The notes under the pieces: generated by a model | The model's database searches: none | The model's input: the letters and a program-made list of their open reading frames with translations, nothing else | Told to the model about the DNA's origin: nothing | Program-made: the position numbers and the translations under genes | Sequence record: MK573636 | Source of the DNA: Escherichia phage vB_EcoM_PHB13 | DNA: 64,000 nt | Reading direction: 5' to 3' (one strand) | Shown: positions 1 to 64,000 of the stretch, piece by piece | How the letters are laid out: each line of letters starts with the position of its first letter | How positions within the stretch are numbered: position 1 is the stretch's first letter

Positions 1-84
1 TCCGCGTTGGGAATTTATGCTTCTTCCGTGTGACCGCATTCTGTTTCGTGCTGTTCAATTAGTGAAATGATAGAGGATTATATT

Positions 85-645
85 ATGGTACAGAAAACGT
101 ATAAATTGTATCCGGCTAAGTCTTCAACTGATGCTGTTTTTGAACGAGGTCGTTATTACACTTTCCGTAATGCTGAGTCCGCAGAGGAATTTATCAAACG
201 ATGTCCGCAACATAATAAGTTCTTGTATGACGTGCTTTGTAACGGCTTTAAAGTTCTCACTGTTGATGCGATGGGGCGTGTGTATCTGGTAGAAACTCAT
301 GAGTATGAAGGTGCATCTGTTCTGATTGCTGCAAACGAGCGCAAATACTTTAAACGCATCACTAAAAAGCAGTTTGAAGAAATGAAACCAGTTAAGAAAG
401 AAGAATCTCTGGGAGATCTGATTAACTTGTTTGGTAAAGTTCGCTCGATCTCCTTTGCGATTGAAGATGACATTACTGACAATAAAATCTTTATCAAGAG
501 CGCGGAAGACCTGAAAGAGTTTCTTATTGAAAATAGATTTCGGCTGGAAACCTTTCTTGAAAGTGAAATTATTCGACATGATACTTACGCTAAATTCAGC
601 GCCGATAAAGTAGCTGAACTGAAAGAGATCCAAAAGTCACTTTAA
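85..645 (+). CDS. hypothetical protein, member of repeat-domain paralogous family (one beta-rich domain ending ...ERKYFKRI... plus helical C-terminal tail)
   Basis: ORF track 67..645; start moved to ATG at 85 after SD GAGGATTATATT; shares ERKYFKR motif with 709..1887. Confidence 0.5.
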   Translation: MVQKTYKLYPAKSSTDAVFERGRYYTFRNAESAEEFIKRCPQHNKFLYDVLCNGFKVLTVDAMGRVYLVETHEYEGASVLIAANERKYFKRITKKQFEEMKPVKKEESLGDLINLFGKVRSISFAIEDDITDNKIFIKSAEDLKEFLIENRFRLETFLESEIIRHDTYAKFSADKVAELKEIQKSL

Positions 646-648
646 CAC

Positions 649-683
649 TTGACATGATGAAACGGGAGTAGTAAGATACTCCC
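649..683 (+). promoter_or_regulatory. sigma70-like early promoter (TTGACA / TAAGAT) with inverted repeat GGGAGTA-gtaaga-TACTCCC in spacer/-10 (promoter-early stem-loop type)
   Basis: read directly; identical 27-nt core recurs near 44181 and 44462. Confidence 0.5.
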
Positions 684-708
684 ATTTAAACAACTAGAGG
701 ATTATATT

Positions 709-1887
709 ATGGCTAAATTCTTTGAAGGTCATTACTATGCATTCCGTGAAGGTGGTAAAGATGAGTTTCTAGACTTTTCTCGCTATTCAATTATTCTGAC
801 CGATGCTTCGCGCCGTGGTCATATTCGGGTTGCTGAAATCGTCGAAAAGGGCTTTAAAGTATTAGAAAAAGATGACAACGGTCATGTTATTACTATTGAA
901 GCTGGAGATGTAGTTTATTCCGCTGAGGATATCGTTTATTATTGGGCTACTATGATTATGCACGATGAGCGTAAATACTTTAAACGCATCTCAAAAGAGG
1001 CATACGAAGCGATGAACAAGAAAGAGGATGCAATGCCGACTTACTTTGAAAAAGGTAAATGTTATTCGTTTACACCAGAAGGTTTGCAAGAATTTAAGCG
1101 ATTCTGGGGAGAGCATGATCCAGATCACAAAGAAGCTATGAAACTTGTTGATTTTGTCGAATATGGCTTTTTAGTTGAAGAAGAATTGCACGGATCAGCT
1201 ACCATGATCACCGCGAAAGGTGAAACTGTTAAGGCAGATCGTTTTTGTGATCAATGGGCTTGTGTGTTTGATGGTGGCGAATTTGAATACTTCGCGGAAA
1301 TCACGAAACAACAATTTCATTCTATGCAAGCGGATGGTCAGAGATTTAAAGTAGGTGAACGCTACAAGCCAAATCAGCATAATTTGCCATATTGGTTTAC
1401 CGCTGAAACTGTATCAAGTCATGTTGTTGAAATTGTTCAAAAGCTGGGACAAGGATTTAAGGTGACTAAAGTAGATGATTATGGAAGTGTTGACGCGGTT
1501 GAAATTGATGGTGTAGAATATACACCGAAATCTTTCGGGCTTTGCTGGTATCACTTGATCAGCAATGATGAACGTTATAACTTTGTTGAACTGCCATCTG
1601 AACCGGAAGAAGCACTAGAAGATCATGATCATCTGTCTGAACTGGTTAAACTGTTTGGTGATCTGCCGGATGGTGTAGGCGTGGCGGTAATGGGTGAAGG
1701 TACTGTTATTCGCAACCTGAAAGACCTTAAAAAGTTCTTGATTGACATGCTGCCTAAACTTGATGATAATCTCGATAAAGATATTCAGAATCGCAAAGAA
1801 ATTGTTAAAGATACTGAAAAAGAGATCGAAGAGATTCGAGCAATTCGCCAGAAGGTGAAAGCAGTAAAGAAAAAAGTTAGTGCTTGA
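709..1887 (+). CDS. hypothetical protein, three tandem copies of the family beta-domain plus helical C-terminus
   Basis: ORF track; internal repeats ending DERKYFKRIS / EFEYFAEIT / ERYNFVEL. Confidence 0.6.
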   Translation: MAKFFEGHYYAFREGGKDEFLDFSRYSIILTDASRRGHIRVAEIVEKGFKVLEKDDNGHVITIEAGDVVYSAEDIVYYWATMIMHDERKYFKRISKEAYEAMNKKEDAMPTYFEKGKCYSFTPEGLQEFKRFWGEHDPDHKEAMKLVDFVEYGFLVEEELHGSATMITAKGETVKADRFCDQWACVFDGGEFEYFAEITKQQFHSMQADGQRFKVGERYKPNQHNLPYWFTAETVSSHVVEIVQKLGQGFKVTKVDDYGSVDAVEIDGVEYTPKSFGLCWYHLISNDERYNFVELPSEPEEALEDHDHLSELVKLFGDLPDGVGVAVMGEGTVIRNLKDLKKFLIDMLPKLDDNLDKDIQNRKEIVKDTEKEIEEIRAIRQKVKAVKKKVSA

Positions 1888-1917
1888 CATGCGAAGGGAG
1901 TATGCTATAATACTCCC
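1884..1917 (+). promoter_or_regulatory. early promoter TTGACA-16bp-TATAAT with stem-loop GGGAGTA...TACTCCC
   Basis: read directly. Confidence 0.5.
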
Positions 1918-1941
1918 ACTTAACAACGAGAGGATTATATT

Positions 1942-2436
1942 ATGTGGGTACAAGATGTTTGGTATACTGTAACTAAAGAAAACCTTGACGCATTCAGCGA
2001 CCAATCTTGCGCTAATAGCTCAATTGCTGGTATACTTACTGATGTGTTTGGTGGTGTAGATAAAATTCGTTTTAAAGTTGTTGTTAGTTCGCTGGGTCAG
2101 GTGAAAGATCTTTACACCGAAGATAAAGACCTTGATCTTGAACTTCGTCTTCGTATTGATAATGCAAGTCTAGGTTATTGGTTTGAAGATAACGAATATG
2201 AATACTTCACACCAGCAATTAAAGTTTTTGCGACTAAACTGGAAGCTGTACTGAATCTACGACCAATTAATGTTGACGGCTACATTATCAAAAATATTCA
2301 GGATTGGGAGTTGTATCTAGATCAGGTTATCCGAAATAGTAAGCAGGAAGCCGCTAATAAGAAGCGACAAGAGATTAAACAGCTTAAAGCTGAACTGGAA
2401 GCGGCGGAAAAAGAATTAGCAGAACTGGTAAAATAA
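1942..2436 (+). CDS. hypothetical protein with family-like motif (EYEYFTPAIK) and coiled-coil C-terminus
   Basis: ORF track; SD GAGGATTATATT. Confidence 0.5.
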   Translation: MWVQDVWYTVTKENLDAFSDQSCANSSIAGILTDVFGGVDKIRFKVVVSSLGQVKDLYTEDKDLDLELRLRIDNASLGYWFEDNEYEYFTPAIKVFATKLEAVLNLRPINVDGYIIKNIQDWELYLDQVIRNSKQEAANKKRQEIKQLKAELEAAEKELAELVK

Positions 2437-2444
2437 CTATCAAC

Positions 2445-2468
2445 GAGCGGGAGAAATCCCGCTTTTTC
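2445..2468 (+). terminator. intrinsic terminator-like hairpin AGCGGGA-gaaa-TCCCGCT plus T-run
   Basis: read directly. Confidence 0.45.
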
Positions 2469-2480
2469 ATAGGTGATACA

Positions 2481-4343
2481 ATGGAAAAACTAATCAAAGA
2501 CATTACAGAGATCGCAACGGGTAAAGAAAACGAAGTAAGCAAAGAGAACGCGAACAAAGACGCGCGAACATTCCCGACACGTCGAGATCTGATTGCTGGT
2601 GCTGTGTCTAAACAGATTGCTAAAACCGTGTTACCTGAGCACATCTATAAAGCGCATGTAGACGGTGACATTCATTATCATGATATGGATTATGCACCCG
2701 CTATGCCGTTTACTAACTGCTGTCTTGTTAATCTCAAAGACATGTTAGAGAATGGTTTTAAATTGGGTAGCGCACAAATCGAAAGTCCGAAATCAATCGG
2801 CGTTGCTTGTGCTGTAACCGCTCAAATTATCGCACAGGTGGCAAGTCATCAATATGGCGGGACCACAATCGCAAACATCGACCAGGTGTTAGCGCCGTAT
2901 GTTAAGAAAACATATCATAAACACCTTGCTGATGCCGAAGCCTACGGAATCAAAGCTGATACTCTCTATGCACAAGAGAAAACAGAAAAAGAAACGTTAG
3001 ACGGATATCAGGCGTTGGAATATGAGATCAACACTTTGTTCTCTACCAACGGTCAAACACCTTTTGTGACTTTAACCTTTGGTATGGGTACTAGCTGGGA
3101 AGAAAAACTGATTCAGAAAGCGATCCTGAAAGTTCGAACTAAAGGTTTAGGTAAAGACGGTATAACTCCGGTGTTTCCTAAGCTGGTGATGTTCTTAGAA
3201 GAAGGATTAAACCTTAAACCGGAAGATCCGAACTACGACATTAAGCAACTTGCATTGGAATGTTCTAGTAAGCGTCTTTACCCTGATTATATCTCTGCGA
3301 AGAATAACCGTAGCATCACTGGATCTAGTGTTCCGGTTAGCCCGATGGGTTGTCGTAGCTTCCTGGGTGTGTGGCATAATGATAAAGGCGAGGAAGTATT
3401 AGACGGACGTAATAACTTAGGTGTTGTGACTCTGAATCTTCCGCGTATTGCCCTTATTGCCGCTCGTCGTGCTGGTAAAGCGTCTGTAATGCGCAGAATT
3501 GAGCTATTCGAACAAGAGCTAGCTAATCGTATGCCTATTTGCTTTGATGCGCTCATGAGTCGCGTAGACGCTTTAAAAGGGGCTAAAGCCAATGTTGCTC
3601 CGGTGCTGTATACAGAAGGTGCATTTTTCCGTATTCATCAAAACGATGAAATTTTGGAAGTGTTGAAAGATGGTCGCGCTAGTATCTCTCTTGGGTATAT
3701 TGGTTTACATGAGGTATTGAGCGTCCTGTTTGGTGTTCATCCGTTTGATTCGGAAGATGCGCAGCGATACGGTAAACATATTCTTAAGATCTTGCGTCAT
3801 TATACTGAAAAATGGAAGGATGAAACCGGACTTGGGTTTAGTCTTTACGGTACGCCAGCCGAGAGCCTTTGCTATCGATTTAATCGACTGGATCGAGAGC
3901 AATTTGGTATTGTTAAGGGTGCTACCGATAAAGACTGGTACACCAACTCATTCCACCTTGACGTAGACCGGAAAGTCACACCATTTGAGAAAATCGACTT
4001 TGAGAAAGATTATCACTGGCTGGCGTCCGGTGGCATGATCTCTTATGTTGAGTTCCCAGACATGAAAAACAACCTGAAAGGTCTTGAAACTGTAGTAGAC
4101 TATGCAATGGATAAATTGCACTACTTCGGTGTTAATACTCCTTCTGATGTATGTCATGTATGCGGATCTAATAAGGAAATGAGAGCGACCGAGTCTGGTT
4201 TTGTTTGCCCTGATTGCGGCAATGACAATCTGGAAAAGATGAATGTTATCCGTCGCGTTAGTGGATATCTTGGATCTGTTGATCTGCGTCCATTCAACCA
4301 CGGGAAACACTCCGAGATGGTAAACCGCGTTAAGCACATGTAA
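2481..4343 (+). CDS. nrdD: anaerobic ribonucleoside-triphosphate reductase
   Basis: 620 aa; C-terminal Zn ribbon CHVCG...CPDCG and glycyl-radical motif RRVSGY; T4 NrdD-like. Confidence 0.9.
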   Translation: MEKLIKDITEIATGKENEVSKENANKDARTFPTRRDLIAGAVSKQIAKTVLPEHIYKAHVDGDIHYHDMDYAPAMPFTNCCLVNLKDMLENGFKLGSAQIESPKSIGVACAVTAQIIAQVASHQYGGTTIANIDQVLAPYVKKTYHKHLADAEAYGIKADTLYAQEKTEKETLDGYQALEYEINTLFSTNGQTPFVTLTFGMGTSWEEKLIQKAILKVRTKGLGKDGITPVFPKLVMFLEEGLNLKPEDPNYDIKQLALECSSKRLYPDYISAKNNRSITGSSVPVSPMGCRSFLGVWHNDKGEEVLDGRNNLGVVTLNLPRIALIAARRAGKASVMRRIELFEQELANRMPICFDALMSRVDALKGAKANVAPVLYTEGAFFRIHQNDEILEVLKDGRASISLGYIGLHEVLSVLFGVHPFDSEDAQRYGKHILKILRHYTEKWKDETGLGFSLYGTPAESLCYRFNRLDREQFGIVKGATDKDWYTNSFHLDVDRKVTPFEKIDFEKDYHWLASGGMISYVEFPDMKNNLKGLETVVDYAMDKLHYFGVNTPSDVCHVCGSNKEMRATESGFVCPDCGNDNLEKMNVIRRVSGYLGSVDLRPFNHGKHSEMVNRVKHM

Positions 4344-4348
4344 TTTTC

Positions 4349-4381
4349 AGCCGATCCGAAAGGGTCGGCTTTTTCGTTTTT
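4349..4381 (+). terminator. intrinsic terminator AGCCGATCC-gaaa-GGGTCGGCT plus T-run
   Basis: read directly. Confidence 0.55.
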
Positions 4382-4386
4382 GGGTG

Positions 4387-4414
4387 TTGACAACCTGATT
4401 AGCTAATGTATAAT
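4387..4414 (+). promoter_or_regulatory. sigma70-like promoter TTGACA-16/17bp-TATAAT
   Basis: read directly. Confidence 0.45.
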
Positions 4415-4443
4415 GCTCACATCGAAAACAACGAGAGGACAAC

Positions 4444-4986
4444 ATGATGATGATGTTTTGTGTACTGAGCAAAGAAGTTAAACTTCGTAAACTGGAAATT
4501 GGCGATGGTGTTGTTGTTAAAATGCACGCTAGCACATTGGCTAGTTTTAATTTAAAGGAAAGTTTTTTTATTAGAGGAACGGTGGTTAATGTCTGCTGGA
4601 GTCAAGGCGAAGGAATCCGTAGCTTTTGCGTAATTGACGATGATAATAACCTGTATGTGATTCGCTATCATAATAATTCTGTATTGGTCTATACCGACAA
4701 TTCACGAGAATTATATACTCTTGAATTTGTTAAGCGTACTGATTGCGACCGATTTGTTCGTGCTTATGAAGAAGATGGCTGTTTTGCGACTGAAACAGAA
4801 ACAAATGAATATGTTCCTATGGAAGTAGGAGCAGAAATTAAACACAAGATCACGGATCGTATTTTTAAGGTTGTGGCGGTTGCTCATACTCAATTTGTAG
4901 CGCAAGCGCCGGATGAAGAATTTATTATCTACAATATTGGTAATGCAAGTTCTCATTTTCATAATGTACTATATCGCGACCTTTGA
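4444..4986 (+). CDS. hypothetical protein
   Basis: ORF track, 180 aa, no recognised motif. Confidence 0.45.
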   Translation: MMMMFCVLSKEVKLRKLEIGDGVVVKMHASTLASFNLKESFFIRGTVVNVCWSQGEGIRSFCVIDDDNNLYVIRYHNNSVLVYTDNSRELYTLEFVKRTDCDRFVRAYEEDGCFATETETNEYVPMEVGAEIKHKITDRIFKVVAVAHTQFVAQAPDEEFIIYNIGNASSHFHNVLYRDL

Positions 4987-5003
4987 TAATGTGTGAGGTG
5001 AAT

Positions 5004-5531
5004 ATGAAATCATTAAACCGTAAGCGTAAAGCACAACGACACAAAGAACTAGCTAAAAAGATTGCTATTGAACTGGTTGAGCGTGAGGATAGCTATTTGT
5101 CTACGGGTCGTTTGTATACATTCCATGCATTGATTGATGGTAAGCCAGTGTTGCATAATCATGATTGTTTGGCACTGTTTCACGAAATCAAACCAATTCA
5201 TCGTGAATGGGATGACAACAAAGCAAAAGGTCAATATTTCCTTACTTGTTCGTGTGGTCATGCTGGATGTGCTGGATATTGGGAACCTGTTACTATCCGT
5301 GAGAAAAATGATACCATTCAATGGGTCGCCCGTACCCGCGATGGTTATGATAAAGGTGCTGATGGTACTGGAGATAACGTAGTTTACTTTAATCGTGATT
5401 GGTATTATATGGCGCGATGTATGATCCTGTTTTATCTTGACTCGATGCCGTATGAATATTTCAGTTTCCAGAATGGGACCGAACTGACAGGGAAGGAATG
5501 GTCTGACTACATTCGAAAAAATTTAAAATAA
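5004..5531 (+). CDS. hypothetical protein (Cys/His-rich: CSCGHAGCAGY)
   Basis: ORF track 4983..5531; start moved to ATG after SD GAGGTGA. Confidence 0.45.
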   Translation: MKSLNRKRKAQRHKELAKKIAIELVEREDSYLSTGRLYTFHALIDGKPVLHNHDCLALFHEIKPIHREWDDNKAKGQYFLTCSCGHAGCAGYWEPVTIREKNDTIQWVARTRDGYDKGADGTGDNVVYFNRDWYYMARCMILFYLDSMPYEYFSFQNGTELTGKEWSDYIRKNLK

Positions 5532-5535
5532 ATGC

Positions 5536-5564
5536 TTGACGGGGATCGCGAGATCCCCTATACT
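5536..5564 (+). promoter_or_regulatory. early promoter TTGACG / TATACT with stem-loop GGGGATC-gcga-GATCCCC in spacer
   Basis: read directly. Confidence 0.45.
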
Positions 5565-5606
5565 ATATTCATCAAGACGAGATACAACTTTACAGGAGAA
5601 TCAAAT

Positions 5607-5759
5607 ATGTGGACTTTACTGATTTGGGAAACTGAAAACGCACAAGTAGAAATCCGTGAATACGAATACCTAAGCCCAGCTTATCTATTAGCATCTCGCG
5701 GTGGTTACTATAAAGCGCAGATTGTAAACGAGTTCGGGGTAATTGAATATGAGTTCTGA
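5607..5759 (+). CDS. hypothetical small protein (50 aa)
   Basis: in-frame ATG within track ORF 5532..5759 after SD AGGAGAATCA. Confidence 0.3.
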   Translation: MWTLLIWETENAQVEIREYEYLSPAYLLASRGGYYKAQIVNEFGVIEYEF

Positions 5760-6252
5760 TACATACGGCAAACTACGCTATGCCGATATTAAAGATTGTG
5801 ATATGGTTAACGGTGAGGGAGTGAGAGTCTCCCTTTACGTTACCGGATGTTCACACGCATGTGATGGTTGCTTTAATGCTAGCCTACTCAATCCTAAGAA
5901 CGGGGAACCATTCACCGATGATACAATGGGATTGATTCTGGATCTGCTTAGACCTGATTTTATTCAGGGGCTAACATTCTTAGGTGGCGATCCACTGTAT
6001 AAACGCAATTTAAAGGGTGTACAGCGGATCATCGATGAAGTAAAATCATGGATGCCAAATAAAGATATTTGGCTATGGTCTGGTTATACCCTTGACCAAT
6101 TGAATGATGAGCAAAGAAAAATTGTAGAATCAGTTGACATGTTCATCGATGGGCGTTATATTAAAGATATGCCAACGAAGAAGCCGTGGCGGGGGTCTGA
6201 CAATCAAGTACAATACAAGATTGTTAATAGTATTCCAGTGAAAATTATTTGA
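5749..6252 (+). CDS. nrdG: anaerobic ribonucleotide reductase activating protein (radical SAM)
   Basis: Cys cluster GCSHACDGC (C-x3-C-x2-C); position next to nrdD. Confidence 0.8.
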   Translation: MSSDTYGKLRYADIKDCDMVNGEGVRVSLYVTGCSHACDGCFNASLLNPKNGEPFTDDTMGLILDLLRPDFIQGLTFLGGDPLYKRNLKGVQRIIDEVKSWMPNKDIWLWSGYTLDQLNDEQRKIVESVDMFIDGRYIKDMPTKKPWRGSDNQVQYKIVNSIPVKII

Positions 6253-6262
6253 GGTGATTATT

Positions 6263-6790
6263 ATGGAATGGGAAGTTGGTAAAACTTACAAGATTGAATG
6301 CGAAGCGTCGAAAGCCGAACTGACTAAATTTTCGTCGTCTATTAACAGATGTATTGTTGACTTGTTGGCTGGTCGCCCGTTTAGGGTAGAAGACCTTGAC
6401 GATGATGGTGATGTTAGAGAAATTACTATTATTGGTAGTAATTTCGACTCTATGACGTTAAAAGAATCCCCTATTGGCTGTTCCGGTGTGTGGTTTTGGT
6501 CGGGTGAGCGTCGTTTCTTTACCGAAGTTACTATTGAACCTAAGATTCCAGATTCGGAAGAAAAAGAAGAAGACCTAACTTTAGAACGCCTGGGTCTGCT
6601 TATGGAAGCCTACGACATTCAGTTGATCGATAAGATGGGGTTACATAATAGCATTGCCAAAATTACTACCCTAGAAGGTATTAAGAGCGTGCTTGATGGT
6701 ATGCCTAGCCGGATCGGTGCTATCCGAGAATACAAGCAAACGCGCGACCGTATGATCCAATTAGAATCACGTATCAAAAATGAGAGATGA
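6263..6790 (+). CDS. hypothetical protein, repeat-domain family (MEWEVGKTY... / ERRFFTEV)
   Basis: ORF track 6254..6790, start moved to ATG. Confidence 0.55.
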   Translation: MEWEVGKTYKIECEASKAELTKFSSSINRCIVDLLAGRPFRVEDLDDDGDVREITIIGSNFDSMTLKESPIGCSGVWFWSGERRFFTEVTIEPKIPDSEEKEEDLTLERLGLLMEAYDIQLIDKMGLHNSIAKITTLEGIKSVLDGMPSRIGAIREYKQTRDRMIQLESRIKNER

Positions 6791-6794
6791 TATT

Positions 6795-7259
6795 ATGAAA
6801 TGGGAAGCTGGTAAGACCTATGCGTGGAAAGATGTAAAAGATGCAAACCAATTTTTTAAATGGTATGATGTTGATTATTTGAAATATCTGAGATTACCGT
6901 TTAAAGTTGCGTCGGTTGATGCGAAAAAAGGATACGTGCGGTCTGTTTATCTTCATGATGGAACTTATATGAGTTCAACCGATGTAGGTCTATCTTGTTG
7001 GTTTCTGGATCATGACCGTAGCAGATTTGAAGAAATTATTATTCCAGAAGAATCTAAATTAATTGATCTTCTCAAGTTGGCGATGGATAATTATAAAATC
7101 CGCTTTGAATGCAAATCACATGCGGCTATCGGTGCTAACGCCTTGCGTCATATCTCCAGTTTTGAAGAGTTGAAAGATTTTCTTGACAAAATGCCGGAAA
7201 GGGTGCAAGCTATACAGGAAGCAGAGAAAGCATTAAACGAACTTGATAAAATCGGTTAA
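6795..7259 (+). CDS. hypothetical protein, repeat-domain family (MKWEAGKTYAWKD...)
   Basis: ORF track 6780..7259, start moved to ATG after SD. Confidence 0.55.
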   Translation: MKWEAGKTYAWKDVKDANQFFKWYDVDYLKYLRLPFKVASVDAKKGYVRSVYLHDGTYMSSTDVGLSCWFLDHDRSRFEEIIIPEESKLIDLLKLAMDNYKIRFECKSHAAIGANALRHISSFEELKDFLDKMPERVQAIQEAEKALNELDKIG

Positions 7260-7271
7260 GGGGAATATATT

Positions 7272-8096
7272 ATGAAATGGGAAATTGGTAAAACTTACAC
7301 CTGGAAAGACGAAAACGCTAAAACTGAGTTTATTACTAACGGAGAAGGTGTTCTTTCTCCACTTAACAGCGATATTAGTGCAGCTATTGGTGACAAGCCA
7401 TTTACCATCATCGAGATCGAGGGTAACGGTTGGATTGATGCAATAGAGCTAGACGGTGTTTATCATACGGCGAAAACTGCTACAGGAAAAGACATTTGGA
7501 AGTCAACATATTTGTTTAGTCCATTTGATAGAAAATTCTTTCGTGAAGTTGAAGAAGTTCCCCAGAAATGGGAAGTTGGTAAAACTTATACTTGGAAAGA
7601 TATTAAGGCTATGACCGACTTCTGTCATTATGCCGAAAACGTATCTAACCTTAATTATGTTATTGCACGAGCAATAAATTATAGACCTTTTACTGTTAAA
7701 AATGTTCGTCCATGTGGGCAAATTGATGTAATTGAAATTGATGGTAAAGACCATACTCTAATGAGCGCAACCGAAGATAGAGACCATAAAGGAACTAGCT
7801 GGTTTATTGATTCTGATAGAAAATTCTTTCGTGAAGTAGAAGAATTGGAAGTTATAACCACTGATTCTAAGATCGTTGGACAGTTGAAACGTCTGTTTAG
7901 TAGTCGTTACGGCCTGACAATGGTTAAATTTGGCGAAGCAAATGAAGGTAAAACCTTTGAACGTTTCGATGATTTCATTTCGGCACTTGACAAGATGGAT
8001 GAAATCATGCAAGATCGCCAGAAGATTAAAGACCTTCAAGAAGACATTAAACGTCGTGAAGTTGAATTTTTGATTGGTAAAGAGCGAGGATGGTAA
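7272..8096 (+). CDS. hypothetical protein, repeat-domain family with two tandem domain copies (WEIGKTYTWKD ... DRKFFREVEE, twice)
   Basis: ORF track; about 23-nt identical DNA repeat near 7528 and 7812. Confidence 0.6.
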   Translation: MKWEIGKTYTWKDENAKTEFITNGEGVLSPLNSDISAAIGDKPFTIIEIEGNGWIDAIELDGVYHTAKTATGKDIWKSTYLFSPFDRKFFREVEEVPQKWEVGKTYTWKDIKAMTDFCHYAENVSNLNYVIARAINYRPFTVKNVRPCGQIDVIEIDGKDHTLMSATEDRDHKGTSWFIDSDRKFFREVEELEVITTDSKIVGQLKRLFSSRYGLTMVKFGEANEGKTFERFDDFISALDKMDEIMQDRQKIKDLQEDIKRREVEFLIGKERGW

Positions 8097-8097
8097 T

Positions 8098-8583
8098 ATG
8101 TTTGTTGCTGGCGTGACCTATCAGTGGAAAGATAAGAAAACGAGAGAAGATTTTGCAAACTTTAGCGTTGCAAATGATGCAATAGCAGAGTTTATCGGCG
8201 ACCGTCCATTTAAAGTTATTGCATTTGATCACCACCATGCATCGGATGTGAATTATGTTTCTGTGATTGAAATTGATGGCACGGTATACACCTGCTGCAA
8301 TGTTGATGATGTACGGGAATACGCGCACAACTGGTTTTTGCAATCAGAAGAACGTCATTTTAAAGTGGTATCGGCAGAGCTATCATCCGAAGCAATGTTG
8401 GAACAATTTTTCAACAACTACGAAGTTTCTGTACGTCGCTATGGCGAAGAAGAAGTGTTTAAAATCGATGATTACAATCAGTTTAAACGAGTATTCGCCA
8501 CTAAGTTACAGCGTGATTTTGAACGCGAGAAGCGCATCAAGGAACTGGAAGAAGAATTGGAAAGATTAAAGGCTGAGAAATGA
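8098..8583 (+). CDS. hypothetical protein, repeat-domain family (GVTYQWKDKK ... ERHFKVV), coiled-coil C-terminus
   Basis: ORF track 8074..8583, start moved to ATG after SD GAGGATGG. Confidence 0.55.
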   Translation: MFVAGVTYQWKDKKTREDFANFSVANDAIAEFIGDRPFKVIAFDHHHASDVNYVSVIEIDGTVYTCCNVDDVREYAHNWFLQSEERHFKVVSAELSSEAMLEQFFNNYEVSVRRYGEEEVFKIDDYNQFKRVFATKLQRDFEREKRIKELEEELERLKAEK

Positions 8584-8849
8584 TCGAGATATACGGTATA
8601 CCGAAAGAGGCTTATCATTGTTATGGTTGTATTAGTGCAATGAAGCTACTGGATGATCTGGGTATTCCGTATACACTTAAACCAGTATTCAAGCAGGTCG
8701 GGGTTGACATTATTCCCGACCGTGATATGATTGAAGAACTGGCGGGGAGGCTAAACTCAAAGAGCCTCCGGTTTGTATACCCCCAGATATTCATTGACAA
8801 CGAGCACATTGGAGGCTATAAAGAACTGAGGGCGATTTATGATTATTGA
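8580..8849 (+). CDS. nrdC: glutaredoxin/thioredoxin-like protein (NrdC/NrdH-like)
   Basis: 89 aa, CxxC motif CYGC near N-terminus, ...HIGGY...L motif; resembles T4 NrdC. Confidence 0.6.
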   Translation: MIEIYGIPKEAYHCYGCISAMKLLDDLGIPYTLKPVFKQVGVDIIPDRDMIEELAGRLNSKSLRFVYPQIFIDNEHIGGYKELRAIYDY

Positions 8850-8997
8850 GAATTTAGTTTCGGTGTTCATTATTGCTTTATTTGCTATAATGACTTTACC
8901 GTTGAAGAAGTGTAAACACTGTAACGGAACAGGATTGCGTGGTGATGGGTGTTGCGCTCATTGTCATGGATCTGGTAAAGTAAGTATCATTAAGTAA
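8839..8997 (+). CDS. small membrane-anchored peptide with two DnaJ-type CxxCxGxG zinc-finger motifs (52 aa)
   Basis: not in track (<60 aa); N-terminal hydrophobic helix then CKHCNGTG...CAHCHGSG. Confidence 0.3.
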   Translation: MIIENLVSVFIIALFAIMTLPLKKCKHCNGTGLRGDGCCAHCHGSGKVSIIK

Positions 8998-9018
8998 TTC
9001 TTGAGTGAGGAATATATT

Positions 9019-9306
9019 ATGTTAGTACACAATGCAATCGCACACATGGTTTATTCTCGATTTGGGCGCAGGGAAGAAATCAATATTACCGACGCAGATT
9101 TAGATCTGATGCAAGTAGAAGGTCAGACATATCTGAAAAATAACGGCGTGAATATCGGTAAAGCGCGTGTGCGTGAATTGTTGGTTGAATATATTCTCTC
9201 TGAATTTGGCATTAGTGCTTTCGGTGTGAAAGAGCTTGCACCTAAGCGCGAAATTTCTGATAAAATGATCAAGAAATGCCAGAAAGCACGACGTAAGGGT
9301 TTCTAA
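9019..9306 (+). CDS. hypothetical protein
   Basis: ORF track 9001..9306; ATG after SD GAGGAATATATT. Confidence 0.45.
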   Translation: MLVHNAIAHMVYSRFGRREEINITDADLDLMQVEGQTYLKNNGVNIGKARVRELLVEYILSEFGISAFGVKELAPKREISDKMIKKCQKARRKGF

Positions 9307-10775
9307 TGAAGATTGAAACATTAATCGCATTGCCAGCGGCGGGGAAAACTGATGCTATACTTTCCCACGTCCTAGAGACAAAAGAAAAAGCGGTTATTGC
9401 TTCGCCATCTCGTGTTTTAAGTGAACAATCTTACAATAAGTTTAAAAGAATGGGCGGTCGTGCTGTCTTGATCGATAGCACAAGACTAAGAAGCCTTAAG
9501 ACAGTGCAAGCGTCGATAATGCAATCAGTTAAAGACGGTGCTGATGTGATATTCATTACACATACAGCGTTATCTAATATGGAACGTTCAAAAATGTTTG
9601 GTGAATATGCTCTTTACATTGATGAAGTTCCTCAACTGGTTGAATTTAATGAGTATCCGTTTAAGTCTAATCTTGAACTTATCACGAAGCATTGCGAACC
9701 AATCGCCGACGAATCGGAATGCCTACAGAACTTAGTTCTAAAAGACTCTGAGAAGGCCGCTATCAAAGAAAAGATAGAAAGTGCAAAGGATGGTACTGAT
9801 ATGATCGATTCTTCTCTTAGAGGGCTTTATGAGGCGTTATTAGAGAAGAAAATCAACGTTATGGTAAAACATAACGAAGGACACCGGAAGAATGGGTCGA
9901 AAATTGTTTTCTTGAACGATAACAAACACGGTACGTGGGGAGACTTTAAAAAGGTTACGATAGCATGTGCAAATCTCTTTGATACATATAGCGGGAAGTA
10001 TCTACGATACTATGCAAATTGCGATTTTGTTCCGAGTGCGCTAGAATCCAGACTATATTTCAAAGAGTATAAAAATACAGATAGAGTTAATATCATCCTT
10101 ATGACGGACTCCGAACGATGGTCGCGTCACCAGTCAGAAACAAACAATACCTTTGAACGTCTTGTTGATATGGTTAAAAATGAATGTGGTGATGACTTCA
10201 TTTATACCGTGAATCGGGACCGTGAAGCGTGCACAAATGGTATTGGCGAGCGGATACCTTACGGATCTTATGGTCTTAACTCTTACATTCATCATAAAAA
10301 TGTTGCTGTGATGTTCAGCTTTAACCCTCAACGATGGGAGATTGATATTTTAAAAGGTCTTGCTAATAGTTGTGATCTCCCGACAAATGAGTTTTTGAAA
10401 GCGCGTCATGTGTCTGATTATCTGGAACCAGCATTTCAATTATGTTTGCGTTGTAACCTGAGAGACAACGAGAGCAAGGAGAATGTTAATCTATATGTTC
10501 CTGATTGGGCGTTGGTAGATTATCTAAAAACGTTTCTACCTAATGCCAATGTAATAACAGACAGAATGATTCCGCTAGAATGTGGTGAGCGTAAAGGGCG
10601 AAAATCATTTAAAAAGATGTTCGATTTTAACGAGCAAGAGAATGCAAGATTTAACGGATTTAAGTACCGCATGAAGAAAAAGGGAAAAACTCTTGATCCG
10701 TCTGACGGTGAATCAGTAGAGATGGTTAGAGTGTGGATAACTAAGCAAAGAAAGTATAATGGCAATGGGGAATAG
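9306..10775 (+). CDS. P-loop NTPase of unknown function (Walker A ALPAAGKT, Walker B LYIDEV)
   Basis: ORF track 489 aa; Walker motifs read directly; AGA/AGG-rich codon usage unlike neighbours. Confidence 0.55.
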   Translation: MKIETLIALPAAGKTDAILSHVLETKEKAVIASPSRVLSEQSYNKFKRMGGRAVLIDSTRLRSLKTVQASIMQSVKDGADVIFITHTALSNMERSKMFGEYALYIDEVPQLVEFNEYPFKSNLELITKHCEPIADESECLQNLVLKDSEKAAIKEKIESAKDGTDMIDSSLRGLYEALLEKKINVMVKHNEGHRKNGSKIVFLNDNKHGTWGDFKKVTIACANLFDTYSGKYLRYYANCDFVPSALESRLYFKEYKNTDRVNIILMTDSERWSRHQSETNNTFERLVDMVKNECGDDFIYTVNRDREACTNGIGERIPYGSYGLNSYIHHKNVAVMFSFNPQRWEIDILKGLANSCDLPTNEFLKARHVSDYLEPAFQLCLRCNLRDNESKENVNLYVPDWALVDYLKTFLPNANVITDRMIPLECGERKGRKSFKKMFDFNEQENARFNGFKYRMKKKGKTLDPSDGESVEMVRVWITKQRKYNGNGE

Positions 10776-10815
10776 CCCGAAAGGGTTATTTCCTAAATAA
10801 TAGCGAGGGTGCGAA

Positions 10816-11349
10816 GTGTCTGATTATGTAAACAATAAAGAGCTTTACGAAGAAATTTGCCGTTGGAAACAACAAATTGCAGCAGAAGGTCGGCAAGTTC
10901 CAATGAGCGATCAAATCGGCCTAGCAATTATGCAAATCTCTAAAAATCTATCACGTCGTTTTAACTTTTCTGGTTATAGTCAAACATGGCGCGAAGAAAT
11001 GATCGACGACGGAATCGAAGCGGCGGTCAAGGGTTTGATTAATTTTGACGAGACAAAGTATAAAAATCCTCATGCTTACATCACGCAAGCGTGCTTTAAT
11101 GCTTTTGTACAGCGCATTAAAAAAGAGAGAACAGCGACAGCCGCAAAATACAAATATTTTGTGCATCATGTATATGACGAACGCGACGCTGATATGTGCC
11201 AGATTGCTGATGAGGCATTCATACAGGACATTTACGATAAAATCAACAACTACGAGGAATCGGTCAATAAACCGAAAGCGCCAAAGGTTGAAGATGTATT
11301 GACTGAGGAATTGCCTAGCCTGGACCAATTTTATGAGATTGAAAATTAA
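10816..11349 (+). CDS. 55: late-transcription sigma factor gp55
   Basis: strong similarity to T4 gp55 ([22 protein letters not shown]; C-terminal clamp-binding tail [10 protein letters not shown]); GTG start. Confidence 0.85.
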
Positions 11350-11566
11350 CATTTCCCGTTTGCTGGAAGAAGCAGAGTTTGAAACTGACCTCGTGCCGTA
11401 TTTCGCCAAATTATTTTTGAGAGATTGCGGCGTTCCGGTGATTATCGATCCGTGCAATATCAAATCACCGGATCTTGAGGTCTTGACGGGTACAATCTCA
11501 CATAGCTATAATGTATCAGAAGATGAATTTTCTTTAATAATTGATTATATCCCAGAGGTAAAATAA
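11333..11566 (+). CDS. hypothetical protein
   Basis: ORF track, 77 aa. Confidence 0.35.
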
Positions 11567-11567
11567 C

Positions 11568-11855
11568 ATGACTTACGATGAACAGCATGACAAGATTGCA
11601 GTGAATGAAGTAGACAAAGTACAAGCAGAACTAGAGGCTAAAGCCGCTAAGAAAGCGGAAAAGATCTTGCGTAAGAACTCGCGAGAGATTGCACGACTTA
11701 AGCGGTGGGCTGAACAAGCTATCATCGATGATAACCGTGATGCGTATATCTACGCTATCGGAAAGTTACGTGATATCTACAAACAGCCACACACGCCAGA
11801 ACTGCTTTCTGCTATGTGGATTAGTACACGGCAAACGGTATTAAGTATGCTGTAA
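11568..11855 (+). CDS. hypothetical protein
   Basis: ORF track, 95 aa. Confidence 0.4.
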   Translation: MTYDEQHDKIAVNEVDKVQAELEAKAAKKAEKILRKNSREIARLKRWAEQAIIDDNRDAYIYAIGKLRDIYKQPHTPELLSAMWISTRQTVLSML

Positions 11856-11945
11856 TGGCTTTATAAGGGAGACTCCGAAAGGGGTTTCCCTTTTTATTTT
11901 TCTGTGATATAGTGAGAGCATCGAAAACGAAGAGAGGAAGAGACT

Positions 11946-12971
11946 ATGAAAATTTTGCTTTTAGGTGATCTGCATACTGGCATCGGTGGCGATGATCCGT
12001 GGGTGCATGAGTATATTTTAGACACGATCAAGAAAGCTGTTGATTATTCTAAAGAAAATGGTATTAAGATATGGATTCAAACAGGGGATTGGTTTGATTG
12101 TCGCAAGGCTATCACACATGAAACCATGAAATTTAACCGTACTAAGGTCATCCCATTACTGGAAGAGGCAGGAATCACCTGTTATATCACGGTCGGGAAT
12201 CATGATATGTTTAAACGCAATAAGATCCAGCCTAACGCGCCGCGTGAAGTGTTAAGCCAGTATGATTGCATTAAGGTTATTGATAAGCCAGAAACAGTTA
12301 CCTTTGATGGGGTATCATTCGACCTGTTCCCGTGGTTTTGTGATGACAATAAATCCGAGGTTTTAGAGTTTATTCAAAATTCATTCAGCGAATATTGTGT
12401 AGGCCATTGGGAATTGTCCGGCTACTATTTCTATAAAGGGTTAAAATCCGAAGGTTATAGCGCGGACTTCCTCAAGAAATACCGTGAAGTGTTTTCCGGT
12501 CACTTTCATACTATCAGTGATGGCGGTAACGTAACGTATATTGGCACACCATACACACTAACGGCTGGCGACGAAAATGATCCGCGTGGTTTTTGGGTAT
12601 TCGATACAGATACACACAAAAAGGAGTTTATCCAGAATGACAAAACTTATCATGTGCGTATCACTTACCCGTCAGATGATAAAATCGATGTAGAACGCTT
12701 TAAAGGGCTTAGTGTGCGCCTAATTGCAACGGTCGCTGATAATGGGTTAACTAAGTTAGAAAGCGCGTTAGAAGCCGTTGTGCATAAGCTAAAAGTTGTC
12801 CATAAGCTGGAGAGTAGCGCATCACAGGAAACAGGTGTTATTGAAGTTAAAAGCACTATTCAGATGGTCTATGAATATCTGGAAGAACAAAACCTAGAAC
12901 CGGAAGAACTTGCGGCGGTCAAGCGTATTTCTGATGAACTTTTAGCCGAAGTAAATAACGCAAAAAGTTAG
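11946..12971 (+). CDS. 47: recombination endonuclease subunit gp47 (Mre11-like)
   Basis: phosphoesterase motifs LLLGDLHTG, GDWFD, GNHD; synteny 55-47-46. Confidence 0.85.
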   Translation: MKILLLGDLHTGIGGDDPWVHEYILDTIKKAVDYSKENGIKIWIQTGDWFDCRKAITHETMKFNRTKVIPLLEEAGITCYITVGNHDMFKRNKIQPNAPREVLSQYDCIKVIDKPETVTFDGVSFDLFPWFCDDNKSEVLEFIQNSFSEYCVGHWELSGYYFYKGLKSEGYSADFLKKYREVFSGHFHTISDGGNVTYIGTPYTLTAGDENDPRGFWVFDTDTHKKEFIQNDKTYHVRITYPSDDKIDVERFKGLSVRLIATVADNGLTKLESALEAVVHKLKVVHKLESSASQETGVIEVKSTIQMVYEYLEEQNLEPEELAAVKRISDELLAEVNNAKS

Positions 12972-13000
12972 TTGACGCGGGGAGAAATCCCCGTTATACT
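12972..13000 (+). promoter_or_regulatory. early promoter TTGACG / TATACT with stem-loop CGGGGA-gaaa-TCCCCG in spacer
   Basis: read directly. Confidence 0.45.
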
Positions 13001-13025
13001 CTCTAAAAATTGATTGGAGGTTGTT

Positions 13026-13271
13026 ATGGTTACTAATGCACTGAAAGAAATCAACGAAGGTTTGTCGAAATTCACTAAGATCCATGTATTTGAGGTTGTG
13101 CGAGATGGTCAGTATATGCTATCATTTCGGTCTAACTATGGTTTATGGACTCATGACGAAATCCCATTTGATCGTGAAAATATCACCAAAGAGTGGCTAA
13201 CAAACATCGTATCCCGTAAGGTTGCTGATATTACCCAGAATGTTATTGCTCGTGAATCGTGGAGTATGTAA
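13026..13271 (+). CDS. hypothetical protein
   Basis: ORF track 13014..13271, ATG start. Confidence 0.4.
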   Translation: MVTNALKEINEGLSKFTKIHVFEVVRDGQYMLSFRSNYGLWTHDEIPFDRENITKEWLTNIVSRKVADITQNVIARESWSM

Positions 13272-13272
13272 A

Positions 13273-13590
13273 ATGAAAACACTTGCACAAAAAGTAGTAG
13301 AATTTAATGCAGCTTTGCCTATGTTTGCTCGACGTAAGGGGATCTCCGTTGATGTATGGTATTCTAAAGAGCATGAAGAAGTTCGGATGATGGTCGAAAA
13401 GCGACTCACCGATACTACTGTTAAGTGTAAGATTCGCTCTATTCCTCGCGCGGAAATAGAATTTGATGAAAGCTATTACTTTACGCTGCGTCATGTGCTG
13501 AAACAAGCAGTGGATGAACTTTTAGAAGACCTGAAACAATATGAGATTGAACGAGGAACATATTATGAATACGACTATGGTCGCGGCTGA
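13273..13590 (+). CDS. hypothetical protein
   Basis: in-frame ATG within track ORF 13222..13590. Confidence 0.4.
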   Translation: MKTLAQKVVEFNAALPMFARRKGISVDVWYSKEHEEVRMMVEKRLTDTTVKCKIRSIPRAEIEFDESYYFTLRHVLKQAVDELLEDLKQYEIERGTYYEYDYGRG

Positions 13591-14137
13591 TTCTGATTGG
13601 TTGGTAATGGAACATTTTATTAAATTGGTGCACACATACACACTAAAACAATCACATTGCAAGAATCCGATCTATGGCTATCTGAAAGCGCGTATTGCTA
13701 AAATGTGGGGTCAGCCAGTGGTTAAGATGTGGTATGATGACGGTTATCGTCGTTACCTTAAAGTGATTCATCCACAGGATTTGATGGTAACTATGGACAT
13801 TGGCGACTTTGTAAAAGACAAAGTAGAATCCATTATTAAGAGTGTGGTTGGTGAATATAATCCGATTGTATATGGTGCTTTCGTACAGTGGAAACAATCC
13901 AGCAAGTATTATTTTCCGAATACTCCATTGACGTTAACAGGTTGGATCTCTGTCATGCATAGTGGGGTATTCCTGGAAGCGTCAGAGACAATGTATAAAG
14001 GGTATATTCTCCCGCATCGACTGGTGAAATGTGATTACCGCTTGACTGTAGGTGAATTTCGCGATATTCTGGAACAGCAAGCGGAAGACCTGCAAGGTGA
14101 AATTGAAGAATTTTTAGAGGAACATAAACTAAAATGA
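13565..14137 (+). CDS. hypothetical protein
   Basis: ORF track 13541..14137, start at ATG after SD. Confidence 0.45.
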   Translation: MNTTMVAADSDWLVMEHFIKLVHTYTLKQSHCKNPIYGYLKARIAKMWGQPVVKMWYDDGYRRYLKVIHPQDLMVTMDIGDFVKDKVESIIKSVVGEYNPIVYGAFVQWKQSSKYYFPNTPLTLTGWISVMHSGVFLEASETMYKGYILPHRLVKCDYRLTVGEFRDILEQQAEDLQGEIEEFLEEHKLK

Positions 14138-14397
14138 TTCTATCGATGACCTACCTTAGACACAGGGTTATAGAAGGTCTTCGCGAATATCTGGCATTGA
14201 ATAAAGGGATTTATGTTGATCCCTTTATGACATATGATCCTGCGACACTGGATTATGTGATCATGTTGCCAGATCGCAGAGACACATTAGTTAAAGTGAA
14301 GGCGGCAAGTGTTTACAACATTGATGAAGATGTGTTAGCATTTAATATTATGGAATGTGTGATTGCGGAGTGGCTTAATGGCAAAGTTAAATTTTAA
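14134..14397 (+). CDS. hypothetical protein
   Basis: ORF track, 87 aa. Confidence 0.4.
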   Translation: MILSMTYLRHRVIEGLREYLALNKGIYVDPFMTYDPATLDYVIMLPDRRDTLVKVKAASVYNIDEDVLAFNIMECVIAEWLNGKVKF

Positions 14398-16060
14398 AAC
14401 CTTGCGCTATCAAAATATAATGAGCGTGGGTGCTGAACCTGTTGAGATTCAGCTAGACGGATTCAAAAAGACACTAATCACTGGTGTCAACGGTGCTGGT
14501 AAATCGACCATGATCGAGGCGCTTTGCTTTGTGTTGTTCGGTAAACCGTTTCGTAGTATCAAGAAAGGCCAATTGATTAACAGCGTCAACAAAAAGAAAC
14601 TGTTAGTCGAAGTCTGGTTTGAACTGGACGGGAAAGAGTTTTATATCAAACGTGGTCAAAAACCGGAAGTATTCGAAGTGCATCGAGACGGTCAAAAGAT
14701 CGACGAGAGCGCAAGCACCAAAGACTTTCAGGAATATTTTGAAGGTATCATAGGAATGAACCTAGCCAGCTTTAAACAGATCGTTGTTTTAGGCACTGCT
14801 GGTTATGTTCCGTTTATGAGTCTTCCGGCAGCGGGTCGCCGTAAACTGGTCGAGGATTTGCTTGATATTGCTACGCTAGGCGAAATGGATAAACTGAATA
14901 AAGCGTATGTGCGCGAGATAACCCAGAATATCCAAATGCAGGAAATGAAAGCTAATCACGTTCAGCAACAAATCAACACTCATAAAAAGTACATAGAGGA
15001 CGCGAGCAAGGCTAGTGCCGAGAATCTACAGCGTTTGCAGAATATGTATGATAAAGAGGTAGAATCGGCTAAAGCATTTAAAGCCGAAGAAACGCGCTTG
15101 ACCGATGAGCTATTGGCTGTTGTTATGCCGGAAGATCCTAGCGCGGCATTGGCTAAAATTAATACGGCTATCGCACAGATTGGTGCGCAGATCCAGAACT
15201 TTGACCGTGTTATCCATATGCACGAGAAAGGCGGGATCTGTCCTACGTGCACACAACCGATCATTCAAGGTAATGATCAAGCTGTACGCGAACAAAAAGC
15301 ACAAGCAGAACATAAACTGTCTCTGATTGACGAGAAACGCGTAGAATACGCAGAGAAGGCCAATTCTTTCCAGACAGCACAAACTAAGGTCTTGGAAATT
15401 AAACGCGCTATAGAGTCACAGAGAGCGAATTTAACAGCATCTGTAGGTCGGGCTAAACAGATCCAGAAAGAAATTCAGGAATTACAAAAAGAAAGGGTTG
15501 ACAATTCCGAAGAACTTGCTAAACTGGAACACGAACTGGTAGAGATTACTAATGAAAAATCAAAGCTAGTTCTTGAAAAATATCACCGTGGATTTGTAAC
15601 AGAAATGTTGAAGGATTCCGGTGTTAAGGCGTCTATCGTCAAGAAATATATTCCATATTTCAATGATCGGATTGCGTATTATCTTGATATCATGGAAGCG
15701 GATTATATCTTTACGCTAGATGAAGAGTTTAACGAAACAATCAAATCACGGGGGCGTGAATCGTTTTCGTATACATCGTTCAGTCAAGGCGAAAAGGCAC
15801 GTATTGACCTTGCGATGCTCTTTACATGGCGTGATGTTGCTGGTAAAGTATCTGGTACTAATATTTCTTTGTTGGTGCTCGACGAAATTTATGATGGGGC
15901 TACGGACGTTCAAGGCGTAAAAGCACTTGATTCCATCATTGACAAATTAGATGATAACGTGTATATTATCAGCCATCGTGACCATAACCCTGATGATTTT
16001 AGCCGTCATCTCAAGATGGTTAAACGTGGGCGATTCACTGAAATGAATGTTAACATTTGA
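14378..16060 (+). CDS. 46: recombination endonuclease subunit gp46 (Rad50/SbcC-like ATPase)
   Basis: Walker A GVNGAGKST, zinc hook CPTC, signature FSQGEKARIDLA, Walker B LVLDEI; T4 gp46-like. Confidence 0.85.
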   Translation: MAKLNFKTLRYQNIMSVGAEPVEIQLDGFKKTLITGVNGAGKSTMIEALCFVLFGKPFRSIKKGQLINSVNKKKLLVEVWFELDGKEFYIKRGQKPEVFEVHRDGQKIDESASTKDFQEYFEGIIGMNLASFKQIVVLGTAGYVPFMSLPAAGRRKLVEDLLDIATLGEMDKLNKAYVREITQNIQMQEMKANHVQQQINTHKKYIEDASKASAENLQRLQNMYDKEVESAKAFKAEETRLTDELLAVVMPEDPSAALAKINTAIAQIGAQIQNFDRVIHMHEKGGICPTCTQPIIQGNDQAVREQKAQAEHKLSLIDEKRVEYAEKANSFQTAQTKVLEIKRAIESQRANLTASVGRAKQIQKEIQELQKERVDNSEELAKLEHELVEITNEKSKLVLEKYHRGFVTEMLKDSGVKASIVKKYIPYFNDRIAYYLDIMEADYIFTLDEEFNETIKSRGRESFSYTSFSQGEKARIDLAMLFTWRDVAGKVSGTNISLLVLDEIYDGATDVQGVKALDSIIDKLDDNVYIISHRDHNPDDFSRHLKMVKRGRFTEMNVNI

Positions 16061-16277
16061 CAGAGTAACGCAGCCGGAGTTAGAATTGTATACCTTAATC
16101 AATCTATATTCCGGTGAAGAATATGTAGTTAGTATGGGGGATATGAAAAACAGCATATACAGCGATGCAGACATAACAAAAATGTTGTCTTGTCGTCATC
16201 ATGAGTTTATGCTGGTCCCCAACTTTGATAAACTTGATTACCCTGATGCTGGGGTTGCAACAAACTTTAGAACGTGA
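16047..16277 (+). CDS. hypothetical protein
   Basis: ORF track, 76 aa. Confidence 0.3.
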   Translation: MLTFDRVTQPELELYTLINLYSGEEYVVSMGDMKNSIYSDADITKMLSCRHHEFMLVPNFDKLDYPDAGVATNFRT

Positions 16278-16307
16278 TATACTGATTTTATTTTGGAGAT
16301 TAATATT

Positions 16308-16685
16308 ATGACTACTTCCGCAAACCTGGCTAAAATTACTGTAGCAGACATTCAGAACAAGAAAACCAGTCTCGAATTTGACCGAGCAATGAACAAGATC
16401 CGTAAAGCGTGGGTACTACAAATGCCAGAAAGCGAGAAAGCTAAAATGAAGGTTATCCCGCAGCAAGCACGCTTTGAACTGTACGCGCATATTGATGATA
16501 TGGTGCAAAAAGAATGGATCGCGGCAATGCGCAAGTATTACGATGATTCAATTGCTAAAGGCGCTAAAACTATTCGAGGTAAAGATATTCTCGAAAAGGG
16601 TTATCAGATTGACACCGATGAACTGCTGATTGAAGCCGCTAGCGTAGTAGTAACTCGTCTGATCGCAATTGCTGATGGGAAGTGA
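16308..16685 (+). CDS. hypothetical protein (occupies the T4 rpbA/45.2 position)
   Basis: ORF track 16293..16685; position only. Confidence 0.4.
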   Translation: MTTSANLAKITVADIQNKKTSLEFDRAMNKIRKAWVLQMPESEKAKMKVIPQQARFELYAHIDDMVQKEWIAAMRKYYDDSIAKGAKTIRGKDILEKGYQIDTDELLIEAASVVVTRLIAIADGK

Positions 16686-16689
16686 TAGA

Positions 16690-17067
16690 ATGAAACGTAT
16701 GAGCTTAAAAGAACAATTAATGTTTATCGACCTTGACTATAAACTATTCCCGATACCGTTTGATTATGTCAAACGTGGCTGTGTGGTTAATTTTGATATT
16801 GGAACCGATAGCAACATTTGGCATTTTGTTGTTGATGAGTTTGTTGATAATGTGATTCGTCGTAAACTTGCGTTTGATGTTCGTGGTGATCTGGTATATC
16901 TCGAAGGTAAGAAGACCGCAAAGAATCCTGTTACTGTCTATGCTCTGCAACAATACTTGACAGCATACATTGGATTTAAGTATACTCATGCTATTGATGA
17001 GCAAGCTGCGGAAAACTTCCAAAACAAAATGCTCAAGATTCGTAACGAACACGCAGTAAACCCATAA
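16690..17067 (+). CDS. hypothetical protein
   Basis: ORF track 16669..17067, ATG start. Confidence 0.4.
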   Translation: MKRMSLKEQLMFIDLDYKLFPIPFDYVKRGCVVNFDIGTDSNIWHFVVDEFVDNVIRRKLAFDVRGDLVYLEGKKTAKNPVTVYALQQYLTAYIGFKYTHAIDEQAAENFQNKMLKIRNEHAVNP

Positions 17068-17099
17068 TTAATTGATTAACATGATAAGGTGATTTGAAT

Positions 17100-17786
17100 A
17101 TGAAACTAACTAAAGAAACTGTTGCGATCCTGAAAAACTTTTCCGCTATTAACCCAGGTATCATCCTGAAAAAAGGAAACGTCCTGATCACCAAAAACAT
17201 GACAAACGTTGTATATGGTGAAGCGACTCTGAATCAAGAACTGGAACACGAAATCGGGATCTATGATCTTAACTCTTTCCTGGGCATTCTGAATCTGGTG
17301 GGCGATGAAGCAGATATTACGGTTGATAACCGCACCGGAAACATTCGTGTGTCTAATGATCGTCTGAAAATTAATTATCCTGGTGCTAGTGCTGCTGCTA
17401 TCGTATCACCGAAAGGCCGAGTTACTCCACCTGCAAGCGATGTAGATTACGAACTGAGCAACGACGATCTGAAACAGCTTATGAAAATGAGCAATCAGCT
17501 TAAAGTGGATCGCCTTGAATTTCTTCCGATTGATGGTCGTCTGATGATCAAAGGTTGGGAAGAGATTGACAAAAATAATCCTAATGAGATGTTTTGTCTT
17601 GATATGGGCGAATATACCGGAACCGCAGACTTCCATTTCTTTATTCGTAAAGATAACATGAAACTGGTTGCTACTGACTTCGGCGATTACAAACTTAGCT
17701 TCACTCGCCGTAAGGCTGTATGGCTGGCAAGTGAAACCGTATCTTATATGATCGCGTGTGACCTTGACTCAAGCTACACCGACTAA
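17100..17786 (+). CDS. 45: sliding clamp gp45
   Basis: N-terminus MKLTKETVAILKNFSAINPGIILKKG resembles T4 gp45. Confidence 0.9.
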   Translation: MKLTKETVAILKNFSAINPGIILKKGNVLITKNMTNVVYGEATLNQELEHEIGIYDLNSFLGILNLVGDEADITVDNRTGNIRVSNDRLKINYPGASAAAIVSPKGRVTPPASDVDYELSNDDLKQLMKMSNQLKVDRLEFLPIDGRLMIKGWEEIDKNNPNEMFCLDMGEYTGTADFHFFIRKDNMKLVATDFGDYKLSFTRRKAVWLASETVSYMIACDLDSSYTD

Positions 17787-17793
17787 TATAATA

Positions 17794-17822
17794 TTTGTGG
17801 GGAGTGTAAATACTCCCCGTTT
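17794..17822 (+). terminator. hairpin GGGGAGT-gtaaat-ACTCCCC plus T-run after gene 45 (terminator or promoter stem-loop)
   Basis: read directly. Confidence 0.4.
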
Positions 17823-17851
17823 TAATGATGTAATTTGTGAGAGGTGATTAT

Positions 17852-18826
17852 ATGCTGAGTGTTAATGAAAATGAGTTTCAGTGGGAACAGAAATACCGTC
17901 CGAAATCAATTTCTGAATGTATTCTGCCGGAAGCAGATAAAAAGATCTTCGCGCAGATTGTTAAGCAAGGCCGAATCCCTTCTATGATCCTGCATAGCCC
18001 ATCGCCAGGTACTGGTAAAACAACCGTTGCTAAGGCGCTTTGCGAAGATGTGGGTGTTGATTATCTGTTTGTTAACGGCGCAGATTGTAAGATTGATTTT
18101 ATCCGCGATGAGATTACACGCTTTGCGCAGAGTGTATCACTCGATGAAGAAAAACGAGAAAAAGGCAAAGTTGTTATTATCGATGAGTATGACCGAGCGG
18201 GGTTGGCTGACGCTCAAAGACACTTGCGTAGTTTCTCTGAGGCATACTCAAACAACGTGACATTCATTATCACAGCAAACGATCTAGAAGGTATTATCCC
18301 GGCATTACGATCTCGATTTGATCCCATCACGTTTGGATCTCCGACTAAAGATGATCAGCTTCGCATGATGAAAGAAATGATCGTCCGGTGTAAAGCAATT
18401 CTTGATAAAGAAGGTGTACCAGTAGAAGAAATGCGCGTATTAGCGGAATTGGTTAAGCAGAACTTCCCAGACTTCCGGCGCGTAATGAAACTTTTGGACC
18501 GCTACGCTAAACATGGTAAAATTGATGCTGGCGTATTGAGCATGGTTATCGAAAGTAGCAATACCGAAGTAACCGATGTGGTGGAAGCACTTAAAACTAA
18601 ACAGTTTGCTAATGTGCGTAAACTCGCACCACGCTATACCAATACATACGCTCAATTTGTCAAGAAACTTTATAATGAGTTGTATACTCAAGTTAAGCCA
18701 GCTTCTATTATTCGTCTCACTGAGATTATCGGTGAAAATAATCAGATGTTTGCGCACGCGGCTGATAAAGAGATTCACATTGTCTTTTTGTTAATGCAAT
18801 TAATGGTTGAATTGGAGTTCGTATAA
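17852..18826 (+). CDS. 44: clamp loader large subunit gp44 (AAA+)
   Basis: Walker A SPSPGTGKTT, Walker B IIDEYD; T4 gp44-like. Confidence 0.9.
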   Translation: MLSVNENEFQWEQKYRPKSISECILPEADKKIFAQIVKQGRIPSMILHSPSPGTGKTTVAKALCEDVGVDYLFVNGADCKIDFIRDEITRFAQSVSLDEEKREKGKVVIIDEYDRAGLADAQRHLRSFSEAYSNNVTFIITANDLEGIIPALRSRFDPITFGSPTKDDQLRMMKEMIVRCKAILDKEGVPVEEMRVLAELVKQNFPDFRRVMKLLDRYAKHGKIDAGVLSMVIESSNTEVTDVVEALKTKQFANVRKLAPRYTNTYAQFVKKLYNELYTQVKPASIIRLTEIIGENNQMFAHAADKEIHIVFLLMQLMVELEFV

Positions 18827-19404
18827 TGTTAGGTCAATTTTTCGGTGAAGATGATACACAATTAAACGAGCATGAAATTGCATGGCGCTCTCGTGATTGG
18901 GAAAAGGTGTCTGAATTAGCTGACACATTCACCGAGAAAACCGACAATGCATTGTTTGCTCTGATGGATCATATCACCTTAGATAAACAGCGTGTTAATG
19001 TGGGAAACAATTCTGCATATAACCAGAGATGGATTAATACCGCTCTTTCCCAGCACGCAGATTGCCTATATAGCGCGTATGTGATGAATTTAATCGGTCA
19101 TGGCCTCCCAGATCAAATGCATTTTGATTATCTCTTACAGAGTATTTCTAAGGGGAAACGATACGGTAAATGGGCTAAACTAACAGAAGAATTGGACCAA
19201 AAATTGGTTTTAATGGCAGTGGCGAAAGCATATTGTGTAAATATGGATGACGCCCGGTTTTATCTCGATTTGGCTAATGAAAAGGGATATATGGACAAGT
19301 TATTGAAGCACATTAAACCGTATGCGACCGATGAACTTTTGGCGGGTGTTACTAAGAATCAGACAGAAAGGAAACGACTTAAAAAGATTATAGAAAGGTG
19401 GTAA
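18826..19404 (+). CDS. 62: clamp loader small subunit gp62
   Basis: size and position between 44 and regA. Confidence 0.7.
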   Translation: MLGQFFGEDDTQLNEHEIAWRSRDWEKVSELADTFTEKTDNALFALMDHITLDKQRVNVGNNSAYNQRWINTALSQHADCLYSAYVMNLIGHGLPDQMHFDYLLQSISKGKRYGKWAKLTEELDQKLVLMAVAKAYCVNMDDARFYLDLANEKGYMDKLLKHIKPYATDELLAGVTKNQTERKRLKKIIERW

Positions 19405-19405
19405 A

Positions 19406-19768
19406 ATGATTGAAATTAATTTGATTAGTCCTGAAAACTTCCTTAAAATTAAGGAGACTTTAACCCGCTGCGGCATTGCCAACAATCGTGACAAGACCCT
19501 GTATCAGTCTTGTCATATTCTCCAGAAGAAAGGGCGCTATTACATCGTTCATTTCAAGGAGTTGTTGAAATTAGATGGTCGTAGTGTTAAAATGACGTGG
19601 GAAGATGAATTACGCCGTAATAACATTGCAAAACTTCTTGCGCAGTGGAATCTGTGTACCCTGATTGATAGTGATTTTGAAACTACCGAAGTTAATAATT
19701 TCCGTGTACTGTCTTTCAAACAGAAAGAAGAGTGGACGCTGATCGAGAAATATCAGATCGGACGCTAA
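19406..19768 (+). CDS. regA: translational repressor RegA
   Basis: near-identical to T4 RegA over N-terminus (KETLTRCGIANNRDKTLYQSCHILQKKG). Confidence 0.9.
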   Translation: MIEINLISPENFLKIKETLTRCGIANNRDKTLYQSCHILQKKGRYYIVHFKELLKLDGRSVKMTWEDELRRNNIAKLLAQWNLCTLIDSDFETTEVNNFRVLSFKQKEEWTLIEKYQIGR

Positions 19769-19780
19769 GATACTGATGGG

Positions 19781-19818
19781 ATAGGGGTATTGACAAACTA
19801 AGTCGATTCCCCTATAAT
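19781..19818 (+). promoter_or_regulatory. early promoter TTGACA-18bp-TATAAT flanked by inverted repeat ATAGGGG ... CCCCTAT
   Basis: read directly. Confidence 0.45.
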
Positions 19819-19850
19819 GAGTGTCTTTCGTAAGTGAAGGAGTTTATATT

Positions 19851-22529
19851 ATGTATTTTCTGTCATGTGAGCGAGTAGGTGATAAGATCTACGAGCGTTA
19901 TATTGATGATGCTGGACAAGAACAAGAGCGTTACGTTGAATATACGCCAACTTTATTTCATCATGCCGCGCCTGGTATGGTTACGAATTATAAAGATATC
20001 TATGGCAAGCCTTGCATTGCTAAAAAATTCCCCTCTATGAACGAGGCCAACAAATGGCGTAAAAAGATGGGGGAGATGGGGCAAGAGGCACTAGGGATGG
20101 ATGATTTTATCATCTCCTATCTGTCTGATACGTATAAAGGCGAGATTCGATATGACCGAAATAAAATCCGTGTAGCATGGGTTGATATCGAGGTCACTGC
20201 CCCAGAATTTCCTAAACCAGAAGAAGCGAAATATCCTATCGATGCAATTACGCATTATGATTCCGTACATGATCGTTTCTTTGTATTTGATTTGAAAGGA
20301 AAAAACGGTGAATCTTGGGAAGCAAGCAAGTCTATTCTTCGCCCAGATATTGTAGAACGTGTTGTTTATAACGTCTATGACACAGAAGATGAATTGCTGT
20401 TAGAATACATCCGATTCTTTGAGGAAAACCGACCCGTTGGTTTCACTGGCTGGAACACAGAAACATTCGATATTCCATATATCATTAAACGTATCAGTAA
20501 TAAGTTCGGAAGTAGAACCGCTAACCGTCTAAGCCCGTGCGGTAAGATTAAATCCCGAATCTCACAGGATGATTTTGGCAACGAGCGTGAAGCATTTACG
20601 ATCATGGGGATCGAAAGCCTTGATTATATTGACCTGTACAAGAAATTTAGCTTTACGACTCAACCAACATATGCATTAGATTATGTTGCTGAATACGAGA
20701 CAGGAATCGGTAAGGTTGATTATGATGGTCCGTTAAAGAAATTGCGTGATGACAACCATCAACTTTACATCGATTATAACATCGGCGACGTTGATCGTGT
20801 GCTGGCGATTGATAAAAAGCGTGGATTTATCGATCTGGTGTATAGCCTATGTTTCTATGCAAAGATTAAATTTAACCATGTTTATAACCCGATGAAAGTA
20901 TGGGATGCTATTATCTTCGGATCTCTGAAAGCTGAGGGTAAAGTAGTACCGGAAAATAAGATACAACCTAAGCAGACGTATCCAGGCGCATTTGTAAAAG
21001 AACCTGTGCCAAATGCTTACCGTTGGATGATGAGCTTTGACTTAACAAGTTTGTACCCATCTATTATTCGACAGGTTAATATTTCGCCTGAAACAATCGC
21101 TGGATCTTTTGATGCTGCACCGATGCACGAGTATATCAATAAAACTGCACCACGTCCTAGTGATGAGTATTCTTGCTCGCCTAACGGATGGATGTATCGA
21201 AAAGATATTCATGGTATCGTACCGATTGAGATTAAAAAGGTATTCGATCAGCGTAAGCAGTACAAAAACATGATGTTGGCATGTGATCGCAATGCTGAAC
21301 TATGTAAAGCGATTCTACACGATGAAAATCATGTTTATGGGGGAACCATTAGCTATAGCGTTGAAGTGCGTCACGACTTCGATGAAGCGTTTAAATCGAT
21401 GCTTTCTGAATTAAGTAAAGACGCCTTAGAGAAATTGCTGGAAGAATGTAAAGACGAGTCGATCTTGTGCAATACAAACCAGCTTTCTCGAAAAGTTTTG
21501 ATCAACTCCCTTTATGGTGCGTTGGGGAATCCTAAATTCCGTTTTTATGATCTCCGTAACGCTAGTGCGATCACACTGTTCGGTCAGCTTGCAATTCAGT
21601 GGATTGAGCGTAAGATTAACGAATACTTAAACGAGCTTTGCGGAACAACCGATTTTGCATATGTTCGTTATTGTGATACTGACTCCGTTTATGTGCTGGT
21701 TAACAATGTTGTTGATAAGGTTGGCGGGGAAGACCGTTTCGACGATACCGAAAAACTTGTTGACTTCCTTGATAATTTCGGTAAACATCGAATGGAACCT
21801 ATTATCGACAAGGGATATCGCGAGTTATGCGAGTACATGAACAACTATGAGCACTTGATGTTTATGGACCGCGAGGCAATTGCTGGTCCTCCGTTGAAAT
21901 CTGCGGGTATCGGTGGATTCTGGACTGGTAAAAAGCGTTATGCTCTTAATGTTTGGGATATGGAAGGAACGCGCTTTGCTGAACCTAAGCTAAAAATCAT
22001 GGGCTTGGAAACGCAACGTAGCTCCACCCCGAAAGCATGTCAGAAATCACTGAAAGAATGTATTCGCCGTATGTTGCAGGAAGGTGAAGAGTCATTGCAG
22101 GAATACTACGGTATTTTTGAGCAAGAATTTAGAAAACTTGACTATCTTGATGTTGCTGCGGTATCATCTGCAAACAACCTACAGAAATACAGCGATTCAA
22201 ACGGGTATCCGATTAAGGGTTGTCCGTATGCGGTTAAGAGTGTATTGTGTTATAATCGTAATGCTCGAAAATTCGGACTAGATCCGATTCGTGAAGGCGA
22301 GAAGGTTATGATTGTACCGCTGAAAGATCGAAATCCGTTTGGAGAAATCTGTTTTGGTTGGTTGTCCGGTACTCGTATTCCTCCAGAGATTGAAAGCGAG
22401 GTGTTAAAGTGGTTAGACTGGTCTTTGTTGTTTAATAAGACTTTCGTCAAACCACTGGAGAACATTACAACGGCTGCAAAGCTGCAATATGAAAAAGTGG
22501 CATCTCTTACAGACCTGTTTGACATTTAA
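19851..22529 (+). CDS. 43: DNA polymerase gp43 (family B)
   Basis: exo motif VDIEV, SLYPSIIRQVNISPET, polymerase motif CDTDSVYV; T4 gp43-like; start at ATG 19851. Confidence 0.95.
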   Translation: MYFLSCERVGDKIYERYIDDAGQEQERYVEYTPTLFHHAAPGMVTNYKDIYGKPCIAKKFPSMNEANKWRKKMGEMGQEALGMDDFIISYLSDTYKGEIRYDRNKIRVAWVDIEVTAPEFPKPEEAKYPIDAITHYDSVHDRFFVFDLKGKNGESWEASKSILRPDIVERVVYNVYDTEDELLLEYIRFFEENRPVGFTGWNTETFDIPYIIKRISNKFGSRTANRLSPCGKIKSRISQDDFGNEREAFTIMGIESLDYIDLYKKFSFTTQPTYALDYVAEYETGIGKVDYDGPLKKLRDDNHQLYIDYNIGDVDRVLAIDKKRGFIDLVYSLCFYAKIKFNHVYNPMKVWDAIIFGSLKAEGKVVPENKIQPKQTYPGAFVKEPVPNAYRWMMSFDLTSLYPSIIRQVNISPETIAGSFDAAPMHEYINKTAPRPSDEYSCSPNGWMYRKDIHGIVPIEIKKVFDQRKQYKNMMLACDRNAELCKAILHDENHVYGGTISYSVEVRHDFDEAFKSMLSELSKDALEKLLEECKDESILCNTNQLSRKVLINSLYGALGNPKFRFYDLRNASAITLFGQLAIQWIERKINEYLNELCGTTDFAYVRYCDTDSVYVLVNNVVDKVGGEDRFDDTEKLVDFLDNFGKHRMEPIIDKGYRELCEYMNNYEHLMFMDREAIAGPPLKSAGIGGFWTGKKRYALNVWDMEGTRFAEPKLKIMGLETQRSSTPKACQKSLKECIRRMLQEGEESLQEYYGIFEQEFRKLDYLDVAAVSSANNLQKYSDSNGYPIKGCPYAVKSVLCYNRNARKFGLDPIREGEKVMIVPLKDRNPFGEICFGWLSGTRIPPEIESEVLKWLDWSLLFNKTFVKPLENITTAAKLQYEKVASLTDLFDI

Positions 22530-22572
22530 GATAAAGTGTGTATAATGGCGGGTGTTGGGTGACGATACCCGC
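22519..22572 (+). promoter_or_regulatory. promoter TTGACA-16bp-TATAAT followed by hairpin GGCGGGT...ACCCGCC
   Basis: read directly; overlaps gene 43 stop. Confidence 0.4.
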
Positions 22573-22590
22573 CAATGTGAGAAATATATT

Positions 22591-22779
22591 ATGAGAGACA
22601 TTGAAAAGATTAAACGTGAACGTGAGGAAGGCATAGAGCATTTCAAGAAAGTTCACGGAAATCACAGTAACGAAGTATTTGTGACGATCAATGTTGATGC
22701 GATGAAAAAGTTAATTCAAGAGCACTACAAAGATCGAATAACAATGAAGCAATTAAAGTATTACGGATTAACTGAATAG
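22591..22779 (+). CDS. hypothetical small protein
   Basis: in-frame ATG within track ORF 22552..22779 after SD GAGAAATATATT. Confidence 0.35.
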   Translation: MRDIEKIKREREEGIEHFKKVHGNHSNEVFVTINVDAMKKLIQEHYKDRITMKQLKYYGLTE

Positions 22780-22790
22780 AGGTATTAATA

Positions 22791-23861
22791 ATGTCTGTAC
22801 TGGAAAAACTGAAAAAGAACTCTACCCTGAAAACTACTGCGGTACTGTCTAAATCCAGCTTCTTTAACGAAAAAACAAATACTCGCACTAAGATCCCGAT
22901 GCTGAATATTGCGTTTTCCGGTGATCTTAAAAAAGGCTTTCAATCTGGTCTGATTTTCTTTGCTGGTCCGTCTAAGCACTTTAAATCAAACATGGGATTA
23001 ACCTGTGTTAGTGCATACATGAAACAGAATCCTGATGCGGCTTGTTTGTTCTTTGATTCTGAGTTCGGTATTACTCCCGCTTATCTGGAATCTATGGGCG
23101 TAGATCCTGATCGCGTAGTGCATGTTCCAATCAAGAACATCGAAGAACTTAAATTTGAAATCATGAACCAGCTTGAGCAAATTACCCGTGAAGATAAAGT
23201 GATCATCTTTATTGACTCAATTGGTAACTTAGCAAGTAAAAAAGAAGTTGAAGACGCGATTAATGAGAAATCCGCACAGGATATGACGCGAGCGAAAGCA
23301 CTTAAAGGCTTGTTCCGTATGGTTACGCCGTATCTGACTATGAATGATATCCCGTGCATCGCTATTAACCACACTTACGAAACGCAAGAAATGTTTAGTA
23401 AGACCGTTATGTCCGGCGGTACGGGCGCGATGTACAGCGCGAATGAAGTTTTTATTATCGGTCGTCGCCAGCAGAAAGAAGGTACAGAGTTGACTGGTTA
23501 TGAGTTTATATTGAAGGCCGATAAGTCACGAACTGTTAAAGAAGGGTCGAAGTTCCCGATTGATGTAACGTTTAGCGGTGGTATTAACCCATATTCCGGT
23601 TTACTGGATCTCGCAATCGAGCTTGGGTGGGTCGTCAGCCCGTCGAAAGGTTGGTATTCTCGTTCCATTCTGAATACTGAAACAGGAGAAATGGAAACAG
23701 AAGAACGCAAGTTCCGTGCTAAAGAAACTAATAGTGTTGATTTTTGGAGACCGCTTCTGACTAATGATAAGTTTAACGAAGCGATTAACGAACACTATCA
23801 GCTGGGTCAAGTTATAAGCGATGAGGCAGTTGACAAAGAAGTCGAAGATATGTTAGCATAA
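22791..23861 (+). CDS. uvsX: recombinase UvsX (RecA-like)
   Basis: strong similarity to T4 UvsX (GPSKHFKSN, IAINHTYETQEMFSKTVM). Confidence 0.9.
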   Translation: MSVLEKLKKNSTLKTTAVLSKSSFFNEKTNTRTKIPMLNIAFSGDLKKGFQSGLIFFAGPSKHFKSNMGLTCVSAYMKQNPDAACLFFDSEFGITPAYLESMGVDPDRVVHVPIKNIEELKFEIMNQLEQITREDKVIIFIDSIGNLASKKEVEDAINEKSAQDMTRAKALKGLFRMVTPYLTMNDIPCIAINHTYETQEMFSKTVMSGGTGAMYSANEVFIIGRRQQKEGTELTGYEFILKADKSRTVKEGSKFPIDVTFSGGINPYSGLLDLAIELGWVVSPSKGWYSRSILNTETGEMETEERKFRAKETNSVDFWRPLLTNDKFNEAINEHYQLGQVISDEAVDKEVEDMLA

Positions 23862-23871
23862 CAATGGTAGT

Positions 23872-23896
23872 AAAGGGGCTACGTGCCCCTTTTTCA
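23872..23896 (+). terminator. intrinsic terminator AGGGGC-tacgt-GCCCCT plus T5
   Basis: read directly. Confidence 0.5.
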
Positions 23897-23916
23897 TATC
23901 TAGAGAGGATTATATT

Positions 23917-24234
23917 ATGGATAAGAAACCAACAAGTTTAGAAGAAGCACACAGCTTGATTCAAGAAGCAATGAAGACAGTTATCCAGGAACTGATAATT
24001 GTTGATGAAGAGGGAGAACATCATATTGTCTATATTCATAATGTTGAATACGATCCAGACACTAAAGGTATTGTGGTCGACTACTCCACGCCGTCAGATC
24101 GTGATGTGGTATATCCACACGTCATTAAGGCGTTAACCGCGCAGATCAAAGAAGCAGAAGAAAAGTTGAAAAAAGAAACTTTCTGGTATAAACTCAAGAC
24201 CTTTGTTATGCGTGTAGTTGGGGGCTATGTATGA
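23917..24234 (+). CDS. hypothetical protein (occupies the T4 gene 40 position)
   Basis: ORF track; position only. Confidence 0.35.
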   Translation: MDKKPTSLEEAHSLIQEAMKTVIQELIIVDEEGEHHIVYIHNVEYDPDTKGIVVDYSTPSDRDVVYPHVIKALTAQIKEAEEKLKKETFWYKLKTFVMRVVGGYV

Positions 24235-25643
24235 TTAAAACTATCTTTTCACAGTTGATTTACAATGGCGCATTCTTTACGAATGTATGGCCTCACCTTA
24301 AAGCGGACTACTTCACCGAAGACGAAGAAAAACTGATTTATAAGCTGATTAAAAAGCACGTAGACGAATATTCCAATATTCCTACGCCAACAGCATTACA
24401 GATTGCTTTAGACAAGGAGAGAGGCAATCAGACAACATATGAAGGGGCTAAAACTCTTCTTGATTCGCTTGAGAATACACCGGAAGACCTTGATTGGTTA
24501 ATGAAGGAAACCGAAAAATTTATTCGTGACCGTGCCATGTATAATGCAATGTCACGGGCGCTAGAGATTCAGGCGAACGCACAACTACCAAAAGAGAAAC
24601 AGAATAAGAAATTGCCGAGTGAGGGTGCTATTCCTGAGATCATGCAGGAAGCACTATCCATTACGTTTGATTCTGATGTAGGTCATGACTGGTTTAATGA
24701 CTTTGAAAAACGATTCTTGCTATATCAGACTAAGGCGAATAAGATCCCGTTTAAGCTGCCGATGTTGAATAAAATCACGAAAGGAGGTGCGGAAAGAAAA
24801 ACGCTAAATGTGTTGCTTGCTGGTGTAAACGTTGGTAAATCGCTTGGCTTGTGTTCTCTTGCTGCGGATTATATGGAATGTGGTTATGATGTATTGTATA
24901 TATCAATGGAGATGGCAGAGCATGTCGTAGCAAAACGTATCGACGCAAACTTGCTTGACATTACATTAGATGAATTGGATAATGGTAATGTTTCTTTTGC
25001 GGAATATTCCGCACGCATGAAGCGTGTTAAGAATAAGAAGATCGGAGATCGTCCGGTTGGAAAATTGATGATCAAGCAGTATCCGACTGGTGGCGCAAAC
25101 TCCAATCACTTTGAGGCGTTAATGAATGAATTGCGACTCAAGAAACAGTTTAAACCTGATGTTGTGATTGTTGACTATCTGGGGATTTGCGCATCGTCTC
25201 GCTTGCGTGTATACTCTGAAAATAGTTACACACTAGTTAAGGCGATTGCGGAAGAACTGCGAGGATTTTTTGTTAAGTGGGATGTTGTTGGTTGGACTGC
25301 GGCACAGACTACCCGCGCGGGTTGGGATGCTTCCGACCTTAACATGAGTGATACCGCTGAATCAGCAGGTCTTCCGGCTACTGCCGACTTTATGTTGGGT
25401 GTTATCGAAACCGAAGACCTGGCTAAAATGGGCGTCCAACTCATGAAGCAGATCAAGTCTCGTTACGGTGATAAGAACTATTATTCACGGTTTAACGTTG
25501 GTGTGAAGAAAGGCAATCAGCGTTGGTATGAAGTACCAAACCAGATCGCAGATCAGGAGAATACACAAGTTAAACCACAAAGCGCACAGCAAGCCGAGAA
25601 ACGCGAAAAACTCGACGAGCTAGCAAATACCATGACTTTCTAA
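24231..25643 (+). CDS. 41: replicative DNA helicase gp41 (DnaB-like)
   Basis: Walker A AGVNVGKS, RecA-like core; synteny. Confidence 0.85.
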   Translation: MIKTIFSQLIYNGAFFTNVWPHLKADYFTEDEEKLIYKLIKKHVDEYSNIPTPTALQIALDKERGNQTTYEGAKTLLDSLENTPEDLDWLMKETEKFIRDRAMYNAMSRALEIQANAQLPKEKQNKKLPSEGAIPEIMQEALSITFDSDVGHDWFNDFEKRFLLYQTKANKIPFKLPMLNKITKGGAERKTLNVLLAGVNVGKSLGLCSLAADYMECGYDVLYISMEMAEHVVAKRIDANLLDITLDELDNGNVSFAEYSARMKRVKNKKIGDRPVGKLMIKQYPTGGANSNHFEALMNELRLKKQFKPDVVIVDYLGICASSRLRVYSENSYTLVKAIAEELRGFFVKWDVVGWTAAQTTRAGWDASDLNMSDTAESAGLPATADFMLGVIETEDLAKMGVQLMKQIKSRYGDKNYYSRFNVGVKKGNQRWYEVPNQIADQENTQVKPQSAQQAEKREKLDELANTMTF

Positions 25644-25649
25644 TAAAAT

Positions 25650-25666
25650 GCGCCCTACGGGGCGCT
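25650..25666 (+). other. GC-rich hairpin GCGCCC-tac-GGGGCGC downstream of gene 41 (no T-run)
   Basis: read directly. Confidence 0.3.
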
Positions 25667-25693
25667 GGTGAATGATTTGATAGGAGATATAAC

Positions 25694-26329
25694 ATGATCG
25701 CTAATGCTTTACCGCCAAAATGGATCGTAAGTCGCTTTTATACTCTCAAGGAAGGTAACGCACCTGATGGTCGTCCGATCCGAGATCTGTTTCTGGAGAT
25801 GACTACCGCCGAAGCACAATTTTATAATGATCTGACAGACGATAAGCCGTTTCTTGTAAATTCTGTGGATCTTGATGGTAATGTTACGTCAATTATCGCA
25901 CATGGTGGGGAAGTGAAAAATATTACTTCTCTGCGTGAACACGGTTGGGAAATTGCTTGTGTATTTCCTGCGGATGTACGCGGATTCTTTGATGAGGTAT
26001 CTGATATTAAAGTAAATGCACTAGAACCATATGACGAGATCCCACCACTGAAAGAAGAAAAAGAGTTGACACCGGAAGATGTAGATAGTACACTACACCC
26101 AGACCTATTTAAGAAGATTAGCGGTTTATGGACTGTTACCCTGCATCCAACCGCATTAGGTCTAGAATTGGGTATGCCAACTTATTCTGATATTGATAAT
26201 TGGACTAAGCATATTGATAAAGATGTTGAAAAACAGCGAAATAATGCTAAAATGCAACTTAAAGAGAAACGAAAAGATCTTGAACGACAACTGAAAGAAA
26301 CCAAACATTTGCTTTCTACGTTCGCTTGA
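25694..26329 (+). CDS. hypothetical protein, likely distant member of the repeat-domain family (VDLDGNV...ADVRGFFDEV)
   Basis: ORF track; motif similarity to the 6263..8583 cluster. Confidence 0.45.
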   Translation: MIANALPPKWIVSRFYTLKEGNAPDGRPIRDLFLEMTTAEAQFYNDLTDDKPFLVNSVDLDGNVTSIIAHGGEVKNITSLREHGWEIACVFPADVRGFFDEVSDIKVNALEPYDEIPPLKEEKELTPEDVDSTLHPDLFKKISGLWTVTLHPTALGLELGMPTYSDIDNWTKHIDKDVEKQRNNAKMQLKEKRKDLERQLKETKHLLSTFA

Positions 26330-26359
26330 TCTATAATGAAACTCTAAGGAGACTATATT

Positions 26360-26734
26360 ATGAAAAATATGATTACGCCGGAAGATGTAGCATTTAAAAC
26401 CGCAAATAACGGAGACATTCTTATTTTTATCGACGGTAAACATGCTGGTATGGTTGAACCGGAAGGACGCTGGGGAGTCGCCGAACTTTATGATGTGGCT
26501 GGTGTAGATCCGAAAACTGCAATTGTTTTTCTGGCGGATAAAGATCAAATGCGTCGAAAAATTGCTGCGCTCTATAATGAAGCATTGTATTTCTACGAAC
26601 CGTTTCATCGTATTAAAACGATCTCCCGCGTGACTCGAAAAGATGTTAATGCTTGTGTTATCAAGATTGTAGAGAATCAGGATAAACTGACGAAAGACCA
26701 GATTGTTGACTTACTGAAAGAGATTATTCTATGA
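26360..26734 (+). CDS. hypothetical protein
   Basis: ORF track; SD GGAGACTATATT. Confidence 0.45.
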   Translation: MKNMITPEDVAFKTANNGDILIFIDGKHAGMVEPEGRWGVAELYDVAGVDPKTAIVFLADKDQMRRKIAALYNEALYFYEPFHRIKTISRVTRKDVNACVIKIVENQDKLTKDQIVDLLKEIIL

Positions 26735-26906
26735 TTGGCTTTAAACAGTTTGTTGAAGAAAATAAACTCAAAGAAGATATGACCGCTGGCGATGCTGGCG
26801 GCAATCCTGAGAAGATCGCAGCAGGTGAAACGAGCGGATCTATTACCAATCGTGGACCTAGTGTAGCGGGTAAAGAAAAACGCAAAAAGGAGAAAGACGG
26901 TGCTTA
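26730..26906 (+). CDS. hypothetical small protein (58 aa, Gly/Lys-rich)
   Basis: not in track; ATGA overlap with upstream stop. Confidence 0.2.
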
Positions 26907-26914
26907 GTATCATC

Positions 26915-27058
26915 ATGTTTATCGTTGGCTTGCTGTCCGCTATTATCGGTGTTGTTGTTTTCGGATTATCTGGACACAAAACAAAAACAGAAAAGTTATC
27001 CGAGATCACAATGTATGTTGGTGTAGTTCTCATTCTGTTGTCGGTGGCGCTTAAATGA
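26915..27058 (+). CDS. hypothetical small membrane peptide (2 predicted TM helices)
   Basis: not in track; hydrophobic sequence read directly. Confidence 0.2.
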   Translation: MFIVGLLSAIIGVVVFGLSGHKTKTEKLSEITMYVGVVLILLSVALK

Positions 27059-27258
27059 TTACGATGAAATGTCTTAAAAGCACATATGCACTTTTTGAAG
27101 CCGGAAAAGAATATGAATTTACAGAACTTGACCCGGTAGGACGTTTTCGTGTATTCTCTTACACATCGCCAGATGGTAGTGTCTACAAATTTGGCTTAGA
27201 TGAAAACGGAGAGAATGAAAATGAAAGTGTAGGAACTTTCATGAAATTTGAGCTATAA
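27055..27258 (+). CDS. hypothetical protein
   Basis: ORF track, 67 aa. Confidence 0.35.
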   Translation: MITMKCLKSTYALFEAGKEYEFTELDPVGRFRVFSYTSPDGSVYKFGLDENGENENESVGTFMKFEL

Positions 27259-27267
27259 GAGGTTATT

Positions 27268-28296
27268 ATGATTTACTACGCAGATTATGAAATAGCGGAA
27301 AAAGCCATATACGGCGAACGAAATTTTAAACGGTTGCATACTAGCTCATTTACGCTGGTCTGTAGTTGTCCGATCTGCGGTGACTCAAAGAAAAATCATA
27401 CTCAAGCGCGATTCCGTATCTATACCTATAAGGATAGTTTGCGTTGCGGCTGTTTCAACTGTAACTACAATCAGCCGTTAGGTGAATTTCTCAAACAGTA
27501 TAAGCCGGACCTATTCAGGGAATGGCTTATGGAACGACGGAAGGAACAAGGCGACCACAAGAACACCACGTTCAAGCCACTGAAAAAGGTAGAAAAGCCG
27601 GAGATTAAGAAAGTGCAAACATTGCCTTTCTGCGAGAGATTAGATACTCTTCCGGCTAATCATCCTATAATAAAGTATGTCAGTGATCGTTGCATCCCTC
27701 ACGATAAATGGGATCTTCTGTATTTCACGAGAGAATGGCAAAAGGTAGCAAATCACATTAAGGCTGATACTTTCAAGAATCCACAACCTGAACCGCGTTT
27801 AGTGATTCCTATCTTTAACCGCGAGAACAAGATAGAATCCATTCAGGGGCGAGCATTGAGAAAGGATTACGGAAAGACCAAATATATGACGATTAAAACT
27901 CACGAGTTAGCGAGTAAGGTCTATGGTCTTGAACGCGCCGATCCGAGTAAACCAGTGTATTTCTTAGAAGGTCCGATCGATTCATTGTTTATTGATAACG
28001 GGTGTGCAATTACTGGCGGTACGTTGGGATTAGATGAAATCCCTTTCCCAGACCAGCGAGTGTTTGTACTTGATGCGGAACCACGGTCTGCCGATACAAT
28101 GCACCGACTGGAAAAGTTTATCAACGCAGGGGAAAAGATTGTATTATGGGATCGTTGCCCGTGGCATTCTAAAGACGTTAACGCCATGATTCAGGATGAG
28201 GGTGCTACACGCGACCAGATCATGGAATATATCAAAGAGAACACCGTACAAGGTCTGATGGCTAAAATGCGGTTTATGAAATATTGTAAATTTTAA
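27268..28296 (+). CDS. 61: DNA primase gp61
   Basis: zinc ribbon CPICGDSK...CFNCNY and Toprim EGPIDSLF; T4 gp61-like. Confidence 0.85.
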   Translation: MIYYADYEIAEKAIYGERNFKRLHTSSFTLVCSCPICGDSKKNHTQARFRIYTYKDSLRCGCFNCNYNQPLGEFLKQYKPDLFREWLMERRKEQGDHKNTTFKPLKKVEKPEIKKVQTLPFCERLDTLPANHPIIKYVSDRCIPHDKWDLLYFTREWQKVANHIKADTFKNPQPEPRLVIPIFNRENKIESIQGRALRKDYGKTKYMTIKTHELASKVYGLERADPSKPVYFLEGPIDSLFIDNGCAITGGTLGLDEIPFPDQRVFVLDAEPRSADTMHRLEKFINAGEKIVLWDRCPWHSKDVNAMIQDEGATRDQIMEYIKENTVQGLMAKMRFMKYCKF

Positions 28297-28304
28297 TTAA
28301 TGAG

Positions 28305-28829
28305 GTGAATATGTCAGAATTTAATTCTTGTGCTGGTCTGGTTAACGAAAAAGATATTAACGCGGCTATCGCCGCATATCATCACGCTATTGCAGAAGGT
28401 AAAGATCCGTTTCAGGTGATGCTCGAAATGCAAACTGGTTTGCAGGTTGCATTATCCGAAAAATTTGATTGGGTCCCAAATCCAACTAAGCTAGAGACTT
28501 GCGGTGAAATGCTGGATTGGATGCAACGGATGGATGACGCTATCGCAGACGAAACACGAGAGCTTTACACATCGCTGGGTGGAATGTCCAATGGTAAAGA
28601 TGCAAGTGCAATCTGGAAAATGTGGAAAAAGAACCACGGAGAAGCGCGAGCGCGTAAATTCTCTGAACTGTCACCGGAAGATCAGCTTGAAGTGAAATTT
28701 GAATTTGTGGACGCGATCCACTTCATTCTGTCAAAGATGATCCCGCTGGGTATTGACGCTCAAGAACTCTTTATTCTGTACTATCTGAAAAATGCTGAAA
28801 ACTTCGCCCGTCAAGAACGCGGCTACTAA
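28305..28829 (+). CDS. 56: dCTP/dUTP pyrophosphatase-like protein (gp56-like, all-alpha NTP pyrophosphohydrolase)
   Basis: 174 aa, position between 61 and dda; assignment by size and position. Confidence 0.55.
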   Translation: MNMSEFNSCAGLVNEKDINAAIAAYHHAIAEGKDPFQVMLEMQTGLQVALSEKFDWVPNPTKLETCGEMLDWMQRMDDAIADETRELYTSLGGMSNGKDASAIWKMWKKNHGEARARKFSELSPEDQLEVKFEFVDAIHFILSKMIPLGIDAQELFILYYLKNAENFARQERGY

Positions 28830-28836
28830 AAATTAG

Positions 28837-28898
28837 TTGACACTACTCTATCATGGTTTTATTATGCCTCCCGTCGAAAGATTGGAGGCTTTTTTATT
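28837..28898 (+). promoter_or_regulatory. promoter TTGACA-17bp-TATTAT followed by hairpin GCCTCC...GGAGGC that contains the SD, then U-run and AUG
   Basis: read directly. Confidence 0.4.
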
Positions 28899-29402
28899 AT
28901 GCAATTTACACCAGAAGAACTTAACATCATTGATGAGGTGATGAACTCTAAAGAAAATATCGATATGTCGATCCTTAATGGATTGATTGAAAAGACTGAG
29001 CGGTTAGTGCATCATGAAGCCTTGTATCGCGGTGTGAGCAAAAGAGAAGGTCGTAAGCTGGATACCTTAATTGTAGGCGATTCTTTCGTTGTAGAGCGTC
29101 CTATGAGCTTTACGCCACTGCAATCAACAGCAGAGGACTTTGCAACCGATGTTTATGCAACAGGAAAGATTATTGCAATAAAACCTACCAAGCCTTGCAT
29201 GAATTATTACGAACATGCTATTGACCGAGTGGTGTCTAAAGAGTATGACAATCCGACTACTCGACTGTCTTTGTATGCTATGTTGGCAGATGAGCGCGAG
29301 TGCATATACAAGACAGGGACGACCATGATCCTTGACGAGATCGAGGAAGTTTACGCGTGTAATGGCGATCTGATAGAGATTTACAAATTTTCTTTAATTT
29401 AA
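28899..29402 (+). CDS. hypothetical protein, possible Mod-like mono-ADP-ribosyltransferase (candidate R / S-x-T / E-x-E motifs: YRG, SFT, ERE)
   Basis: ORF track; motif spacing only partly canonical; in the T4 modA/modB position. Confidence 0.3.
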   Translation: MQFTPEELNIIDEVMNSKENIDMSILNGLIEKTERLVHHEALYRGVSKREGRKLDTLIVGDSFVVERPMSFTPLQSTAEDFATDVYATGKIIAIKPTKPCMNYYEHAIDRVVSKEYDNPTTRLSLYAMLADERECIYKTGTTMILDEIEEVYACNGDLIEIYKFSLI

Positions 29403-29405
29403 GTG

Positions 29406-29434
29406 TTGACAGCACAAACCAGATAGACAATAAT
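29406..29434 (+). promoter_or_regulatory. sigma70-like promoter TTGACA-17bp-AATAAT
   Basis: read directly. Confidence 0.35.
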
Positions 29435-29463
29435 ACACACATACCAACTAAGGAGAATCAATT

Positions 29464-30219
29464 ATGAAACTGTTTGCTTTTAAATCTAACGAAGAATTGG
29501 CGCTGGTTGTTTTCCGTCTGAACTCTATCATGGCTGGTGCTTCACGTCGCAACAAAGACTTCTCTATGAGCTTAGTCACTGTGCGTAACATTTACCGACA
29601 GACTCATTGCGCCTATTCCGGTGAGGCTTTCGGTGAAGGTGATGATGGACTCTCCTTAGAGCGCATTGATTGCAATCTGGGATATGTTGATGGCAATGTA
29701 ATTCCGGTTAAACTGAAATACAATTCTTTCCGTGGCAATCACACTATCGAATCTCTTAAAGAGATCCAGGAACTAGGAACTAACGGTAAACTTTCTGATG
29801 ATGAAATTGCCCTACGTGCGAAGTACATCGAGTGGATCGAACTTAACGAGAATCGCATCAAAAATCAGGAAATGGCAATCGAAGAAAAGAAATTAGCAAT
29901 CGAGCGCCATAAAAAGCACAACGAACCGGAGAAAGCAGAGGCAGCCGAGCGAGCGATTAAAAATACTCTCTTCCGTATGGAAGAACGTTATCAGAAAATT
30001 GCAGATCTCAAGCAAGCCCTTAGCGAAATCAACAAGAAAGAAGAAAAACTTAAGGCTATTGCAAACAATACCGAAATCGTGCTAAAATATACCAGCGTTT
30101 TGATTGAATCTCTTTCTAAGTATGAGAACTTAACGCCAGCACAAAAAGAACGCGTGAAATACGGGCTTCCGATTGATGCGTCGTGGATTGAATTGATGAA
30201 AGCGAAGGTAGGTTTATAA
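29464..30219 (+). CDS. hypothetical protein (size and position compatible with T4 srd; not verified)
   Basis: ORF track, 251 aa. Confidence 0.4.
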   Translation: MKLFAFKSNEELALVVFRLNSIMAGASRRNKDFSMSLVTVRNIYRQTHCAYSGEAFGEGDDGLSLERIDCNLGYVDGNVIPVKLKYNSFRGNHTIESLKEIQELGTNGKLSDDEIALRAKYIEWIELNENRIKNQEMAIEEKKLAIERHKKHNEPEKAEAAERAIKNTLFRMEERYQKIADLKQALSEINKKEEKLKAIANNTEIVLKYTSVLIESLSKYENLTPAQKERVKYGLPIDASWIELMKAKVGL

Positions 30220-30533
30220 TGCATGTATTTGCTGTATGTTATCGTGATAAAGACGGATTCTTTCAATACTCAGTGGACGCGAAGGGTCGCGTCCTAACTT
30301 GCGAAACACATGATGCTGCGTTAGCGTCAATGTGTGATCAGATAGATTATTGTGAGAGTCTATTGGCGGGTGAACCGAAATACAAGGTTGTACCTAAACG
30401 AAAATTTGGCATAATCCGGTCTTCTGAAATTGTTCGGGATGGTATCGAATATAAAATTCCTGAATATGAAAAAGAACGGGTACGGCGAGAACTCAATACT
30501 ATCTGTGTTCGCAAGGTGAGGATTTTAGGATAA
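30219..30533 (+). CDS. hypothetical protein
   Basis: ORF track, 104 aa. Confidence 0.4.
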   Translation: MHVFAVCYRDKDGFFQYSVDAKGRVLTCETHDAALASMCDQIDYCESLLAGEPKYKVVPKRKFGIIRSSEIVRDGIEYKIPEYEKERVRRELNTICVRKVRILG

Positions 30534-31924
30534 TGAGCAGAGTATTAACTTTCGATATGTTAACAGACGGGCAAAAACATGCTTTTGATGTTCTAATGAA
30601 ACGCATTGAACAAAAGAAGCATACAACTGTCCGTGGTGCGGCGGGTACTGGTAAAACCGCAATGATGAAATTCATTGTTCAGGAAATGGTCCGTCGTGGT
30701 GTAACTGGTGTGGTTTTGGCAACGCCTACCCACCAGGCTAAAAAAGTTTTGAGTAAAGCGGTAGGTCGTCAAGCATTTACTTTACATGCTTTATTGCGTC
30801 TTAATCCGACCAACTATGAAGATACTCAAGTATTTGAACAAAAAGATACTCCTAAGCTAGATGATGTTCAGATCATCATTGTTGATGAAGCGAGTATGGT
30901 CGATAAGAAGTTATTTGATATTCTCATGAAGAGTATCAACGGTCGAATTGTTGTTATTGCAGTTGGCGATCCGCACCAGTTACGACCAGTTGATCCAAGC
31001 GGTGCAACGTCAATTTCTCCTTTCTTCACGGATGAAAATTTTCAAAACGTGGAGTTGACAGAAATTAAACGATCTAATGCACCGATCATTGATGTGGCGA
31101 CCGCTGTCCGTAACGGTAAATGGGTATTCGAAAAGCAGTGCGGTAACGAGGGTGTATTCCATAGCTCAACTCTGCCGGAGTTTATGAAGCATTATTTCGA
31201 AACCGTTAAAACGCCGGAAGACCTTCTAGAAAACCGTATTCTGGCTTACACTAACAAGAGCGTCGAAAAACTCAATGAAATTGTGCGTAAGCGCGTTTAT
31301 AACACCGATGAACCCGTGATTGTAGATGAAATTCTGGTTACTCAGGAACCGTTGATCGAATATCTGCGAGATGAACGCGGGAAGAAAATTCCCAATGTTA
31401 TTTTTAACAATGGTGAGATGATCCGGGTTAAAGAGGTTATACCGCGTGAATTTACATTACGTTGCACGGGGGTAGATCCGCAACCAGTTTTAGGCTATAC
31501 TCTGAAAGTGGAAAGCGTCGATGATGACGAAGACAAAGAAATCCTAAATCAGAAAGTCGGTTTAGATGCAGTCGGAATCACTACAGATAAACCAGATTTA
31601 GTAGAAATCAACATTCTGACAGAACAACGTCAGAAGAACATTTTCTCTATCTATCTGAATACGGTCGCCGGACAATATCGCGAAATGAAGAAAGAGAATC
31701 CAAAATTTAAACCAGATTGGGATTCCTTCTGGACGATGAAACGTATGTTCTTGAATGTAAAAGCATTACCAGCTTGCACCATTCATAAGTCACAAGGGAT
31801 CAGCGTAGACCGCGTGTTCCTGTATACTCCTTGTATGTGTACAGACAATGTTGACTTTGAATTGGCAATGCAGTTATTATATGTGGGTGTTACCCGTGCG
31901 CGGTATCGAGTAGACTATATTTGA
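30533..31924 (+). CDS. dda: SF1 DNA helicase Dda
   Basis: Walker A GAAGTGKT, IIVDEASM, LYVGVTRAR; strong similarity to T4 Dda. Confidence 0.9.
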   Translation: MSRVLTFDMLTDGQKHAFDVLMKRIEQKKHTTVRGAAGTGKTAMMKFIVQEMVRRGVTGVVLATPTHQAKKVLSKAVGRQAFTLHALLRLNPTNYEDTQVFEQKDTPKLDDVQIIIVDEASMVDKKLFDILMKSINGRIVVIAVGDPHQLRPVDPSGATSISPFFTDENFQNVELTEIKRSNAPIIDVATAVRNGKWVFEKQCGNEGVFHSSTLPEFMKHYFETVKTPEDLLENRILAYTNKSVEKLNEIVRKRVYNTDEPVIVDEILVTQEPLIEYLRDERGKKIPNVIFNNGEMIRVKEVIPREFTLRCTGVDPQPVLGYTLKVESVDDDEDKEILNQKVGLDAVGITTDKPDLVEINILTEQRQKNIFSIYLNTVAGQYREMKKENPKFKPDWDSFWTMKRMFLNVKALPACTIHKSQGISVDRVFLYTPCMCTDNVDFELAMQLLYVGVTRARYRVDYI

Positions 31925-31934
31925 GGAAATTATT

Positions 31935-32090
31935 ATGATTATGCGAAGTATCCCAGAATTTAATGATGTGACGGTAAGCCGTCACAATGGAACTGTTACC
32001 ATGTGCTTTAGATGGGGTCTATACGGCTGGAACGTGTCCGGCGATAGTGAAGCTGAATGTATCAATAAAAATGCCAGAACATTCCACTAA
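31935..32090 (+). CDS. hypothetical small protein (51 aa)
   Basis: not in track. Confidence 0.2.
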   Translation: MIMRSIPEFNDVTVSRHNGTVTMCFRWGLYGWNVSGDSEAECINKNARTFH

Positions 32091-32104
32091 GCGAGGTTTT
32101 TGAT

Positions 32105-32347
32105 ATGGTTGTTATTAATGATATGGCTAATGTAATACATCTACAATCAATTGTCGCGTGGAACCGTCAAAAGATTCATTGTGACTATGCACAACATGTA
32201 ATGAATTTTAACAACAAAGTACGCGCATACATGGCAACGGACCGACTGTTAACCGATAATTACGGTAAAGGAATTATTGATTGTAGCGGTTTCATTCTTG
32301 ATAAAAATGATCTGGAGTTATTCCGGCACATCGCGGAGGATATTTAA
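32105..32347 (+). CDS. hypothetical protein
   Basis: ORF track, 80 aa. Confidence 0.35.
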   Translation: MVVINDMANVIHLQSIVAWNRQKIHCDYAQHVMNFNNKVRAYMATDRLLTDNYGKGIIDCSGFILDKNDLELFRHIAEDI

Positions 32348-32348
32348 A

Positions 32349-33017
32349 ATGCTTCCAGTGGATTTAATGATTGACTTTGAAAGTTTAGGTTATCCGCCTG
32401 ATGGGGCGGTTATCAATATGGCGGCAATCGGATTTAAAGAAGATCCGCACAATCCACCTACATTTAAAGAACTGGTTGACAATTCCTTTCTGGTAAAATT
32501 TGATATTCCTTCCCAGAAAGGTGTAAGAGTGTTTGATCATGGTGTGGTTGAATGGTGGAAGAATACCGCCTCAGAAGGCATGAGAAAGCAATTAATCACA
32601 AATGGTACGGAAGTATCAACTAAAGAAGGTTTAGCGCGTTTTAACGCATTCTGTGAAGCCGTAGGAGTAGATCCGGTTAAATCCGTAATGTGGTCACGCG
32701 GTAATGCGTTTGATATTCCGTTACTAGTTGATATGATCCGCCGTGCACACAATACACGAGAGACGTTCAGTCTTGAACCTGTGCGATTCTGGAATATCCG
32801 AGATGTTCGCACCGCCATTGAGCGTACATTGATGCATCGCGGGATGTGTGAGTGTCCGTTACCAATGGGTACGCTAGATGGTTTTATCGCACATGATGCG
32901 ATTCATGATTGCGCTCGCGATATTCTTATGCTAATCTATGCACAACGTTATGCTATGGGTCTGGAAGACCTGCCAGAAAATCCAGATCCAAATTCAGTTA
33001 AGAAACAAAGGGGATAA
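32349..33017 (+). CDS. dexA: exonuclease A (DEDD-type 3'-5' exonuclease)
   Basis: strong similarity to T4 DexA (IDFE, PLPMGTLDGFIAHDAIHDCARDIL); start at internal ATG of track ORF 32277..33017. Confidence 0.8.
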   Translation: MLPVDLMIDFESLGYPPDGAVINMAAIGFKEDPHNPPTFKELVDNSFLVKFDIPSQKGVRVFDHGVVEWWKNTASEGMRKQLITNGTEVSTKEGLARFNAFCEAVGVDPVKSVMWSRGNAFDIPLLVDMIRRAHNTRETFSLEPVRFWNIRDVRTAIERTLMHRGMCECPLPMGTLDGFIAHDAIHDCARDILMLIYAQRYAMGLEDLPENPDPNSVKKQRG

Positions 33018-33018
33018 T

Positions 33019-33192
33019 ATGCCATTATATGATTATTCTTGTGAAGAACACGGTCAATTTCAGAAAATCCGCAAAATTTCAGAGCGTGAAAAAGCGGAAT
33101 GTCCTGAATGTGGTAAAGAATGCAAACAGGGATTAACTGCCCCGCGCGGGATTAATGGCGGGTACTATGATAAAAATGTGCGCGTGTCATGA
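33019..33192 (+). CDS. small zinc-ribbon protein (FmdB-like: YDYSCEEHG...CPECG)
   Basis: in-frame ATG within track ORF 32938..33192. Confidence 0.35.
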   Translation: MPLYDYSCEEHGQFQKIRKISEREKAECPECGKECKQGLTAPRGINGGYYDKNVRVS

Positions 33193-33280
33193 GTCATATA
33201 CTTGACAATCACTCAATTTTTAATATGATTGTTGCAGCCGTCTTTGTGGCGGTTGCAGTAAGTTATGGTTATGTTATGTA

Positions 33281-34024
33281 TTGGAGAGAGAAAAAGTGAA
33301 CATCAAAAAGTTTATTGTTGATGTTCTGGAGGCGAAAAGCGGAAATAGACTAAACTCAAATCTTTTTAAAGAAAATAAAATTCCAGAAATGGAAAAATTG
33401 TATCCTGCGGAATTTCAGATTATAAGGAATGAGTTTAAGTTCTGTAATGGAGGTCTCAGAAATCAACAACCATATAACGAGGCTGTTTATAGATTGCGCC
33501 ACGGAATAACAGGAATAGTTAAATGTGCAAGATGCCCAAATCCCGTAAATTATCATACATACTCTAGAGGCTATCATAAATTTTGCTGTTCTCGTTGCGC
33601 ATCGTTGGACCAGGCACAAAACATAAAGATTGAACGAGAATGCGCTAAATGTGGTAAACCATTTGTTGCAATAAACGCATCTCAAAAGTATTGTTCTGAT
33701 GCGTGTCGATTGTTTGAGAAGCGAGAGCGAGAACTAGATAGGCCATATCATCATGCAGAAAATGGTATAAAAATATCAAAAAGAGAAGCGTTGGAAATTT
33801 TAGGTAGAGTTGACAATTGCGAGATATGCGGTGTAAAATTCATAAATGAACGATGCGGCGAGAGAAAACGCCAAAAGTGGAAACATCTTGACCATAATCA
33901 TAAGACTGGTAAGATAAGAGGTGTTCTTTGTGGAAAATGTAATGCCGGATTAGGAATGTTCAAAGACGATCCTCAAATATTATATGCGGCATTGGAATAC
34001 CTGAAACGAACTGACGGAGAATGA
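33281..34024 (+). CDS. HNH / endonuclease VII-family nuclease with Cys-rich zinc fingers (probable homing endonuclease)
   Basis: C-terminal motif LDHNHKTGKIRGVLCGKCNAGLG; AT-rich relative to flanks. Confidence 0.6.
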   Translation: MEREKVNIKKFIVDVLEAKSGNRLNSNLFKENKIPEMEKLYPAEFQIIRNEFKFCNGGLRNQQPYNEAVYRLRHGITGIVKCARCPNPVNYHTYSRGYHKFCCSRCASLDQAQNIKIERECAKCGKPFVAINASQKYCSDACRLFEKRERELDRPYHHAENGIKISKREALEILGRVDNCEICGVKFINERCGERKRQKWKHLDHNHKTGKIRGVLCGKCNAGLGMFKDDPQILYAALEYLKRTDGE

Positions 34025-34030
34025 TATAAT

Positions 34031-35854
34031 ATGTCTGAATTTTTGCTGTTAGATGATCGCGCTCACTGTCTTAAGAGACCTTCAATGTACATCGGGTCAA
34101 CTACTTATGAATCACATAATCGTTTCCTATTTGGAAAATGGACCAAAGTTTCATACGTTCCCGGTCTAGTTAAAATTATTGATGAAATTATCGACAACTC
34201 TGTAGACGAGGCGATCCGCACTAATTTTGAGTACGCTAATGTTATTAGTGTGGATATAAAAGATAACATTGTGTCAGTAACAGATAATGGTCGCGGTATT
34301 CCGCAACATATTGTTACGACGCCAGAAGGGAAACAGATTCCACAACCAGTTGCTGCATGGACACGAGCTAAAGCAGGGTCTAACTTTGATGATACAAATC
34401 GTGTTACTATGGGTATGAATGGGATCGGAAGCGCGCTCACATCATTTTTCTCGTCCTGGTTTACTGGTGTGACGTGTGACGGAGAGAATGAACTGACCGT
34501 TCAATGTACCAATGGTGCAGAAAATATTAGCTGGTCATCCAAGCCGTCAAAACTGAAAGGAACTAAGGTTACGTTCTGCCCCGATTTCGATCATTTTGAA
34601 GGTATGATCATGTCACAAGAAATTTCAGATGTGATTTGCGACCGAATGTATTCATTGAGTGTAATCTTTCCTAAGATCACGTTTAAATTTAACGGCAAAA
34701 AGATAACCAGCAAGTTCAAGGATTATGCTAAACTATACAATGATGATCCGTTTGTCATCGAGGATAAAAACTTCTCACTTGCCCTAGTTCCTGCGGTCGA
34801 GGGAGAAGGTTTTAAATCAGTATCCTTTGCTAATGGTCTGTTTACCAAAAACGGGGGAACACACGTAGACTACGTGACAGATGATCTTTGTGAAGAGATT
34901 GTAAAACGAATCAAGAAAGAATATAAGGTTGATGTTACTAAAGCTGCGGTTAAGTCTGGATTGACCTGTATTCTTATTGTTCGTGAATTGCCAAACCTCC
35001 GTTTTGATTCACAGACAAAAGAACGATTGACTAATCCAACTGGTGATATCAAGCGTCATATTGATCTTGATTTTAAAAAGCTGGCTAAAGTCATTGCGAA
35101 GAAAGAAAACATTATCATGCCTATTATTGCTGTAGTCCTGGCACGCAAAGAGGCAGCAGATAAAGCGGCAGCGACTAAGGCAGCAAAGGCAGCAAAACGG
35201 GCTAAGGTAGCAAAACACGTTAAAGCTAACCTTATTGGAACTGACGCAGAAACTACCCTGTTTTTGACGGAAGGTGATTCCGCGATCAACTATCTGATCT
35301 CTGTACGTGATCAAGATTTACATGGCGGTTTCCCATTGCGAGGTAAAACTCTTACAACATGGGAACAACCGGAGGCAAAGATCGTTAAGAACGCCGAAAT
35401 TTTTAACATCATGGCTATCACTGGTTTGCAATTTGGTGTTGATGCATTGGAAGTTATGCAATACAAAAATATTGCGATTATGACTGACGCGGATACCGAC
35501 GGGATCGGGTCTATTAAACCTAGTCTGATCTCCTTCTTTGCACGTTGGCCTGAATTGTTCGAAGATGGACGAATCCGGTTTATCAAAACGCCTATTATCA
35601 TTGCTGAACCAAAGAAAGGTGATGATGTTCGATGGTATTATGACCTAGAAGATTTCGAGAACGACCGAGATAATATCAAAGGTTACAACATTCGATATAT
35701 CAAAGGTTTAGCATCGCTCACAGAATCAGACTATCATCGCGTGATCAACGATCCTGTCATGGAGATCATCACGTTACCGGAAAACTATAAAGAGCTATTC
35801 GATTTGCTCTATAGTGAAGATGCAGATCAGCGCAAAATTTGGATGCAATCATAA
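34031..35854 (+). CDS. 39: DNA topoisomerase II large subunit, contiguous gp39+gp60-equivalent (GHKL ATPase plus Toprim)
   Basis: DNSVDEA, DNGRGIP, TEGDSA, IMTDADTDG; 607 aa covers T4 gp39 and gp60 regions. Confidence 0.85.
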   Translation: MSEFLLLDDRAHCLKRPSMYIGSTTYESHNRFLFGKWTKVSYVPGLVKIIDEIIDNSVDEAIRTNFEYANVISVDIKDNIVSVTDNGRGIPQHIVTTPEGKQIPQPVAAWTRAKAGSNFDDTNRVTMGMNGIGSALTSFFSSWFTGVTCDGENELTVQCTNGAENISWSSKPSKLKGTKVTFCPDFDHFEGMIMSQEISDVICDRMYSLSVIFPKITFKFNGKKITSKFKDYAKLYNDDPFVIEDKNFSLALVPAVEGEGFKSVSFANGLFTKNGGTHVDYVTDDLCEEIVKRIKKEYKVDVTKAAVKSGLTCILIVRELPNLRFDSQTKERLTNPTGDIKRHIDLDFKKLAKVIAKKENIIMPIIAVVLARKEAADKAAATKAAKAAKRAKVAKHVKANLIGTDAETTLFLTEGDSAINYLISVRDQDLHGGFPLRGKTLTTWEQPEAKIVKNAEIFNIMAITGLQFGVDALEVMQYKNIAIMTDADTDGIGSIKPSLISFFARWPELFEDGRIRFIKTPIIIAEPKKGDDVRWYYDLEDFENDRDNIKGYNIRYIKGLASLTESDYHRVINDPVMEIITLPENYKELFDLLYSEDADQRKIWMQS

Positions 35855-35856
35855 CA

Positions 35857-35895
35857 CTTGACATACAAGGGAGATTCTCTATAATGGGAGTCTCC
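35857..35895 (+). promoter_or_regulatory. early promoter TTGACA / TATAAT inside inverted repeat AGGGAGA...TCTCCCT, followed by T-run
   Basis: read directly. Confidence 0.45.
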
Positions 35896-35919
35896 CTTTT
35901 CTTTTATGAGGATTTAATA

Positions 35920-36219
35920 ATGAGCAAAAAGAATAACATGATGATGAGTATGGCAAAGTTCATGGAAGCAGACCTGATCAAAAATACAGTACAGCATGAA
36001 CGCCAGCGCGAAGCCGCAGTGATTGCAGAACAAGGTTTTCAGGTTATCCACAATCCACCTAAAGACACGGTTAAATCGAAATACAGAGACGATCTGAAAG
36101 ACCATGAAGTACGGGAACTGGTTAATGATCTGCGTGACATTGCCATCAAATATCATGGTTATCAGTGCTTACGAGAACTGATCGCAGAGCGAGTAATGGA
36201 TGCATTGAAAAAAGATTAA
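35920..36219 (+). CDS. hypothetical protein
   Basis: in-frame ATG within track ORF 35839..36219. Confidence 0.4.
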   Translation: MSKKNNMMMSMAKFMEADLIKNTVQHERQREAAVIAEQGFQVIHNPPKDTVKSKYRDDLKDHEVRELVNDLRDIAIKYHGYQCLRELIAERVMDALKKD

Positions 36220-36226
36220 AAATCTG

Positions 36227-36262
36227 TTGACACTGGATCGGGGATATATCATAATGTCCCCA
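36227..36262 (+). promoter_or_regulatory. early promoter TTGACA ... CATAAT with short GGGGA / TCCCC inverted repeat
   Basis: read directly. Confidence 0.4.
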
Positions 36263-36276
36263 TCGAAAACAAAAGG

Positions 36277-36480
36277 TTGACTTATATGAAACCGTTTAAG
36301 AATGAAGAAACTCAAAAATTTTGTGAAAAAATTGCAGAAATCTACTTGACAGGGAATAAGGAAAAAGCTAATATTATGTTCAAAGAGTCGGTTTCCATGA
36401 TGAAAGTAGCACGCTGGGAACTGATCGCAATGCAAGACCAAATTCGTTATCTAGTAACAAAGGAGAATCAAAATGCGTAA
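36277..36480 (+). CDS. hypothetical protein
   Basis: ORF track, 67 aa. Confidence 0.35.
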   Translation: MTYMKPFKNEETQKFCEKIAEIYLTGNKEKANIMFKESVSMMKVARWELIAMQDQIRYLVTKENQNA

Positions 36481-36667
36481 CCATTACATCGAACTGGCAA
36501 GCCGTAAAGTTTCCGATCTGAAAGGCGTAATTGCTTACTATGAAGAAGTCTTGAAAAACGAAATAGCTGATTGGGAACGTAAAGAATACAGCAAGTGCTT
36601 AGAGAAAAGCCGCGCTGAACTGGTTGACGCAGAAGCCCATCTGCAATGGGTGATTGAAAATGTATAA
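36473..36667 (+). CDS. hypothetical protein
   Basis: ORF track, 64 aa. Confidence 0.35.
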   Translation: MRNHYIELASRKVSDLKGVIAYYEEVLKNEIADWERKEYSKCLEKSRAELVDAEAHLQWVIENV

Positions 36668-36677
36668 GGAGTAGAAA

Positions 36678-36935
36678 ATGAGTCGAAGTTTTGATTTTCT
36701 GATCGCCAAGTGTCATCGAGAAAAGAAATCGATGGACCTGTTTATGGAGTGTTTGAGGTATGAATATGCGCATCTTCATAAACACAAAATTGATCCGCAA
36801 GTTTCCTACGAAAACATCAAGAAATATGCGAAAGAAGTGATTGACAACGATTGCACCGTGACATATAATGCGTTTATTGATTTATGGGCGTGGGATGTAA
36901 TCTACGCAGAGATGGACAAAGAAGATTTTAATTAA
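36678..36935 (+). CDS. hypothetical protein
   Basis: ORF track, 85 aa. Confidence 0.4.
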   Translation: MSRSFDFLIAKCHREKKSMDLFMECLRYEYAHLHKHKIDPQVSYENIKKYAKEVIDNDCTVTYNAFIDLWAWDVIYAEMDKEDFN

Positions 36936-36949
36936 GTGAGGATTATATT

Positions 36950-39058
36950 ATGAAAATGCATATTGATAATGAAGAAGTATTTGGCAGTGACTTGAGCGGT
37001 GCGGTTGATTTTTCACTGAAAGCAAGTAGCAAGGCTTTTATGGTGCTTTCTAAGAACACTTATCAATATTGTGAGCGTGCTTGCGTCCGTGAGTATTCGT
37101 GCAATGCTACCGACACTCACAAAGAAGCCGGAACCTTAGATCGTCCGTTTGATATTCATTTACCGACTGCAATCGAACCGTATTTTTCTGTGCGTGATTA
37201 TGGTACTGGTATTCCGTCTAAGAAAGAATTAGAACAACTGTTTACGGTTTACTTTGAATCAACAAAAGACCAGACTAATGACTATATCGGGTCTTTTGGT
37301 TTGGGTGCGAAGTCTGCTTATAGCTATACCGACACCTTTACAATCGTAAACTATTACAATGGTCGCGCTTATGGCTTTACGGCATTTGTGCAAAACTCTA
37401 TGCCGAAAATGGTGCAGATTTTCGACGAACCGACCTATGAAGACAATGGTCTGAAAATCACTATTCCGGTGAAAGAAAAAGATATTAAAACATGGCATCG
37501 AGAAGCACAATTTGTACTGCGTCATTTTGGGGAACATAAACCGAATATCAACGCAATCGAAATTAACTATTTCCCTAGCTTTGATAATTATTATGTGTGT
37601 AATGGGCGTGATAACGATTCCTACGTGGTATATGCAATCATGGGTAAGATCCAGTATCCAATCCCGTATGAATATATTCGCGGAACATGGTTAGAAGCTG
37701 TAAACCGCCAGCACCAGACCATTTACATTAATTTTGAGTTGGGTGATCTGGACCTGATGCCATCGCGTGAAGAAGTTCACTTGTCAATTGAGACTAAAGC
37801 GAACATCGAAAAACGTATTGCAGAAATCAATGAAATGATGTTGGAAAAGGTTAAAGAAAAGATCGCCAGCATTGAAACAGAGCGTAAACTTGCTCAATTT
37901 ATGAGCGAGTATTCATCGACTCAACGCAATATTATTGGCAAGATGGGTAAGATCGGACAATGGGATGATCCGGTAGCAATCTATAATAAGTTTGTGAATG
38001 CTGGCAAAGATTCACCCAATGACGTAGAAGGACAGGTGTATACTCTGTATCATACTCGTCACACAATCAGTAAATTGCGCCCTGCTTTCGTTAGCAGTCA
38101 ATACAACATTACGCATTTTGTATGGATGCATAAAGAAGATATTACGTGTCTTATTGATGATACCGATAAACCGAAACTGCGTGCACTGACTCTTAACGGC
38201 ATGGTCCAGGAATACGGCATCAATAAAAAGGTGCTGGTGTTCCGTCAGAACAACGAAAAACATATGGAGACTTTCGAGTACATCAAACAGTATTATGATG
38301 ATTCTGAAATGACCGTGATTAAGGTATCAGAGGCCGATGATCTTCGTGCTAAAGCAATTAAGCCGGAGAAGACCGAGCGTACACAACGTGAATCAACTCC
38401 TAAGCTGCCTAACGTGTATATCATGGAAAAGATTGGTGACAGTTGGCATAAAACCAGCCATCATATGAAAGCGGCAGAGATTCGCGAGTTATCAGGCTTG
38501 CACATGTTCCGCGTGGGTGATGCATTCGAAAGCCGTAGCCGTCAATCGATCTATAATGAAAATACATTACACACGGCGCTTGACTACTTCGGGGTAACAA
38601 AGTATATTATTACCCGTAACGAGACACAAAAATATCTCGTTGACGAACAATTGGAATGTGCGCTAGAATTTGTTCGCGGTAAGCTGGCTGGTCTGGCTAA
38701 GAAGGTTAAGACCAATCATCTGGGGTATGGCGAATATCTGGGTGTGATCACTATGTTGTTTCATGACGATGAACTAGAACGCTGTGTTCCAGAATTTATT
38801 GACAGACTGTACGGTCGTCATTATAATAAAGAGGTTTCCAAGTTACTCCTTCGTACTCGTTGGATTATGGACGAAGAAACTAAAAAGATCTGTGATGAAA
38901 AATTCACGGCAGCAAACGAACGAATTAAAGCAGTTTGTGCGAAGTTTAAAGAGAATAGCCCGTTACTGTATGATATTGTAGATAACTGGTATCGTATTCT
39001 GCATAACGACAAACGCGCACAAGACTTTATGAAACTGGTTAAGAATGTTAAATTTTAA
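36950..39058 (+). CDS. rIIA: rIIA protein (GHKL ATPase-like N-terminus)
   Basis: 702 aa, motif DYGTGIP / GSFGLGAKSAY; synteny 39-rIIA-rIIB. Confidence 0.8.
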   Translation: MKMHIDNEEVFGSDLSGAVDFSLKASSKAFMVLSKNTYQYCERACVREYSCNATDTHKEAGTLDRPFDIHLPTAIEPYFSVRDYGTGIPSKKELEQLFTVYFESTKDQTNDYIGSFGLGAKSAYSYTDTFTIVNYYNGRAYGFTAFVQNSMPKMVQIFDEPTYEDNGLKITIPVKEKDIKTWHREAQFVLRHFGEHKPNINAIEINYFPSFDNYYVCNGRDNDSYVVYAIMGKIQYPIPYEYIRGTWLEAVNRQHQTIYINFELGDLDLMPSREEVHLSIETKANIEKRIAEINEMMLEKVKEKIASIETERKLAQFMSEYSSTQRNIIGKMGKIGQWDDPVAIYNKFVNAGKDSPNDVEGQVYTLYHTRHTISKLRPAFVSSQYNITHFVWMHKEDITCLIDDTDKPKLRALTLNGMVQEYGINKKVLVFRQNNEKHMETFEYIKQYYDDSEMTVIKVSEADDLRAKAIKPEKTERTQRESTPKLPNVYIMEKIGDSWHKTSHHMKAAEIRELSGLHMFRVGDAFESRSRQSIYNENTLHTALDYFGVTKYIITRNETQKYLVDEQLECALEFVRGKLAGLAKKVKTNHLGYGEYLGVITMLFHDDELERCVPEFIDRLYGRHYNKEVSKLLLRTRWIMDEETKKICDEKFTAANERIKAVCAKFKENSPLLYDIVDNWYRILHNDKRAQDFMKLVKNVKF

Positions 39059-39069
39059 GAGGTGATATT

Positions 39070-39201
39070 ATGACTAAACTGACCGCTATCCAGAAAGAAA
39101 CCATCCGTAAACAATACGCTCGCGGCTTGACTAAAGGCGAACTGGCACGAATCTATAATGTATCAGACCGCACAATCCGCAAGGTTGTAGAAGCAAAATA
39201 A
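39070..39201 (+). CDS. small helix-turn-helix protein (43 aa; ...GELARIYNVSDRTIRKV)
   Basis: not in track; SD AGGTGATATT then ATG. Confidence 0.3.
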   Translation: MTKLTAIQKETIRKQYARGLTKGELARIYNVSDRTIRKVVEAK

Positions 39202-39254
39202 TTCTGGTATAATGATGTGAATCGGGCGGCGATAGTCGCCCAACTAATAGAGGA

Positions 39255-40256
39255 ATGAATACTATGACTAAAGCAAAAATCACCGTCTCTGACCGTAACG
39301 TTCAATGCCTGGATTCTGCGAAACAAATCAAACTGGCTAAACAGTGGGGAGAAGGTAAGTTTACTACCCGCGAAGCACTTGCGGCAGCATTTGGGGTATC
39401 TCGTCGTACTGCCTCCCGTGTATTACTGATTCAGAAAGACGCAGTAGCGGAAGGTCGCAAGGCACTAGAAAAACGTAAAGCACGCCGTAAAACAAGTAAA
39501 GGAAAAGGCGGTGAACGCGCAAAAAAGCCCGTGACTACTACCTCAAAAATCGTAGCCATAGCCTCAACTAAGTTTATTACTATTACATGCGGTGACATTG
39601 TTTATACTGCTGATCCATCACATGTTAACTTTAAGGAAGCACTGGAAGCAGTTAAGCAGAATGATTTTATTAAAGCAATTACGCTGATTGACATTAAGAA
39701 AGCGGTTGAAGTATATTATCACGGCGCTTTCCGTATCGAAAATGGTATTGTGTATTATCATAATATTGTTCTTGATAATAATCTGACTCGTCGAGTTGTT
39801 GAGTCTATTAAAGAGAATAAGCCATATACGCACTATCTGAACTTCTTTGAGAAGTGCAAGAAAAACCCTAGCCGTAAGGCGGTAGATCGTCTGTTTGACT
39901 TCTTAGAACACAACGACATTGAGATCGGGGAAGATGGTTGTTTCTATGCATGGAAACGTGTTGATGTTGATTATAAAGATTTCTTTACTCATACGTTTGA
40001 TAATAGCCCAGGGCGCACGGTTAAAATGAAGCGTAAAGACGTTGACCCAGATGATGATCGCACTTGCTCTAATGGCCTCCACGTTGCAGCGAAACACTAT
40101 ATTCCACACTATAGCGGTGGACGAGGCCGAATCATTAAATGCAAAGTTGATCCTCGTCACGTTGTAAGTATTCCGAAAGATTATGCGAATGCCAAAATGC
40201 GCTGTCATCGTTACTATGTGGTTGAAGATGTAACCGAAGGTTTTAGCCATTACTAA
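39255..40256 (+). CDS. rIIB: rIIB protein
   Basis: size and position after rIIA. Confidence 0.7.
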   Translation: MNTMTKAKITVSDRNVQCLDSAKQIKLAKQWGEGKFTTREALAAAFGVSRRTASRVLLIQKDAVAEGRKALEKRKARRKTSKGKGGERAKKPVTTTSKIVAIASTKFITITCGDIVYTADPSHVNFKEALEAVKQNDFIKAITLIDIKKAVEVYYHGAFRIENGIVYYHNIVLDNNLTRRVVESIKENKPYTHYLNFFEKCKKNPSRKAVDRLFDFLEHNDIEIGEDGCFYAWKRVDVDYKDFFTHTFDNSPGRTVKMKRKDVDPDDDRTCSNGLHVAAKHYIPHYSGGRGRIIKCKVDPRHVVSIPKDYANAKMRCHRYYVVEDVTEGFSHY

Positions 40257-40270
40257 CAGAGGAATTAATT

Positions 40271-40597
40271 ATGGTTGATATGAAAGTTACTTGCGAAAGT
40301 GCACATGTTGAAGTTGAAAGTAGCCAATATTCATTGCGTCCGTCCGGTCGCGTTACTGTGACTATGGATGATGTTGATTTGGTTAATAATGTTAGTGTTG
40401 AAGATATCGTTAATGAGTATGATCATAGCGAACTGCTAGACGCAATTCCTGAACATGTTGTGATCCAGCACGTAGTAAGCAATAATGATCCATCGACTTT
40501 CATTAAAGAATACGGCGCTGATGAAATGCTCGATGAAATTGGCGAAAAGATTGTTATTGCATGGCTTGAAAACAACGGTTATACTGTAGAACAATAA
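40271..40597 (+). CDS. hypothetical highly acidic protein (about 23 D/E in 108 aa)
   Basis: ORF track; composition counted by eye. Confidence 0.45.
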   Translation: MVDMKVTCESAHVEVESSQYSLRPSGRVTVTMDDVDLVNNVSVEDIVNEYDHSELLDAIPEHVVIQHVVSNNDPSTFIKEYGADEMLDEIGEKIVIAWLENNGYTVEQ

Positions 40598-40642
40598 TCA
40601 ACATAGGCCGCTTTGCGCGGCCTTTCTTAGAGGGAATACATT

Positions 40643-40936
40643 ATGACGGTCACGGTTATTACCAAATACGACGACGAAAATATGATTTACGGTGACGTGG
40701 TTGTTGTTCACGGTCGTAGCATGAAAGTTACTGGTAATTGTAAAGATGGTGCTATTATTTGTGGTGAATTGGTGAGAACAGTCAATCCTATCACCGACGA
40801 ACAAAAGCGAGTCATTATCAGAAAACTTAAAGACAGTGGATATTGTAACGTCGTGGTGATTCAAGAAAAAATTGAAGTAGGCCACTTATACACAAATCAG
40901 AAAACAATTCCGGTATCAATGGTTAAAGGCGGTTAA
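40643..40936 (+). CDS. hypothetical protein
   Basis: ORF track, 97 aa. Confidence 0.4.
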   Translation: MTVTVITKYDDENMIYGDVVVVHGRSMKVTGNCKDGAIICGELVRTVNPITDEQKRVIIRKLKDSGYCNVVVIQEKIEVGHLYTNQKTIPVSMVKGG

Positions 40937-40938
40937 TA

Positions 40939-41301
40939 ATGCTAGGTCATTCTAAAATAGAAGATTGCTCATTCAGAGCAATGAAAGATGATTTTTCGGT
41001 CCTGTACGCGTCTATCCGAGAGTTGTTTGTAGATTTTAAGCAATTCAGAGAATACAAAGGCGTTAAGATGCGGGAGTGGGTATTCTGGCCTTTCTATATC
41101 ATTACTCTGTTTTCTATGGTATTTTGTTTTGTCGGGATCACTATCGCTAGTTTTGTCACTTGCGTTTTCCTGATTATCAGGTGTATCATGTTTGCTTTGA
41201 TTGCTGCCCCGTTTATTGTTTCAATCCTTCCGTTAAAATGGCTATTGGATTGGGCTGATAAATCTGATAAAGTAAAGAATGTGATTTGTAAGCGTGTATG
41301 A
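40939..41301 (+). CDS. hypothetical integral membrane protein (2-3 TM helices)
   Basis: ORF track; long hydrophobic stretches. Confidence 0.45.
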   Translation: MLGHSKIEDCSFRAMKDDFSVLYASIRELFVDFKQFREYKGVKMREWVFWPFYIITLFSMVFCFVGITIASFVTCVFLIIRCIMFALIAAPFIVSILPLKWLLDWADKSDKVKNVICKRV

Positions 41302-41308
41302 GGTGAAG

Positions 41309-42673
41309 ATGGATAAAATTAGTCAAATTGTAAACACATTTACTTACCGCAGCCTTGAAAGCATTGTACATAATGAAGCTAAGGAATATGCGATCTATTC
41401 TGCCGAGGAACGCGGGATTCCTCAATTAGTGGATGGGCTTAAACCAGTGCAACGCTTTGTTATGGAGTGCGCACTTCAAAAGAGTAAAGGCGACCGTAAG
41501 AAATTCCGTAAGATGGCAGATATTGGATCTGGTGTTGCTGAGTTGGGTTATCACCACGGGGAAACTAATGCCGTAGAAGCCGGATCACTCATGGCGAATA
41601 CATGGAGCAATAATACTCCACTGCTTGACGGTCAAGGTAACTTCGGATCGCGTTTAGTCCAGAAAGCAGGTGCGGCACGTTATATCTTTGCTCGTGTGCA
41701 TGAAAACTTCTTTAAAATCTATAAAGATATGAATTGCGCACCTAAGCACGAAGATCTGGAACACATCCCGCCAGCATTCTACTTGCCAGTTGTGCCAATG
41801 GTATTGGCTAATGGTATTAGTGGTATTGCTACAGGGTATAAAACTGACATTTTACCGCATTCACTGGAAAGCCTTATTGAATGCACAGAGCTAGCACTTG
41901 CCGGAAAACTGGATAAAGAACCTAGTGTTCAATTCCCAAAATTCACGGGTAAAGTTATCCCGCGAGATGATCGCGATGGTGTGATTCTTGAGGGTACATA
42001 TGAACTAAACGGCAAGACTAAACTGACAATATCAGAAGTTCCTTATAAGTTCGACCGTGAAGAATATGTGGCGGTACTGGATGCGCTGGAAGAAAAAGAT
42101 CTGATTGTATCGTATAATGACCGTTGCTCTAAGGACGGATTCAGATTTGAAGTAACACTGAAACGCGATTATTTCAAAAGCGAAGATGAATCCGCTCGAC
42201 ATGAGCAAATCATGAAGGATTTTAAACTAACGCAGTTAGTAGCCCAGAATATCGTGGTAGTTAATGAACGTGGCTTAGTTGAAGTATTCGAGAAAGCGAG
42301 CGATCTGATCCGTCGATTCGTCGAAATCCGATTAGGGTATGTCGATAAACGCATTGAATTGATGCAAGCGGAAACGCTGGAAGCATACAATTATGCAATG
42401 GCTAAAGCCAAATTTATCGACCTTGTAATTAAGGGCGAAATCGAGCTACAGGGAAAGAAAAAGGCCGAGGTAATGCAATCCATCAATGGACATGAAAAAC
42501 TGCGTCCATACGCCGATAAGCTAGTTTCTATGCCATTGTATAGCGTTACTCAAGAAGAGTATGATCGACTGGTCAAAGATGCCGAGAAACATCATAGTGA
42601 ATATGAGTATTGGACAAAGACGACCGCAATGAAGGAATATAAGAAAGATCTTAAAGAACTTAAGAAGGGTTGA
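41309..42673 (+). CDS. 52: DNA topoisomerase II medium subunit gp52 (GyrA-like)
   Basis: strong similarity to T4 gp52 (GLKPVQRFV, LLDGQGNFGSR, RYIFARV); start at ATG after SD GAGGTGA. Confidence 0.9.
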   Translation: MDKISQIVNTFTYRSLESIVHNEAKEYAIYSAEERGIPQLVDGLKPVQRFVMECALQKSKGDRKKFRKMADIGSGVAELGYHHGETNAVEAGSLMANTWSNNTPLLDGQGNFGSRLVQKAGAARYIFARVHENFFKIYKDMNCAPKHEDLEHIPPAFYLPVVPMVLANGISGIATGYKTDILPHSLESLIECTELALAGKLDKEPSVQFPKFTGKVIPRDDRDGVILEGTYELNGKTKLTISEVPYKFDREEYVAVLDALEEKDLIVSYNDRCSKDGFRFEVTLKRDYFKSEDESARHEQIMKDFKLTQLVAQNIVVVNERGLVEVFEKASDLIRRFVEIRLGYVDKRIELMQAETLEAYNYAMAKAKFIDLVIKGEIELQGKKKAEVMQSINGHEKLRPYADKLVSMPLYSVTQEEYDRLVKDAEKHHSEYEYWTKTTAMKEYKKDLKELKKG

Positions 42674-42873
42674 TTATGAAAGAATATCCAGAAGGCGGTT
42701 ATATTGCATTTCTGTACAACAATAAAAAGATTGTGCCAATTGTCGTTGAAACACTGGAAGAATCCAACCGGATCACCAGTGAATCTCTGAGCAAATTAGC
42801 AGAGATGACAAACACGCCAGAACACAGAGCAAAGATCGACAGCTTGATGAAAGAATTATCAGAGAGGAAATAA
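42670..42873 (+). CDS. hypothetical protein
   Basis: ORF track. Confidence 0.35.
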   Translation: MIMKEYPEGGYIAFLYNNKKIVPIVVETLEESNRITSESLSKLAEMTNTPEHRAKIDSLMKELSERK

Positions 42874-42876
42874 ATT

Positions 42877-43272
42877 ATGACTGAACGACGCATCACTTCA
42901 AATGGTTTGGGTACTCATCATGCATGGATGGTTGACCCAGACAAAAATCCTTATAAACTTTACGATACAACGATTAAACCGTGGAATAATGGCGTATGGA
43001 AAACACCACACACAACAGCACCTATTATGACTGATCCGAAACCGATTAGCCCGATGGCGGAACCAGTACAGATTAAGCCGTTACCTTACCAGATAACAAC
43101 GAATAGCATCGCCAACAAACAAGAAAATGATATTGATATGATCTACGAGATGATTAAACTTTGGCGTGATGTTTATCTGGGTGTTCTCTGCAACACAGAT
43201 AAAAGTGCACATGCGGCAGCGGTACTGGCATCTCATGCAGTAGACGAAGCCAAAAAGAAATTTAGTAAGTAA
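42877..43272 (+). CDS. hypothetical protein
   Basis: ORF track, 131 aa. Confidence 0.4.
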   Translation: MTERRITSNGLGTHHAWMVDPDKNPYKLYDTTIKPWNNGVWKTPHTTAPIMTDPKPISPMAEPVQIKPLPYQITTNSIANKQENDIDMIYEMIKLWRDVYLGVLCNTDKSAHAAAVLASHAVDEAKKKFSK

Positions 43273-43281
43273 CTGATTATT

Positions 43282-43310
43282 AAGCCGATCCTTGTGGTCG
43301 GCTTTTTTAT
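43282..43310 (+). terminator. intrinsic terminator AAGCCGATCC-ttgt-GGTCGGCTT plus T-run
   Basis: read directly; same hairpin inverted near 53208. Confidence 0.55.
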
Positions 43311-43322
43311 TTTAAAAAGTTG

Positions 43323-43351
43323 TTGACTTACAGAATCCAACATTGCATAAT
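43323..43351 (+). promoter_or_regulatory. sigma70-like promoter TTGACT-17bp-CATAAT
   Basis: read directly. Confidence 0.4.
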
Positions 43352-43382
43352 ACACCCATACCAAACAAAAGGAGAATCAAAG

Positions 43383-43655
43383 ATGTGCAACGAAAACAGC
43401 AAAGTGTTGGCAATTGCAGATAAAGTAGGTTACTGGAAATGCTGGGATGATATGGAGAAATTAGGCGGTCGCTATCTCGATAACTTAGAGTTGCATTATT
43501 GCCAAGCGCGTAATGCAGAAGTTGCGGGAGTAGCAATCGAAGATATTCCGTCTAAAGTCTTCGGATTCTCTAAAGATGATACTCTAGAGTATGTTTTTAA
43601 GGCTGTAATGGATCAAGCATGGGAAGACGCAGAGACACGCGCTCTTGATTGGTGA
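43383..43655 (+). CDS. hypothetical protein
   Basis: in-frame ATG within track ORF 43320..43655 after SD AGGAGAATCA. Confidence 0.4.
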   Translation: MCNENSKVLAIADKVGYWKCWDDMEKLGGRYLDNLELHYCQARNAEVAGVAIEDIPSKVFGFSKDDTLEYVFKAVMDQAWEDAETRALDW

Positions 43656-43659
43656 TAAT

Positions 43660-43878
43660 ATGAACTGGTATAAAATTTGGAAAAATCAGGTGGAGGCTTA
43701 TCTAGGGTATAAGCCCACCGACGAAGAATTACTCGATGCAATGTACGAAGACGGACTAAATCCGAAAGTAGCCGCGCGAGAATACGCGGAATGGATGAAG
43801 GTCGAAGATAACCTAGAGGCAACGAAAAATTTTCACGAAAATAATAAAAAAGCAGTTGACGCCAAAGGTCATCGATAG
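43660..43878 (+). CDS. hypothetical protein
   Basis: in-frame ATG within track ORF 43645..43878. Confidence 0.35.
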   Translation: MNWYKIWKNQVEAYLGYKPTDEELLDAMYEDGLNPKVAAREYAEWMKVEDNLEATKNFHENNKKAVDAKGHR

Positions 43879-43918
43879 TATTATACTCCCATACCGAAAC
43901 GAACTGGAGGAAATAAAA

Positions 43919-44161
43919 ATGGTTAAAGTTAATGTTATCGAAGTTGCACTGTACGACGCTGGAATCTTCCTGAATGAAAAAGAAGCTGCCGTGCTCGATG
44001 AACTGAAAACTGTTTTTGTTCCTGTAGTAGAAGACGTTGAAGCAATTAAAATCGCTTCTCGTAAACTGTCTCGCGAAGCATTCGACATGATTGATCCGGT
44101 TTTCAAAGTTATGCACGAATGCGCGGTTATGATGACCGAAGAAGAAGCGAAAAATTTCTAA
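43919..44161 (+). CDS. hypothetical acidic protein
   Basis: in-frame ATG within track ORF 43856..44161 after SD GGAGG. Confidence 0.4.
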   Translation: MVKVNVIEVALYDAGIFLNEKEAAVLDELKTVFVPVVEDVEAIKIASRKLSREAFDMIDPVFKVMHECAVMMTEEEAKNF

Positions 44162-44168
44162 AAACCAG

Positions 44169-44203
44169 TTGACGTAAAGAAACGGGAGTAGTAAGATACT
44201 CCC
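44169..44203 (+). promoter_or_regulatory. early promoter TTGACG with stem-loop GGGAGTA-gtaaga-TACTCCC (same core as 649..683)
   Basis: read directly. Confidence 0.5.
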
Positions 44204-44226
44204 ATACCAAACGAAAGGAGAATCAC

Positions 44227-44439
44227 ATGAAATCTATCGAGCAAGTAGTAACAGAGTTTATGAGCTACGAAGGAAACCGCATCTTTGGACGTTCTCAAGT
44301 TCGCGAGATCGTGGAAGAGGTCTCTGGAGAGTTTGCGGAATCTGGTCACGTTATCACGCAAGAACGTAAAGAAGAAGCAGTAAACCAGATCATGGCTATG
44401 CAGAAAATGCGTATTAATGCACGAGCGGGTAAAAATTAA
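44227..44439 (+). CDS. hypothetical protein
   Basis: ORF track, 70 aa. Confidence 0.4.
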   Translation: MKSIEQVVTEFMSYEGNRIFGRSQVREIVEEVSGEFAESGHVITQERKEEAVNQIMAMQKMRINARAGKN

Positions 44440-44446
44440 AAAGTAG

Positions 44447-44481
44447 TTGACACCGGATTAAGGGAGTAGTAAGATACTCCC
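44447..44481 (+). promoter_or_regulatory. early promoter TTGACA with stem-loop GGGAGTA-gtaaga-TACTCCC (third copy)
   Basis: read directly. Confidence 0.5.
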
Positions 44482-44508
44482 ATCAAGAAAAACATTGAGG
44501 AATATATT

Positions 44509-45309
44509 ATGAAAAACATTATCGCTGCGATCGTTCTTTCTACTACGGCTTTCGGTGCTAATGCTGCGTCCTTTGATTGCGCTAAAGCTACTACCAAACC
44601 AGAGAAGTTTATTTGTGCTAATGAGTCAATCTCCGCACTGGATTCTAAACTTAATGAAGTATATGTTAAGGCTGTTAAGATTGATCCATCTCTTAAACAA
44701 GAGCAACGCAACTGGAATAAAACTGTTCGTGATACAATGATCAACATCGGGCAAATACAGCCACTGGAGGCTGTATATAACGCTCAAATCCAAAACTTGA
44801 TGAACGTATTACCTAAAGAAGAAACAGCGTCAGAAAGCGATTCAGAGACTTCTGCGAAGGTTGAAGAAGAACAACCGAAACAAGAAGAAAAAGTGGTAGA
44901 GCAACCGAAGAAAGAAGAGAAAATCTATGGATCTATCACTTACCAGTGCATTGCAAAATTTACATGGAAAATCATTGATGGTATTGAGACAGACAGCCGC
45001 AAAGATCCATTGTATGGAAACTCTACTTATGGCAACAAGGGCGGAAAGCTGAAAATGACCATGACCGAAGGTGAATTGTCTTCTTTCGTATATGTTGATG
45101 AGCGCGAAGTGTTTAAATCAAATCTGACACGCAGCAAACAATATAAAAATATGGTTGTTGGTATGAGCAAACCGGATGTAGCAGGATACTTCAACGAGTA
45201 CAAAATGTGGGTAGGGGAAAACGATGAAATCCGCTTTGAAGTCATCGAGAAAGGTCGCATTAGCTATGATTATGGTACTCAATATGTTTGCGAATATAAG
45301 AAGGGTTAA
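44509..45309 (+). CDS. secreted/periplasmic protein with N-terminal signal peptide and DUF1311 (LprI lysozyme-inhibitor-like) domain
   Basis: signal peptide ...AFGANA/AS; motif FDCAKATTKPEKFICANESISALDSKLNEVY...EQRNW. Confidence 0.55.
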   Translation: MKNIIAAIVLSTTAFGANAASFDCAKATTKPEKFICANESISALDSKLNEVYVKAVKIDPSLKQEQRNWNKTVRDTMINIGQIQPLEAVYNAQIQNLMNVLPKEETASESDSETSAKVEEEQPKQEEKVVEQPKKEEKIYGSITYQCIAKFTWKIIDGIETDSRKDPLYGNSTYGNKGGKLKMTMTEGELSSFVYVDEREVFKSNLTRSKQYKNMVVGMSKPDVAGYFNEYKMWVGENDEIRFEVIEKGRISYDYGTQYVCEYKKG

Positions 45310-45591
45310 ATGATGAAATTTAACAACATGAAGTTTAAAAAAGATTGGTGGGATGCTATGAGAGCTAACGACCGGATCGGAATTGGAAAGGCAGAAAAGA
45401 CAGTTGTTATTGTCAAGTATAAAGCGACGCAAGATCTTTTGATTAAGGAACTCATTCGAGCGGGTAACTATCAAACACCGGAAGGTCTTATTGACATGAT
45501 GGTTGATAACATGTATAGTGACGAACCACCAAACATTAAACAATATTACAAGCAGTATTACCGAAAGTGGCAGAATTACAACCGAAAATAA
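45310..45591 (+). CDS. hypothetical protein
   Basis: ORF track. Confidence 0.35.
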   Translation: MMKFNNMKFKKDWWDAMRANDRIGIGKAEKTVVIVKYKATQDLLIKELIRAGNYQTPEGLIDMMVDNMYSDEPPNIKQYYKQYYRKWQNYNRK

Positions 45592-45614
45592 GTTGTTGAC
45601 GTGAGGATTATATT

Positions 45615-45806
45615 ATGGTAATTTTTAATCGCGATGGTATCATAGTTCGGCAACACCCATTCCTTGAATACTATCAGGTTGAACAATGGGGATATGGGGA
45701 TTGTTCTCGATCATACGGTCAAAGCTGGGGATACCGTACAGTTTTTGAATCAACCGATATTGACAAAGTACGACAGAAAGTTTTAGAACTTCTTAACGAT
45801 AAGTGA
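45615..45806 (+). CDS. hypothetical protein
   Basis: ORF track; SD GAGGATTATATT. Confidence 0.4.
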   Translation: MVIFNRDGIIVRQHPFLEYYQVEQWGYGDCSRSYGQSWGYRTVFESTDIDKVRQKVLELLNDK

Positions 45807-45816
45807 GGATTAAATC

Positions 45817-46185
45817 ATGGAAATTCAAAACAATTACGAAAAATGTGTTATTATCAATGATTTGCAACGTCAATTGCATCATTACGAAACCGATTATAAA
45901 ACAGCAACCAAAACCGGAAAGTTGAAAGTGTGGGAAGTCTGGTATAACCGAAACTATCTGGGAAGCATCCACAAACTTGATCGCAGTGATGTTTATACAA
46001 TGCATGTGGGCGCGTGTGGCGAATCGGATGTAGCATCTAATTTCATGGAAGCACTTGCATTCTATGTAGAATATCTGGTAGACTATATCGAGTTGGAAGA
46101 GGAAGTGGTAGAATTGCTTCCTCCACCGGAAGAAGCGCCGGAAGCAACGATCCTGAAAGCATTAAAGAAAATCTTTGTTAAGTGA
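45817..46185 (+). CDS. hypothetical protein
   Basis: ORF track. Confidence 0.4.
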   Translation: MEIQNNYEKCVIINDLQRQLHHYETDYKTATKTGKLKVWEVWYNRNYLGSIHKLDRSDVYTMHVGACGESDVASNFMEALAFYVEYLVDYIELEEEVVELLPPPEEAPEATILKALKKIFVK

Positions 46186-46193
46186 GGTGAACT

Positions 46194-46526
46194 ATGAAAA
46201 ATGTACTGATTGTGTGGGAACTGATTCCAGAAACTACTGAATTATACATGGTACAGGTTGATAATAAAGAATTTGAAATTCTGAAACGCGTCAACTGCAA
46301 ATATATTAACATTGATGACATGACCCCAGAAATGGACTATGTAAACTATGCTCTCATGCAGCCTAGTTGGATTATGGATGAAACTAAAGCCGACGCCGAA
46401 TCGCTGGGTGTACCGGAAGAAGTATTAGCGAAATGGCATCAATTCAAAGTTGAAATAAAAGAGGGCGAACCGTTTATTCCTAGTGGTATGATCGATGCGG
46501 TGATCGTAACAGGTTTTCATCTGTAA
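46194..46526 (+). CDS. hypothetical protein
   Basis: ORF track. Confidence 0.4.
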   Translation: MKNVLIVWELIPETTELYMVQVDNKEFEILKRVNCKYINIDDMTPEMDYVNYALMQPSWIMDETKADAESLGVPEEVLAKWHQFKVEIKEGEPFIPSGMIDAVIVTGFHL

Positions 46527-46538
46527 GGAGATTATACA

Positions 46539-46871
46539 ATGTTTAACTATGACAAATATGAATCATGGAAAGCGACCGAACTGAAAGAGGCAGCGCGGTT
46601 AATCACACCGCGTCTTTATCCGGTGTTGTTTAGCGCCGATAAAGTAACAAGGGAAGTAAACGAGGCGCTATCGGTTTTAGGCTATCTGATCGATAAAGTA
46701 GAGAAGACATCGGTATTCACAAATAGCGTAGAATATACCAGATATCGAGTGTTTTTAGATTCCTTGCTCGTTGTCATTAAAGCACTAAATGATCATAACT
46801 ACACCATGAACATGACGAAAATAATCGACGAAGCAAGAATTATGACAGAGAATATTTTCGGTAAATTTTGA
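46539..46871 (+). CDS. hypothetical protein, paralogue of 46980..47309 (shared C-terminus ...ENIFGKF)
   Basis: ORF track. Confidence 0.4.
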   Translation: MFNYDKYESWKATELKEAARLITPRLYPVLFSADKVTREVNEALSVLGYLIDKVEKTSVFTNSVEYTRYRVFLDSLLVVIKALNDHNYTMNMTKIIDEARIMTENIFGKF

Positions 46872-46979
46872 TTATGAAAGATGATGAATCATTGAAAATT
46901 GCACTGGTTATGCTATTACAAGGTATAGAATTAGCAAACCACGAAAAAATGTTGAAACAACAGCGTGAAATTATGAGAG

Positions 46980-47309
46980 GTGATTATGATCGAGTTTGAA
47001 ATTGACAACTTTCACGAAAAAGCAGAAGACCTAACCAAAATTTTGATTAGTCGAGGTGCATATAATACGAAAGATATTATAAAAGAAGTTAATGTAGCGA
47101 TGGACGCGATCCGAAAGGAATTTAAACATATTTCAGAGATTGGAGAAAATGGTCATCTTGAAGATGTTGAGCTGGTAGCACTGCGACGCTATTACTTCTT
47201 TGTTGATTGCATCATTGATCTATCTAAAAATTATAGTCATTACATGAAAGATATTGTAAAAGATGCACGTAAGCTGGCAGAGAATGTTTACGGGAAGTTT
47301 CCAGAATGA
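46980..47309 (+). CDS. hypothetical protein, paralogue of 46539..46871 (C-terminus ...ENVYGKF)
   Basis: ORF track. Confidence 0.4.
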   Translation: MIMIEFEIDNFHEKAEDLTKILISRGAYNTKDIIKEVNVAMDAIRKEFKHISEIGENGHLEDVELVALRRYYFFVDCIIDLSKNYSHYMKDIVKDARKLAENVYGKFPE

Positions 47310-47554
47310 AATTAGAACAAGCGATTGTATACTTTGAGATGGGCTATGATATTGCTCGTGTAGAGTGGGAAGATGGTGATTTTGTCCGATTGATTAATCT
47401 TCCAGAAACAGCTATTGCACTGGTCAAAGTAGAAAACGGTATACAACGAAATTACGCGTTCTCTGACGAAGACAAACAAGCCGATGACTGGTACGCTACA
47501 TGTTTTCATCATACAGCGTCAAAATGTGATTCAGGGGCTTCTATGCGCCAATAA
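47306..47554 (+). CDS. hypothetical protein, possible DUF2829/Tad2-like small protein
   Basis: N-terminal pattern L-x-QAI-x5-G-x2-IARVEW and C-terminal DKQADDW; motif-level only. Confidence 0.35.
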   Translation: MKLEQAIVYFEMGYDIARVEWEDGDFVRLINLPETAIALVKVENGIQRNYAFSDEDKQADDWYATCFHHTASKCDSGASMRQ

Positions 47555-47557
47555 AAA

Positions 47558-47584
47558 GAAGGGGAGGCCGAAAGGCTTCCCCTT
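47558..47584. terminator. bidirectional intrinsic terminator (hairpin AAGGGGAGGCC-gaaa-GGCTTCCCCTT, A-run upstream, T-run downstream) between convergent modules
   Basis: read directly. Confidence 0.6.
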
Positions 47585-47588
47585 TAAG

Positions 47589-48245
47589 TTATCTAATCCT
47601 TCCGAGGATTCTGGCAGATTGATTGCAAAGAGTATCTAAATTCTCAATGTCAATATCCGGTTTATTCTTCCATGAAATGGCGATACTACCAGAATAGACA
47701 TTATCGAGATTGAATATAGGACAAGAATACATGAAACCTATATCGATATTCTCTAATTTCTTTTCTCTTGATGGAATATACTGGAAATCTTTATCGGTAA
47801 AATATGATTTACCTAAAAGATGCCTACGATATTCTTCACTCGTTTTATTGATAGGGAATCCGCCTAAATTTTTTTCATCGATTGTGTGTGGTAGCTTTCC
47901 TTCATATGCCACCAAATCAACAAAATAGTTTAGGTTTTTCGGACGAAAACTAAAAACAGCAGAAAAATCGGCATCAGCCGACACATGAACTATCTGTAAC
48001 TGCTCCTGTGCTGCATTATCAAAATTGCGGTCTTTCTCTACCTGGAGAATGTGAGCATAAGTCTCATAACGAGTCTCTTTATAAAGCGCAAATAACTCGT
48101 TTTTACTATAAACGACAAATGCCAATATGGACAACACGACGGCAGCAAAAACACGAAGTACGAGCAACTCCGTGCTTTTAGTTGTGAAAATAGCGCGCAG
48201 GACATTTGAGATAGCAAAGTCTTTCCCTTTTTCAGAAACTTGCAT
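47589..48245 (-). CDS. t: holin
   Basis: 218 aa; strong similarity to T4 holin T (LEQLQIVHVSADADFSAVFSFRPKNLNYFVDLVAYEGKLP), one N-terminal TM. Confidence 0.85.
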   Translation of the reverse strand: MQVSEKGKDFAISNVLRAIFTTKSTELLVLRVFAAVVLSILAFVVYSKNELFALYKETRYETYAHILQVEKDRNFDNAAQEQLQIVHVSADADFSAVFSFRPKNLNYFVDLVAYEGKLPHTIDEKNLGGFPINKTSEEYRRHLLGKSYFTDKDFQYIPSREKKLENIDIGFMYSCPIFNLDNVYSGSIAISWKNKPDIDIENLDTLCNQSARILGRIR

Positions 48246-48278
48246 ATAATGCCCTAAGATAACTATGACAGTGTACTC

Positions 48279-48518
48279 TTATTTAGGTAGTTGACTATCA
48301 CTAGGTTTATCTTGCTCGTTACTATCTTCTGACTGATCTTTATTAAACTCCTTATAAAGTTCTTCCACAAAACGATCATCAATTGGCGTATTGGTATAAG
48401 CCGCAAGACGACGAGCGCAATAGAAGAAAATTTTAGTGAGCATCTTTTCACTAATTAACTTTGACAATAATTTCATTCCGAAATTAGACAAAGCACCAAT
48501 GACGATATTATAGACCAT
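48279..48518 (-). CDS. hypothetical protein between gene 37 and holin (the T4 gp38 position; not gp38-like)
   Basis: ORF track; SD AAGGAGA. Confidence 0.4.
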   Translation of the reverse strand: MVYNIVIGALSNFGMKLLSKLISEKMLTKIFFYCARRLAAYTNTPIDDRFVEELYKEFNKDQSEDSNEQDKPSDSQLPK

Positions 48519-48558
48519 AGCCGTTTCTCCTTAGTAGTTCCCTTCCCTGGGATTTTCC

Positions 48559-51477
48559 TTAATTCTTTTTAAGTTCCGCTAGTTCAGCTTTAACGGCTTT
48601 CAATTCTTCGCTCATTTCCTGAAACGCCTTAATTAAAAGAGCGTTGACAGCAGAGTTAGAAATTGTTAAGATCTCTTCTGGTTTATCTGGATCGCCGATC
48701 TTAGAAGTTGTTACTGCTTCCGGCAATTCTTTTTCAAGATCCTGAGCAATAATACCAACTTCATGAGCGATAACAGTGCGGTCCGTCAAAGACTTAACCT
48801 TATCGTAGGTGTACACAGTCAAGCGATTAACTTTATCGGTGGCATTCTCCTTATACTCTTCCTTGTTGATTTTCAGACGAGCATCAGAACGAATATACAC
48901 ATCGTTAAACGAACCGTTACGTCCTGCCGACATGTCACCGGTGGCGCTAAAGTCAAAGTTGGCGTCATTAACGTTTAGGCGTGCTATAGCATTACCTATA
49001 GTGCCGCCAGGAACGTGTACACCCATTGCCGCAATATGATATTTTCCCCAATGAGTCGCTTTCCAGATGTTATGAGCGGAATCGGTTGATTGAGGACAGT
49101 CTACGAGGATTCCGGCAGAACGATCACGCCAGCTAGCCCAGCTACCACCAGCAACACTACCACGAATCAAACCTTTATCAGATCCGCCGACGCTACCAGA
49201 TTCCAACTGGATCATTTTATCTGCAAATTTCCACACCTGGGCTTGTTTCTGACCACGGAAGCGAATAACACCAGCATCATCGCAGTACATCAAGCCTAAC
49301 TCTAAACCGTTCGGATCTCTAAACCAGATGTGCTTATTGCCAGTACGACGAAAATCAATATCAGAACCGCCCAAAATAATATTACCGCCAGTGGTAATTG
49401 CTTGCGGCCTAAGAGTACCGTTGATGGCAAACTCGATTAATTCAGTACCCGGACCGCCAGGTCGGTGGGTATACCAATGCCACCCGCTTTCATCACCGCA
49501 TTCAAATATTTGTTTACGACTATCGTTACCCCATACACGTAGAGTAAACGTAGATGCGGCGGTCCCTTTACCCCATTTAATTTGACCAGCAGATTCCAAA
49601 TCACCGAAGAATTTAGTTTTAATCGCACCAGTTGATAAAGTACGTTCAGTGGTGAAGTGTGCACCCATGCTATCGTCAAGCTGTAAGATGTTATCACGCG
49701 CGTTATTGCTATCGCCCCAATGGTTAAACCGGAAGTAGTCGCGGGAATTTAATCGCCCAGCGTCGAAAGTCAAATGCCCTTTCTTAATGTAAACGTCATT
49801 ACTAAAGCGAGCGGCACGAGAAGCACGTTCTAACGTTAATGCTTCTTCGTTACCATCACCGCCTAATTGAACGTTACCGGAAGTTAAATCATAAATGAAT
49901 GGACGATAGCTATTCCATCCACCAAAACGATCATTTTCGGCAGTAGAAAGAAGATAAACTTTAGTGCCGTCATTACGCCAGAATGCACCGTAATTACCAA
50001 AGATCATACGGTATGCATTAGAGTTAGCGGAATAATATTGTCCGTTGGTATATACAATTTTTGTTTTTCCTACCGACAGCGTAACCTGACCAGTATCATC
50101 CAGTCTTAATGAGTTAGTACCTTCCGTTAATTCATTTACTAACTGTACGGTGTTAGTAGTAGCGTCACCATACCCTAGATAACCTTGACGGCGGTTAGCA
50201 CCGGAACGATAATCATAAAATTCTAGGTAATTACTTTGTCCGTCTCTACGCTCCATTCTGATAGCGTTATTTCCCTTAACGAAAAGACGATTTACAGTAA
50301 CCCCATTAAAATCAATTTTTAGTTGGTCTGACTGATCAGTAACGCCAGTAGCTAAACGATATACGCCACCCTCGACAACCTCATGCCATATTGTTTCTGC
50401 GGATTTGCTACGAAACTTACGAAGATATTTTTTATTGCTATCAGTCGAGTTATTCAAGCTGATAATATCATACGTTCCTTGACCGTTATTATCAAACATC
50501 AACGTTCCGGCTTTGTTTTCGGTGTTGAACATGGTAATAACACGAGCATCAAATTTAGTTCCGGTTTCTGGTTTAGTCGCCGAAAATTCAGGAACATCGT
50601 GAACAGTCAATGCAACATCAACAGTTTTTCCAAACTCTACAATAACGTTATCAGTGAAGCGACCATAGTTAACATAAATGTCATAGTTATCACCGGAAGT
50701 ATTAATTGCAAATACTTCATGGACGTTCAAAGAATTTCGACGATATGCAGCAATACTAACGCCTTTAGGGTTATTATTACCACTACGAATCACAATTTCA
50801 AGGAAATCCACCTGATCGTAGGAGTTAACATTAAATCCGTTCCCACCATAGATTCGCAGAAACGCCATCCGACCACTCTGCGGGATCATTGCGGATGCAA
50901 TTTTAAAATAACCACGGGTTGCTCCACCAGAAGGAGTAGACATTTTAACGTTCTTAACAAACATACGGTCAATTTCTTGTTTGCTATAGACGTTCAATTC
51001 TGAGGGAGTAGGTTTATCACCTTCGTGATACATGCGAAAGCTGAATCTCTTGTTACCATCCTTATCAAAGCCATAGGTTTTAACCTGAGAGGAACTAGAA
51101 CCATATTGAAATTCGAACCCGCGACCGTGTGCTTTACCGCTGGGATGAGGAATGTTCAGAATCAAGTTAGACCAATCATCAGCATTATTCGGTCGAAACG
51201 CACCAAAATAATTAAGATCTCGCGCGGTTTGGTCTTCAAAATAATTAGCGGTTTTACTTAAAATATAATTATTTCCTTTAACCTTACCCGCCATTGTAAC
51301 ATCGCTGTCATAAACCGGAGGACAACTTAAATTGATAATAGCACCGGAATCATTTTTAGTAAGAAGATATTGATCCGCAAGGTTGATTGCCAATTCCCCC
51401 GGATTCATCGTACTAGCATCCGGTCGACGACCTTTAGTGCTAGTGCGTTTAAATTGGATTCTGCTTAAATCTGCCAT
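48559..51477 (-). CDS. 37: long tail fibre distal subunit gp37 with C-terminal intramolecular chaperone-like domain
   Basis: N-terminus MADLSRIQFKRTSTKGRRPDAS...GELAINLAD resembles T4 gp37; C-terminal coiled-coil tail ...AVKAELAELKKN. Confidence 0.8.
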   Translation of the reverse strand: MADLSRIQFKRTSTKGRRPDASTMNPGELAINLADQYLLTKNDSGAIINLSCPPVYDSDVTMAGKVKGNNYILSKTANYFEDQTARDLNYFGAFRPNNADDWSNLILNIPHPSGKAHGRGFEFQYGSSSSQVKTYGFDKDGNKRFSFRMYHEGDKPTPSELNVYSKQEIDRMFVKNVKMSTPSGGATRGYFKIASAMIPQSGRMAFLRIYGGNGFNVNSYDQVDFLEIVIRSGNNNPKGVSIAAYRRNSLNVHEVFAINTSGDNYDIYVNYGRFTDNVIVEFGKTVDVALTVHDVPEFSATKPETGTKFDARVITMFNTENKAGTLMFDNNGQGTYDIISLNNSTDSNKKYLRKFRSKSAETIWHEVVEGGVYRLATGVTDQSDQLKIDFNGVTVNRLFVKGNNAIRMERRDGQSNYLEFYDYRSGANRRQGYLGYGDATTNTVQLVNELTEGTNSLRLDDTGQVTLSVGKTKIVYTNGQYYSANSNAYRMIFGNYGAFWRNDGTKVYLLSTAENDRFGGWNSYRPFIYDLTSGNVQLGGDGNEEALTLERASRAARFSNDVYIKKGHLTFDAGRLNSRDYFRFNHWGDSNNARDNILQLDDSMGAHFTTERTLSTGAIKTKFFGDLESAGQIKWGKGTAASTFTLRVWGNDSRKQIFECGDESGWHWYTHRPGGPGTELIEFAINGTLRPQAITTGGNIILGGSDIDFRRTGNKHIWFRDPNGLELGLMYCDDAGVIRFRGQKQAQVWKFADKMIQLESGSVGGSDKGLIRGSVAGGSWASWRDRSAGILVDCPQSTDSAHNIWKATHWGKYHIAAMGVHVPGGTIGNAIARLNVNDANFDFSATGDMSAGRNGSFNDVYIRSDARLKINKEEYKENATDKVNRLTVYTYDKVKSLTDRTVIAHEVGIIAQDLEKELPEAVTTSKIGDPDKPEEILTISNSAVNALLIKAFQEMSEELKAVKAELAELKKN

Positions 51478-51522
51478 TTTATAAAATCCTTAAACGGTTA
51501 TTAGAATAATATTATTTAGAAA

Positions 51523-51543
51523 AGCGGGGAGATAATCCCCGCT
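51523..51543 (-). terminator. terminator hairpin AGCGGGGA-ttatc-TCCCCGCT downstream of gene 36 (minus-strand sense)
   Basis: read directly. Confidence 0.4.
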
Positions 51544-51547
51544 AAAA

Positions 51548-53038
51548 TTAGAAAGTACCAAAATCAATCACCGCATTAAGTGGAACTGCGCCAACATCAG
51601 CCGGAGTAGGTTTATTGCCTTCATGATAAAGCTGATAGCGGTCCACGGTTTGAGTATTGTTTCTAGAACGGAAAAACACGACCTTTGAGTCGTGGGTGAT
51701 CCCCAGCTTTTCGGTCCCTTTAATATCACTAATACGGTGAATCATAGCAGTACCATCAGCACCGCTTAACGCCGCATAACAGTTATCCCCGTTATAGTTA
51801 GTTTTAGCTGTTCTAACACCGTTTGCAGCCGGAACAGTTAACGGTCCTGTCATGGTATCGCCAGTTACGTTAACATAGCGAATATCGGCTAATTTACGGT
51901 GATCTACATAGTTCCATGCAGTCCATGATTCATTAGAACACGAACGCCAGCACATCGGATGATCAATAGATTCAGGATAATACACCTGAACAATTCGACG
52001 AGTACCGACCGCATCTTCTGGGCGATATACCATCAAAACGCCGTTATAATAACTATCAGACGGTTTATTAGTACCCGACCCAGCATTTTCCACACGATAG
52101 ATACCGCGATTAATAAGAGTGTTCCAATCAACGTTTCCAATGATGGTTGGATTTGCTACCATTGATTTTCTCTCAAAGTAGCTCAAACGAACCAATTCAT
52201 TAGGACCAGCAGGATCGTTTGTCGCCAACATTCTAGGCGCTTGCAAGTTACCTTCCATAATATCACCAGCACGTTTAACCTGTGCATCATTGGTGACATT
52301 GCCTAGCCCAACATCGGCTTTAGTTGGTTTATTGTTGGTGTGATAAAAACGACCTTCTCTGCCATTAACAAAAATGGTAGGCTCATCTTTACTTCGGAAT
52401 ACCAACGTATCAAGAACGTTACCATAATAGATCTTAGTCGCATCAAAATTAATTAAATCACGTTCCCTTGCAATTAATTTCGAATCAACCGATAGTTTAA
52501 CAGTGACAGTGTTTAAATTATATGTTCCTGTGAGAGTATCACCGCGACGAGACACCAAATCTAAATCATTATTCGTTGGTTTATTAACAGGGCTATAGAC
52601 GCGTTGACCTGTGTCTTTAATGGTTGTCCCTTCGATAGTCCCTTTAGACTTAAATTCGCCCGTTGTGGTGTCAATATACGCCATAATAACGCCATCACGG
52701 GCATTAACAAAGCCGATTGACTTCCATGAATGCAAACCCCAGCTTACGCCGTCAAAATTAGCGGCATCACTCTGGCCTTTAAAGATACCATTCTTTTTGG
52801 TTTCTCCAGCCGATGCGCTACCTACGCTTAAACCTTCCTCGAAATGAACTTGCTTTTGAAATGTGCCACCTTCGGATGCACTAACAGCATCAAAATCGGT
52901 AGCCGAAGGTCTATCAAAAGCGGTATAGATTTTATGACCTTTGTAGAAAAGCTGGTCCCCCGCTGGCTGGATCGTCAAGTTTCCTTGCGTCCAAATGGGA
53001 GATCCGCCTACAGTAGATCCATATTTCAAATCTGCCAT
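51548..53038 (-). CDS. 36: long tail fibre subunit gp36
   Basis: N-terminus MADLKYGSTVGGSPIWTQGN resembles T4 gp36; candidate late promoter TATAAATA upstream. Confidence 0.6.
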   Translation of the reverse strand: MADLKYGSTVGGSPIWTQGNLTIQPAGDQLFYKGHKIYTAFDRPSATDFDAVSASEGGTFQKQVHFEEGLSVGSASAGETKKNGIFKGQSDAANFDGVSWGLHSWKSIGFVNARDGVIMAYIDTTTGEFKSKGTIEGTTIKDTGQRVYSPVNKPTNNDLDLVSRRGDTLTGTYNLNTVTVKLSVDSKLIARERDLINFDATKIYYGNVLDTLVFRSKDEPTIFVNGREGRFYHTNNKPTKADVGLGNVTNDAQVKRAGDIMEGNLQAPRMLATNDPAGPNELVRLSYFERKSMVANPTIIGNVDWNTLINRGIYRVENAGSGTNKPSDSYYNGVLMVYRPEDAVGTRRIVQVYYPESIDHPMCWRSCSNESWTAWNYVDHRKLADIRYVNVTGDTMTGPLTVPAANGVRTAKTNYNGDNCYAALSGADGTAMIHRISDIKGTEKLGITHDSKVVFFRSRNNTQTVDRYQLYHEGNKPTPADVGAVPLNAVIDFGTF

Positions 53039-53207
53039 AAAGTAACCTCAAAAATTAGTTATAGTTCCGAGTATTTATAGAATGTTAACAAAATATCGCT
53101 TCGCGACGTGCCGTAGGCACTGACTAATTTTTAACCGAAACAAACTTTTCTATATTCTAAAGATCTTTCTTCGTTTTGGTTACATTTTAACCAACTGTAT
53201 AAAAATA

Positions 53208-53230
53208 AAGCCGACCACATGGATCGGCTT
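53208..53230 (-). terminator. terminator hairpin downstream of gene 35 (inverted copy of the 43282 hairpin)
   Basis: read directly. Confidence 0.4.
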
Positions 53231-53240
53231 GTAAAAAATG

Positions 53241-54380
53241 TTAATCAACATCGAACTCTTTAAAGTTGTTGGATGTGATGTGTTTATTATCTCTGGGTAG
53301 TTTAAGAAGACTCATTACAGGGTTAGTAAAATCACCGTTATCCTGAATATGAGTTGTTCTAACACCATTAACACCAAATGAAGTAGGACCAGTAGTTTTG
53401 ACGACTCCACTGATCGGCGTTATTAGTATGTTTCTAATTTTAACAATACCTTCATTGGAGTTGGTTGGATATCTGATACAACCAGTTACTACACTATCGA
53501 CACCTTCCGGTACTGTATAGACTGCTTCAAACTTTTCCCATTGGTCTTTTTTGCTGGCATTGTATCTAACACCAGTTTTATATTGTCCATCGGTGAAGTA
53601 GTTGTGATAGAAACGCGCTGTTACGTTGGCTGCGGCTGCGGCACTATCACGGAACAATTCAAAGGATATTGATAGTTTGTCACCTGCCTTTATGTTAAAA
53701 TCTTCAAGTGGTGCGCTGATCTCATCGTGAGGCCATTGTATTAGCTCGAAATGTTCGGCATCTTCGCTAACATACTCAACCGGATAATCTAAAAATCGTT
53801 GTGGTGTTCCTGTTATAGCAAGATCATCTATAGTATCATAGACTTTCTCAATTTGTATAGATGAATCTTGTCCTTCCCCGTGAGTTGCTTGCATCCCTTC
53901 GCACACAATTTTACCCATTTTAGTAGAATAAATTGCTGCATATGATACACGAGGCATTTGCTGTAACAAAATGTGATTCGGGAATGATACCGATCCCATC
54001 TTAGAAAATACAACATCACTTATCGGATCTGCAAACAATTCTCCATGAGTTGCCATCGCAATGATATAATCACCTTTCAGCAAAGAAAGATAATCACGCA
54101 TTGCCAAAACAGCACCGCGACCATAGAATACCTTTTCTTCGTGTAGTTGTCCAGTTGGAGTAAGAACTTTAAAATTTAGGCCATTTTCATAGCCAGTGCC
54201 AACGATATCCACTCCATTAAATCTAATCCTTGCTGGTTTGGTAGAATCCGCATTAGATCCGCGCACTTCCAGCTTATACATCACAGAGTTATTTTCTGAA
54301 ATGCTGGTAAATGTCGCAGAGTCTTCGTCGAAATGCGCAAACCTAATTCCAGTGTTGCGTAATTCTATATCTTGTGTCAT
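53241..54380 (-). CDS. 35: long tail fibre hinge subunit gp35
   Basis: size and position between 34 and 36. Confidence 0.6.
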   Translation of the reverse strand: MTQDIELRNTGIRFAHFDEDSATFTSISENNSVMYKLEVRGSNADSTKPARIRFNGVDIVGTGYENGLNFKVLTPTGQLHEEKVFYGRGAVLAMRDYLSLLKGDYIIAMATHGELFADPISDVVFSKMGSVSFPNHILLQQMPRVSYAAIYSTKMGKIVCEGMQATHGEGQDSSIQIEKVYDTIDDLAITGTPQRFLDYPVEYVSEDAEHFELIQWPHDEISAPLEDFNIKAGDKLSISFELFRDSAAAAANVTARFYHNYFTDGQYKTGVRYNASKKDQWEKFEAVYTVPEGVDSVVTGCIRYPTNSNEGIVKIRNILITPISGVVKTTGPTSFGVNGVRTTHIQDNGDFTNPVMSLLKLPRDNKHITSNNFKEFDVD

Positions 54381-54391
54381 AATAACCCCAT

Positions 54392-54414
54392 AGGGGGGCT
54401 TTCGCCCCCCCCTT
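54392..54414 (-). other. G/C-rich intercistronic hairpin (GGGGGGG-cgaaag-CCCCCC) between gene 34 stop and gene 35 start
   Basis: read directly. Confidence 0.35.
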
Positions 54415-54417
54415 TAA

Positions 54418-57400
54418 TTAGTCTTCCCAGATAAAGTCTACGGTACGAGTCAGATTATTGGCGATGATTTTAACATTACCAACTTTGATCCAATCACGAA
54501 CCGTCATAGAGTTCATTAAACCACCTTCTGCAACTACTGCCCCGATTTCCTGAGCTGTAGGCTTATTCTGTTTGGTGTAAATTTCACCCCATGCGGTCCA
54601 TTGACCACCAGTACCGGAACGGATATAATGTTTATGAGTACCATCAGGGGACCAAAGCTGGGTAAGCCCGTCCGCGTCAGTACCCCATTGCATCAGAGTA
54701 CCGTTTTTCTTCTCTGGATAAGTTTCTTTGATGTTCTGGGTAGTAACTCGCATATTCCAGAAACCGATGTTACCGATTGCTGGAGCGGTTGCCGCGCTAG
54801 CTTCATGCTTAACAGAAACAATAGGCGCATTATCCATAGTCAGCTTACCGACCATTGTATCGCCAGCATTCTTAACAAACTGACGGTTAAGAACTTCGTC
54901 AGCGTTTCCTGCGTGTACGATCTGATATTTCTGTCCGGCGATCTCTGTAGTTAACGTTTGATGACCTGCCTTGATGTTAACACTTCCACCGTGCCCGATA
55001 TTCAGCATACCATCTGGGGAACGAGTCATTGCCGGATTAGACTGGTCAACAATGTATAAACCGCCTTGTTTCGCATACAGGTTACGACCTGCAATAAAGT
55101 CTCTATATGCTGTCGCGTCGCCATTGTGTTTCATAGCAAAGGCGTAATGCTCGACGACTCCACCATCATTGATTTTACCGAAAGCGATAGCATCACTATC
55201 AACAACTTGCGCTGTTCCAGTACCACCAACGATAATAGACCATGAGTTTTTCATGCCTTCCGATGCGGTTGTGCCATGCAGAGTAATTCCGGTGTGTCCG
55301 TCAACTCCACGCTCACCCAACACCAGATGACCATTACTCGGATCATCAGTAGAGTTCTTAGTCACAGACAGAGTTTCAAAGGAACCAGATTTTAAGCACT
55401 CTAAATCGCCCTTCACGTTAACGTTTTTATTAAACGTGTAATTGCTCTCTATGGTCTGGTCAATGTCTCTACGCGCCCATTTAGCGGCCTCTACGTTACC
55501 CAATTTCAAACTATTCTGAGCGGTTGCCATCTTAGGTAAGAAATTAGCAAGTGCGTAGTTTAATCCTTTAGGGGTAACAGCAATTCCGTCATGCTGGTAG
55601 TTTCCTAGTTCTTGAGTAGAACCTTGCAGATTATCACCAACAAAACAGTTTTCCTGAGTAGCAACTTTCAAGAATCCACGACGCGCTTCTGTTGCTTTCC
55701 ATGTATCCTCTGTCTGAACAACATATTTGAAGTTCTTCGGAGAAATTGCTACATTAGCCAGTGTACCAGCCACGGTTTCGGCTTGAGTACCAACTCGGAT
55801 AATACCTTCTTTACCTTCGGTGGCTTTTTTGCCTTGTAGCTTTTTAGGCGTGATGATTGTAGTATCATCTTGACCAGCATCCGTAAGCTGAGTAGTAGCA
55901 ACTTTAGCGACACCTTTTGTGTCTTCGGTTGCATCCAGACCGCTGATCATGATACCTTGCCACAAATCACCAGTAAGGTTAAGCCCCTGAGTCGGATCTA
56001 CTTTCAAACGCTGTGCATTCTCAAAGAAGGTTTTAATCTTCAATGGGGTAGAAATGCGAGCATCGTCAAGACCTGCGTCAAACTCCGGTTGAGTTGCAAT
56101 TTCTGCTAAACCATGTAAAGTTTCCGTTGCGCGGCGAGTATGCAGCTTTTTAGGCGTGATGATATGGTTATCACTTTGACCTAAGTTTGTTTCTTCCTGA
56201 GTTGCAATTTCAGCGATACCAGTGCGCGATTCTGTAGCAGTACGTTTCGTTAGCGTGCGAGTCGTGATTAGTAAAGCATCTTGCGGGGTTGATTCTGTAG
56301 CCCCTTGCACTTCCGCGTCAGTTGCCAGATAGCCAACACCACGGGAAGTTTCGGTCGCCTTGACTTCGTTGATGTTTTGTGGCGTAACAATTTTAGCATG
56401 GTCGTTGATGTTATAGATCCCTGTACCAGCTTCGCCACGTCGAGCGGCAGCACTACCGCCAACCTGAACAATTTCAGCAATACCAGCGAGATCTTCGGAA
56501 GCGCGACGTTCTTCTAATTTCTTAGGAGTTATTGCGCGAGTATCGTCTAAACCTTCGTTGGTTTCATGTTGAGTTGCAATTTCCATCACACCACGACGGG
56601 CTTCGGTAGCAACACAATCATTTAACTTTTTAGGCGTAACGATAACATCATCCAGGAAGCTGGAACCAGTATCTTGATGCGTTTCCGCTTGAGTCGCAAT
56701 GCGAGCAATACCGCGTCGAGTTTCGTTGGCGGTTTTATTAGCCAGCATTTTTGGTGTTACCGCAACTTCGTCGCTAGGATTCTCTTCATGATTTTTATTC
56801 GTTTCAGTCTGGGTAGCCAGTGCAATTACACCAACACGATCTTTACGAGTCGGATCTACTCGTTCTACAATCGGGTGAGCATGTGCCACCAACCAGTATT
56901 TCTTACCATCATCAACTTCTGAATAAGAGAACTCCAGATAAGGTACATAATCATTTGCAGCGTTGAAAGACAATTCAGACACTCCCGTCCATGTATCGGT
57001 CCCATTGAATGGGTACTCGCTACGCTTAGGAAACTGAACCATGTTTTTCTGAATAAGGATTTTTGTATCCTCTGTGGCGGTGATAATACGGCAATTCTGG
57101 TTTCCTTGCATATACTGCATAGAAACTTGAATACGATCACCCTGCTCGACATTGGTCGGCAGCGTCAGAGTAACATCACGATCACCAAATACAGCAACAT
57201 AGCTATTAGGTTGCAAGCGAGTGTCATCGATGATCGGTTTAAGACGAACAGACTGATCACCATCCCACAAACGCCATAAGTTTTCCGTCTTGTCAAAGAT
57301 GAATACACCATGACCGCTACGCTTACCGATAATCTCTTTTAGACCGGACGTGCCAATTGATTGTTCTTCTGCGTGCTCATGAACTTTAACCGTAACGTGG

Positions 57401-58158
57401 TTGGTTGCGGTTAATCCGTCAAGGTCTGTAGTCTGGATCATGTCGCCATTGTTGGCAAACTTAGGAAGCACTAAGGTAATATTACCCAACGAACTACGAC
57501 GAAATACCTGATCACCATTCTGCATTTGAATAGCATCAATCGCTGGCTGTGCGTACACACCGCGCGGCTCTGTTCCCGTCTGATAAACATGCCAACGATT
57601 CCGAACAAAGATGAAATAGTTCATTGCATACGGGGTAGTGCAATACCATTTTCGGTTATACACATTACCGTTATGGTAAAACTCATGTCCTGAACTCAAG
57701 AACGATAATTCGTTAACACCACACTTGCCACCGATATCTTTTACTGTTATAGTGTCTCCCTCTGCTGGTTTAGTTGGCATAGAGAAAGTCAAGTTTGCAA
57801 ATTGACCATCTGCTGCGATATAATCACCAGACTTTAAAGGAGTATCACCGGAAGTTGCTGCAATATAATCCCAACGTGGGTCAGTGCGCAGTGCTTGCCA
57901 TTTAGTCGGGTCAAAATCACCTGCTGGCTTTGTGATATCTTCTTTTGCATAATACGGACGGTTTTGATAGATTGTAGTTCCGTATTGATCATAACCGCGA
58001 GTTGTGTCATACTGAGTAATACCATTATGGTAATTGAAAAATTCAACGTTGACCGCATCCGTTGATGTGTTTTTATCTGCGTATGCTACATTGACGACCT
58101 TTTCATTACCAGCGTCAAAGCCAAATGTGGCCTTGAAATGTTGAGAAAAATCTGCCAT
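54418..58158 (-). CDS. 34: long tail fibre proximal subunit gp34
   Basis: 1246 aa; extensive similarity to T4 gp34 (RGIARIATQAET..., GLAEIATQPEFDAGLDDARISTPLKIKT, C-terminus VGNVKIIANNLTRTVDFIWED). Confidence 0.9.
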   Translation of the reverse strand: MADFSQHFKATFGFDAGNEKVVNVAYADKNTSTDAVNVEFFNYHNGITQYDTTRGYDQYGTTIYQNRPYYAKEDITKPAGDFDPTKWQALRTDPRWDYIAATSGDTPLKSGDYIAADGQFANLTFSMPTKPAEGDTITVKDIGGKCGVNELSFLSSGHEFYHNGNVYNRKWYCTTPYAMNYFIFVRNRWHVYQTGTEPRGVYAQPAIDAIQMQNGDQVFRRSSLGNITLVLPKFANNGDMIQTTDLDGLTATNHVTVKVHEHAEEQSIGTSGLKEIIGKRSGHGVFIFDKTENLWRLWDGDQSVRLKPIIDDTRLQPNSYVAVFGDRDVTLTLPTNVEQGDRIQVSMQYMQGNQNCRIITATEDTKILIQKNMVQFPKRSEYPFNGTDTWTGVSELSFNAANDYVPYLEFSYSEVDDGKKYWLVAHAHPIVERVDPTRKDRVGVIALATQTETNKNHEENPSDEVAVTPKMLANKTANETRRGIARIATQAETHQDTGSSFLDDVIVTPKKLNDCVATEARRGVMEIATQHETNEGLDDTRAITPKKLEERRASEDLAGIAEIVQVGGSAAARRGEAGTGIYNINDHAKIVTPQNINEVKATETSRGVGYLATDAEVQGATESTPQDALLITTRTLTKRTATESRTGIAEIATQEETNLGQSDNHIITPKKLHTRRATETLHGLAEIATQPEFDAGLDDARISTPLKIKTFFENAQRLKVDPTQGLNLTGDLWQGIMISGLDATEDTKGVAKVATTQLTDAGQDDTTIITPKKLQGKKATEGKEGIIRVGTQAETVAGTLANVAISPKNFKYVVQTEDTWKATEARRGFLKVATQENCFVGDNLQGSTQELGNYQHDGIAVTPKGLNYALANFLPKMATAQNSLKLGNVEAAKWARRDIDQTIESNYTFNKNVNVKGDLECLKSGSFETLSVTKNSTDDPSNGHLVLGERGVDGHTGITLHGTTASEGMKNSWSIIVGGTGTAQVVDSDAIAFGKINDGGVVEHYAFAMKHNGDATAYRDFIAGRNLYAKQGGLYIVDQSNPAMTRSPDGMLNIGHGGSVNIKAGHQTLTTEIAGQKYQIVHAGNADEVLNRQFVKNAGDTMVGKLTMDNAPIVSVKHEASAATAPAIGNIGFWNMRVTTQNIKETYPEKKNGTLMQWGTDADGLTQLWSPDGTHKHYIRSGTGGQWTAWGEIYTKQNKPTAQEIGAVVAEGGLMNSMTVRDWIKVGNVKIIANNLTRTVDFIWED

Positions 58159-58209
58159 TATTGGGTCTCCTGTTATAATATGAAATTATTTATTATGTGA
58201 GGTGTTGTT

Positions 58210-58774
58210 GTGGCAAAAACAAAATTTTGGGATATCGAGACACAGAAAGCGATAAAAGGTAGATTTTATCATGTTGATGGAATATTATACCATTTAAAGG
58301 ATTCTGTATCTGCTGGATTCCGAAAAGAAGGGTCCAGATACAAAAAAAGGTGATGTGGTAAGGGTACGTCTCCATAAAGAAGGATATTTATACTTTACAT
58401 TTTATAACAATGGTCATAAACTTAATCTGTTTGTACATAGAGTTGTCTGGTTTTTAGAGTATGGTACTCAGGTTGAACTAATAGATCACATAGACCAAGA
58501 CAAAACTAACAATAGACCGTCAAACATGAGAGAAGCAACAGAACAGCAAAATCAGTTTAACGTCTCAAAGAAAAAGGCTTGCCATAGCAAATATAAAGGT
58601 GTATCATTATCAACAAGCAAGAAAAAGCCGTGGAAGGCGTATATTGTTATCAATCGAAAGAATATACATCTAGGATACTTTGAGACAGAAGTTGAGGCGG
58701 CTAAGGCTTATGACCGTGCAGCACATGAAAGAGTTGGCGAGTATGCTTATTTAAATTTTCCAAAAAGAGGATGA
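58210..58774 (+). pseudogene. HNH-AP2 homing endonuclease split by frameshift at an A7 tract (N-terminal fragment about 58210..58353, HNH+AP2 portion 58355..58774)
   Basis: HNH motif HRVVWFL...IDHIDQDKTNNRPSNMRE and AP2-like YKGVS...WKAYI...GYFETEVEAAKAYD; removing one A near 58342-58348 joins the frames. Confidence 0.5.
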
Positions 58775-58780
58775 TATATT

Positions 58781-58966
58781 ATGGTTAAAGTTGATTTGTC
58801 AGAAGGTGCAAAATGGGTAGTTGACAGAATCCCTGATAAGGATTATAATTATTTCCGTGCCGAATTAAACAATGCAATTCTGCGAGTTATGGAAAAGTAC
58901 GGGTATGACCGTGAAGTATCTAACTCGTTTGGTGAATATGTTGTTGTGAGAGTGGAGAGAACTTAA
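58781..58966 (+). CDS. hypothetical protein
   Basis: ORF track, 61 aa. Confidence 0.35.
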   Translation: MVKVDLSEGAKWVVDRIPDKDYNYFRAELNNAILRVMEKYGYDREVSNSFGEYVVVRVERT

Positions 58967-58968
58967 TT

Positions 58969-59916
58969 ATGACGTATAACCCGTTTACAAAAACTACCGC
59001 TACACTTAATGATTTCTTCGATGATCCAGAAGATAAACTGCCGGAAGGTGTGCATTTGATTGATATGTCGCAGCTTATGATTGCTACTATCTCGCATACC
59101 TTTAAACCGGAAGATCCTATTAGTGAAGGTATGATCCGTCATCTTATTCTTGACACCATGCGTTATAATATGACAAAATTCAAAGAGCAATACCCAATTA
59201 CGGTACTTGCCTTTGATTCAAGCAAAGGTTACTGGCGACGTGATATCGCACCTTACTATAAACGCAACCGTAAGGAAAAACGAGACGCAGATCCGCGTGA
59301 TTGGGAGATGATCTTTGCTGCGATCAATAAGATCACCGAAGAGTTTAAAGAGAACATGCCTTATCACGTTATTAAGGTTGACAAAGTTGAAGCAGATGAT
59401 ATAATCGCTGTGTTAACTAAAAAGTTTTCTGTAGAAGGTCGCCAGGTGCTAATCAACTCCGGTGATGGTGACTACACACAGTTGCACAAATACAAAAACG
59501 TGAAACAGTGGGCACCAGTACAGAAAACATGGAAGAAGTGCAAATATGGTAGCCCATACAAAGACCTTATGGTAAAATGTGTTAAGGGTGACGCAAAAGA
59601 CGGTGTAGCTTCTATCAAGTGCCGTAGTGATTTCATTATCTCACGACTGGAAGGGGAACGAGCTAAACCAATTGCAACCAAATGGTTAGAGCAAATTTTC
59701 GATGCCGAAGATCCAAAGTCTTTGATGACAGAGGAAGAAGCACGACGCTTTGACGAAAACCGCGAACTTATTGATTTTGAATTTATTCCTGATAACATCG
59801 AATATGAAATTTTGTTAGCATGGGAGAAATCTAAACCAGCACCACGCGGTAAAATTTATAACTATTTTGTAACAAATGCGTTAGTTAAAATGTTGCAGAA
59901 AATTGGTGAGTTCTAA
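58969..59916 (+). CDS. rnh: RNase H (5'-3' exonuclease, FEN family)
   Basis: strong similarity to T4 RNase H (GYWRRD, EADDIIAVLTKKFS, GDGDYTQLHKY, PRGKIYNYFV). Confidence 0.85.
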   Translation: MTYNPFTKTTATLNDFFDDPEDKLPEGVHLIDMSQLMIATISHTFKPEDPISEGMIRHLILDTMRYNMTKFKEQYPITVLAFDSSKGYWRRDIAPYYKRNRKEKRDADPRDWEMIFAAINKITEEFKENMPYHVIKVDKVEADDIIAVLTKKFSVEGRQVLINSGDGDYTQLHKYKNVKQWAPVQKTWKKCKYGSPYKDLMVKCVKGDAKDGVASIKCRSDFIISRLEGERAKPIATKWLEQIFDAEDPKSLMTEEEARRFDENRELIDFEFIPDNIEYEILLAWEKSKPAPRGKIYNYFVTNALVKMLQKIGEF

Positions 59917-59926
59917 GGGTTGACAT

Positions 59927-60523
59927 ATGAAAGAACTTGAATTAAAATACTATGCACACTCACAAATTGGCGTCGAAACAATCTGTGATTTGTGGGTAGC
60001 AATGTATGACGGGTACAATCTAGTAGATCGTGCTAACACTCTAAAACACGAATTTTATTATGATACCGAAGATCATGCACTGCGTCGAAAAGGAATTTAT
60101 GCTAGACTTGACGTTAATAGATCATTGATCATGGTCAAAATAGGTGATAGTGAATCTGGACTCTTCAACCGAGAAGAAATTACTTTTTCAACAACGGATG
60201 ATTTCTATCACTATGTTGATAGTCTAGGCGTAAACTCCGACCTTATCATTCCTTTACTTCAAGTAATGACATACCGCAAGTCATTGACACTTGACCTTGA
60301 GGGTGCTATAGTGGAAATGTGCAAAGACACTTTCTATTATTGCAAAGTCGGCGAAGTAATGGGAGATGCTCACTATGAACTTGAGTTCGAGTTAAAATCA
60401 GGTGATGAAAAAGCACTTGACATTATCCGAGAAATGATGCTAGAATATGTTGGTGACGATTTAAGTCCTAGCGAAATTTCAAAAGCTGAACGTGGTTTTC
60501 AATTAATGACGAAAGAGGGTTAA
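59927..60523 (+). CDS. CYTH-domain protein (triphosphate tunnel metalloenzyme; class IV adenylate cyclase / thiamine-triphosphatase-like)
   Basis: N-terminal ExExK (MKELELK), YYDTEDHALRRKG, C-terminal YELEFEL; motif-level match to the CYTH family. Confidence 0.6.
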   Translation: MKELELKYYAHSQIGVETICDLWVAMYDGYNLVDRANTLKHEFYYDTEDHALRRKGIYARLDVNRSLIMVKIGDSESGLFNREEITFSTTDDFYHYVDSLGVNSDLIIPLLQVMTYRKSLTLDLEGAIVEMCKDTFYYCKVGEVMGDAHYELEFELKSGDEKALDIIREMMLEYVGDDLSPSEISKAERGFQLMTKEG

Positions 60524-60528
60524 ATATT

Positions 60529-60804
60529 ATGACTGAACAGAAAAAAGAAAAAGTAGTATTCGATGAAAATGTACACGGAAATACCCTGGCACAACTGATT
60601 AAAGAAGCCAGCGATCAGAAAACCATTCAAGAAGCATACGGCGATAAGATCAAAGAGATCAAACAGCGTGCTAAAGAAGAATTAGGCGTAGACGGTAAAA
60701 TGTGGGGCATTCTGTTTAAACTGTATCACCAGCAACAGCGCGAAACCTTCGAAGCAGAACGCGATGAAGCGGTAGAACTCTATGATCGGGTGTTCAATGC
60801 TTAA
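60529..60804 (+). CDS. hypothetical protein (size and position compatible with T4 dsbA)
   Basis: ORF track, 91 aa. Confidence 0.3.
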   Translation: MTEQKKEKVVFDENVHGNTLAQLIKEASDQKTIQEAYGDKIKEIKQRAKEELGVDGKMWGILFKLYHQQQRETFEAERDEAVELYDRVFNA

Positions 60805-61051
60805 TGAACATGCGGTAAAAGCCGCGAATAAAACAGCAAACGGTCTTGCAATCGAAAAACTGGTTGTTGAAGAGGGATTGACCTATCTTGAAGCAACAAC
60901 TCAGTTTGTAGAGGAAAACTCTATCGAATATGGTCACTATCAGAAGTATATTCCGGTGTCCATTATTGACAAGATCACACAAGAATGTATAGTAAATAGA
61001 ACGCTCAGGAAGGGAGTGATCGACGAACCGACCAACACTCTCGATATTTAA
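60782..61051 (+). CDS. hypothetical protein (position compatible with late-transcription co-activator gp33)
   Basis: ORF track, 89 aa; position only. Confidence 0.3.
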   Translation: MIGCSMLNEHAVKAANKTANGLAIEKLVVEEGLTYLEATTQFVEENSIEYGHYQKYIPVSIIDKITQECIVNRTLRKGVIDEPTNTLDI

Positions 61052-61060
61052 GGGGTATGT

Positions 61061-61741
61061 ATGATCAGAAACCGTCTTCCTCCAGATCCAGATATGCGAA
61101 TTAATGCTAAATCTGTGTATATGTTATATTGCATGATGAAAGCTCATATGAACGGGCGTTATGATTGCGTAAAATACAATTGGAGGATGCGGTTGTCTGA
61201 TGCCGCATTCAATAAACGCAGAGATAAGTATTATTTCGCAAAATTAGCGGAAAAGTACAATCTAAGAGAACTATACTTCCTATTCCTAAGCAATCTGGTG
61301 GCTAATACCGATGCATGGGTAGGTGAAATCACTGATGTTGACGCATACGGCTTTTATATGGAATACATAGGAAAGATAACCGATGCAGCAACAAGATTTG
61401 ACGATGACATTAAAAGTCTGGTATACTTCTCCGAGAAACGCGGGGTTACTCTTAAAGAGCTAATTACATACAATCCCGCAACCGAAACAAGCGGTATCTT
61501 TAAACTACTGCAAAATCGGATTATATCGTTTGAGTCGTTTATGTTGTTAGATAGCTTTCTAAATATAATCGACGAACACGACAAGGTAGCCAAAGACTTG
61601 ATTTGGCAAACTTATAGTGTTAAAATGAAGGCGTACAAGAAACTACTTGTTATTGACGCCGCAAAAGCAAGAGCATTATTTGTTAAAGTAGTTAAAGAGT
61701 GTAAAGAAATATCTCAATTAAAAACCGAAACAAATAGTTGA
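61061..61741 (+). CDS. 59: helicase loader gp59
   Basis: strong similarity to T4 gp59 (NGRYDCVKYNWRMRLSDAAFNKRRDKYYF, ISFESFMLLDSFLNIIDEHD). Confidence 0.85.
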   Translation: MIRNRLPPDPDMRINAKSVYMLYCMMKAHMNGRYDCVKYNWRMRLSDAAFNKRRDKYYFAKLAEKYNLRELYFLFLSNLVANTDAWVGEITDVDAYGFYMEYIGKITDAATRFDDDIKSLVYFSEKRGVTLKELITYNPATETSGIFKLLQNRIISFESFMLLDSFLNIIDEHDKVAKDLIWQTYSVKMKAYKKLLVIDAAKARALFVKVVKECKEISQLKTETNS

Positions 61742-61766
61742 CAAGTAAATTTAAATCTGTATAATA
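61738..61766 (+). promoter_or_regulatory. sigma70-like promoter TTGACA-16bp-TATAAT upstream of gene 32, followed by AU-rich leader
   Basis: read directly. Confidence 0.4.
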
Positions 61767-61801
61767 ATCTAGTAAATTAATCAAAAGAAGGAATAGTGAA
61801 T

Positions 61802-62770
61802 ATGTTTAAACGCCAAGATTCTTCCAAACTGCAAGCTCAACTGGCCGCACTGAAAGGTGGCAACGGTTTCTCCAAAGAAGATCCGAAAGAGTGGAAGATT
61901 AAGACTGATGCAGCAGGTAACGGTGAAGCCCTGATTCGCTTCCTGCCGTCTAAGACAGAAGACGGTCTGCCGATTGTGAAACTGGTAAACCATTCCTTCA
62001 AAGTTAATGGCAAATGGTATTGGGAAAACTGCTCCAGCACCCACGGTGATTTTGATTCTTGCCCTGTGTGCAAATATATTAACGAAAAAGACCTGTACAA
62101 TACCGATAAAACAGAATGGCAACTGATTAAGCGTAAAGCGTCTTACTACGCAAATATTCTGGTACTGAAAGATCCTCAAGCACCAGAAAATGAAGGTAAG
62201 GTATTCAAATTCCGCTTCGGTCAGAAAATTTATGATAAGATCGTTGCAATGGTGAACGTGAATACCGATATGGGCGAAGTTCCGGTCGATGTAACTTGTG
62301 TGTTCTCTGGTGCTAACTTCCTCCTGAAAGCTAAGAAGGTTGATAAACACCAGAACTATGATGATTCTCGTTTCATGCAGCAATCACAGCTTCCGAAAAT
62401 TGAAGACGAAGCATATCAGAAATATCTGATGGAAAACATGGTTGATCTGAGTGAGATTGTAGCGCCTAGCCAGTTTAAACCGTTCGATGAACTGGAAACC
62501 AAATTTAAGAAAACTATGGGCGTTTCTATGGTAGCTGGTGCTGCGGCTTCCAGTGCTGCGGCAGCGATTAACAGCCAGCTTGACGATTTTGACGCACAGA
62601 TGAATGCATTCGATTCTGGTATGACCGCAGCTAGCACTGTAGTTGGTATTAACGCAGCTAGCACGGCGTTAGATTCTTCCGCTGATGACCTGATGGCATC
62701 GCTGGATCTGGGTGGCGGTACTTCCTCCGCTTCTGATCTGGATGATCTCGACGCTCTGTTAGGGATGTAA
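61802..62770 (+). CDS. 32: single-stranded DNA-binding protein gp32
   Basis: strong similarity to T4 gp32 (VIRFLPSK, zinc site [24 protein letters not shown]); start at ATG 61802. Confidence 0.9.
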
Positions 62771-62780
62771 TGAATTTTAA

Positions 62781-62808
62781 AGCCTTCCTTCGGGGAGGCT
62801 TTTTTATT
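62781..62808 (+). terminator. intrinsic terminator AGCCTTCC-ttcg-GGGAGGCT plus T6
   Basis: read directly. Confidence 0.5.
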
Positions 62809-62834
62809 ACCTAAATTTTTATGAAAAAATATAT

Positions 62835-62862
62835 TGACATGCTGGCGCGGTAATGTATAATA
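62835..62862 (+). promoter_or_regulatory. sigma70-like promoter TTGACA-17bp-TATAAT
   Basis: read directly. Confidence 0.45.
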
Positions 62863-62896
62863 CACACATCGAAACAACGGAGGATAATATTATATT

Positions 62897-63226
62897 ATGT
62901 GGACTGTAGAACAAATCGTAGATGAAAAAGTAAGTATTATCTCGTGCGGCACTATTGAAGAATGCCTTAAAGCCGCTAATCGTGAATGTATTACGGTTTA
63001 TGAAGCCCGTCGCGGGGATGGTACTGTGTTAACCAGCGACTATCGATATGAACCAAAAATGATTACCTTTCGTTTTTGGGAAAATGGTGTTAATGTTGGG
63101 GTATCTCACTTAAAACGTTTTCGTGATTATTCTGACCGTTATTTCATCACACCGGATAACGGTCAAGAATTTAAGACAGCAATCACAGAAGAAAATGTAA
63201 ACGAAAACTATTTCAAACTGATTTGA
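62897..63226 (+). CDS. hypothetical protein
   Basis: ORF track, 109 aa. Confidence 0.4.
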   Translation: MWTVEQIVDEKVSIISCGTIEECLKAANRECITVYEARRGDGTVLTSDYRYEPKMITFRFWENGVNVGVSHLKRFRDYSDRYFITPDNGQEFKTAITEENVNENYFKLI

Positions 63227-63241
63227 TGGGAGATTTATATT

Positions 63242-63811
63242 ATGATTCAATGTGTATTTGCGATTGGTGACACTAAAATGTCAGATGAAAATTGGGCTTT
63301 TGGTTTTAAAGGCGGTTTACCGTGGGGTCGTCCAATCAAAAAGGACATGGAAAACTTTAAAATGCGCACTATGGGAGATGTTGACCTTGCGGCGGTGGTA
63401 ATGGGACGTAATACCTTTGAAAGTCTCCCTAAAGCACTGGAAGGACGTCTTAATGTGGTTATTAGCACCGATGCCAGTAAGCCGACACCAAAAGCTAAAA
63501 ACGGCGACCAGCCTAATGTGTATACTGGAATTGAATTAAAGGATCTGTTAAAAGTCCTGGAGAAAACGCAAGGTTTGGTAAGCGTTATCGGTGGACCTTC
63601 CCTAATTGAAAAAGCAGTTGACTTTGCGGACCGTATTGTGTTAACGTATGTTCAACGTTCAGGGACCAACGATCCATTGGAATATGATGTTGGAATCTCT
63701 AAGGATATGATTCAGGAATTATTTTTTGACTTTGCAACAAAAGAAGAACATAATTACTTCCTTGATGATTACCTGATCAGCGAACAAATTTTAGAACGTA
63801 AGAAGGCGTAA
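63242..63811 (+). CDS. frd: dihydrofolate reductase
   Basis: DHFR motifs GGLPW and VMGRNTFESLP. Confidence 0.8.
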   Translation: MIQCVFAIGDTKMSDENWAFGFKGGLPWGRPIKKDMENFKMRTMGDVDLAAVVMGRNTFESLPKALEGRLNVVISTDASKPTPKAKNGDQPNVYTGIELKDLLKVLEKTQGLVSVIGGPSLIEKAVDFADRIVLTYVQRSGTNDPLEYDVGISKDMIQELFFDFATKEEHNYFLDDYLISEQILERKKA

Positions 63812-63812
63812 C

Positions 63813-63904
63813 ATGAAAATTCTGACAGATTATGAGTGCAAACATTGTGGTGAATCTTTGATGTTTGCTGGTAGTCGGTGCTTACATTGCGGACGGGAAC
63901 AATA
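63813..63904 (+). CDS. tiny zinc-ribbon peptide (about 30 aa; CKHCG...CLHCG)
   Basis: not in track. Confidence 0.2.
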
Positions 63905-64000
63905 ATGAAAGTCGGTATTATTCAATTATGGACGGCTACCAGTGAAAACTACGCAGTAGCCGTAGATTATTACGGTTTACAATATCTCTATGATGAAGCG
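63905..64000 (+). CDS. 5' end of an ORF truncated by the window edge (MKVGIIQLWTATSENYAVAVDYYG...); not thymidylate-synthase-like
   Basis: read directly; incomplete. Confidence 0.2.
   Translation, partial: MKVGIIQLWTATSENYAVAVDYYGLQYLYDEA

Follow-up and report, generated by a model that had tools for sequence, protein, structure and literature searches.

The region on both sides of nrdD and nrdG in Escherichia phage vB_EcoM_PHB13 (MK573636) raises the question of what its series of similar small proteins are, and how they are related to proteins already known from T4-type phages. The window, that is, the whole stretch of DNA analysed, is 64,000 nucleotides long, and its source is a Krischvirus, an RB49-like T4-type coliphage (the window is 97% identical to RB49). 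A sequence-only reading had proposed that seven ORFs in two clusters share a beta-rich module of about 90 aa fused to a helical, often coiled-coil C-terminus, and that they form a fast-diversifying early-gene family without a known domain.

Family identity and members in the window

All seven ORFs are present and correspond to RefSeq RB49p059-057 and RB49p051-048 of phage RB49. The list of seven was correct as far as it went, but two further members had been overlooked, dc2 and a module-only gene cut by the window start. The nine genes are as follows.

1..70, + strand: 3' end of a module-only 90-aa family gene (RB49p060 orthologue), last 22 codons and stop, translating to ...LLPCDRILFRAVQLVK*
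85..645, + strand: o85, one GoF-type module (about 133-396) and a helical C-terminal domain; goF mRNA metabolism modulator in RefSeq
709..1887, + strand: o709 (frd.2 in RB49), modules 709-1020, 1030-1332 and 1333-1623, an alpha-beta-beta unit and a 55-aa helix
1942..2436, + strand: o1942, one divergent module (variable core about 1960-2260) and a helical tail
6263..6790, + strand: o6263, one module (variable core about 6280-6580) and a C-terminal domain
6795..7259, + strand: o6795, one module (variable core about 6820-7060) and a nearly invariant C-terminal domain
7272..8096, + strand: o7272, a conserved module (7272-7562), a variable module (7563-7862, core about 7600-7870) and a C-terminal domain
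8098..8583, + strand: o8098, one module (variable core about 8110-8410) and a C-terminal domain; with a stop codon that overlaps the start of nrdH (ATGA)
25694..26329, + strand: dc2 (RB49p021 'Dc2'), eighth complete family member in the window, directly downstream of helicase gene 41

The shared module of about 90 aa is real. Pairwise BLASTP gave 40-55 bits across 90-170 aa at 25-31% identity, a profile built from the window alone scored every module at about 83-109 bits (83 for o85, 102 for o6263), and PHROG profiles from other phages matched all seven ORFs as independent support, including phrog_8944 for o85 (E 1.6e-97) and phrog_5347 for o6263 (E 1.8e-66) and o8098 (E 7.8e-55). These profile scores and the independent PHROG profiles rule out low-complexity coincidence as the source of the shared motifs. 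The copy number of one to three modules was also borne out: o709 has three (HMM domains at E 1e-24 to 1e-30), o7272 has two (102 and 109 bits) and the rest have one, in agreement with the three and two stretches matched by phrog_622 and with the AlphaFold model of o709.

The seven ORFs are one paralogous family, that of T4 GoF (ComC-alpha), Frd.2 and MotB.1 (PHROGs 622, 8944, 13003 and 2980; Pfam FRD2, PF03197, for Frd.2 only), small early proteins of T4-type phages which Kim et al. 2025 (PMC12152347) described as 'LSm-like fold' early proteins of Tevenvirinae. Among 933 T4 ORFs, the window-only profile matched GoF at E 3.9e-13, Frd.2 at E 7e-4 and MotB.1 at E 0.024, and a broad family profile matched them at 4e-20, 2e-12 and 1e-5, respectively. 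Among 1.84 billion proteins, the window-only profile recovered the T4 GoF cluster (P0076) at E 7.8e-6. Moreover, phrog_622 contains both T4 GoF and T4 Frd.2 and is matched by o709 and o7272 at about 1e-19, while phrog_5347, the family of the downstream cluster, is also matched by T4 GoF across its full length. The absence of a known domain holds for Pfam and NCBIfam, where scans of the window ORFs gave sub-threshold noise only, but not overall, since the module is the N-terminal domain of GoF/Frd.2/MotB.1. No window ORF matched Pfam FRD2 even at E <= 1; T4 Frd.2 itself scores 133 bits. The family is already known, with o85 and o709 labelled 'goF mRNA metabolism modulator' or frd.2 in PHROGs and RefSeq, and the finding is one of added members, not of an unknown domain.

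Both o1942 and dc2 were scored with profiles from which they had been left out. The outlier is o1942, which reached E 0.015 with the window-only profile and E 4.5e-13 with the broad family profile built without it and its orthologues, and which cross-matches phrog_3710. For dc2 the value was E 2.6e-7, and its C-terminal domain aligns with those of other members; the window-only profile found the full RB49 counterpart of the module-only gene at E 1.2e-14. It also picked up five large repeat proteins of 904-1721 aa (E 5e-12 to 9e-5), which were rejected as false positives because the broader profile did not match them.

The whole-genome scan gave nine genes with 12 modules, as against three known members in T4, showing a lineage-specific expansion of the GoF/Frd.2/MotB.1 family in Krischvirus. 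An initial word-indexed homologue search returned close Krischvirus relatives only; the family is found across many T4-type genera, and on an unrelated metagenomic T4-like contig five genes with two or three modules adjoin nrdD in the same type of array. Seven 'hypothetical proteins' per Krischvirus genome can be assigned to the GoF family.

Fold of the modules and their allelic cassettes

The AF2 models (pLDDT 88.7 for o6795; pLDDT 78.8 and pTM 0.37 for o709) show each protein as one to three SH3-like beta-barrel modules, predicted to fold independently and each made up of a strand, two helices and four further strands. In the seven members other than the module-only gene and the divergent o1942, the barrel part leads through a short linker into an alpha-beta-beta-alpha unit, and a long helix forms the C-terminus. 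Both models have the layout given by Kim et al., with a bent five-stranded antiparallel beta-sheet N-domain, a linker and a variable C-domain, and the structural neighbours are FeoA/SH3-like, in agreement with the same report (PMC12152347). In Foldseek searches, 50 viral models matched at E <= 1e-3, all named ones being from phages, mostly T4-type, and the o709 model matched nothing in the PDB below E 0.01. In 77 relatives, the hydrophobic positions of the core do not vary. Taking net charge as a crude proxy, nine of the 11 modules that belong to complete genes of the window come out as acidic (net charge -3 to -10, pI 4.3-5.8), and the sole basic one is that of o85. The C-terminus is helical in the models, as had been proposed, but a coiled coil is backed for o709 only (heptad shuffle test, p 0.02). 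A small C-terminal-domain profile detected neither the o1942 tail nor the tails of T4 GoF and Frd.2.

Five N-terminal modules (variable cores listed above) occur as allelic cassettes that are old and have sharp borders, and the C-terminal domains next to them are nearly invariant. The modules differ by 22-31% of nucleotides, compared with 2% for nrdD/G/H and 3% for the o6795 and o7272 C-terminal domains, magnitudes that are biased upward because the nine genomes compared were picked for megablast gaps. In o6795 the difference is 26% in the N-terminal and 2.8% in the C-terminal domain; in o7272 it is 3.9% in the first module, 31% in the second and 2.8% in the C-terminal domain. The diversity profile shows sharp borders to the variable segments; identity is 97-98% in the C-terminal domains and in the genes nearby, and the module ends carry short conserved nucleotide patches. 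All three o709 modules and the first o7272 module are conserved (84-96% identity), and the unrelated neighbours orfA and orfB likewise carry divergent alleles.

Every orthologue in the nine genomes is an intact ORF, with dN/dS at 0.26-0.39 for the modules and at 0-0.16 for the C-terminal domains, and amino-acid divergence between alleles reaches 40-60%. Because synonymous divergence is raised too (pS 0.4-0.5 in the modules), the alleles are read as old and exchanged rather than as bursts of recent positive selection, which is not supported. The description 'fast-diversifying' is supported in this narrower sense, that of deeply divergent alleles at the five modules. Gene conversion between paralogues was rejected as the source of the alleles, since alleles of one locus are closer to each other (identity at least 0.38-0.56) than to other paralogues (at most 0.38, except for the two o7272 modules at 0.47).

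Promoter cassettes and expression

The promoter and SD cassettes noted earlier are the published PeSL (promoter-early stem-loop) elements of RB49/phi1 (Arbiol et al. 2010, PMC2839356). The relevant elements are as follows.

72-87, + strand: SD cassette before o85, AGAGGATTATATTATG
649..708, + strand: PeSL-type cassette before o709, TTGACA-17-TAAGAT, stem GGGAGTA/TACTCCC across the -10 box, SD AGAGGATTATATT
1884..1941, + strand: PeSL-type cassette before o1942, TTGACA-16-TATAAT (12/12), stem and SD as before o709; phage GEC-3S has an annotated promoter at this position
4349-4443: PeSL before orfA, terminator hairpin and 12/12 promoter
5536..5564, + strand: promoter-like site TTGACG-17-TATACT; equivalent site annotated as promoter in GEC-3S

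The three PeSL elements (649-708, 1884-1941 and 4349-4443) combine sigma-70-like -35/-10 boxes with an SD and a stem-loop that adjoins or overlaps the boxes, and each stands immediately before an ORFan in a hyperplastic part of this RB49-type genome. Near-identical cassettes were found before o709 and o1942 only; o85 has the SD part, and the four downstream genes, packed tightly behind nrdG, are without PeSL-type cassettes. The site at 5536..5564, behind which intergenic gaps never exceed 12 nt, probably drives orfC-nrdG-o6263-o6795-o7272-o8098-nrdH. The upstream genes would be driven by PeSL early-promoter cassettes, and the four downstream genes would be co-transcribed with nrdG and nrdH. 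An early-gene family is plausible, a timing that rests on promoter motifs (the PeSL cassettes before o709 and o1942 and the promoter-like site upstream of the nrdG operon) and on T4 homologues, among which GoF is produced early and in abundance, at about 20,000 copies per cell.

Possible function and relation to known systems

T4 PinA is an inhibitor that binds the host Lon protease (PMC8835725), and its N-domain is a probable distant relative of the GoF-type barrel. Compared with the 77-sequence family alignment, PinA was matched by hhalign over the whole N-domain (73 columns) at 87% probability and E 3.7e-6, and Foldseek matched a phage 'protease inhibitor' at E 3e-4. With the window-only modules the match was weak (hhalign probability 28%; HMM alone E 0.97, non-significant). 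No window ORF matched Pfam PF10465 (Inhibitor_I24), the conserved PinA C-terminal helical motif is absent, and a search of the Krischvirus genome with the Pin profile found no pin orthologue. This possible kinship would be the first link from the GoF family to a protein with a defined biochemical target; it and the sharply bounded allelic cassettes are the two results that go beyond the literature consulted.

In the preferred explanation, given a probability of roughly 0.55 as a whole, an expanded GoF family with allelic barrel cassettes provides binding heads on a constant tail and acts stoichiometrically early in infection. Tandem duplication would have produced the multi-module proteins, and homologous exchange at conserved nucleotide patches (module ends, constant C-terminal domain) would have contributed both to these and to allele swaps. 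The barrels may serve as interchangeable heads that bind macromolecules of host or phage, held by a constant tail that may dimerise or carry a common activity. By analogy with the mRNA stabilisation by GoF(D25Y) and the inhibition of Lon by PinA, the proteins may adjust host RNA or protein turnover, and they would be dispensable in standard laboratory hosts, as the T4 homologues are. The heptad pattern, significant in o709 only, is counted against tail dimerisation. T4 GoF pull-downs, which recovered GoF itself alone, are counted against the binding-head model.

Kim et al. 2025 (PMC12152347) put forward an RNA-chaperone or mRNA-stabiliser role for GoF. On this view the modules might be LSm/Hfq-like RNA-binding domains, and multi-module proteins might mimic sections of an Sm ring. 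Modules and Sm proteins have the bent five-stranded sheet in common, GoF(D25Y), mutated in the barrel, lengthens reporter mRNA half-life, and the gene immediately ahead of dc2 is gene 41, the mRNA of which responds to GoF(D25Y). However, an effect on mRNA level or stability is shown only for this mutant, the effects of wild-type GoF and MotB.1 being slight. The acidic character of nine of 11 modules, with net charge as a crude proxy, does not fit a basic RNA-binding surface; the helices lie between strands 1 and 2, not N-terminally as in Sm/LSm/Hfq proper; and the surface of a general RNA chaperone is not expected to bear 40-60% divergence between alleles. In the model the three o709 barrels are not confidently packed into an arc (pTM 0.37), an Sm-like pseudo-ring is unsupported, and AF3 gave no confident GoF multimers. 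A family-wide role of this kind is rather unlikely.

It is also doubtful that the proteins are counter-defence factors or decoys against strain-specific E. coli immunity or prophage exclusion, each variable head neutralising or evading a different sensor. Such a role would agree with the retention of several divergent alleles per locus on constant tails in a genus that is 95-97% identical, with the dispensability of the T4 homologues in laboratory strains, with the location in a hyperplastic region rich in exchangeable cassettes and with the acidity of the proteins. Yet dN/dS is below 1 throughout, the conserved o709 modules and first o7272 module are not predicted by an arms race, and a literature search found no homologues among known anti-defence proteins and nothing relevant on Krischvirus hypervariability. 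If the genes were instead mostly neutral passengers, ORFan cassettes moved by PeSL-mediated or homology-driven recombination with diversity reflecting relaxed constraint, the association with PeSLs and the plastic nrdD neighbourhood, the divergent alleles of orfA and orfB and the dispensability in T4 would be accounted for. The intact ORFs in nine genomes, the dN/dS values (at most 0.16 in tails), the invariant core positions, the persistence in many T4-type genera and the abundance of T4 GoF make this very improbable.

A bolder form of the preferred explanation is speculative and improbable at present: a 'variable head, constant tail' system in which SH3-like barrels, swapped between co-circulating phages and duplicated in tandem, retarget a common C-terminal dimerising or effector module to different host factors, PinA and GoF being specialised offshoots. 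If true, it would be a phage-encoded polymorphic binder repertoire under balancing selection, with Lon-type proteases, RNA decay enzymes and strain-specific immunity proteins as candidate targets. GoF has been a genetic puzzle since the isolation of goF/comC-alpha suppressors of rho mutants, and Krischvirus offers natural experiments that T4 lacks, namely nine paralogues, a barrel number per protein that ranges from one to three, and five loci at which several deeply divergent barrel alleles sit on an identical tail in otherwise near-isogenic phages.

[quoted passage not shown] They differ in number, in the tandem barrels of some proteins, in a longer C-terminal domain than that of GoF (alpha-beta-beta-alpha and long helix), in their position around nrdD/nrdG and after gene 41 rather than at the goF, motB and frd loci, and in the allelic cassette polymorphism of the barrels. 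PinA shares a more variable N-domain, a conserved helical C-domain and the genome neighbourhood (T4 pin adjoins gene 49 and nrdD), but in PinA a much shorter helical insert separates strands 1 and 2. As in published PeSLs, a strong sigma-70 type promoter, a stem-loop over the -10 box and a conserved SD stand right before ORFans in a plastic region; unlike there, only part of the family is preceded by PeSLs, and the borders of allele exchange in the downstream cluster fall within coding sequence. The five-stranded bent antiparallel barrel is shared with generic SH3-like barrels such as FeoA, the DtxR/IdeR C-domain, Tudor (PcrA/UvrD C-terminus), KOW (NusG, EF-P domain I), the CarD N-domain and the Mib repeats of Mind bomb, many of which are protein- or nucleic-acid-binding adaptors, and the Mib repeats also form tandem arrays.

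Membership and size of the family

All seven ORFs described in the sequence-only reading (o85, o709, o1942, o6263, o6795, o7272 and o8098, named by start position) were found in the window. Over its first 9 kb, the window shares 95-97% identity with 57 genomes of Krischvirus, a genus of RB49-like, T4-type coliphages; the value for RB49 itself is 96.9%. In RefSeq, RB49 p059 and p058 are labelled 'goF mRNA metabolism modulator' and the remaining five counterparts 'hypothetical protein'.

Family genes and associated element
1-70: last 22 residues of a ninth gene, the RB49p060 orthologue; the window begins inside it
o85: RB49p059
o709: RB49p058, named frd.2
o1942: RB49p057
4349-4443: PeSL of the terminator-upstream type (hairpin, promoter, leader), after nrdD and before orfA
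o6263, o6795, o7272, o8098: RB49p051-p048
25694-26329: orthologue of RB49 'dc2', directly 3' of helicase gene 41, extra profile match

Pairwise BLASTP among the seven ORFs gave 25-31% identity over 90-170 residues (40-55 bits). A window-only profile, built from nine modules (the ~90-aa N-terminal barrel domain) taken from six of the seven ORFs, scored 83-109 bits per module and delimited three domains in o709 and two in o7272. PHROG profiles, made by other authors from other phages, assigned o85 and o709 to phrog_8944 (goF), the four downstream ORFs to phrog_5347 and o1942 to phrog_15067, with cross-matches to phrog_622, 3710, 5804 and 13003; phrog_622 aligned to three stretches of o709 and two of o7272, which bears out the proposed one to three modules per protein. 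Since the window-only and PHROG profiles agree, the common motif pattern reflects real homology, and low complexity as its source was ruled out by the profile scores and the independent PHROG profiles. The window-only profile reached o1942 at E 0.015 only; because a broad family profile, with o1942 and its orthologues left out, gave E 4.5e-13, its N-domain is a genuine, though divergent, member.

The original list was correct for its seven members and overlooked two, dc2 and the gene ending at 1-70. The window-only profile detected one ORF outside its training set (25676-26326, E 2.6e-7), and the RB49p060-type protein, 90 aa consisting of the module only, matched at E 1.2e-14. A six-frame scan of the window and the remaining RB49 genome gave no further members, and the Krischvirus genome total is therefore 9 family genes and 12 modules. 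No member was found, in the window or the rest of the Krischvirus genome, at the sites syntenic with T4 goF (genes 39-dexA) or frd.2 (beside frd, gene 32).

Among ORFs from all six frames over 112 kb of T4, the window-only profile had exactly three matches, GoF (E 3.9e-13), Frd.2 (7e-4) and MotB.1 (0.024), which the broad profile scored at 4e-20, 2e-12 and 1e-5, respectively. The core of phrog_622 is T4 GoF and Frd.2, and T4 GoF matched phrog_5347 over its full length. These three proteins have been described as an early-protein family with an N-domain of 'LSm-like fold', a flexible linker and variable C-domains (2025, PMC12152347), with no mention of RB49, tandem domains or paralogue expansions. 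The claim that no known domain is present thus holds for Pfam and NCBIfam, where no model reaches the window ORFs and FRD2 (Pfam) is limited to Frd.2 proper, but fails against the profile-detected GoF/Frd.2/MotB.1 family.

Among 1.84 billion representative proteins, 96 clusters were retrieved with the window-only profile at E <= 1e-3, the T4 GoF cluster among them (E 7.8e-6). Re-scoring left 86 of the 96 as genuine (74 one-module, 10 two-module and 2 three-module) and exposed five large repeat proteins as false positives. P0039, a representative with three modules, was traced to a metagenomic T4-like contig of 71 kb (L016, Logan SRR14300940_297), on which five consecutive family genes (3920-9569), each with two or three modules, immediately precede a segE-like gene and nrdD. 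Because this contig carries both, nrdD-side arrays and tandem modules are not peculiar to Krischvirus. Genes with SIR2, NADAR, HD and TM2 domains are located just upstream.

Allelic diversity of the N-terminal modules

Homologue searches turned up orthologues of o6795 and o1942 in which the C-terminal tails were identical and the N-terminal heads very different. The 9-kb region was aligned across nine Krischvirus genomes, selected for megablast gaps of a kind seen in 38 of 58 records, so the magnitudes are biased upward.

Mean pairwise nucleotide difference
nrdD, nrdG, nrdH: about 2%
C-domains of o6795 and o7272: about 3%
modules of o1942, o6263, o6795, o7272 (second module) and o8098: 22-31%

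The variable segments had sharp borders (about 1960-2260, 6280-6580, 6820-7060, 7600-7870 and 8110-8410), and all orthologues in the nine genomes were intact ORFs. Both pN (0.17-0.29) and pS (0.32-0.53) were high in the variable modules, whose dN/dS (0.26-0.39) exceeded that of the tails (0-0.16) and of the nrd genes (0.02-0.09). High pN and pS at this dN/dS mark the variable modules as long-standing allelic lineages spread by recombination, on which purifying selection is real, if weaker; recent positive selection is not supported, given the high pS and the same ratio. The suggested fast diversification is supported in a narrower form, as divergent but old alleles of five modules; all three modules of o709 and the first of o7272 are conserved (84-96%).

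Identity was at least 38-56% between alleles of one locus and at most 38% between any two paralogues, except for the two modules of o7272 (47%). Conversion between paralogues was ruled out as the allele source because alleles of one locus are more alike than paralogues. Short nucleotide patches conserved between paralogues were present at both ends of the modules, spanning 32 nt (78-94%) on the 5' side and 43-50 nt (78-86%) on the 3' side; together with the constant tails they would serve as crossover sites and may also account for the tandem module duplications.

Deeply divergent alleles among Krischvirus were also observed in orfA and orfB (window 4444-4986 and 4983/5004-5531; phrog_14838 and phrog_8242), unrelated to the family and located between nrdD and nrdG. 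Their amino-acid identity falls as low as 0.54 and 0.48, respectively, and their nucleotide difference averages 15-22%, vs 2% in the flanking nrd genes.

Promoter cassettes and operon layout

The promoter and SD cassettes noted previously are PeSL (promoter-early stem-loop) elements, described for RB49 and phi1 as strong early promoters and recombination sites for ORFan shuffling, with nrdD named among the associated plastic loci (PMC2839356). The string TTGACA...GGGAGTA...TA(A/T)(G/A)AT-ACTCCC...AACAAC-N-AGAGGATTATATT-ATG precedes o709 and o1942, where the reported near-identity holds; o85 has the SD part only, and no PeSL-type cassette was found before the four downstream genes. These are separated by gaps of <=12 nt, the last overlaps nrdH (ATGA), and their nearest promoter lies at 5536-5564, a site with a promoter annotation in the GEC-3S record as well. 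A related element with terminator hairpin and 12/12 promoter precedes orfA: at 4349-4443, the hairpin 3' of nrdD (AGCCGATCC...GGGTCGGCT plus T-run) is directly followed by a perfect TTGACA-16-TATAAT promoter, the AACAACGAGAGGA leader and orfA. Early expression of the family genes is plausible.

Two more GGGAGTA...TACTCCC stem copies were observed at about 44184 and 44447-44480 (+), one of them in TTGACACCGGATTAAGGGAGTAGTAAGATACTCC, almost identical to the o709 cassette. The exact leader AGAGGATTATATTATG occurs at 23904-23919, before a gene 40-like ORF (23917-24234) that lies 5' of helicase gene 41; since it also precedes this ORF, it is a general strong translation start of vB_EcoM_PHB13, not a family-specific one. 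Between gene 41 and dc2 lies a G+C-rich hairpin (GCGCCCTACGGGGCGC, about 25640-25693), a curious arrangement given that in T4 gene 41 mRNA is affected by the GoF(D25Y) mutant. Upstream of nrdG, the last 50 residues of orfC (5532-5759) match Pfam DUF7170 (E 2.4e-17); its start codon is uncertain, and RefSeq annotates a 153-nt ORF only.

Predicted structure, function and relation to PinA

The AlphaFold2 model of o6795 (77-sequence alignment, pLDDT 88.7) consists of a strand, two helices, four strands forming a small barrel, a helix, a hairpin and two more helices, the last of them long and terminal. In agreement with PMC12152347, its nearest structural neighbours are SH3 barrels of the FeoA type, a result that lends no added support to a specifically Sm-like nature. 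Predicted viral structures yielded 50 matches at E <= 1e-3, the named ones all from phages, mostly T4-type from many hosts, and nearly all uncharacterised. The o709 model (pLDDT 78.8, pTM 0.37) shows three barrels that share one topology, together with a hairpin unit and a helix of 55 residues. Its barrels are not confidently packed against each other, and nothing in the PDB matched it below E 0.01. Nine of the 11 modules in complete window genes are acidic. Of the C-termini proposed as coiled coils, the o709 tail alone was supported by a heptad test.

The barrels may serve as exchangeable heads for binding, through which the proteins would influence turnover of host RNA or protein, with the tail mediating dimerisation. 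The RNA-chaperone function read in PMC12152347 is possible but not favoured, because the modules are acidic and allelically divergent, Sm/Hfq structural neighbours are absent, the packing is not ring-like and the effects of the wild-type proteins are weak. A counter-defence role, a less likely reading, would fit the module polymorphism. Neutral hitch-hiking is unlikely, since the ORFs are intact, dN/dS is below 1 and the family is broad. The sequence-only reading was correct, if slightly incomplete, in its observation and partly right in its interpretation.

PinA, the T4 Lon inhibitor, binds this protease and prevents degradation (PMC8835725). Among the viral structural neighbours, one carries the annotation 'protease inhibitor', and T4 Pin adjoins gene 49 and nrdD. 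In hhalign, the Pin alignment matched the 77-sequence family alignment over the entire N-domain (probability 87%, E 3.7e-6) and the window-only modules at 28% probability; by HMM search alone the Pin match was not significant. No recognisable pin orthologue was found in the whole Krischvirus genome (window plus L001, L013 and L014), and the conserved C-terminal motif of PinA is absent from the Krischvirus family proteins. Kinship with PinA is probable, at the superfamily level only. The family itself is already known, whereas its expansion, the tandem barrels, the head-cassette alleles and the possible PinA link are previously unreported features.

Follow-up and report, generated by a model that had tools for sequence, protein, structure and literature searches.

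The hairpin-bearing early promoters in the 64-kb window (the whole stretch of DNA analysed) are very probably PeSLs (promoter-early stem-loops), compact intergenic cassettes that combine an early promoter, an insulating hairpin and homology for recombination. The window was 97-98% identical over 8 kb to RB49, MIZ4 and G2494 (Krischvirus), and its source, judged by its sequence, is an RB49-like Krischvirus, a T4-type coliphage. PeSLs were defined as a group in RB49 and phi1 (Arbiol, Comeau, Kutateladze, Adamia and Krisch 2010, PMC2839356), in a study that tested promoters and terminators with lacZ, reported mini-circles and counted 51-52 PeSLs per genome, and were later extended to other T4-like phages (Comeau et al. 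2014, PMC4122927). All sequence-level features by which Arbiol et al. (2010) recognized a PeSL were found in the units here, so that the original prediction of a PeSL architecture as in T4-type phages holds, and holds in the very group in which PeSLs were defined. The elements are real, but of a kind already known, since PeSLs were described in 2010 for exactly this RB49-like phage group. A search for follow-up literature on PeSLs returned nothing beyond PMC2839356 and PMC4122927, and no Rfam 15 family matched the 64-kb window on either strand at gathering score.

All nine promoter and hairpin sites listed in the original prediction proved real: each lay on the + strand, with a -35 of TTGAC(A/G), a spacer of 16-17 nt, a -10 of TAnnnT or CATAAT, and a stable hairpin, rich in GC, that lay within the spacer, around the -10 or on both sides of the -35. 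Their positions were off by 1-3 nt (35857 is 35858, and the site near 19781 is a 5' arm whose -35 lies at 19790). "At least ten" promoters had been claimed, more than were listed, and at least three units, those at 17764, 22519 and 28837, had been missed. The twelve units, a related hairpin-less promoter and a variable slot are as follows.

649..683, + strand: PeSL before the frd.2 homologue (709-1887); -35 TTGACA 649-654; -10 TAAGAT 672-677, in the loop and 3' arm; stem GGGAGTA 664-670 / TACTCCC 677-683; predicted start ~684.
1884..1917, + strand: PeSL before the p057 homologue; -35 TTGACA 1884-1889, including the frd.2 stop TGA; -10 TATAAT 1906-1911; stem GGGAGTAT 1896-1903 / ATACTCCC 1910-1917; dG -13.3, z -5.5.
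5536..5564, + strand: PeSL before a 50-aa DUF7170 ORF and nrdG; -35 TTGACG 5536-5541; -10 TATACT 5559-5564; stem GGGGATC 5541-5547 / GATCCCC 5552-5558, in the spacer.
12972..13000, + strand: PeSL between gene 47 and the p038 homologue; -35 TTGACG 12972-12977; -10 TATACT 12995-13000; stem CGGGGA 12978-12983 / TCCCCG 12988-12993, in the spacer.
17764..17818, + strand: PeSL between genes 45 and 44; -35 TTGACT 17764-17769; -10 TATAAT 17787-17792; stem GGGGAGT 17799-17805 / ACTCCCC 17812-17818, downstream of the -10; dG -13.6, z -4.0.
19781..19818, + strand: PeSL between regA and gene 43; -35 TTGACA 19790-19795; -10 TATAAT 19813-19818; arms ATAGGGG 19781-19787 / CCCCTAT 19809-19815 enclose the -35, the 3' arm overlapping the -10; dG -17.7, z -3.1.
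22519..22573, + strand: PeSL at the gene 43 3' border; -35 TTGACA 22519-22524; -10 TATAAT 22541-22546; predicted start ~22553; core arms GGCGGGT 22547-22553 / ACCCGCC 22567-22573 of a 12-pair stem with G-U pairs; dG -23.7, z -6.8.
28837..28895, + strand: PeSL between gene 56 and modB; -35 TTGACA 28837-28842; -10 TATTAT 28860-28865; stem GCCTCC 28866-28871 / GGAGGC 28884-28889, then TTTTTT; Shine-Dalgarno in the 3' arm; dG -15.0, z -4.3.
35858..35906, + strand: PeSL between gene 39 and the p005 homologue; -35 TTGACA 35858-35863; -10 TATAAT 35880-35885, forming the loop; 13-pair stem 35867-35879 / 35886-35898 with two G-U, then TTCTTTT, of canonical terminator shape; dG -21.3.
36227..36261, + strand: PeSL between the p005 and p004 homologues; -35 TTGACA 36227-36232; -10 CATAAT 36250-36255; stem GGGGATAT 36240-36247 / ATGTCCCC 36254-36261 with one G-U; dG -14.4, z -3.9.
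43273..44508, + strand: hyperplastic slot between the conserved p267 and p262 homologues; cassettes B-C-A here.
43856..43884, + strand: early promoter before cassette C (43919-44161); TTGACG-N17-TATTAT, then ACTCCCATACC, the 3' arm sequence.
44169..44203, + strand: PeSL before ORFan cassette A (44227-44439); -35 TTGACG 44169-44174; -10 TAAGAT 44192-44197; stem GGGAGTA 44184-44190 / TACTCCC 44197-44203.
44447..44481, + strand: PeSL before the p262 homologue (44509-45309, LprI-like domain); -35 TTGACA 44447-44452; -10 TAAGAT 44470-44475; stem 44462-44468 / 44475-44481.

All 12 units read TTGAC(A/G/T)-N16-17-TAnnnT or CATAAT and matched 9-12 of the 12 σ70 consensus positions. An A-rich stretch (alignment consensus AAnnnAAAAAA) lay 5' of TTGAC, stop codons of the upstream gene fell 0-15 nt 5' of the -35 (at 1884, inside it), and in every unit a Shine-Dalgarno (GAGGA or GGAG) and then ATG followed 26-45 nt past the -10. 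The units also carried a C-rich stretch between the -10 and the predicted start; in RB49 the consensus of early promoters has C at -3 to -1 and, according to PMC1524935, matches the 5' ends that were mapped. The hairpin occupied the spacer (5536, 12972), covered the -10 (649, 1884, 35858, 36227, 44169, 44447), surrounded the -35 (19790 and an intragenic unit at 8704) or lay past the -10 (17764, 22519, 28837); a weaker unit was found at 39216, upstream of rIIB. The promoter at 43856 has no hairpin because the complementary 5' arm is missing. A continuum led from a separate terminator and promoter, as at 4387, 43323 and 62834, where the promoter stands directly behind a canonical terminator, to the overlapped units.

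RNA folding energies were -11.9 to -21.3 kcal/mol (z = -2.8 to -5.5) for the nine sites first noted and -11.9 to -23.7 kcal/mol (z -2.8 to -6.8) with the added units, and only 0-3 of 200 dinucleotide shuffles folded as well. Strong hairpins accompanied 8 of 22 promoters between genes but none of the 39 promoter-like hits within genes (Fisher p = 1e-4). Of the 19 distinct perfect GC-rich hairpins of the window, 7 lay no more than 40 nt downstream of a TTGAC on the + strand (binomial p = 4e-4). At 22519, 35858, 36227 and 19790, G-U pairs made the sense-strand stem 4-10 kcal/mol stabler than the opposite sense; the perfect stems of the trio at 649, 44169 and 44447 gave no strand information. Seven of ten downstream ORFs belonged to no Pfam family and one more was a DUF. 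The claim that the promoters sit in front of novel ORFs holds in that the annotation of RB49, Phi1 and GEC-3S lists these ORFs as hypothetical (exceptions being genes 43, 44 and modB), but they are conserved Krischvirus ORFs rather than truly novel ones, and the gene 43 DNA polymerase also has one unit in front.

The units lie on the early-gene strand, and most likely combine a strong early promoter, as predicted, with a built-in insulator hairpin. Host RNA polymerase would start about 7 nt past the -10 of each unit, and since this predicted start lies beyond the 5' arm in 11-12 of the 12 units, the geometry implies that a unit's own mRNA could not form the hairpin. Read-through RNA from the upstream gene would contain both arms, and there the hairpin might serve as a terminator, an attenuator or a 3'-end cap. 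As it would stop or attenuate read-through only, each small gene would have its own start and be insulated from its neighbour; such insulation by other RB49/phi1 PeSLs is backed by reporter assays (PMC2839356). It is rather unlikely that the hairpin is instead non-terminating, protecting the 3' end post-transcriptionally against exonucleases or acting as a processing or pause signal on the upstream mRNA while polycistronic read-through goes on. This reading draws on the lack of a U-tract behind most stems and on the shortness of the stems (7-8 pairs, -12 to -14 kcal/mol), and under it the sense-strand G-U pairs would still point to RNA-level structure. A canonical U-tract followed the stem only at 35858 and 28837; the tails at 649 (ATTTAAAC), 44169 (ATACCAAAC), 44447 (ATCAAGAAA), 1884 (ACTTAACA) and 36227 (ATCGAAAA) have none, which by the usual rules would make these five weak intrinsic terminators, and the "effective terminator" property measured for PeSL211/210 is therefore not simply transferable to the trio. 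Against a non-terminating hairpin, another RB49/phi1 PeSL stem-loop cut lacZ expression as strongly as rrnB T1 (PMC2839356), the two real U-tracts are present, and in the spacer class (5536, 12972) the U/A-rich -10 stands directly behind the stem.

Comparison of related genomes supports a role of the units in cassette shuffling, as had been proposed. Across 13 related genomes the slot ranged from 616 to 1911 nt and held seven small ORFan cassettes in fixed order and in ten combinations; the B-C-A combination was also found in phage 011D4. Slot sequence 5' of TTGAC tracked the upstream cassette and sequence 3' of it the downstream cassette, and two junctions were chimeric, with the crossover within the common GGGAGTAGTA..TACTCCCATACCAAAC in G37-3 and in the common 5'UTR and Shine-Dalgarno region in ECD7. 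Comparing flanks across related phages, as the original prediction suggested, placed most cassette boundaries at or inside promoter units, with indel breakpoints 1-37 nt from them, though about half of the indels were homing-endonuclease genes and not PeSL exchanges. One such case was a 589-nt insert in LF73P4 adjoining the 35858 unit, which was rejected as a PeSL-bounded indel on being recognized as an HNH-AP2 homing-endonuclease gene. The unit spans ~70 nt, with the A-rich region at one end and the Shine-Dalgarno at the other; many units have long stretches of it in common and so would offer homology patches to the phage recombination machinery at which ORFan cassettes could be gained, lost and recombined. 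The comparative pattern of recombination at units is observed, and its molecular pathway is what we infer.

An identical 27-nt core had been reported at three places. The 27-mer GAAACGGGAGTAGTAAGATACTCCCAT was exact at only two of them (659-685 and 44179-44205, in the 649 and 44169 units), and the 44447 unit had in common a 22-mer, GGGAGTAGTAAGATACTCCCAT, at 44462-44483, preceded by ATTAA where the other two have GAAAC. Scanning IMG/VR with a 20-nt core recovered three Krischvirus-like contigs only. The view that the distant copies are recombination substrates survives in part: gp43, gp41, gp61, gp46/47, rIIA, rIIB and others lie in the 43.5 kb between them and would be lost by crossover, so no viable deletion can result, and the distant copies could matter only via gene conversion or mini-circle insertion. 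Cassette A, between copies 278 nt apart, was kept in 13 of 13 sampled genomes, which counts against the shuffling role. The 649 unit core was invariant in eight Krischvirus genomes and the A-cassette unit had five haplotypes; at each of the three variable sites, the haplotype in the window was that of the 649 unit. Such a pattern is consistent with ectopic conversion, but with only three sites the idea that the three copies evolve in concert was set aside.

It is improbable that the inverted repeat works as DNA. It could then be the operator at which a phage protein shuts off early promoters, or a place where recombination is started, either by a protein that binds GGGG...CCCC or by endonuclease VII cleaving a hairpin or cruciform. 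Such a binding protein was offered as speculation by the authors of PMC2839356. The arms lie over the spacer, -10 or -35, and a protein bound there would stand in the way of RNA polymerase; every stem has its G-run 5' and its C-run 3'. Two loops were inverted above unchanged stems (GCGA versus TCGC in OZ035808 at 5536; GGC versus GCC in the D-cassette unit), compatible with DNA-level folding or a template switch. At least five stem sequences and five positions relative to the promoter do not, however, sit well with a single sequence-specific protein, G-T pairs are tolerated in the sense orientation only, crossover points are scattered over the whole unit rather than placed at the stem, and stems of 6-8 bp with loops of 4-6 nt are short for cruciform extrusion. 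That the repeats additionally fold as DNA during replication or recombination, marking units as preferred points for initiating exchange, is likewise a long shot; endonuclease VII cutting or a putative GGGG/CCCC-binding protein could be examples of initiators, and while the loop inversions are compatible with such folding, a driving role in cassette exchange does not follow from them. If true, PeSLs would be a quasi-site-specific cassette system.

The preferred reading, an insulating RNA hairpin, fits the conservation of the units in seven other Krischvirus genomes, where variation was mostly confined to the loops and to -10 positions 3-4 and the stems were nearly invariant. Single-sided stem-breaking changes occurred in orthologues from GEC-3S, Phi1, G37-3 and kaaroe, and no compensatory pair changes were found among orthologues (genomes >95% identical), so that covariation support comes only from comparing different units. 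An IMG/VR search with the p262 homologue brought up, for the most part, contigs of ~35 kb that were unrelated, lacked a PeSL upstream and were useless for covariation. The 3' arm is, on its sequence, a generic promoter discriminator. Very improbable indeed is the idea that the hairpins are functionless, the 3' arm being a common C-rich discriminator and the spacer G-runs stemming from duplication of one ancestral promoter unit: ACTCCCAT, ACACCCAT or ACACACAT also follows the -10 in the hairpin-less promoters 43856, 43323, 29406 and 62834, the GGGAGT/ACTCCC stem common to four to five units could reflect copies of one, and orthologues lack compensatory changes, but the unrelated stems GGGGATC, CGGGGA, GGCGGGT, GCCTCC and AAGGGAGAUUCUC all keep pairing, the 39 intragenic promoter-like sites have no hairpin, stems stay near-invariant while loops vary, and reporter data in the literature (PMC2839356) speak against it.

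PeSLs offer a concrete mechanism by which large lytic phages can shuffle small accessory genes with operons left unbroken. For annotation, intergenic repeats of this kind can be read as early promoters with built-in insulators, the 43.3-44.5 kb region as a cassette hotspot, and ORFs behind units as early-expressed accessory genes. A start beyond the 5' arm and a 3' arm doubling as discriminator are small extensions of known PeSLs, not a new kind of element, as are the ten combinations in 13 genomes, the loop flips between genomes and the trio without U-tracts; these could guide experiments.

Among known systems, the closest are the PeSLs of RB49 and phi1, of the same genus and at the same loci, PMC2839356 naming the gene 43 borders and ORFan 263.1. 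They have in common a σ70-like promoter, A/T-rich sequence upstream, a GGGG...CCCC stem-loop in the spacer, over the -10/-35 or past the -10, an upstream stop codon and a downstream Shine-Dalgarno and start codon within the unit, a place before ORFans, and indels between relatives bounded by units; nothing essential differs, beyond loop and -10 variants particular to the window. Rho-independent terminators are similar in placing a GC-rich hairpin at a gene end, at 35858 and 28837 also with a U-tract, but most units lack that tract and interleave the hairpin with a promoter. The likeness to integron gene cassettes, and to the "linkers" of Botstein-Campbell modular exchange, is that small, promoter-associated cassettes are swapped at short conserved boundaries, and circular intermediates have been reported for PeSLs (PMC2839356). 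Unlike integrons, which use an integrase and attC-type sites, neither of them present here, exchange in this phage apparently proceeds by general homologous recombination over a ~70-nt regulatory unit, with crossovers scattered within it.

The first 8 kb of the window matched 58 Krischvirus genomes at 95-98% identity (RB49, MIZ4 and G2494 at ~98%). Window positions 1-39058 followed RB49 collinearly in reverse complement, from ~38870 down to its position 1, and the sequence past 39058 picked up again at the right end of that record. The phage is thus an RB49-like T4-type coliphage, and the + strand of the window is its early-gene strand. TTGAC counts over the whole window were 127 for the + strand and 67 for the - strand, with many consensus-grade promoter-like sites inside + strand coding regions.

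The original prediction described a 27-nt core in three identical copies. We found only two exact copies of the 27-mer GAAACGGGAGTAGTAAGATACTCCCAT (659-685 and 44179-44205); common to all three units of this trio (649, 44169 and 44447, named by the start of the -35 box) was the 22-mer GGGAGTAGTAAGATACTCCCAT (664-685, 44184-44205 and 44462-44483), for which zero copies are expected in shuffles. Predicted coordinates were 1-3 nt off, but all nine promoters listed were real: each lay on the + strand with TTGAC(A/G), a 16-17 nt spacer, a TAnnnT -10 box and a hairpin. These hairpins ranged from -11.9 to -21.3 kcal/mol (z -2.8 to -5.5), with 0-3 of 200 shuffles as stable. The association of promoter and hairpin is not chance: of 22 intergenic promoters 8 had a strong hairpin, and of 39 promoter-like hits inside genes none did (p = 1e-4). 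The window held 19 distinct GC-rich hairpins with perfect stems, and 7 of these also had a + strand TTGAC no more than 40 nt upstream (p = 4e-4). Further promoter-early stem-loop (PeSL) units, absent from the original prediction, were:

17764, + strand: between genes 45 and 44, hairpin beginning directly after the -10
22519, + strand: 3' border of gene 43, hairpin beginning directly after the -10
28837, + strand: between gene 56 and modB, hairpin beginning directly after the -10
Before rIIB: weaker unit
8696-8731 (8704): intragenic PeSL-like unit in the nrdH coding sequence

In the nrdH unit, arms GGTCGGGG and TCCCGACC flank TTGACA, with TATGAT 16 nt downstream, and the unit was kept in all relatives checked. 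Promoters 4387, 43323 and 62834 each had a canonical terminator immediately upstream, and the genome therefore holds a continuum from separate terminator and promoter to fully overlapped units.

Units occupied the same positions in RB49, Phi1, MIZ4, kaaroe, GEC-3S, OZ035808 and LF73P4, with almost invariant stems; variation was mainly in the loops and in -10 positions 3-4 (TAAGAT, TATTAT, TAACAT, TAATAT, TAAAAT). A few single-sided changes disrupted a stem pair and no compensatory stem changes were seen among the relatives' orthologous units, so covariation support comes from between-unit comparison only, in which different units pair despite unrelated stem sequences (GGGGATC, CGGGGA, GGCGGGT, GCCTCC, AAGGGAGAUUCUC). 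Loci of other Krischvirus genomes held the stem-loop GGGAGTA-N6-TACTCCC repeatedly, with as many as five copies in a single 49-kb stretch. One lay just beyond the window's left edge (RB49 39096-39115, between gene 49 and p060, ~230 nt left of position 1), giving this stem family at least four members in that genome part. Twice a loop was exactly reverse-complemented with its stem unchanged: in unit 5536 (loop 5548-5551; GCGA here vs TCGC in OZ035808), and in the unit before ORFan cassette D (GGC in RB49, JSE and ECD7 vs GCC in Brandy and G37-3). Such flips are small inversions of a type that DNA hairpins or template switches produce, and they indicate that the repeat now and then folds, or undergoes template switching, as DNA.

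Alignment of 15 early promoter units gave a consensus of an A-rich region, TTGAC, N17, TAtAAT and then ACTCCCAT or ACACACAT, followed by an AAAC-rich leader, GAGGA and ATATATTATG. In the common stem, the 3' arm (ACTCCC) is identical to the C-rich pre-start stretch also present in the hairpin-less promoters 43856, 43323, 29406 and 62834; a hairpin results where the spacer holds a complementary G-run. RB49 has a C preference at -3 to -1, and the predicted consensus fits mapped 5' ends (PMC1524935). With the start assumed ~7 nt past the -10, the 5' arm preceded it in 11-12 of 12 units, so that a unit's own mRNA could not fold the hairpin, which is predicted to form only in RNA reading in from upstream. 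G-U pairs made the stems of 22519, 35858, 36227 and 19790 stabler by 4-10 kcal/mol in the transcribed than in the opposite sense, which points to an RNA-level role; the trio's stems are perfect and thus carry no information on the sense strand. No U-tract followed the trio's hairpins (tails ATTTAAAC, ATACCAAAC and ATCAAGAAA), and only 35858 and 28837 looked like canonical terminators. Efficient termination at the U-less trio is putative. In the unit before modB (28860-28895), the hairpin's 3' arm holds the Shine-Dalgarno GGAGG, then TTTTTT (U6), and the predicted start of this unit (28837) lies just beyond the 5' arm. RNA that reads through from upstream would therefore end or be masked here, whereas a transcript begun at the unit itself would remain free and translatable. 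A small hairpin in the gene 43 leader (~19832-19847, CUUUC-GUAAGU-GAAGG) may be the translational operator of gp43; the window and most relatives have UAAG in its loop, and RB49 has UAAA, the loop sequence discussed in PMC3014915.

The 2.2 kb round 44169 and 44447 was highly mosaic: of 58 genomes, only 14 had at least 80% of the stretch. The interval bounded by the conserved homologues of p267 and p262 (window 43273-44508) measured 616-1911 nt across 13 genomes. Seven ORFan cassettes, always in the order G, B, E, C, A, F, D, made up ten combinations, among them:

B-C-A: window, 011D4
B-A-D: RB49, JSE
B-E-C-A: GEC-3S, MIZ4
B-E-C-A-F: kaaroe
B-C-A-F-D: E26
B-A-F-D: Phi1
G-B-E-C-A-D: SSG23, Brandy
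A-D: ECD7
G-A-D: G37-3

At the junctions, the sequence 5' of TTGAC went with the upstream cassette and that 3' of it with the downstream cassette. The junction of G and A in G37-3 was a chimera with its crossover within the shared GGGAGTAGTA..TACTCCCATACCAAAC, and the ECD7 crossover fell within the shared leader and Shine-Dalgarno region. Cassette breakpoints were 1-37 nt from promoter units in the whole-window comparison. Flanks across related phages thus place most cassette boundaries at or in the units, in support of the proposed gene shuffling. Cassette A, between two copies 278 nt apart, was present in 13 of 13 genomes, and sequence identity alone is therefore no predictor of loss. Crossover between copies 43.5 kb apart would remove replication genes, so the suggestion that identical copies serve as recombination substrates would hold for these only as conversion or mini-circle insertion.

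About half of the other presence/absence differences were homing-endonuclease genes. Endonuclease genes and inserts were:

w11945: HNH gene p040 (RB49 and MIZ4)
Within gene 43: HNH gene (MIZ4)
LF73P4 36397-37120, orthologous to window 35826-35858: HNH-AP2 gene, stop codon abutting the -35 of unit 35858
Inside unit 62834: p240 endonuclease (RB49)
Window 33278-34084: 805-nt insert (window and MIZ4) with ORF 33389-34024, Endonuclease_7 domain (E = 4e-16)

Homing-endonuclease genes such as that of LF73P4 land at promoter units too. RB49, Phi1, kaaroe, OZ035808 and LF73P4 have 66 nt in place of the 805-nt insert, whose ORF is probably a mobile homing-type endonuclease adjoining gene 39. Window 58182-58763 (580 nt) corresponds to only 32 nt in RB49; its ORF 58526-58774 (82 aa) has an AP2 domain that scored just short of the threshold (32.0 bits vs a cut-off of 33.3) and is possibly an HNH-AP2 homing endonuclease remnant. 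The ORF behind unit 44447 (44509-45309) has an LprI (lysozyme-inhibitor) domain, and its homologues (62-76% identity) were on viral contigs of ~24-36 kb, mostly from bacterial isolate genomes; no PeSL lay upstream of them on these contigs (L002-L007, L010-L012). A lytic phage may have exchanged DNA with other elements here.

The predicted start past the 5' arm, the putative terminator function of the trio, the cassette combinations at 43.3-44.5 kb and the two loop inversions are possible guides for experiments. No Rfam family exists for such promoter-hairpin units. The finding is real, and both element and phage group are already known: PeSLs were defined in RB49 and phi1 by Arbiol et al. 2010 as composite motifs of a σ70-consensus promoter with AT-rich sequence upstream of it, a stem-loop, usually GGGG...CCCC, that takes one of five positions relative to the promoter boxes, and a 3' part with a Shine-Dalgarno sequence and the start of the downstream ORF (PMC2839356). 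In that study each genome had 51-52 PeSLs, mostly in hyperplastic regions before ORFans and flanking gene 43 on either side; lacZ fusions gave promoter and terminator activity for some, and mini-circle-mediated cassette exchange was proposed and partly demonstrated (PMC2839356). Its differential phi1 ORFan 263.1 (PMC2839356) is our cassette F. Reading the window's units as PeSLs was essentially right, as they carry every sequence-level feature of the PeSLs of RB49 and phi1.

Follow-up and report, generated by a model that had tools for sequence, protein, structure and literature searches.

Why do many mostly unrelated early genes of a T4-type phage begin with nearly the same ribosome-binding region? 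The question is raised by a 64,000-nt stretch of Escherichia phage vB_EcoM_PHB13 (MK573636; hereafter the window), a segment of a Krischvirus (RB49-like, T4-type coliphage) genome with a G+C content of 40% and its early genes on the + strand. A near-identical 15-base ribosome-binding site is found on approximately one sixth of the early genes in the window and represents a real, lineage-specific repeat. The initial annotation had noticed it at 14 positions, and each of them (14/14) coincides with an annotated start codon. Its range for the repeat begins at 683 and misses an exact copy further upstream at 73-87.

The 15-mer GAGGATTATATTATG is the commonest in the window, with six exact copies (73, 697, 1930, 23905, 36938 and 45603), and also in the whole RB49 genome, where all 11 copies lie on the early strand and none on the late strand. 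When up to three mismatches are allowed, 23 matches are found, exclusively on the + strand, compared to 3.15 expected (100 shuffles, maximum 9), and 21 of them end at a start codon transferred from the annotation of RB49. Of TATATTATG (TATATT-ATG), the most frequent 9-mer of the window, 15 copies occur vs. 1.07 expected, all on the + strand and all at start codons of the RB49 annotation, and the objection that the motif might not exceed the background frequency therefore fails. TATATT occupies positions -6 to -1 in 15 of the 93 + strand genes (16%), the runner-up hexamer only three times; with independent positions 2.96 copies would be expected, and the maximum in 5000 column shuffles was 10. 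The same strand bias is seen in RB49, with the motif on 22/231 early-strand but 0/46 late-strand starts (Fisher p=0.03). T4 has no equivalent repeat; its commonest start hexamer occurs only three times in 86 genes, and the information content at -3 to -1 amounts to 0.09-0.15 bits in T4 vs. 0.34-0.65 bits in the window.

These controls bear on another explanation, namely that the repeat arose by chance in an AT-rich genome or through duplication of paralogous genes. Two small groups of distant paralogs (85/709 and 6795/7272) indeed carry the motif, and the 15-mer is present singly in many unrelated viral contigs. However, these four genes are the only distant paralogs among the motif carriers, and at a protein identity of just about 30% common descent by itself cannot account for the preserved motif DNA. 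The two enrichments, the restriction of every TATATT-ATG copy to start codons of one strand and the G+C content of 40% speak against this explanation as well; the shuffle controls rule it out, and we regard its probability as negligible.

What had been taken for one conserved cassette is a real repeat, but two distinct initiation-region classes were merged in it. Class A has the form (G)AGGATTATATT-ATG, also written GAGGATTATATT-ATG or GAGGAUUAUAUUAUG. Class B is defined by the leader CCCAUACC..AAGGAGAAUCA and the core start-site strings GGAGAATCA and GGAGAAUCAAA. They are separate classes with different distributions, and their fates probably differ as well. The known element with which both have to be compared is the PeSL (promoter-early stem-loop) of RB49 and phi1, a cassette that combines a sigma-70-like promoter with a stem-loop of the type G(n)-loop-C(n) and carries SD and ATG at its 3' extremity (Arbiol et al., 2010, PMC2839356; Comeau et al., 2014, PMC4122927); as promoter criterion we used TTGACA-N17-TATAAT immediately upstream. 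The class A sites and the cassettes next to them are:

73..87, + strand: exact class A copy, start of the RB49 p059 ortholog (goF-like), internal and without promoter
646..685, + strand: PeSL (-35 at 649-654, -10 at 672-677) with stem-loop GGGAGTAGTAAGATACTCCC at 664-683
697..711, + strand: exact copy, start of a frd.2/goF-like gene, 3' end of PeSL 646-685
1930..1944, + strand: exact copy, start of the p057 ortholog, 3' end of a PeSL (-35 at 1884, -10 TATAAT)
7260..7274, + strand: variant GGGGAATATATTATG, p049 ortholog, internal
9007..9021, + strand: variant GAGGAATATATTATG, ortholog of gene 55.2
19839..19853, + strand: variant GGAGTTTATATTATG, start of gene 43 (DNA polymerase), early promoter upstream at 19790
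22579..22593, + strand: variant GAGAAATATATTATG, p025 ortholog (TATACT in the RB49 counterpart)
23905..23919, + strand: exact copy, start of the gene 40 ortholog, 3' of a terminator-like hairpin
26348..26362, + strand: variant GGAGACTATATTATG, dc1 ortholog, internal
36938..36952, + strand: exact copy, TAAGTGAGGATTATATTATG, start of rIIA immediately 3' of the preceding stop codon
44497..44511, + strand: variant GAGGAATATATTATG, p262 ortholog, 3' end of PeSL 44444-44483; motif retained though the protein is just 66% identical to that of RB49
45603..45617, + strand: exact copy, p260 ortholog, internal
58769..58783, + strand: variant GGATGATATATTATG, p247 ortholog, at the right junction of an HNH-gene insertion relative to RB49
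62885..62899, + strand: TATATT-ATG with hybrid spacer GGAGGATAATATTATATTATG, p239 ortholog
63230..63244, + strand: variant GAGATTTATATTATG, start of frd (dihydrofolate reductase), internal
13553..13567, + strand: looser relative nATATT-ATG (GAGGAACATATTATG), p036 ortholog
ending at start codons 6795, 16308 (rpbA, AATATT in place of TATATT), 39070 and 60529 (dsbA), + strand: further looser copies

The class B sites are:

44201..44229, + strand: leader plus initiation region CCCATACCAAACGAAAGGAGAATCAC-ATG, p264 ortholog, 3' of PeSL 44166-44205
43355..43385, + strand: leader plus initiation region CCCATACCAAACAAAAGGAGAATCAAAG-ATG, p266 ortholog, 3' of a promoter at 43321
29439..29466, + strand: leader relative ACACATACCAACTAAGGAGAATCAATT-ATG, srd
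beginning at 5595 and 36462, + strand: other GGAGAATCA start sites

The claim that several early transcripts share a leader is confirmed by these sites: CCCATACCAAACGAAAGGAGAATCA occurs exactly at 44201 and with one mismatch at 43355 (0 expected), and GGAGAATCA five times in the window. Moreover, the suggestion that the repeat belongs to a mobile cassette applies to class B, because 25 of the 26 GGAGAATCA start sites in RB49 are located 29-46 nt 3' of a PeSL-type -10 box. For class A it holds only in part: an early promoter lies within approximately 45 nt of 6/15 window copies and, for RB49, at a distance of up to 60 nt from about 8/22, while about 14/22 RB49 copies have no real early promoter, so that the upstream promoter of a PeSL characterizes class B but not class A. 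Stem-loops (GGGAGTA..TACTCCC) were seen at 664-683, 1895-1915, 44184-44203 and 44462-44481 and not at the internal class A copies, in a non-systematic look. The SD and ATG at the 3' extremity agree with the PeSL definition. Class B is clustered in gene order (p=0.013) and its products are small ORFans (median 71 aa) just 3' of early promoters, whereas class A shows no clustering (p=0.16-0.6) and does not share the hyperplastic-region/ORFan placement of PeSLs, its carriers including core genes (43, rIIA, 40, frd, dc1, cd) as well as ORFans. In summary of this comparison, the class B leader and approximately 40% of the class A copies represent PeSL 3' ends in the same phage genus, but over half of class A lacks promoter or stem-loop and sits in 10-25 nt gaps on core genes. 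The result hence tells a PeSL leader apart from a promoter-independent start site; in the searchable text of the PeSL papers (PMC2839356, PMC4122927) the class A 12-mers are absent and a conserved spacer is not mentioned.

The partial overlap with PeSLs leads to the possibility that class A serves chiefly in recombination at the DNA level, as a "half PeSL" lacking the promoter, with copies distributed and homogenised through cassette shuffling and their identity maintained by exchange instead of translation. In PeSL mini-circles, crossovers are located in the interval from the -10 box to the SD/ATG (PMC2839356; PMC4122927), and degraded "1/2" PeSLs have been published near indels. Consistent with such exchange, the p240 endonuclease indel between window and RB49 joins the left half of the RB49 p240 PeSL to p239's own initiation region, with the exchange point within the SD-ATG spacer; the class A site of p247 forms the right boundary of the HNH insertion (58210-58774), a p040 HNH indel breaks off precisely at the ATG, and the divergence from RB49 is increased just 5' of class A sites (6.3% vs. 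2.3%, p=0.005). Nevertheless, just two of the six indel junctions involve class A, and start-site junctions may reflect survivorship bias, because viable indels respect gene borders anyway. Furthermore, the copies are alike over only about 15-18 nt without extended flank homology, they occur on core genes that do not move (43, rIIA, frd, cd, 40), and it is class B and not class A that is clustered. Recombination as the main function of class A therefore appears quite improbable to us.

On balance, early-strand genes of RB49-like phages probably use class A as a standardised Shine-Dalgarno region for translation initiation, and its conservation is best ascribed to purifying selection. Its G-run (GAGG) is located at -12 to -9, 8 nt 5' of the ATG, position -3 is mostly A (0.77), and positions -2 and -1 favour T; class A agrees with the definition of an SD region as a purine-rich stretch that is complementary to the 3' end of 16S rRNA and lies 5-10 nt before a real gene start. 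The gap to the upstream gene has a median of 21 nt for class A (12/22 in the range of 10-25 nt), compared to 4 nt for other genes, of which 64/168 overlap their neighbour, and 73.5 nt for class B; the copies without promoter are internal and follow directly on the upstream stop codon. The sequence common to the copies ends 1-3 nt 5' of GAGG and at the ATG. Only 1 difference in 204 nt distinguishes window and RB49 at -12 to -1, vs. 14 in 221 nt at -25 to -13 (p=0.0009).

In the proposed mechanism, GAGG would pair with the 3' end of the 16S rRNA and the fixed 8-nt A/U-only spacer (AUUAUAUU) would set the AUG in the P site. Between non-overlapping neighbours, class A essentially makes up the entire 10-25 nt intercistronic gap right after the upstream stop codon, where it is free of coding constraint and purifying selection would hold one preferred sequence. 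In a minority of copies the module closes a PeSL promoter/stem-loop cassette at the 3' end, and occasionally gene insertions or deletions have their crossover point in it. The class B leader would act as short 5' UTR and SD of PeSL-driven immediate-early ORFan transcripts. Ribosome binding by class A is thus inferred, as is the reason for the exact identity of its copies. Canonical strong SD sites of E. coli and its phages, for example the T7 gene 10 site AAGGAGAUAUACAUAUG, likewise place 7-8 nt of A/U-rich spacer between a purine-rich SD and the AUG, but here one exact version is reused on 10-16% of the early genes, which is not so in T4.

This uniformity is also the main difficulty of the Shine-Dalgarno reading. 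Generic selection for ribosome binding predicts a degenerate A/U spacer rather than an exact hexamer at five times the independent-position expectation, and T4 uses the same host ribosome without such uniformity. Moreover, the predicted accessibility of class A starts does not exceed that of other starts (0.47 vs. 0.495 unpaired, p=0.48), and late-strand genes, equally in need of efficient translation, lack the motif. Taken together, the four observations keep a sequence-specific factor conceivable.

One candidate is RegA, which is encoded within the window as initially annotated:

19406..19768, + strand: regA (translational repressor), product 100% identical to RB49 RegA and 65% to T4 RegA

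Class A could be a RegA operator, in which RegA would occupy the unstructured A/U spacer and the AUG in competition with the 30S subunit and silence these early mRNAs after the prereplicative period. The residues K14, T18, R21, W81 and F106, which contact RNA in T4 RegA, are all conserved in the window protein. The operators of T4, such as rIIB AAAAUUAUGUAC and gene 44 AAAUUAUGAUU, are unstructured and A+U-rich and extend over the AUG, an identical GAGGAAATTATGATT is common to T4 rIIA and gene 44, and RB69 RegA protects the SD-AUG spacer. Class A resembles these operators in its A/U-only spacer between SD and AUG, in ending with AUUAUG as do T4 rIIB and gene 44, and in its presence on many early mRNAs, although its predicted accessibility is only average. 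Furthermore, the motif is confined to the early strand, its 22-31 or so carrier genes come near the approximately 30 RegA targets reported for T4, an upstream UAA stop beside the site has been proposed to aid RegA recognition, and the exactness of the motif would suit a sequence-specific reader. On the other hand, TATATT-ATG is missing from the window orthologs of the T4 targets (44, rIIB, dexA) and of the RB69 targets (44, 45), with GAGGTGATTAT-ATG at gene 44, and from regA itself (AAAGGTGGTAAA-ATG). The 5' poly(A) tract of the T4 operators is missing as well. T4 RegA sites form a loose family without clear consensus, and one rigid 12-mer is hence not predicted by RegA biology. We therefore consider a RegA operator unlikely.

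Another explanation, which we regard as somewhat less doubtful but still unlikely, starts from RegB: the start-site classes might sort early mRNAs by nuclease fate, with class B GGAGAAUCAAA being cut by RegB/S1 and class A GGAUUAUAUUA escaping and staying translated. In T4, RegB/S1 cleaves at GGAGRAYARAA and requires a strict A-rich tail for cutting at GGAU, and the RB49 sites mapped to date obey the same rule (Durand et al., 2006, PMC1702504). Compared with this consensus on the sequence level only, class B agrees in 10/11 positions, with GGAG and one of seven tail positions mismatched, within the SD of early mRNAs, whereas class A deviates by U at position 4 and three of seven tail positions, so that class B alone follows the rule and the class A form GGAUUAUAUU might not be cut efficiently. 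RB49 encodes RegB, the SD of regB reads GGAUAAUAAAA, and according to a review it is cut by RegB. In addition, class B start sites have the highest predicted accessibility and are found on small ORFans after early promoters. Against sorting by RegB stand the location of regB outside the window, the C at position 8 of class B, which departs from the preference for A, and the fact that escape from RegB needs no single exact sequence, as many early starts here have GGTG or GGAA. RB49 RegB is also reportedly divergent and is reported to treat GGAG and GGAU sites differently (Piesiniene et al., 2004).

Both factors can be combined in a broader proposal. Krischviruses miss the MotA-dependent mode of middle transcription, and it is conceivable, if rather improbable, that they time their prereplicative genes post-transcriptionally, with class B GGAGAAUCAAA cut by RegB/S1 and class A GAGGAUUAUAUUAUG escaping RegB and being read by a sequence-specific factor. 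With similarly low probability, this reader might be RegA or another protein, and class A might mark a delayed-early regulon comprising DNA polymerase, rIIA, DHFR and dCMP deaminase. If such a factor existed, the exactness of the 15-mer would reflect protein recognition and not ribosome binding, and class A would define a compact, directly testable post-transcriptional regulon in a T4-type phage without middle promoters. If class A is only the standardised ribosome-binding site that we favour, it would offer a ready-made strong junction between cistrons when RB49-like phages are engineered for therapy, and it would serve as an annotation aid, since TATATT-ATG marks a true start in 15/15 cases.

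The window shares 95-98% identity with Escherichia phage RB49 and further Krischvirus genomes, with the orientation reversed: positions 1-39058 correspond to RB49 38867-1 and 39059-64000 to RB49 164018-138248. Gene starts were defined by placing the RB49 RefSeq proteins on the window via tblastn, which resulted in 96 starts, to which three window-specific ORFs were added.

Main genes of the window
Plus strand: early/prereplicative genes nrdD, 55, 47, 46, 45, 44, 62, regA, 43, uvsX, 41 and 61
Plus strand: early/prereplicative genes dda, 39, rIIA, rIIB, 52, 32 and frd
19406-19768: regA, product 100% identical to RB49 RegA
About 47.6-58.2 kb, minus strand: tail-fibre genes 34-37 and t

The regB gene lies outside the window (RB49 position 51556-51978).

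Many of the early genes start with nearly the same ribosome-binding region, as proposed in the initial annotation, and all 14 coordinates listed there end on annotated start codons. With up to three mismatches, GAGGATTATATTATG is found 23 times in the window (3.15 expected), exclusively on the plus strand and six times exactly, and 21 of the 23 matches end at an annotated start codon. The shorter TATATTATG, the most frequent 9-mer of the window, occurs 15 times against 1.07 expected. The hexamer TATATT occupies positions -6 to -1 in 15/93 plus-strand genes, while the runner-up hexamer is found three times. Independent positions predict only 2.96 such genes and the maximum in 5000 column shuffles was 10; hence, the motif represents a discrete family of copies and not a sum of position-wise preferences. 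The complete 15-mer, a GAGG Shine-Dalgarno (SD) sequence with an A/U-only spacer, ranks first among the 15-mers of the window, with 6 copies, and of the whole RB49 genome, with 11 (early strand only). RB49 carries the motif at 22/231 starts on the early strand and 0/46 on the late strand (Fisher p=0.03). Chance or AT-richness as source of the repeat is ruled out by the shuffle controls. Paralogy fails as well, because the only paralogs among the motif genes are 85/709 and 6795/7272 with approximately 30% protein identity; the description of the genes as unrelated is therefore essentially correct. Taken together, the repeated motif is genuine, specific to this lineage and statistically strong; by its sequence and position it is a Shine-Dalgarno initiation region.

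The proposal of one single cassette was right about the motif but merged two classes of start sites, which became separable when all RB49 early-strand starts were sorted.

Start-site classes A and B
Sequence: class A, TATATT-ATG, typical form (G)TGAGGATTATATTATG or AGAGGATTATATTATG; class B, GGAGAATCA(A)n-ATG
Genes in RB49: class A, 22; class B, 26
Early promoter in RB49: class A, approximately 8/22, at most 60 nt upstream; class B, 25/26, start sites 29-46 nt downstream of a PeSL-type -10 box
Gap to upstream gene: class A, median 21 nt, 10-25 nt in 12/22; class B, median 73.5 nt
Genes: class A, core genes 43, rIIA, 40, dc1, 55.2, cd, frd and tk.4 plus ORFans; class B, small ORFans, median 71 aa
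Clustering in gene order: class A, no (p=0.16-0.6); class B, yes (p=0.013)

In class A the gap usually consists of the stop codon, 1-3 nt and then the motif. An integron-like cassette array can be rejected for this class, since its genes are adjacent no more often than by chance. Class B has a conserved, C/A-rich leader, ...CCCAT(A/C)(C/G)AAACGAAA..GGAGAATCAAA. The shared leader noticed earlier (43355, 44201) is real, but belongs to this separate element and not to class A; relatives are found at 29439, 5595 and 36462. According to the authors' definition, a promoter-early stem-loop (PeSL) cassette comprises promoter, stem-loop, SD and ATG (Arbiol et al., 2010, PMC2839356; Comeau et al., 2014, PMC4122927). 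Class B constitutes the 3' end of this published cassette, while class A meets the definition only in part. Hence, membership in a mobile cassette applies to the class B leader but not to most class A sites: a promoter precedes only 6/15 window copies (709, 1942, 19851, 22591, 44509, 62897), a fraction similarly low in RB49, and the intercistronic gaps are short, which excludes that class A always resides within a PeSL. A 20-nt stem-loop, GGGAGTAGTAAGATACTCCC, recurs unchanged at 664-683, 44184-44203 and 44462-44481, in each case over the TAAGAT -10 box of an early promoter, so that terminator hairpin and promoter use common bases.

When the window is compared with RB49, class A sites show differences at 1/204 positions from -12 to -1 and at 14/221 from -25 to -13 (p=0.0009); at the other start sites the respective values are 10/756 and 19/819. 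In p262 (p-numbers denote RB49 genes or their window orthologs) the motif is retained though the protein is only 66% identical. Likeness among the copies breaks off 1-3 nt 5' of GAGG on one side and at the ATG on the other; what is conserved coincides exactly with the initiation region. The hypothesis that class A start sites were selected for unusual openness was rejected, since their predicted unpaired fraction (0.47) is not above that of other sites (0.495, p=0.48). Predicted accessibility is higher in class B (0.57, p=0.003).

The initiation region had also been proposed as a translational operator of RegA. The RegA protein shares 65% identity with its T4 counterpart and retains K14, T18, R21, W81 and F106, and the T4 operators of rIIB and gene 44 share the AUUAUG ending with class A. 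However, the 5' poly(A) tract typical of T4 RegA operators is absent from class A, and the motif was not found at the window start sites of 44, 45, rIIB, dexA and regA. RegA sites are also noted for lacking a tight consensus, and class A as RegA operator is a plausible but unsupported candidate. At gene 43, a hairpin CUUUC-GUAAGU-GAAGG (about 19818-19838) overlaps the SD and is the presumed autoregulatory operator of gp43. Its loop reads GUAAGU in the window, whereas RB49 has GUAAAU; this A-to-G change affects loop bases reported to be important for gp43 binding.

The two classes are also expected to differ towards the nuclease RegB. The T4 RegB/S1 site is GGAGRAYARAA, and GGAU is cleaved only with a strict A-rich tail, to which the mapped RB49 sites conform (PMC1702504). 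The SD of RB49 regB itself is GGAUAAUAAAA. Class B (GGAGAAUCAAA) matches the site at 10/11 positions, whereas class A (GGAUUAUAUUA) is wrong at 3/7 tail positions. By inference from these matches, mRNAs with the class B GGAGAAUCAAA are predicted to be RegB targets and those with the class A GGAUUAUAUU not.

The most economical explanation for the reuse of one exact sequence in class A is purifying selection on an unconstrained intercistronic start site together with some recombinational exchange. A sequence-specific reader of the motif is a minority possibility.

The motif is not a general property of T4-type phages. The syntenic T4 region (50 kb, 86 annotated early-strand genes) has three copies of its most frequent hexamer at -6 to -1 and none of TATATT, i.e. 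there is no dominant spacer. The information at -3, -2 and -1 amounts to 0.15, 0.11 and 0.09 bits in T4 and to 0.65, 0.34 and 0.43 bits in the window. The most frequent T4 12-mer (n=4) is the UP/-35 part of the T4 early promoter. Intermediate relatives for a phylogenetic footprint were found in neither of the two collections searched, in which RegA proteins are either at least 99% identical (58 Krischvirus records) or no more than 67%. Scanning viral contigs for the exact 15-mer returned single copies only, in unrelated contigs. No paper with the motif strings was found in the searchable literature text, where the promoter-independent class A 15-mer is not described.

The window and RB49 differ by six indels or replacements, judged from the sequences at four junctions and from alignment end-points at the other two. 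The endonuclease gene p240 of RB49 is missing after a crossover within the SD-ATG spacer, and positions 62879-62899 now read as the hybrid GGAGGATAATATTATATTATG. An HNH endonuclease ORF specific to the window (58210-58774) has its 3' limit inside the class A site of p247; it separates gene 34 from the p247 ortholog, where RB49 has nothing, and shows 45% identity to RB49 p040 over residues 27-184. It appears to be divided between two frames (58210..58353 and 58355..58774), which points to either a frameshifted pseudogene or an error in sequencing. The HNH gene p040 itself is absent (window 11860-11950), and the junction coincides precisely with the gene 47 ATG (11946); the PeSL-like leader and start site of p040 in RB49 are joined directly to gene 47 with the microhomology ATGA. 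Two further junctions lie within PeSLs, at 43811-44168, where the window (43856-44161) has a PeSL-flanked ORF (43919..44161) absent from RB49, and at 44432-44449, in the -35 region, where RB49 p263 is missing; both indels are typical PeSL-mediated events. Upstream of gene 39, 67 nt present in RB49 are replaced by an extra ORF (33298-34024) with an HNH/endonuclease VII-like C-terminus. Gene 39 itself has also diverged at its 5' end (overall protein identity 92.9%), as would be anticipated beside a homing endonuclease gene. The junction pattern fits the published PeSL-mediated shuffling, and junction use is not particular to class A. Junctions at start sites may partly arise because only indels that leave gene borders intact survive.

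Some minor observations concern individual genes. Gene 37 (distal long tail fibre, 48559-51477, minus strand) is only 82% identical to its RB49 counterpart, holds a block not alignable to RB49, especially 50121-50335, and is probably a host-range determinant. For the p265 ortholog (coordinates 43645 and 43661), annotated with a TTG start in RB49, the ATG at 43661, which follows GGTGA, seems the better start. Six goF/frd.2-like genes (approximately 30% identity) form two tandem groups (85-1887 and 6263-8583), with internal duplications inside 7272-8096. Finally, the reverse complement of class A, CATAATATAATCCTC, places a perfect sigma-70 -10 hexamer TATAAT on the minus strand at all copies, and GAUUA within the motif fits the RNase E site RAUUW; both were set aside because A/U-only spacers should yield such matches anyway.
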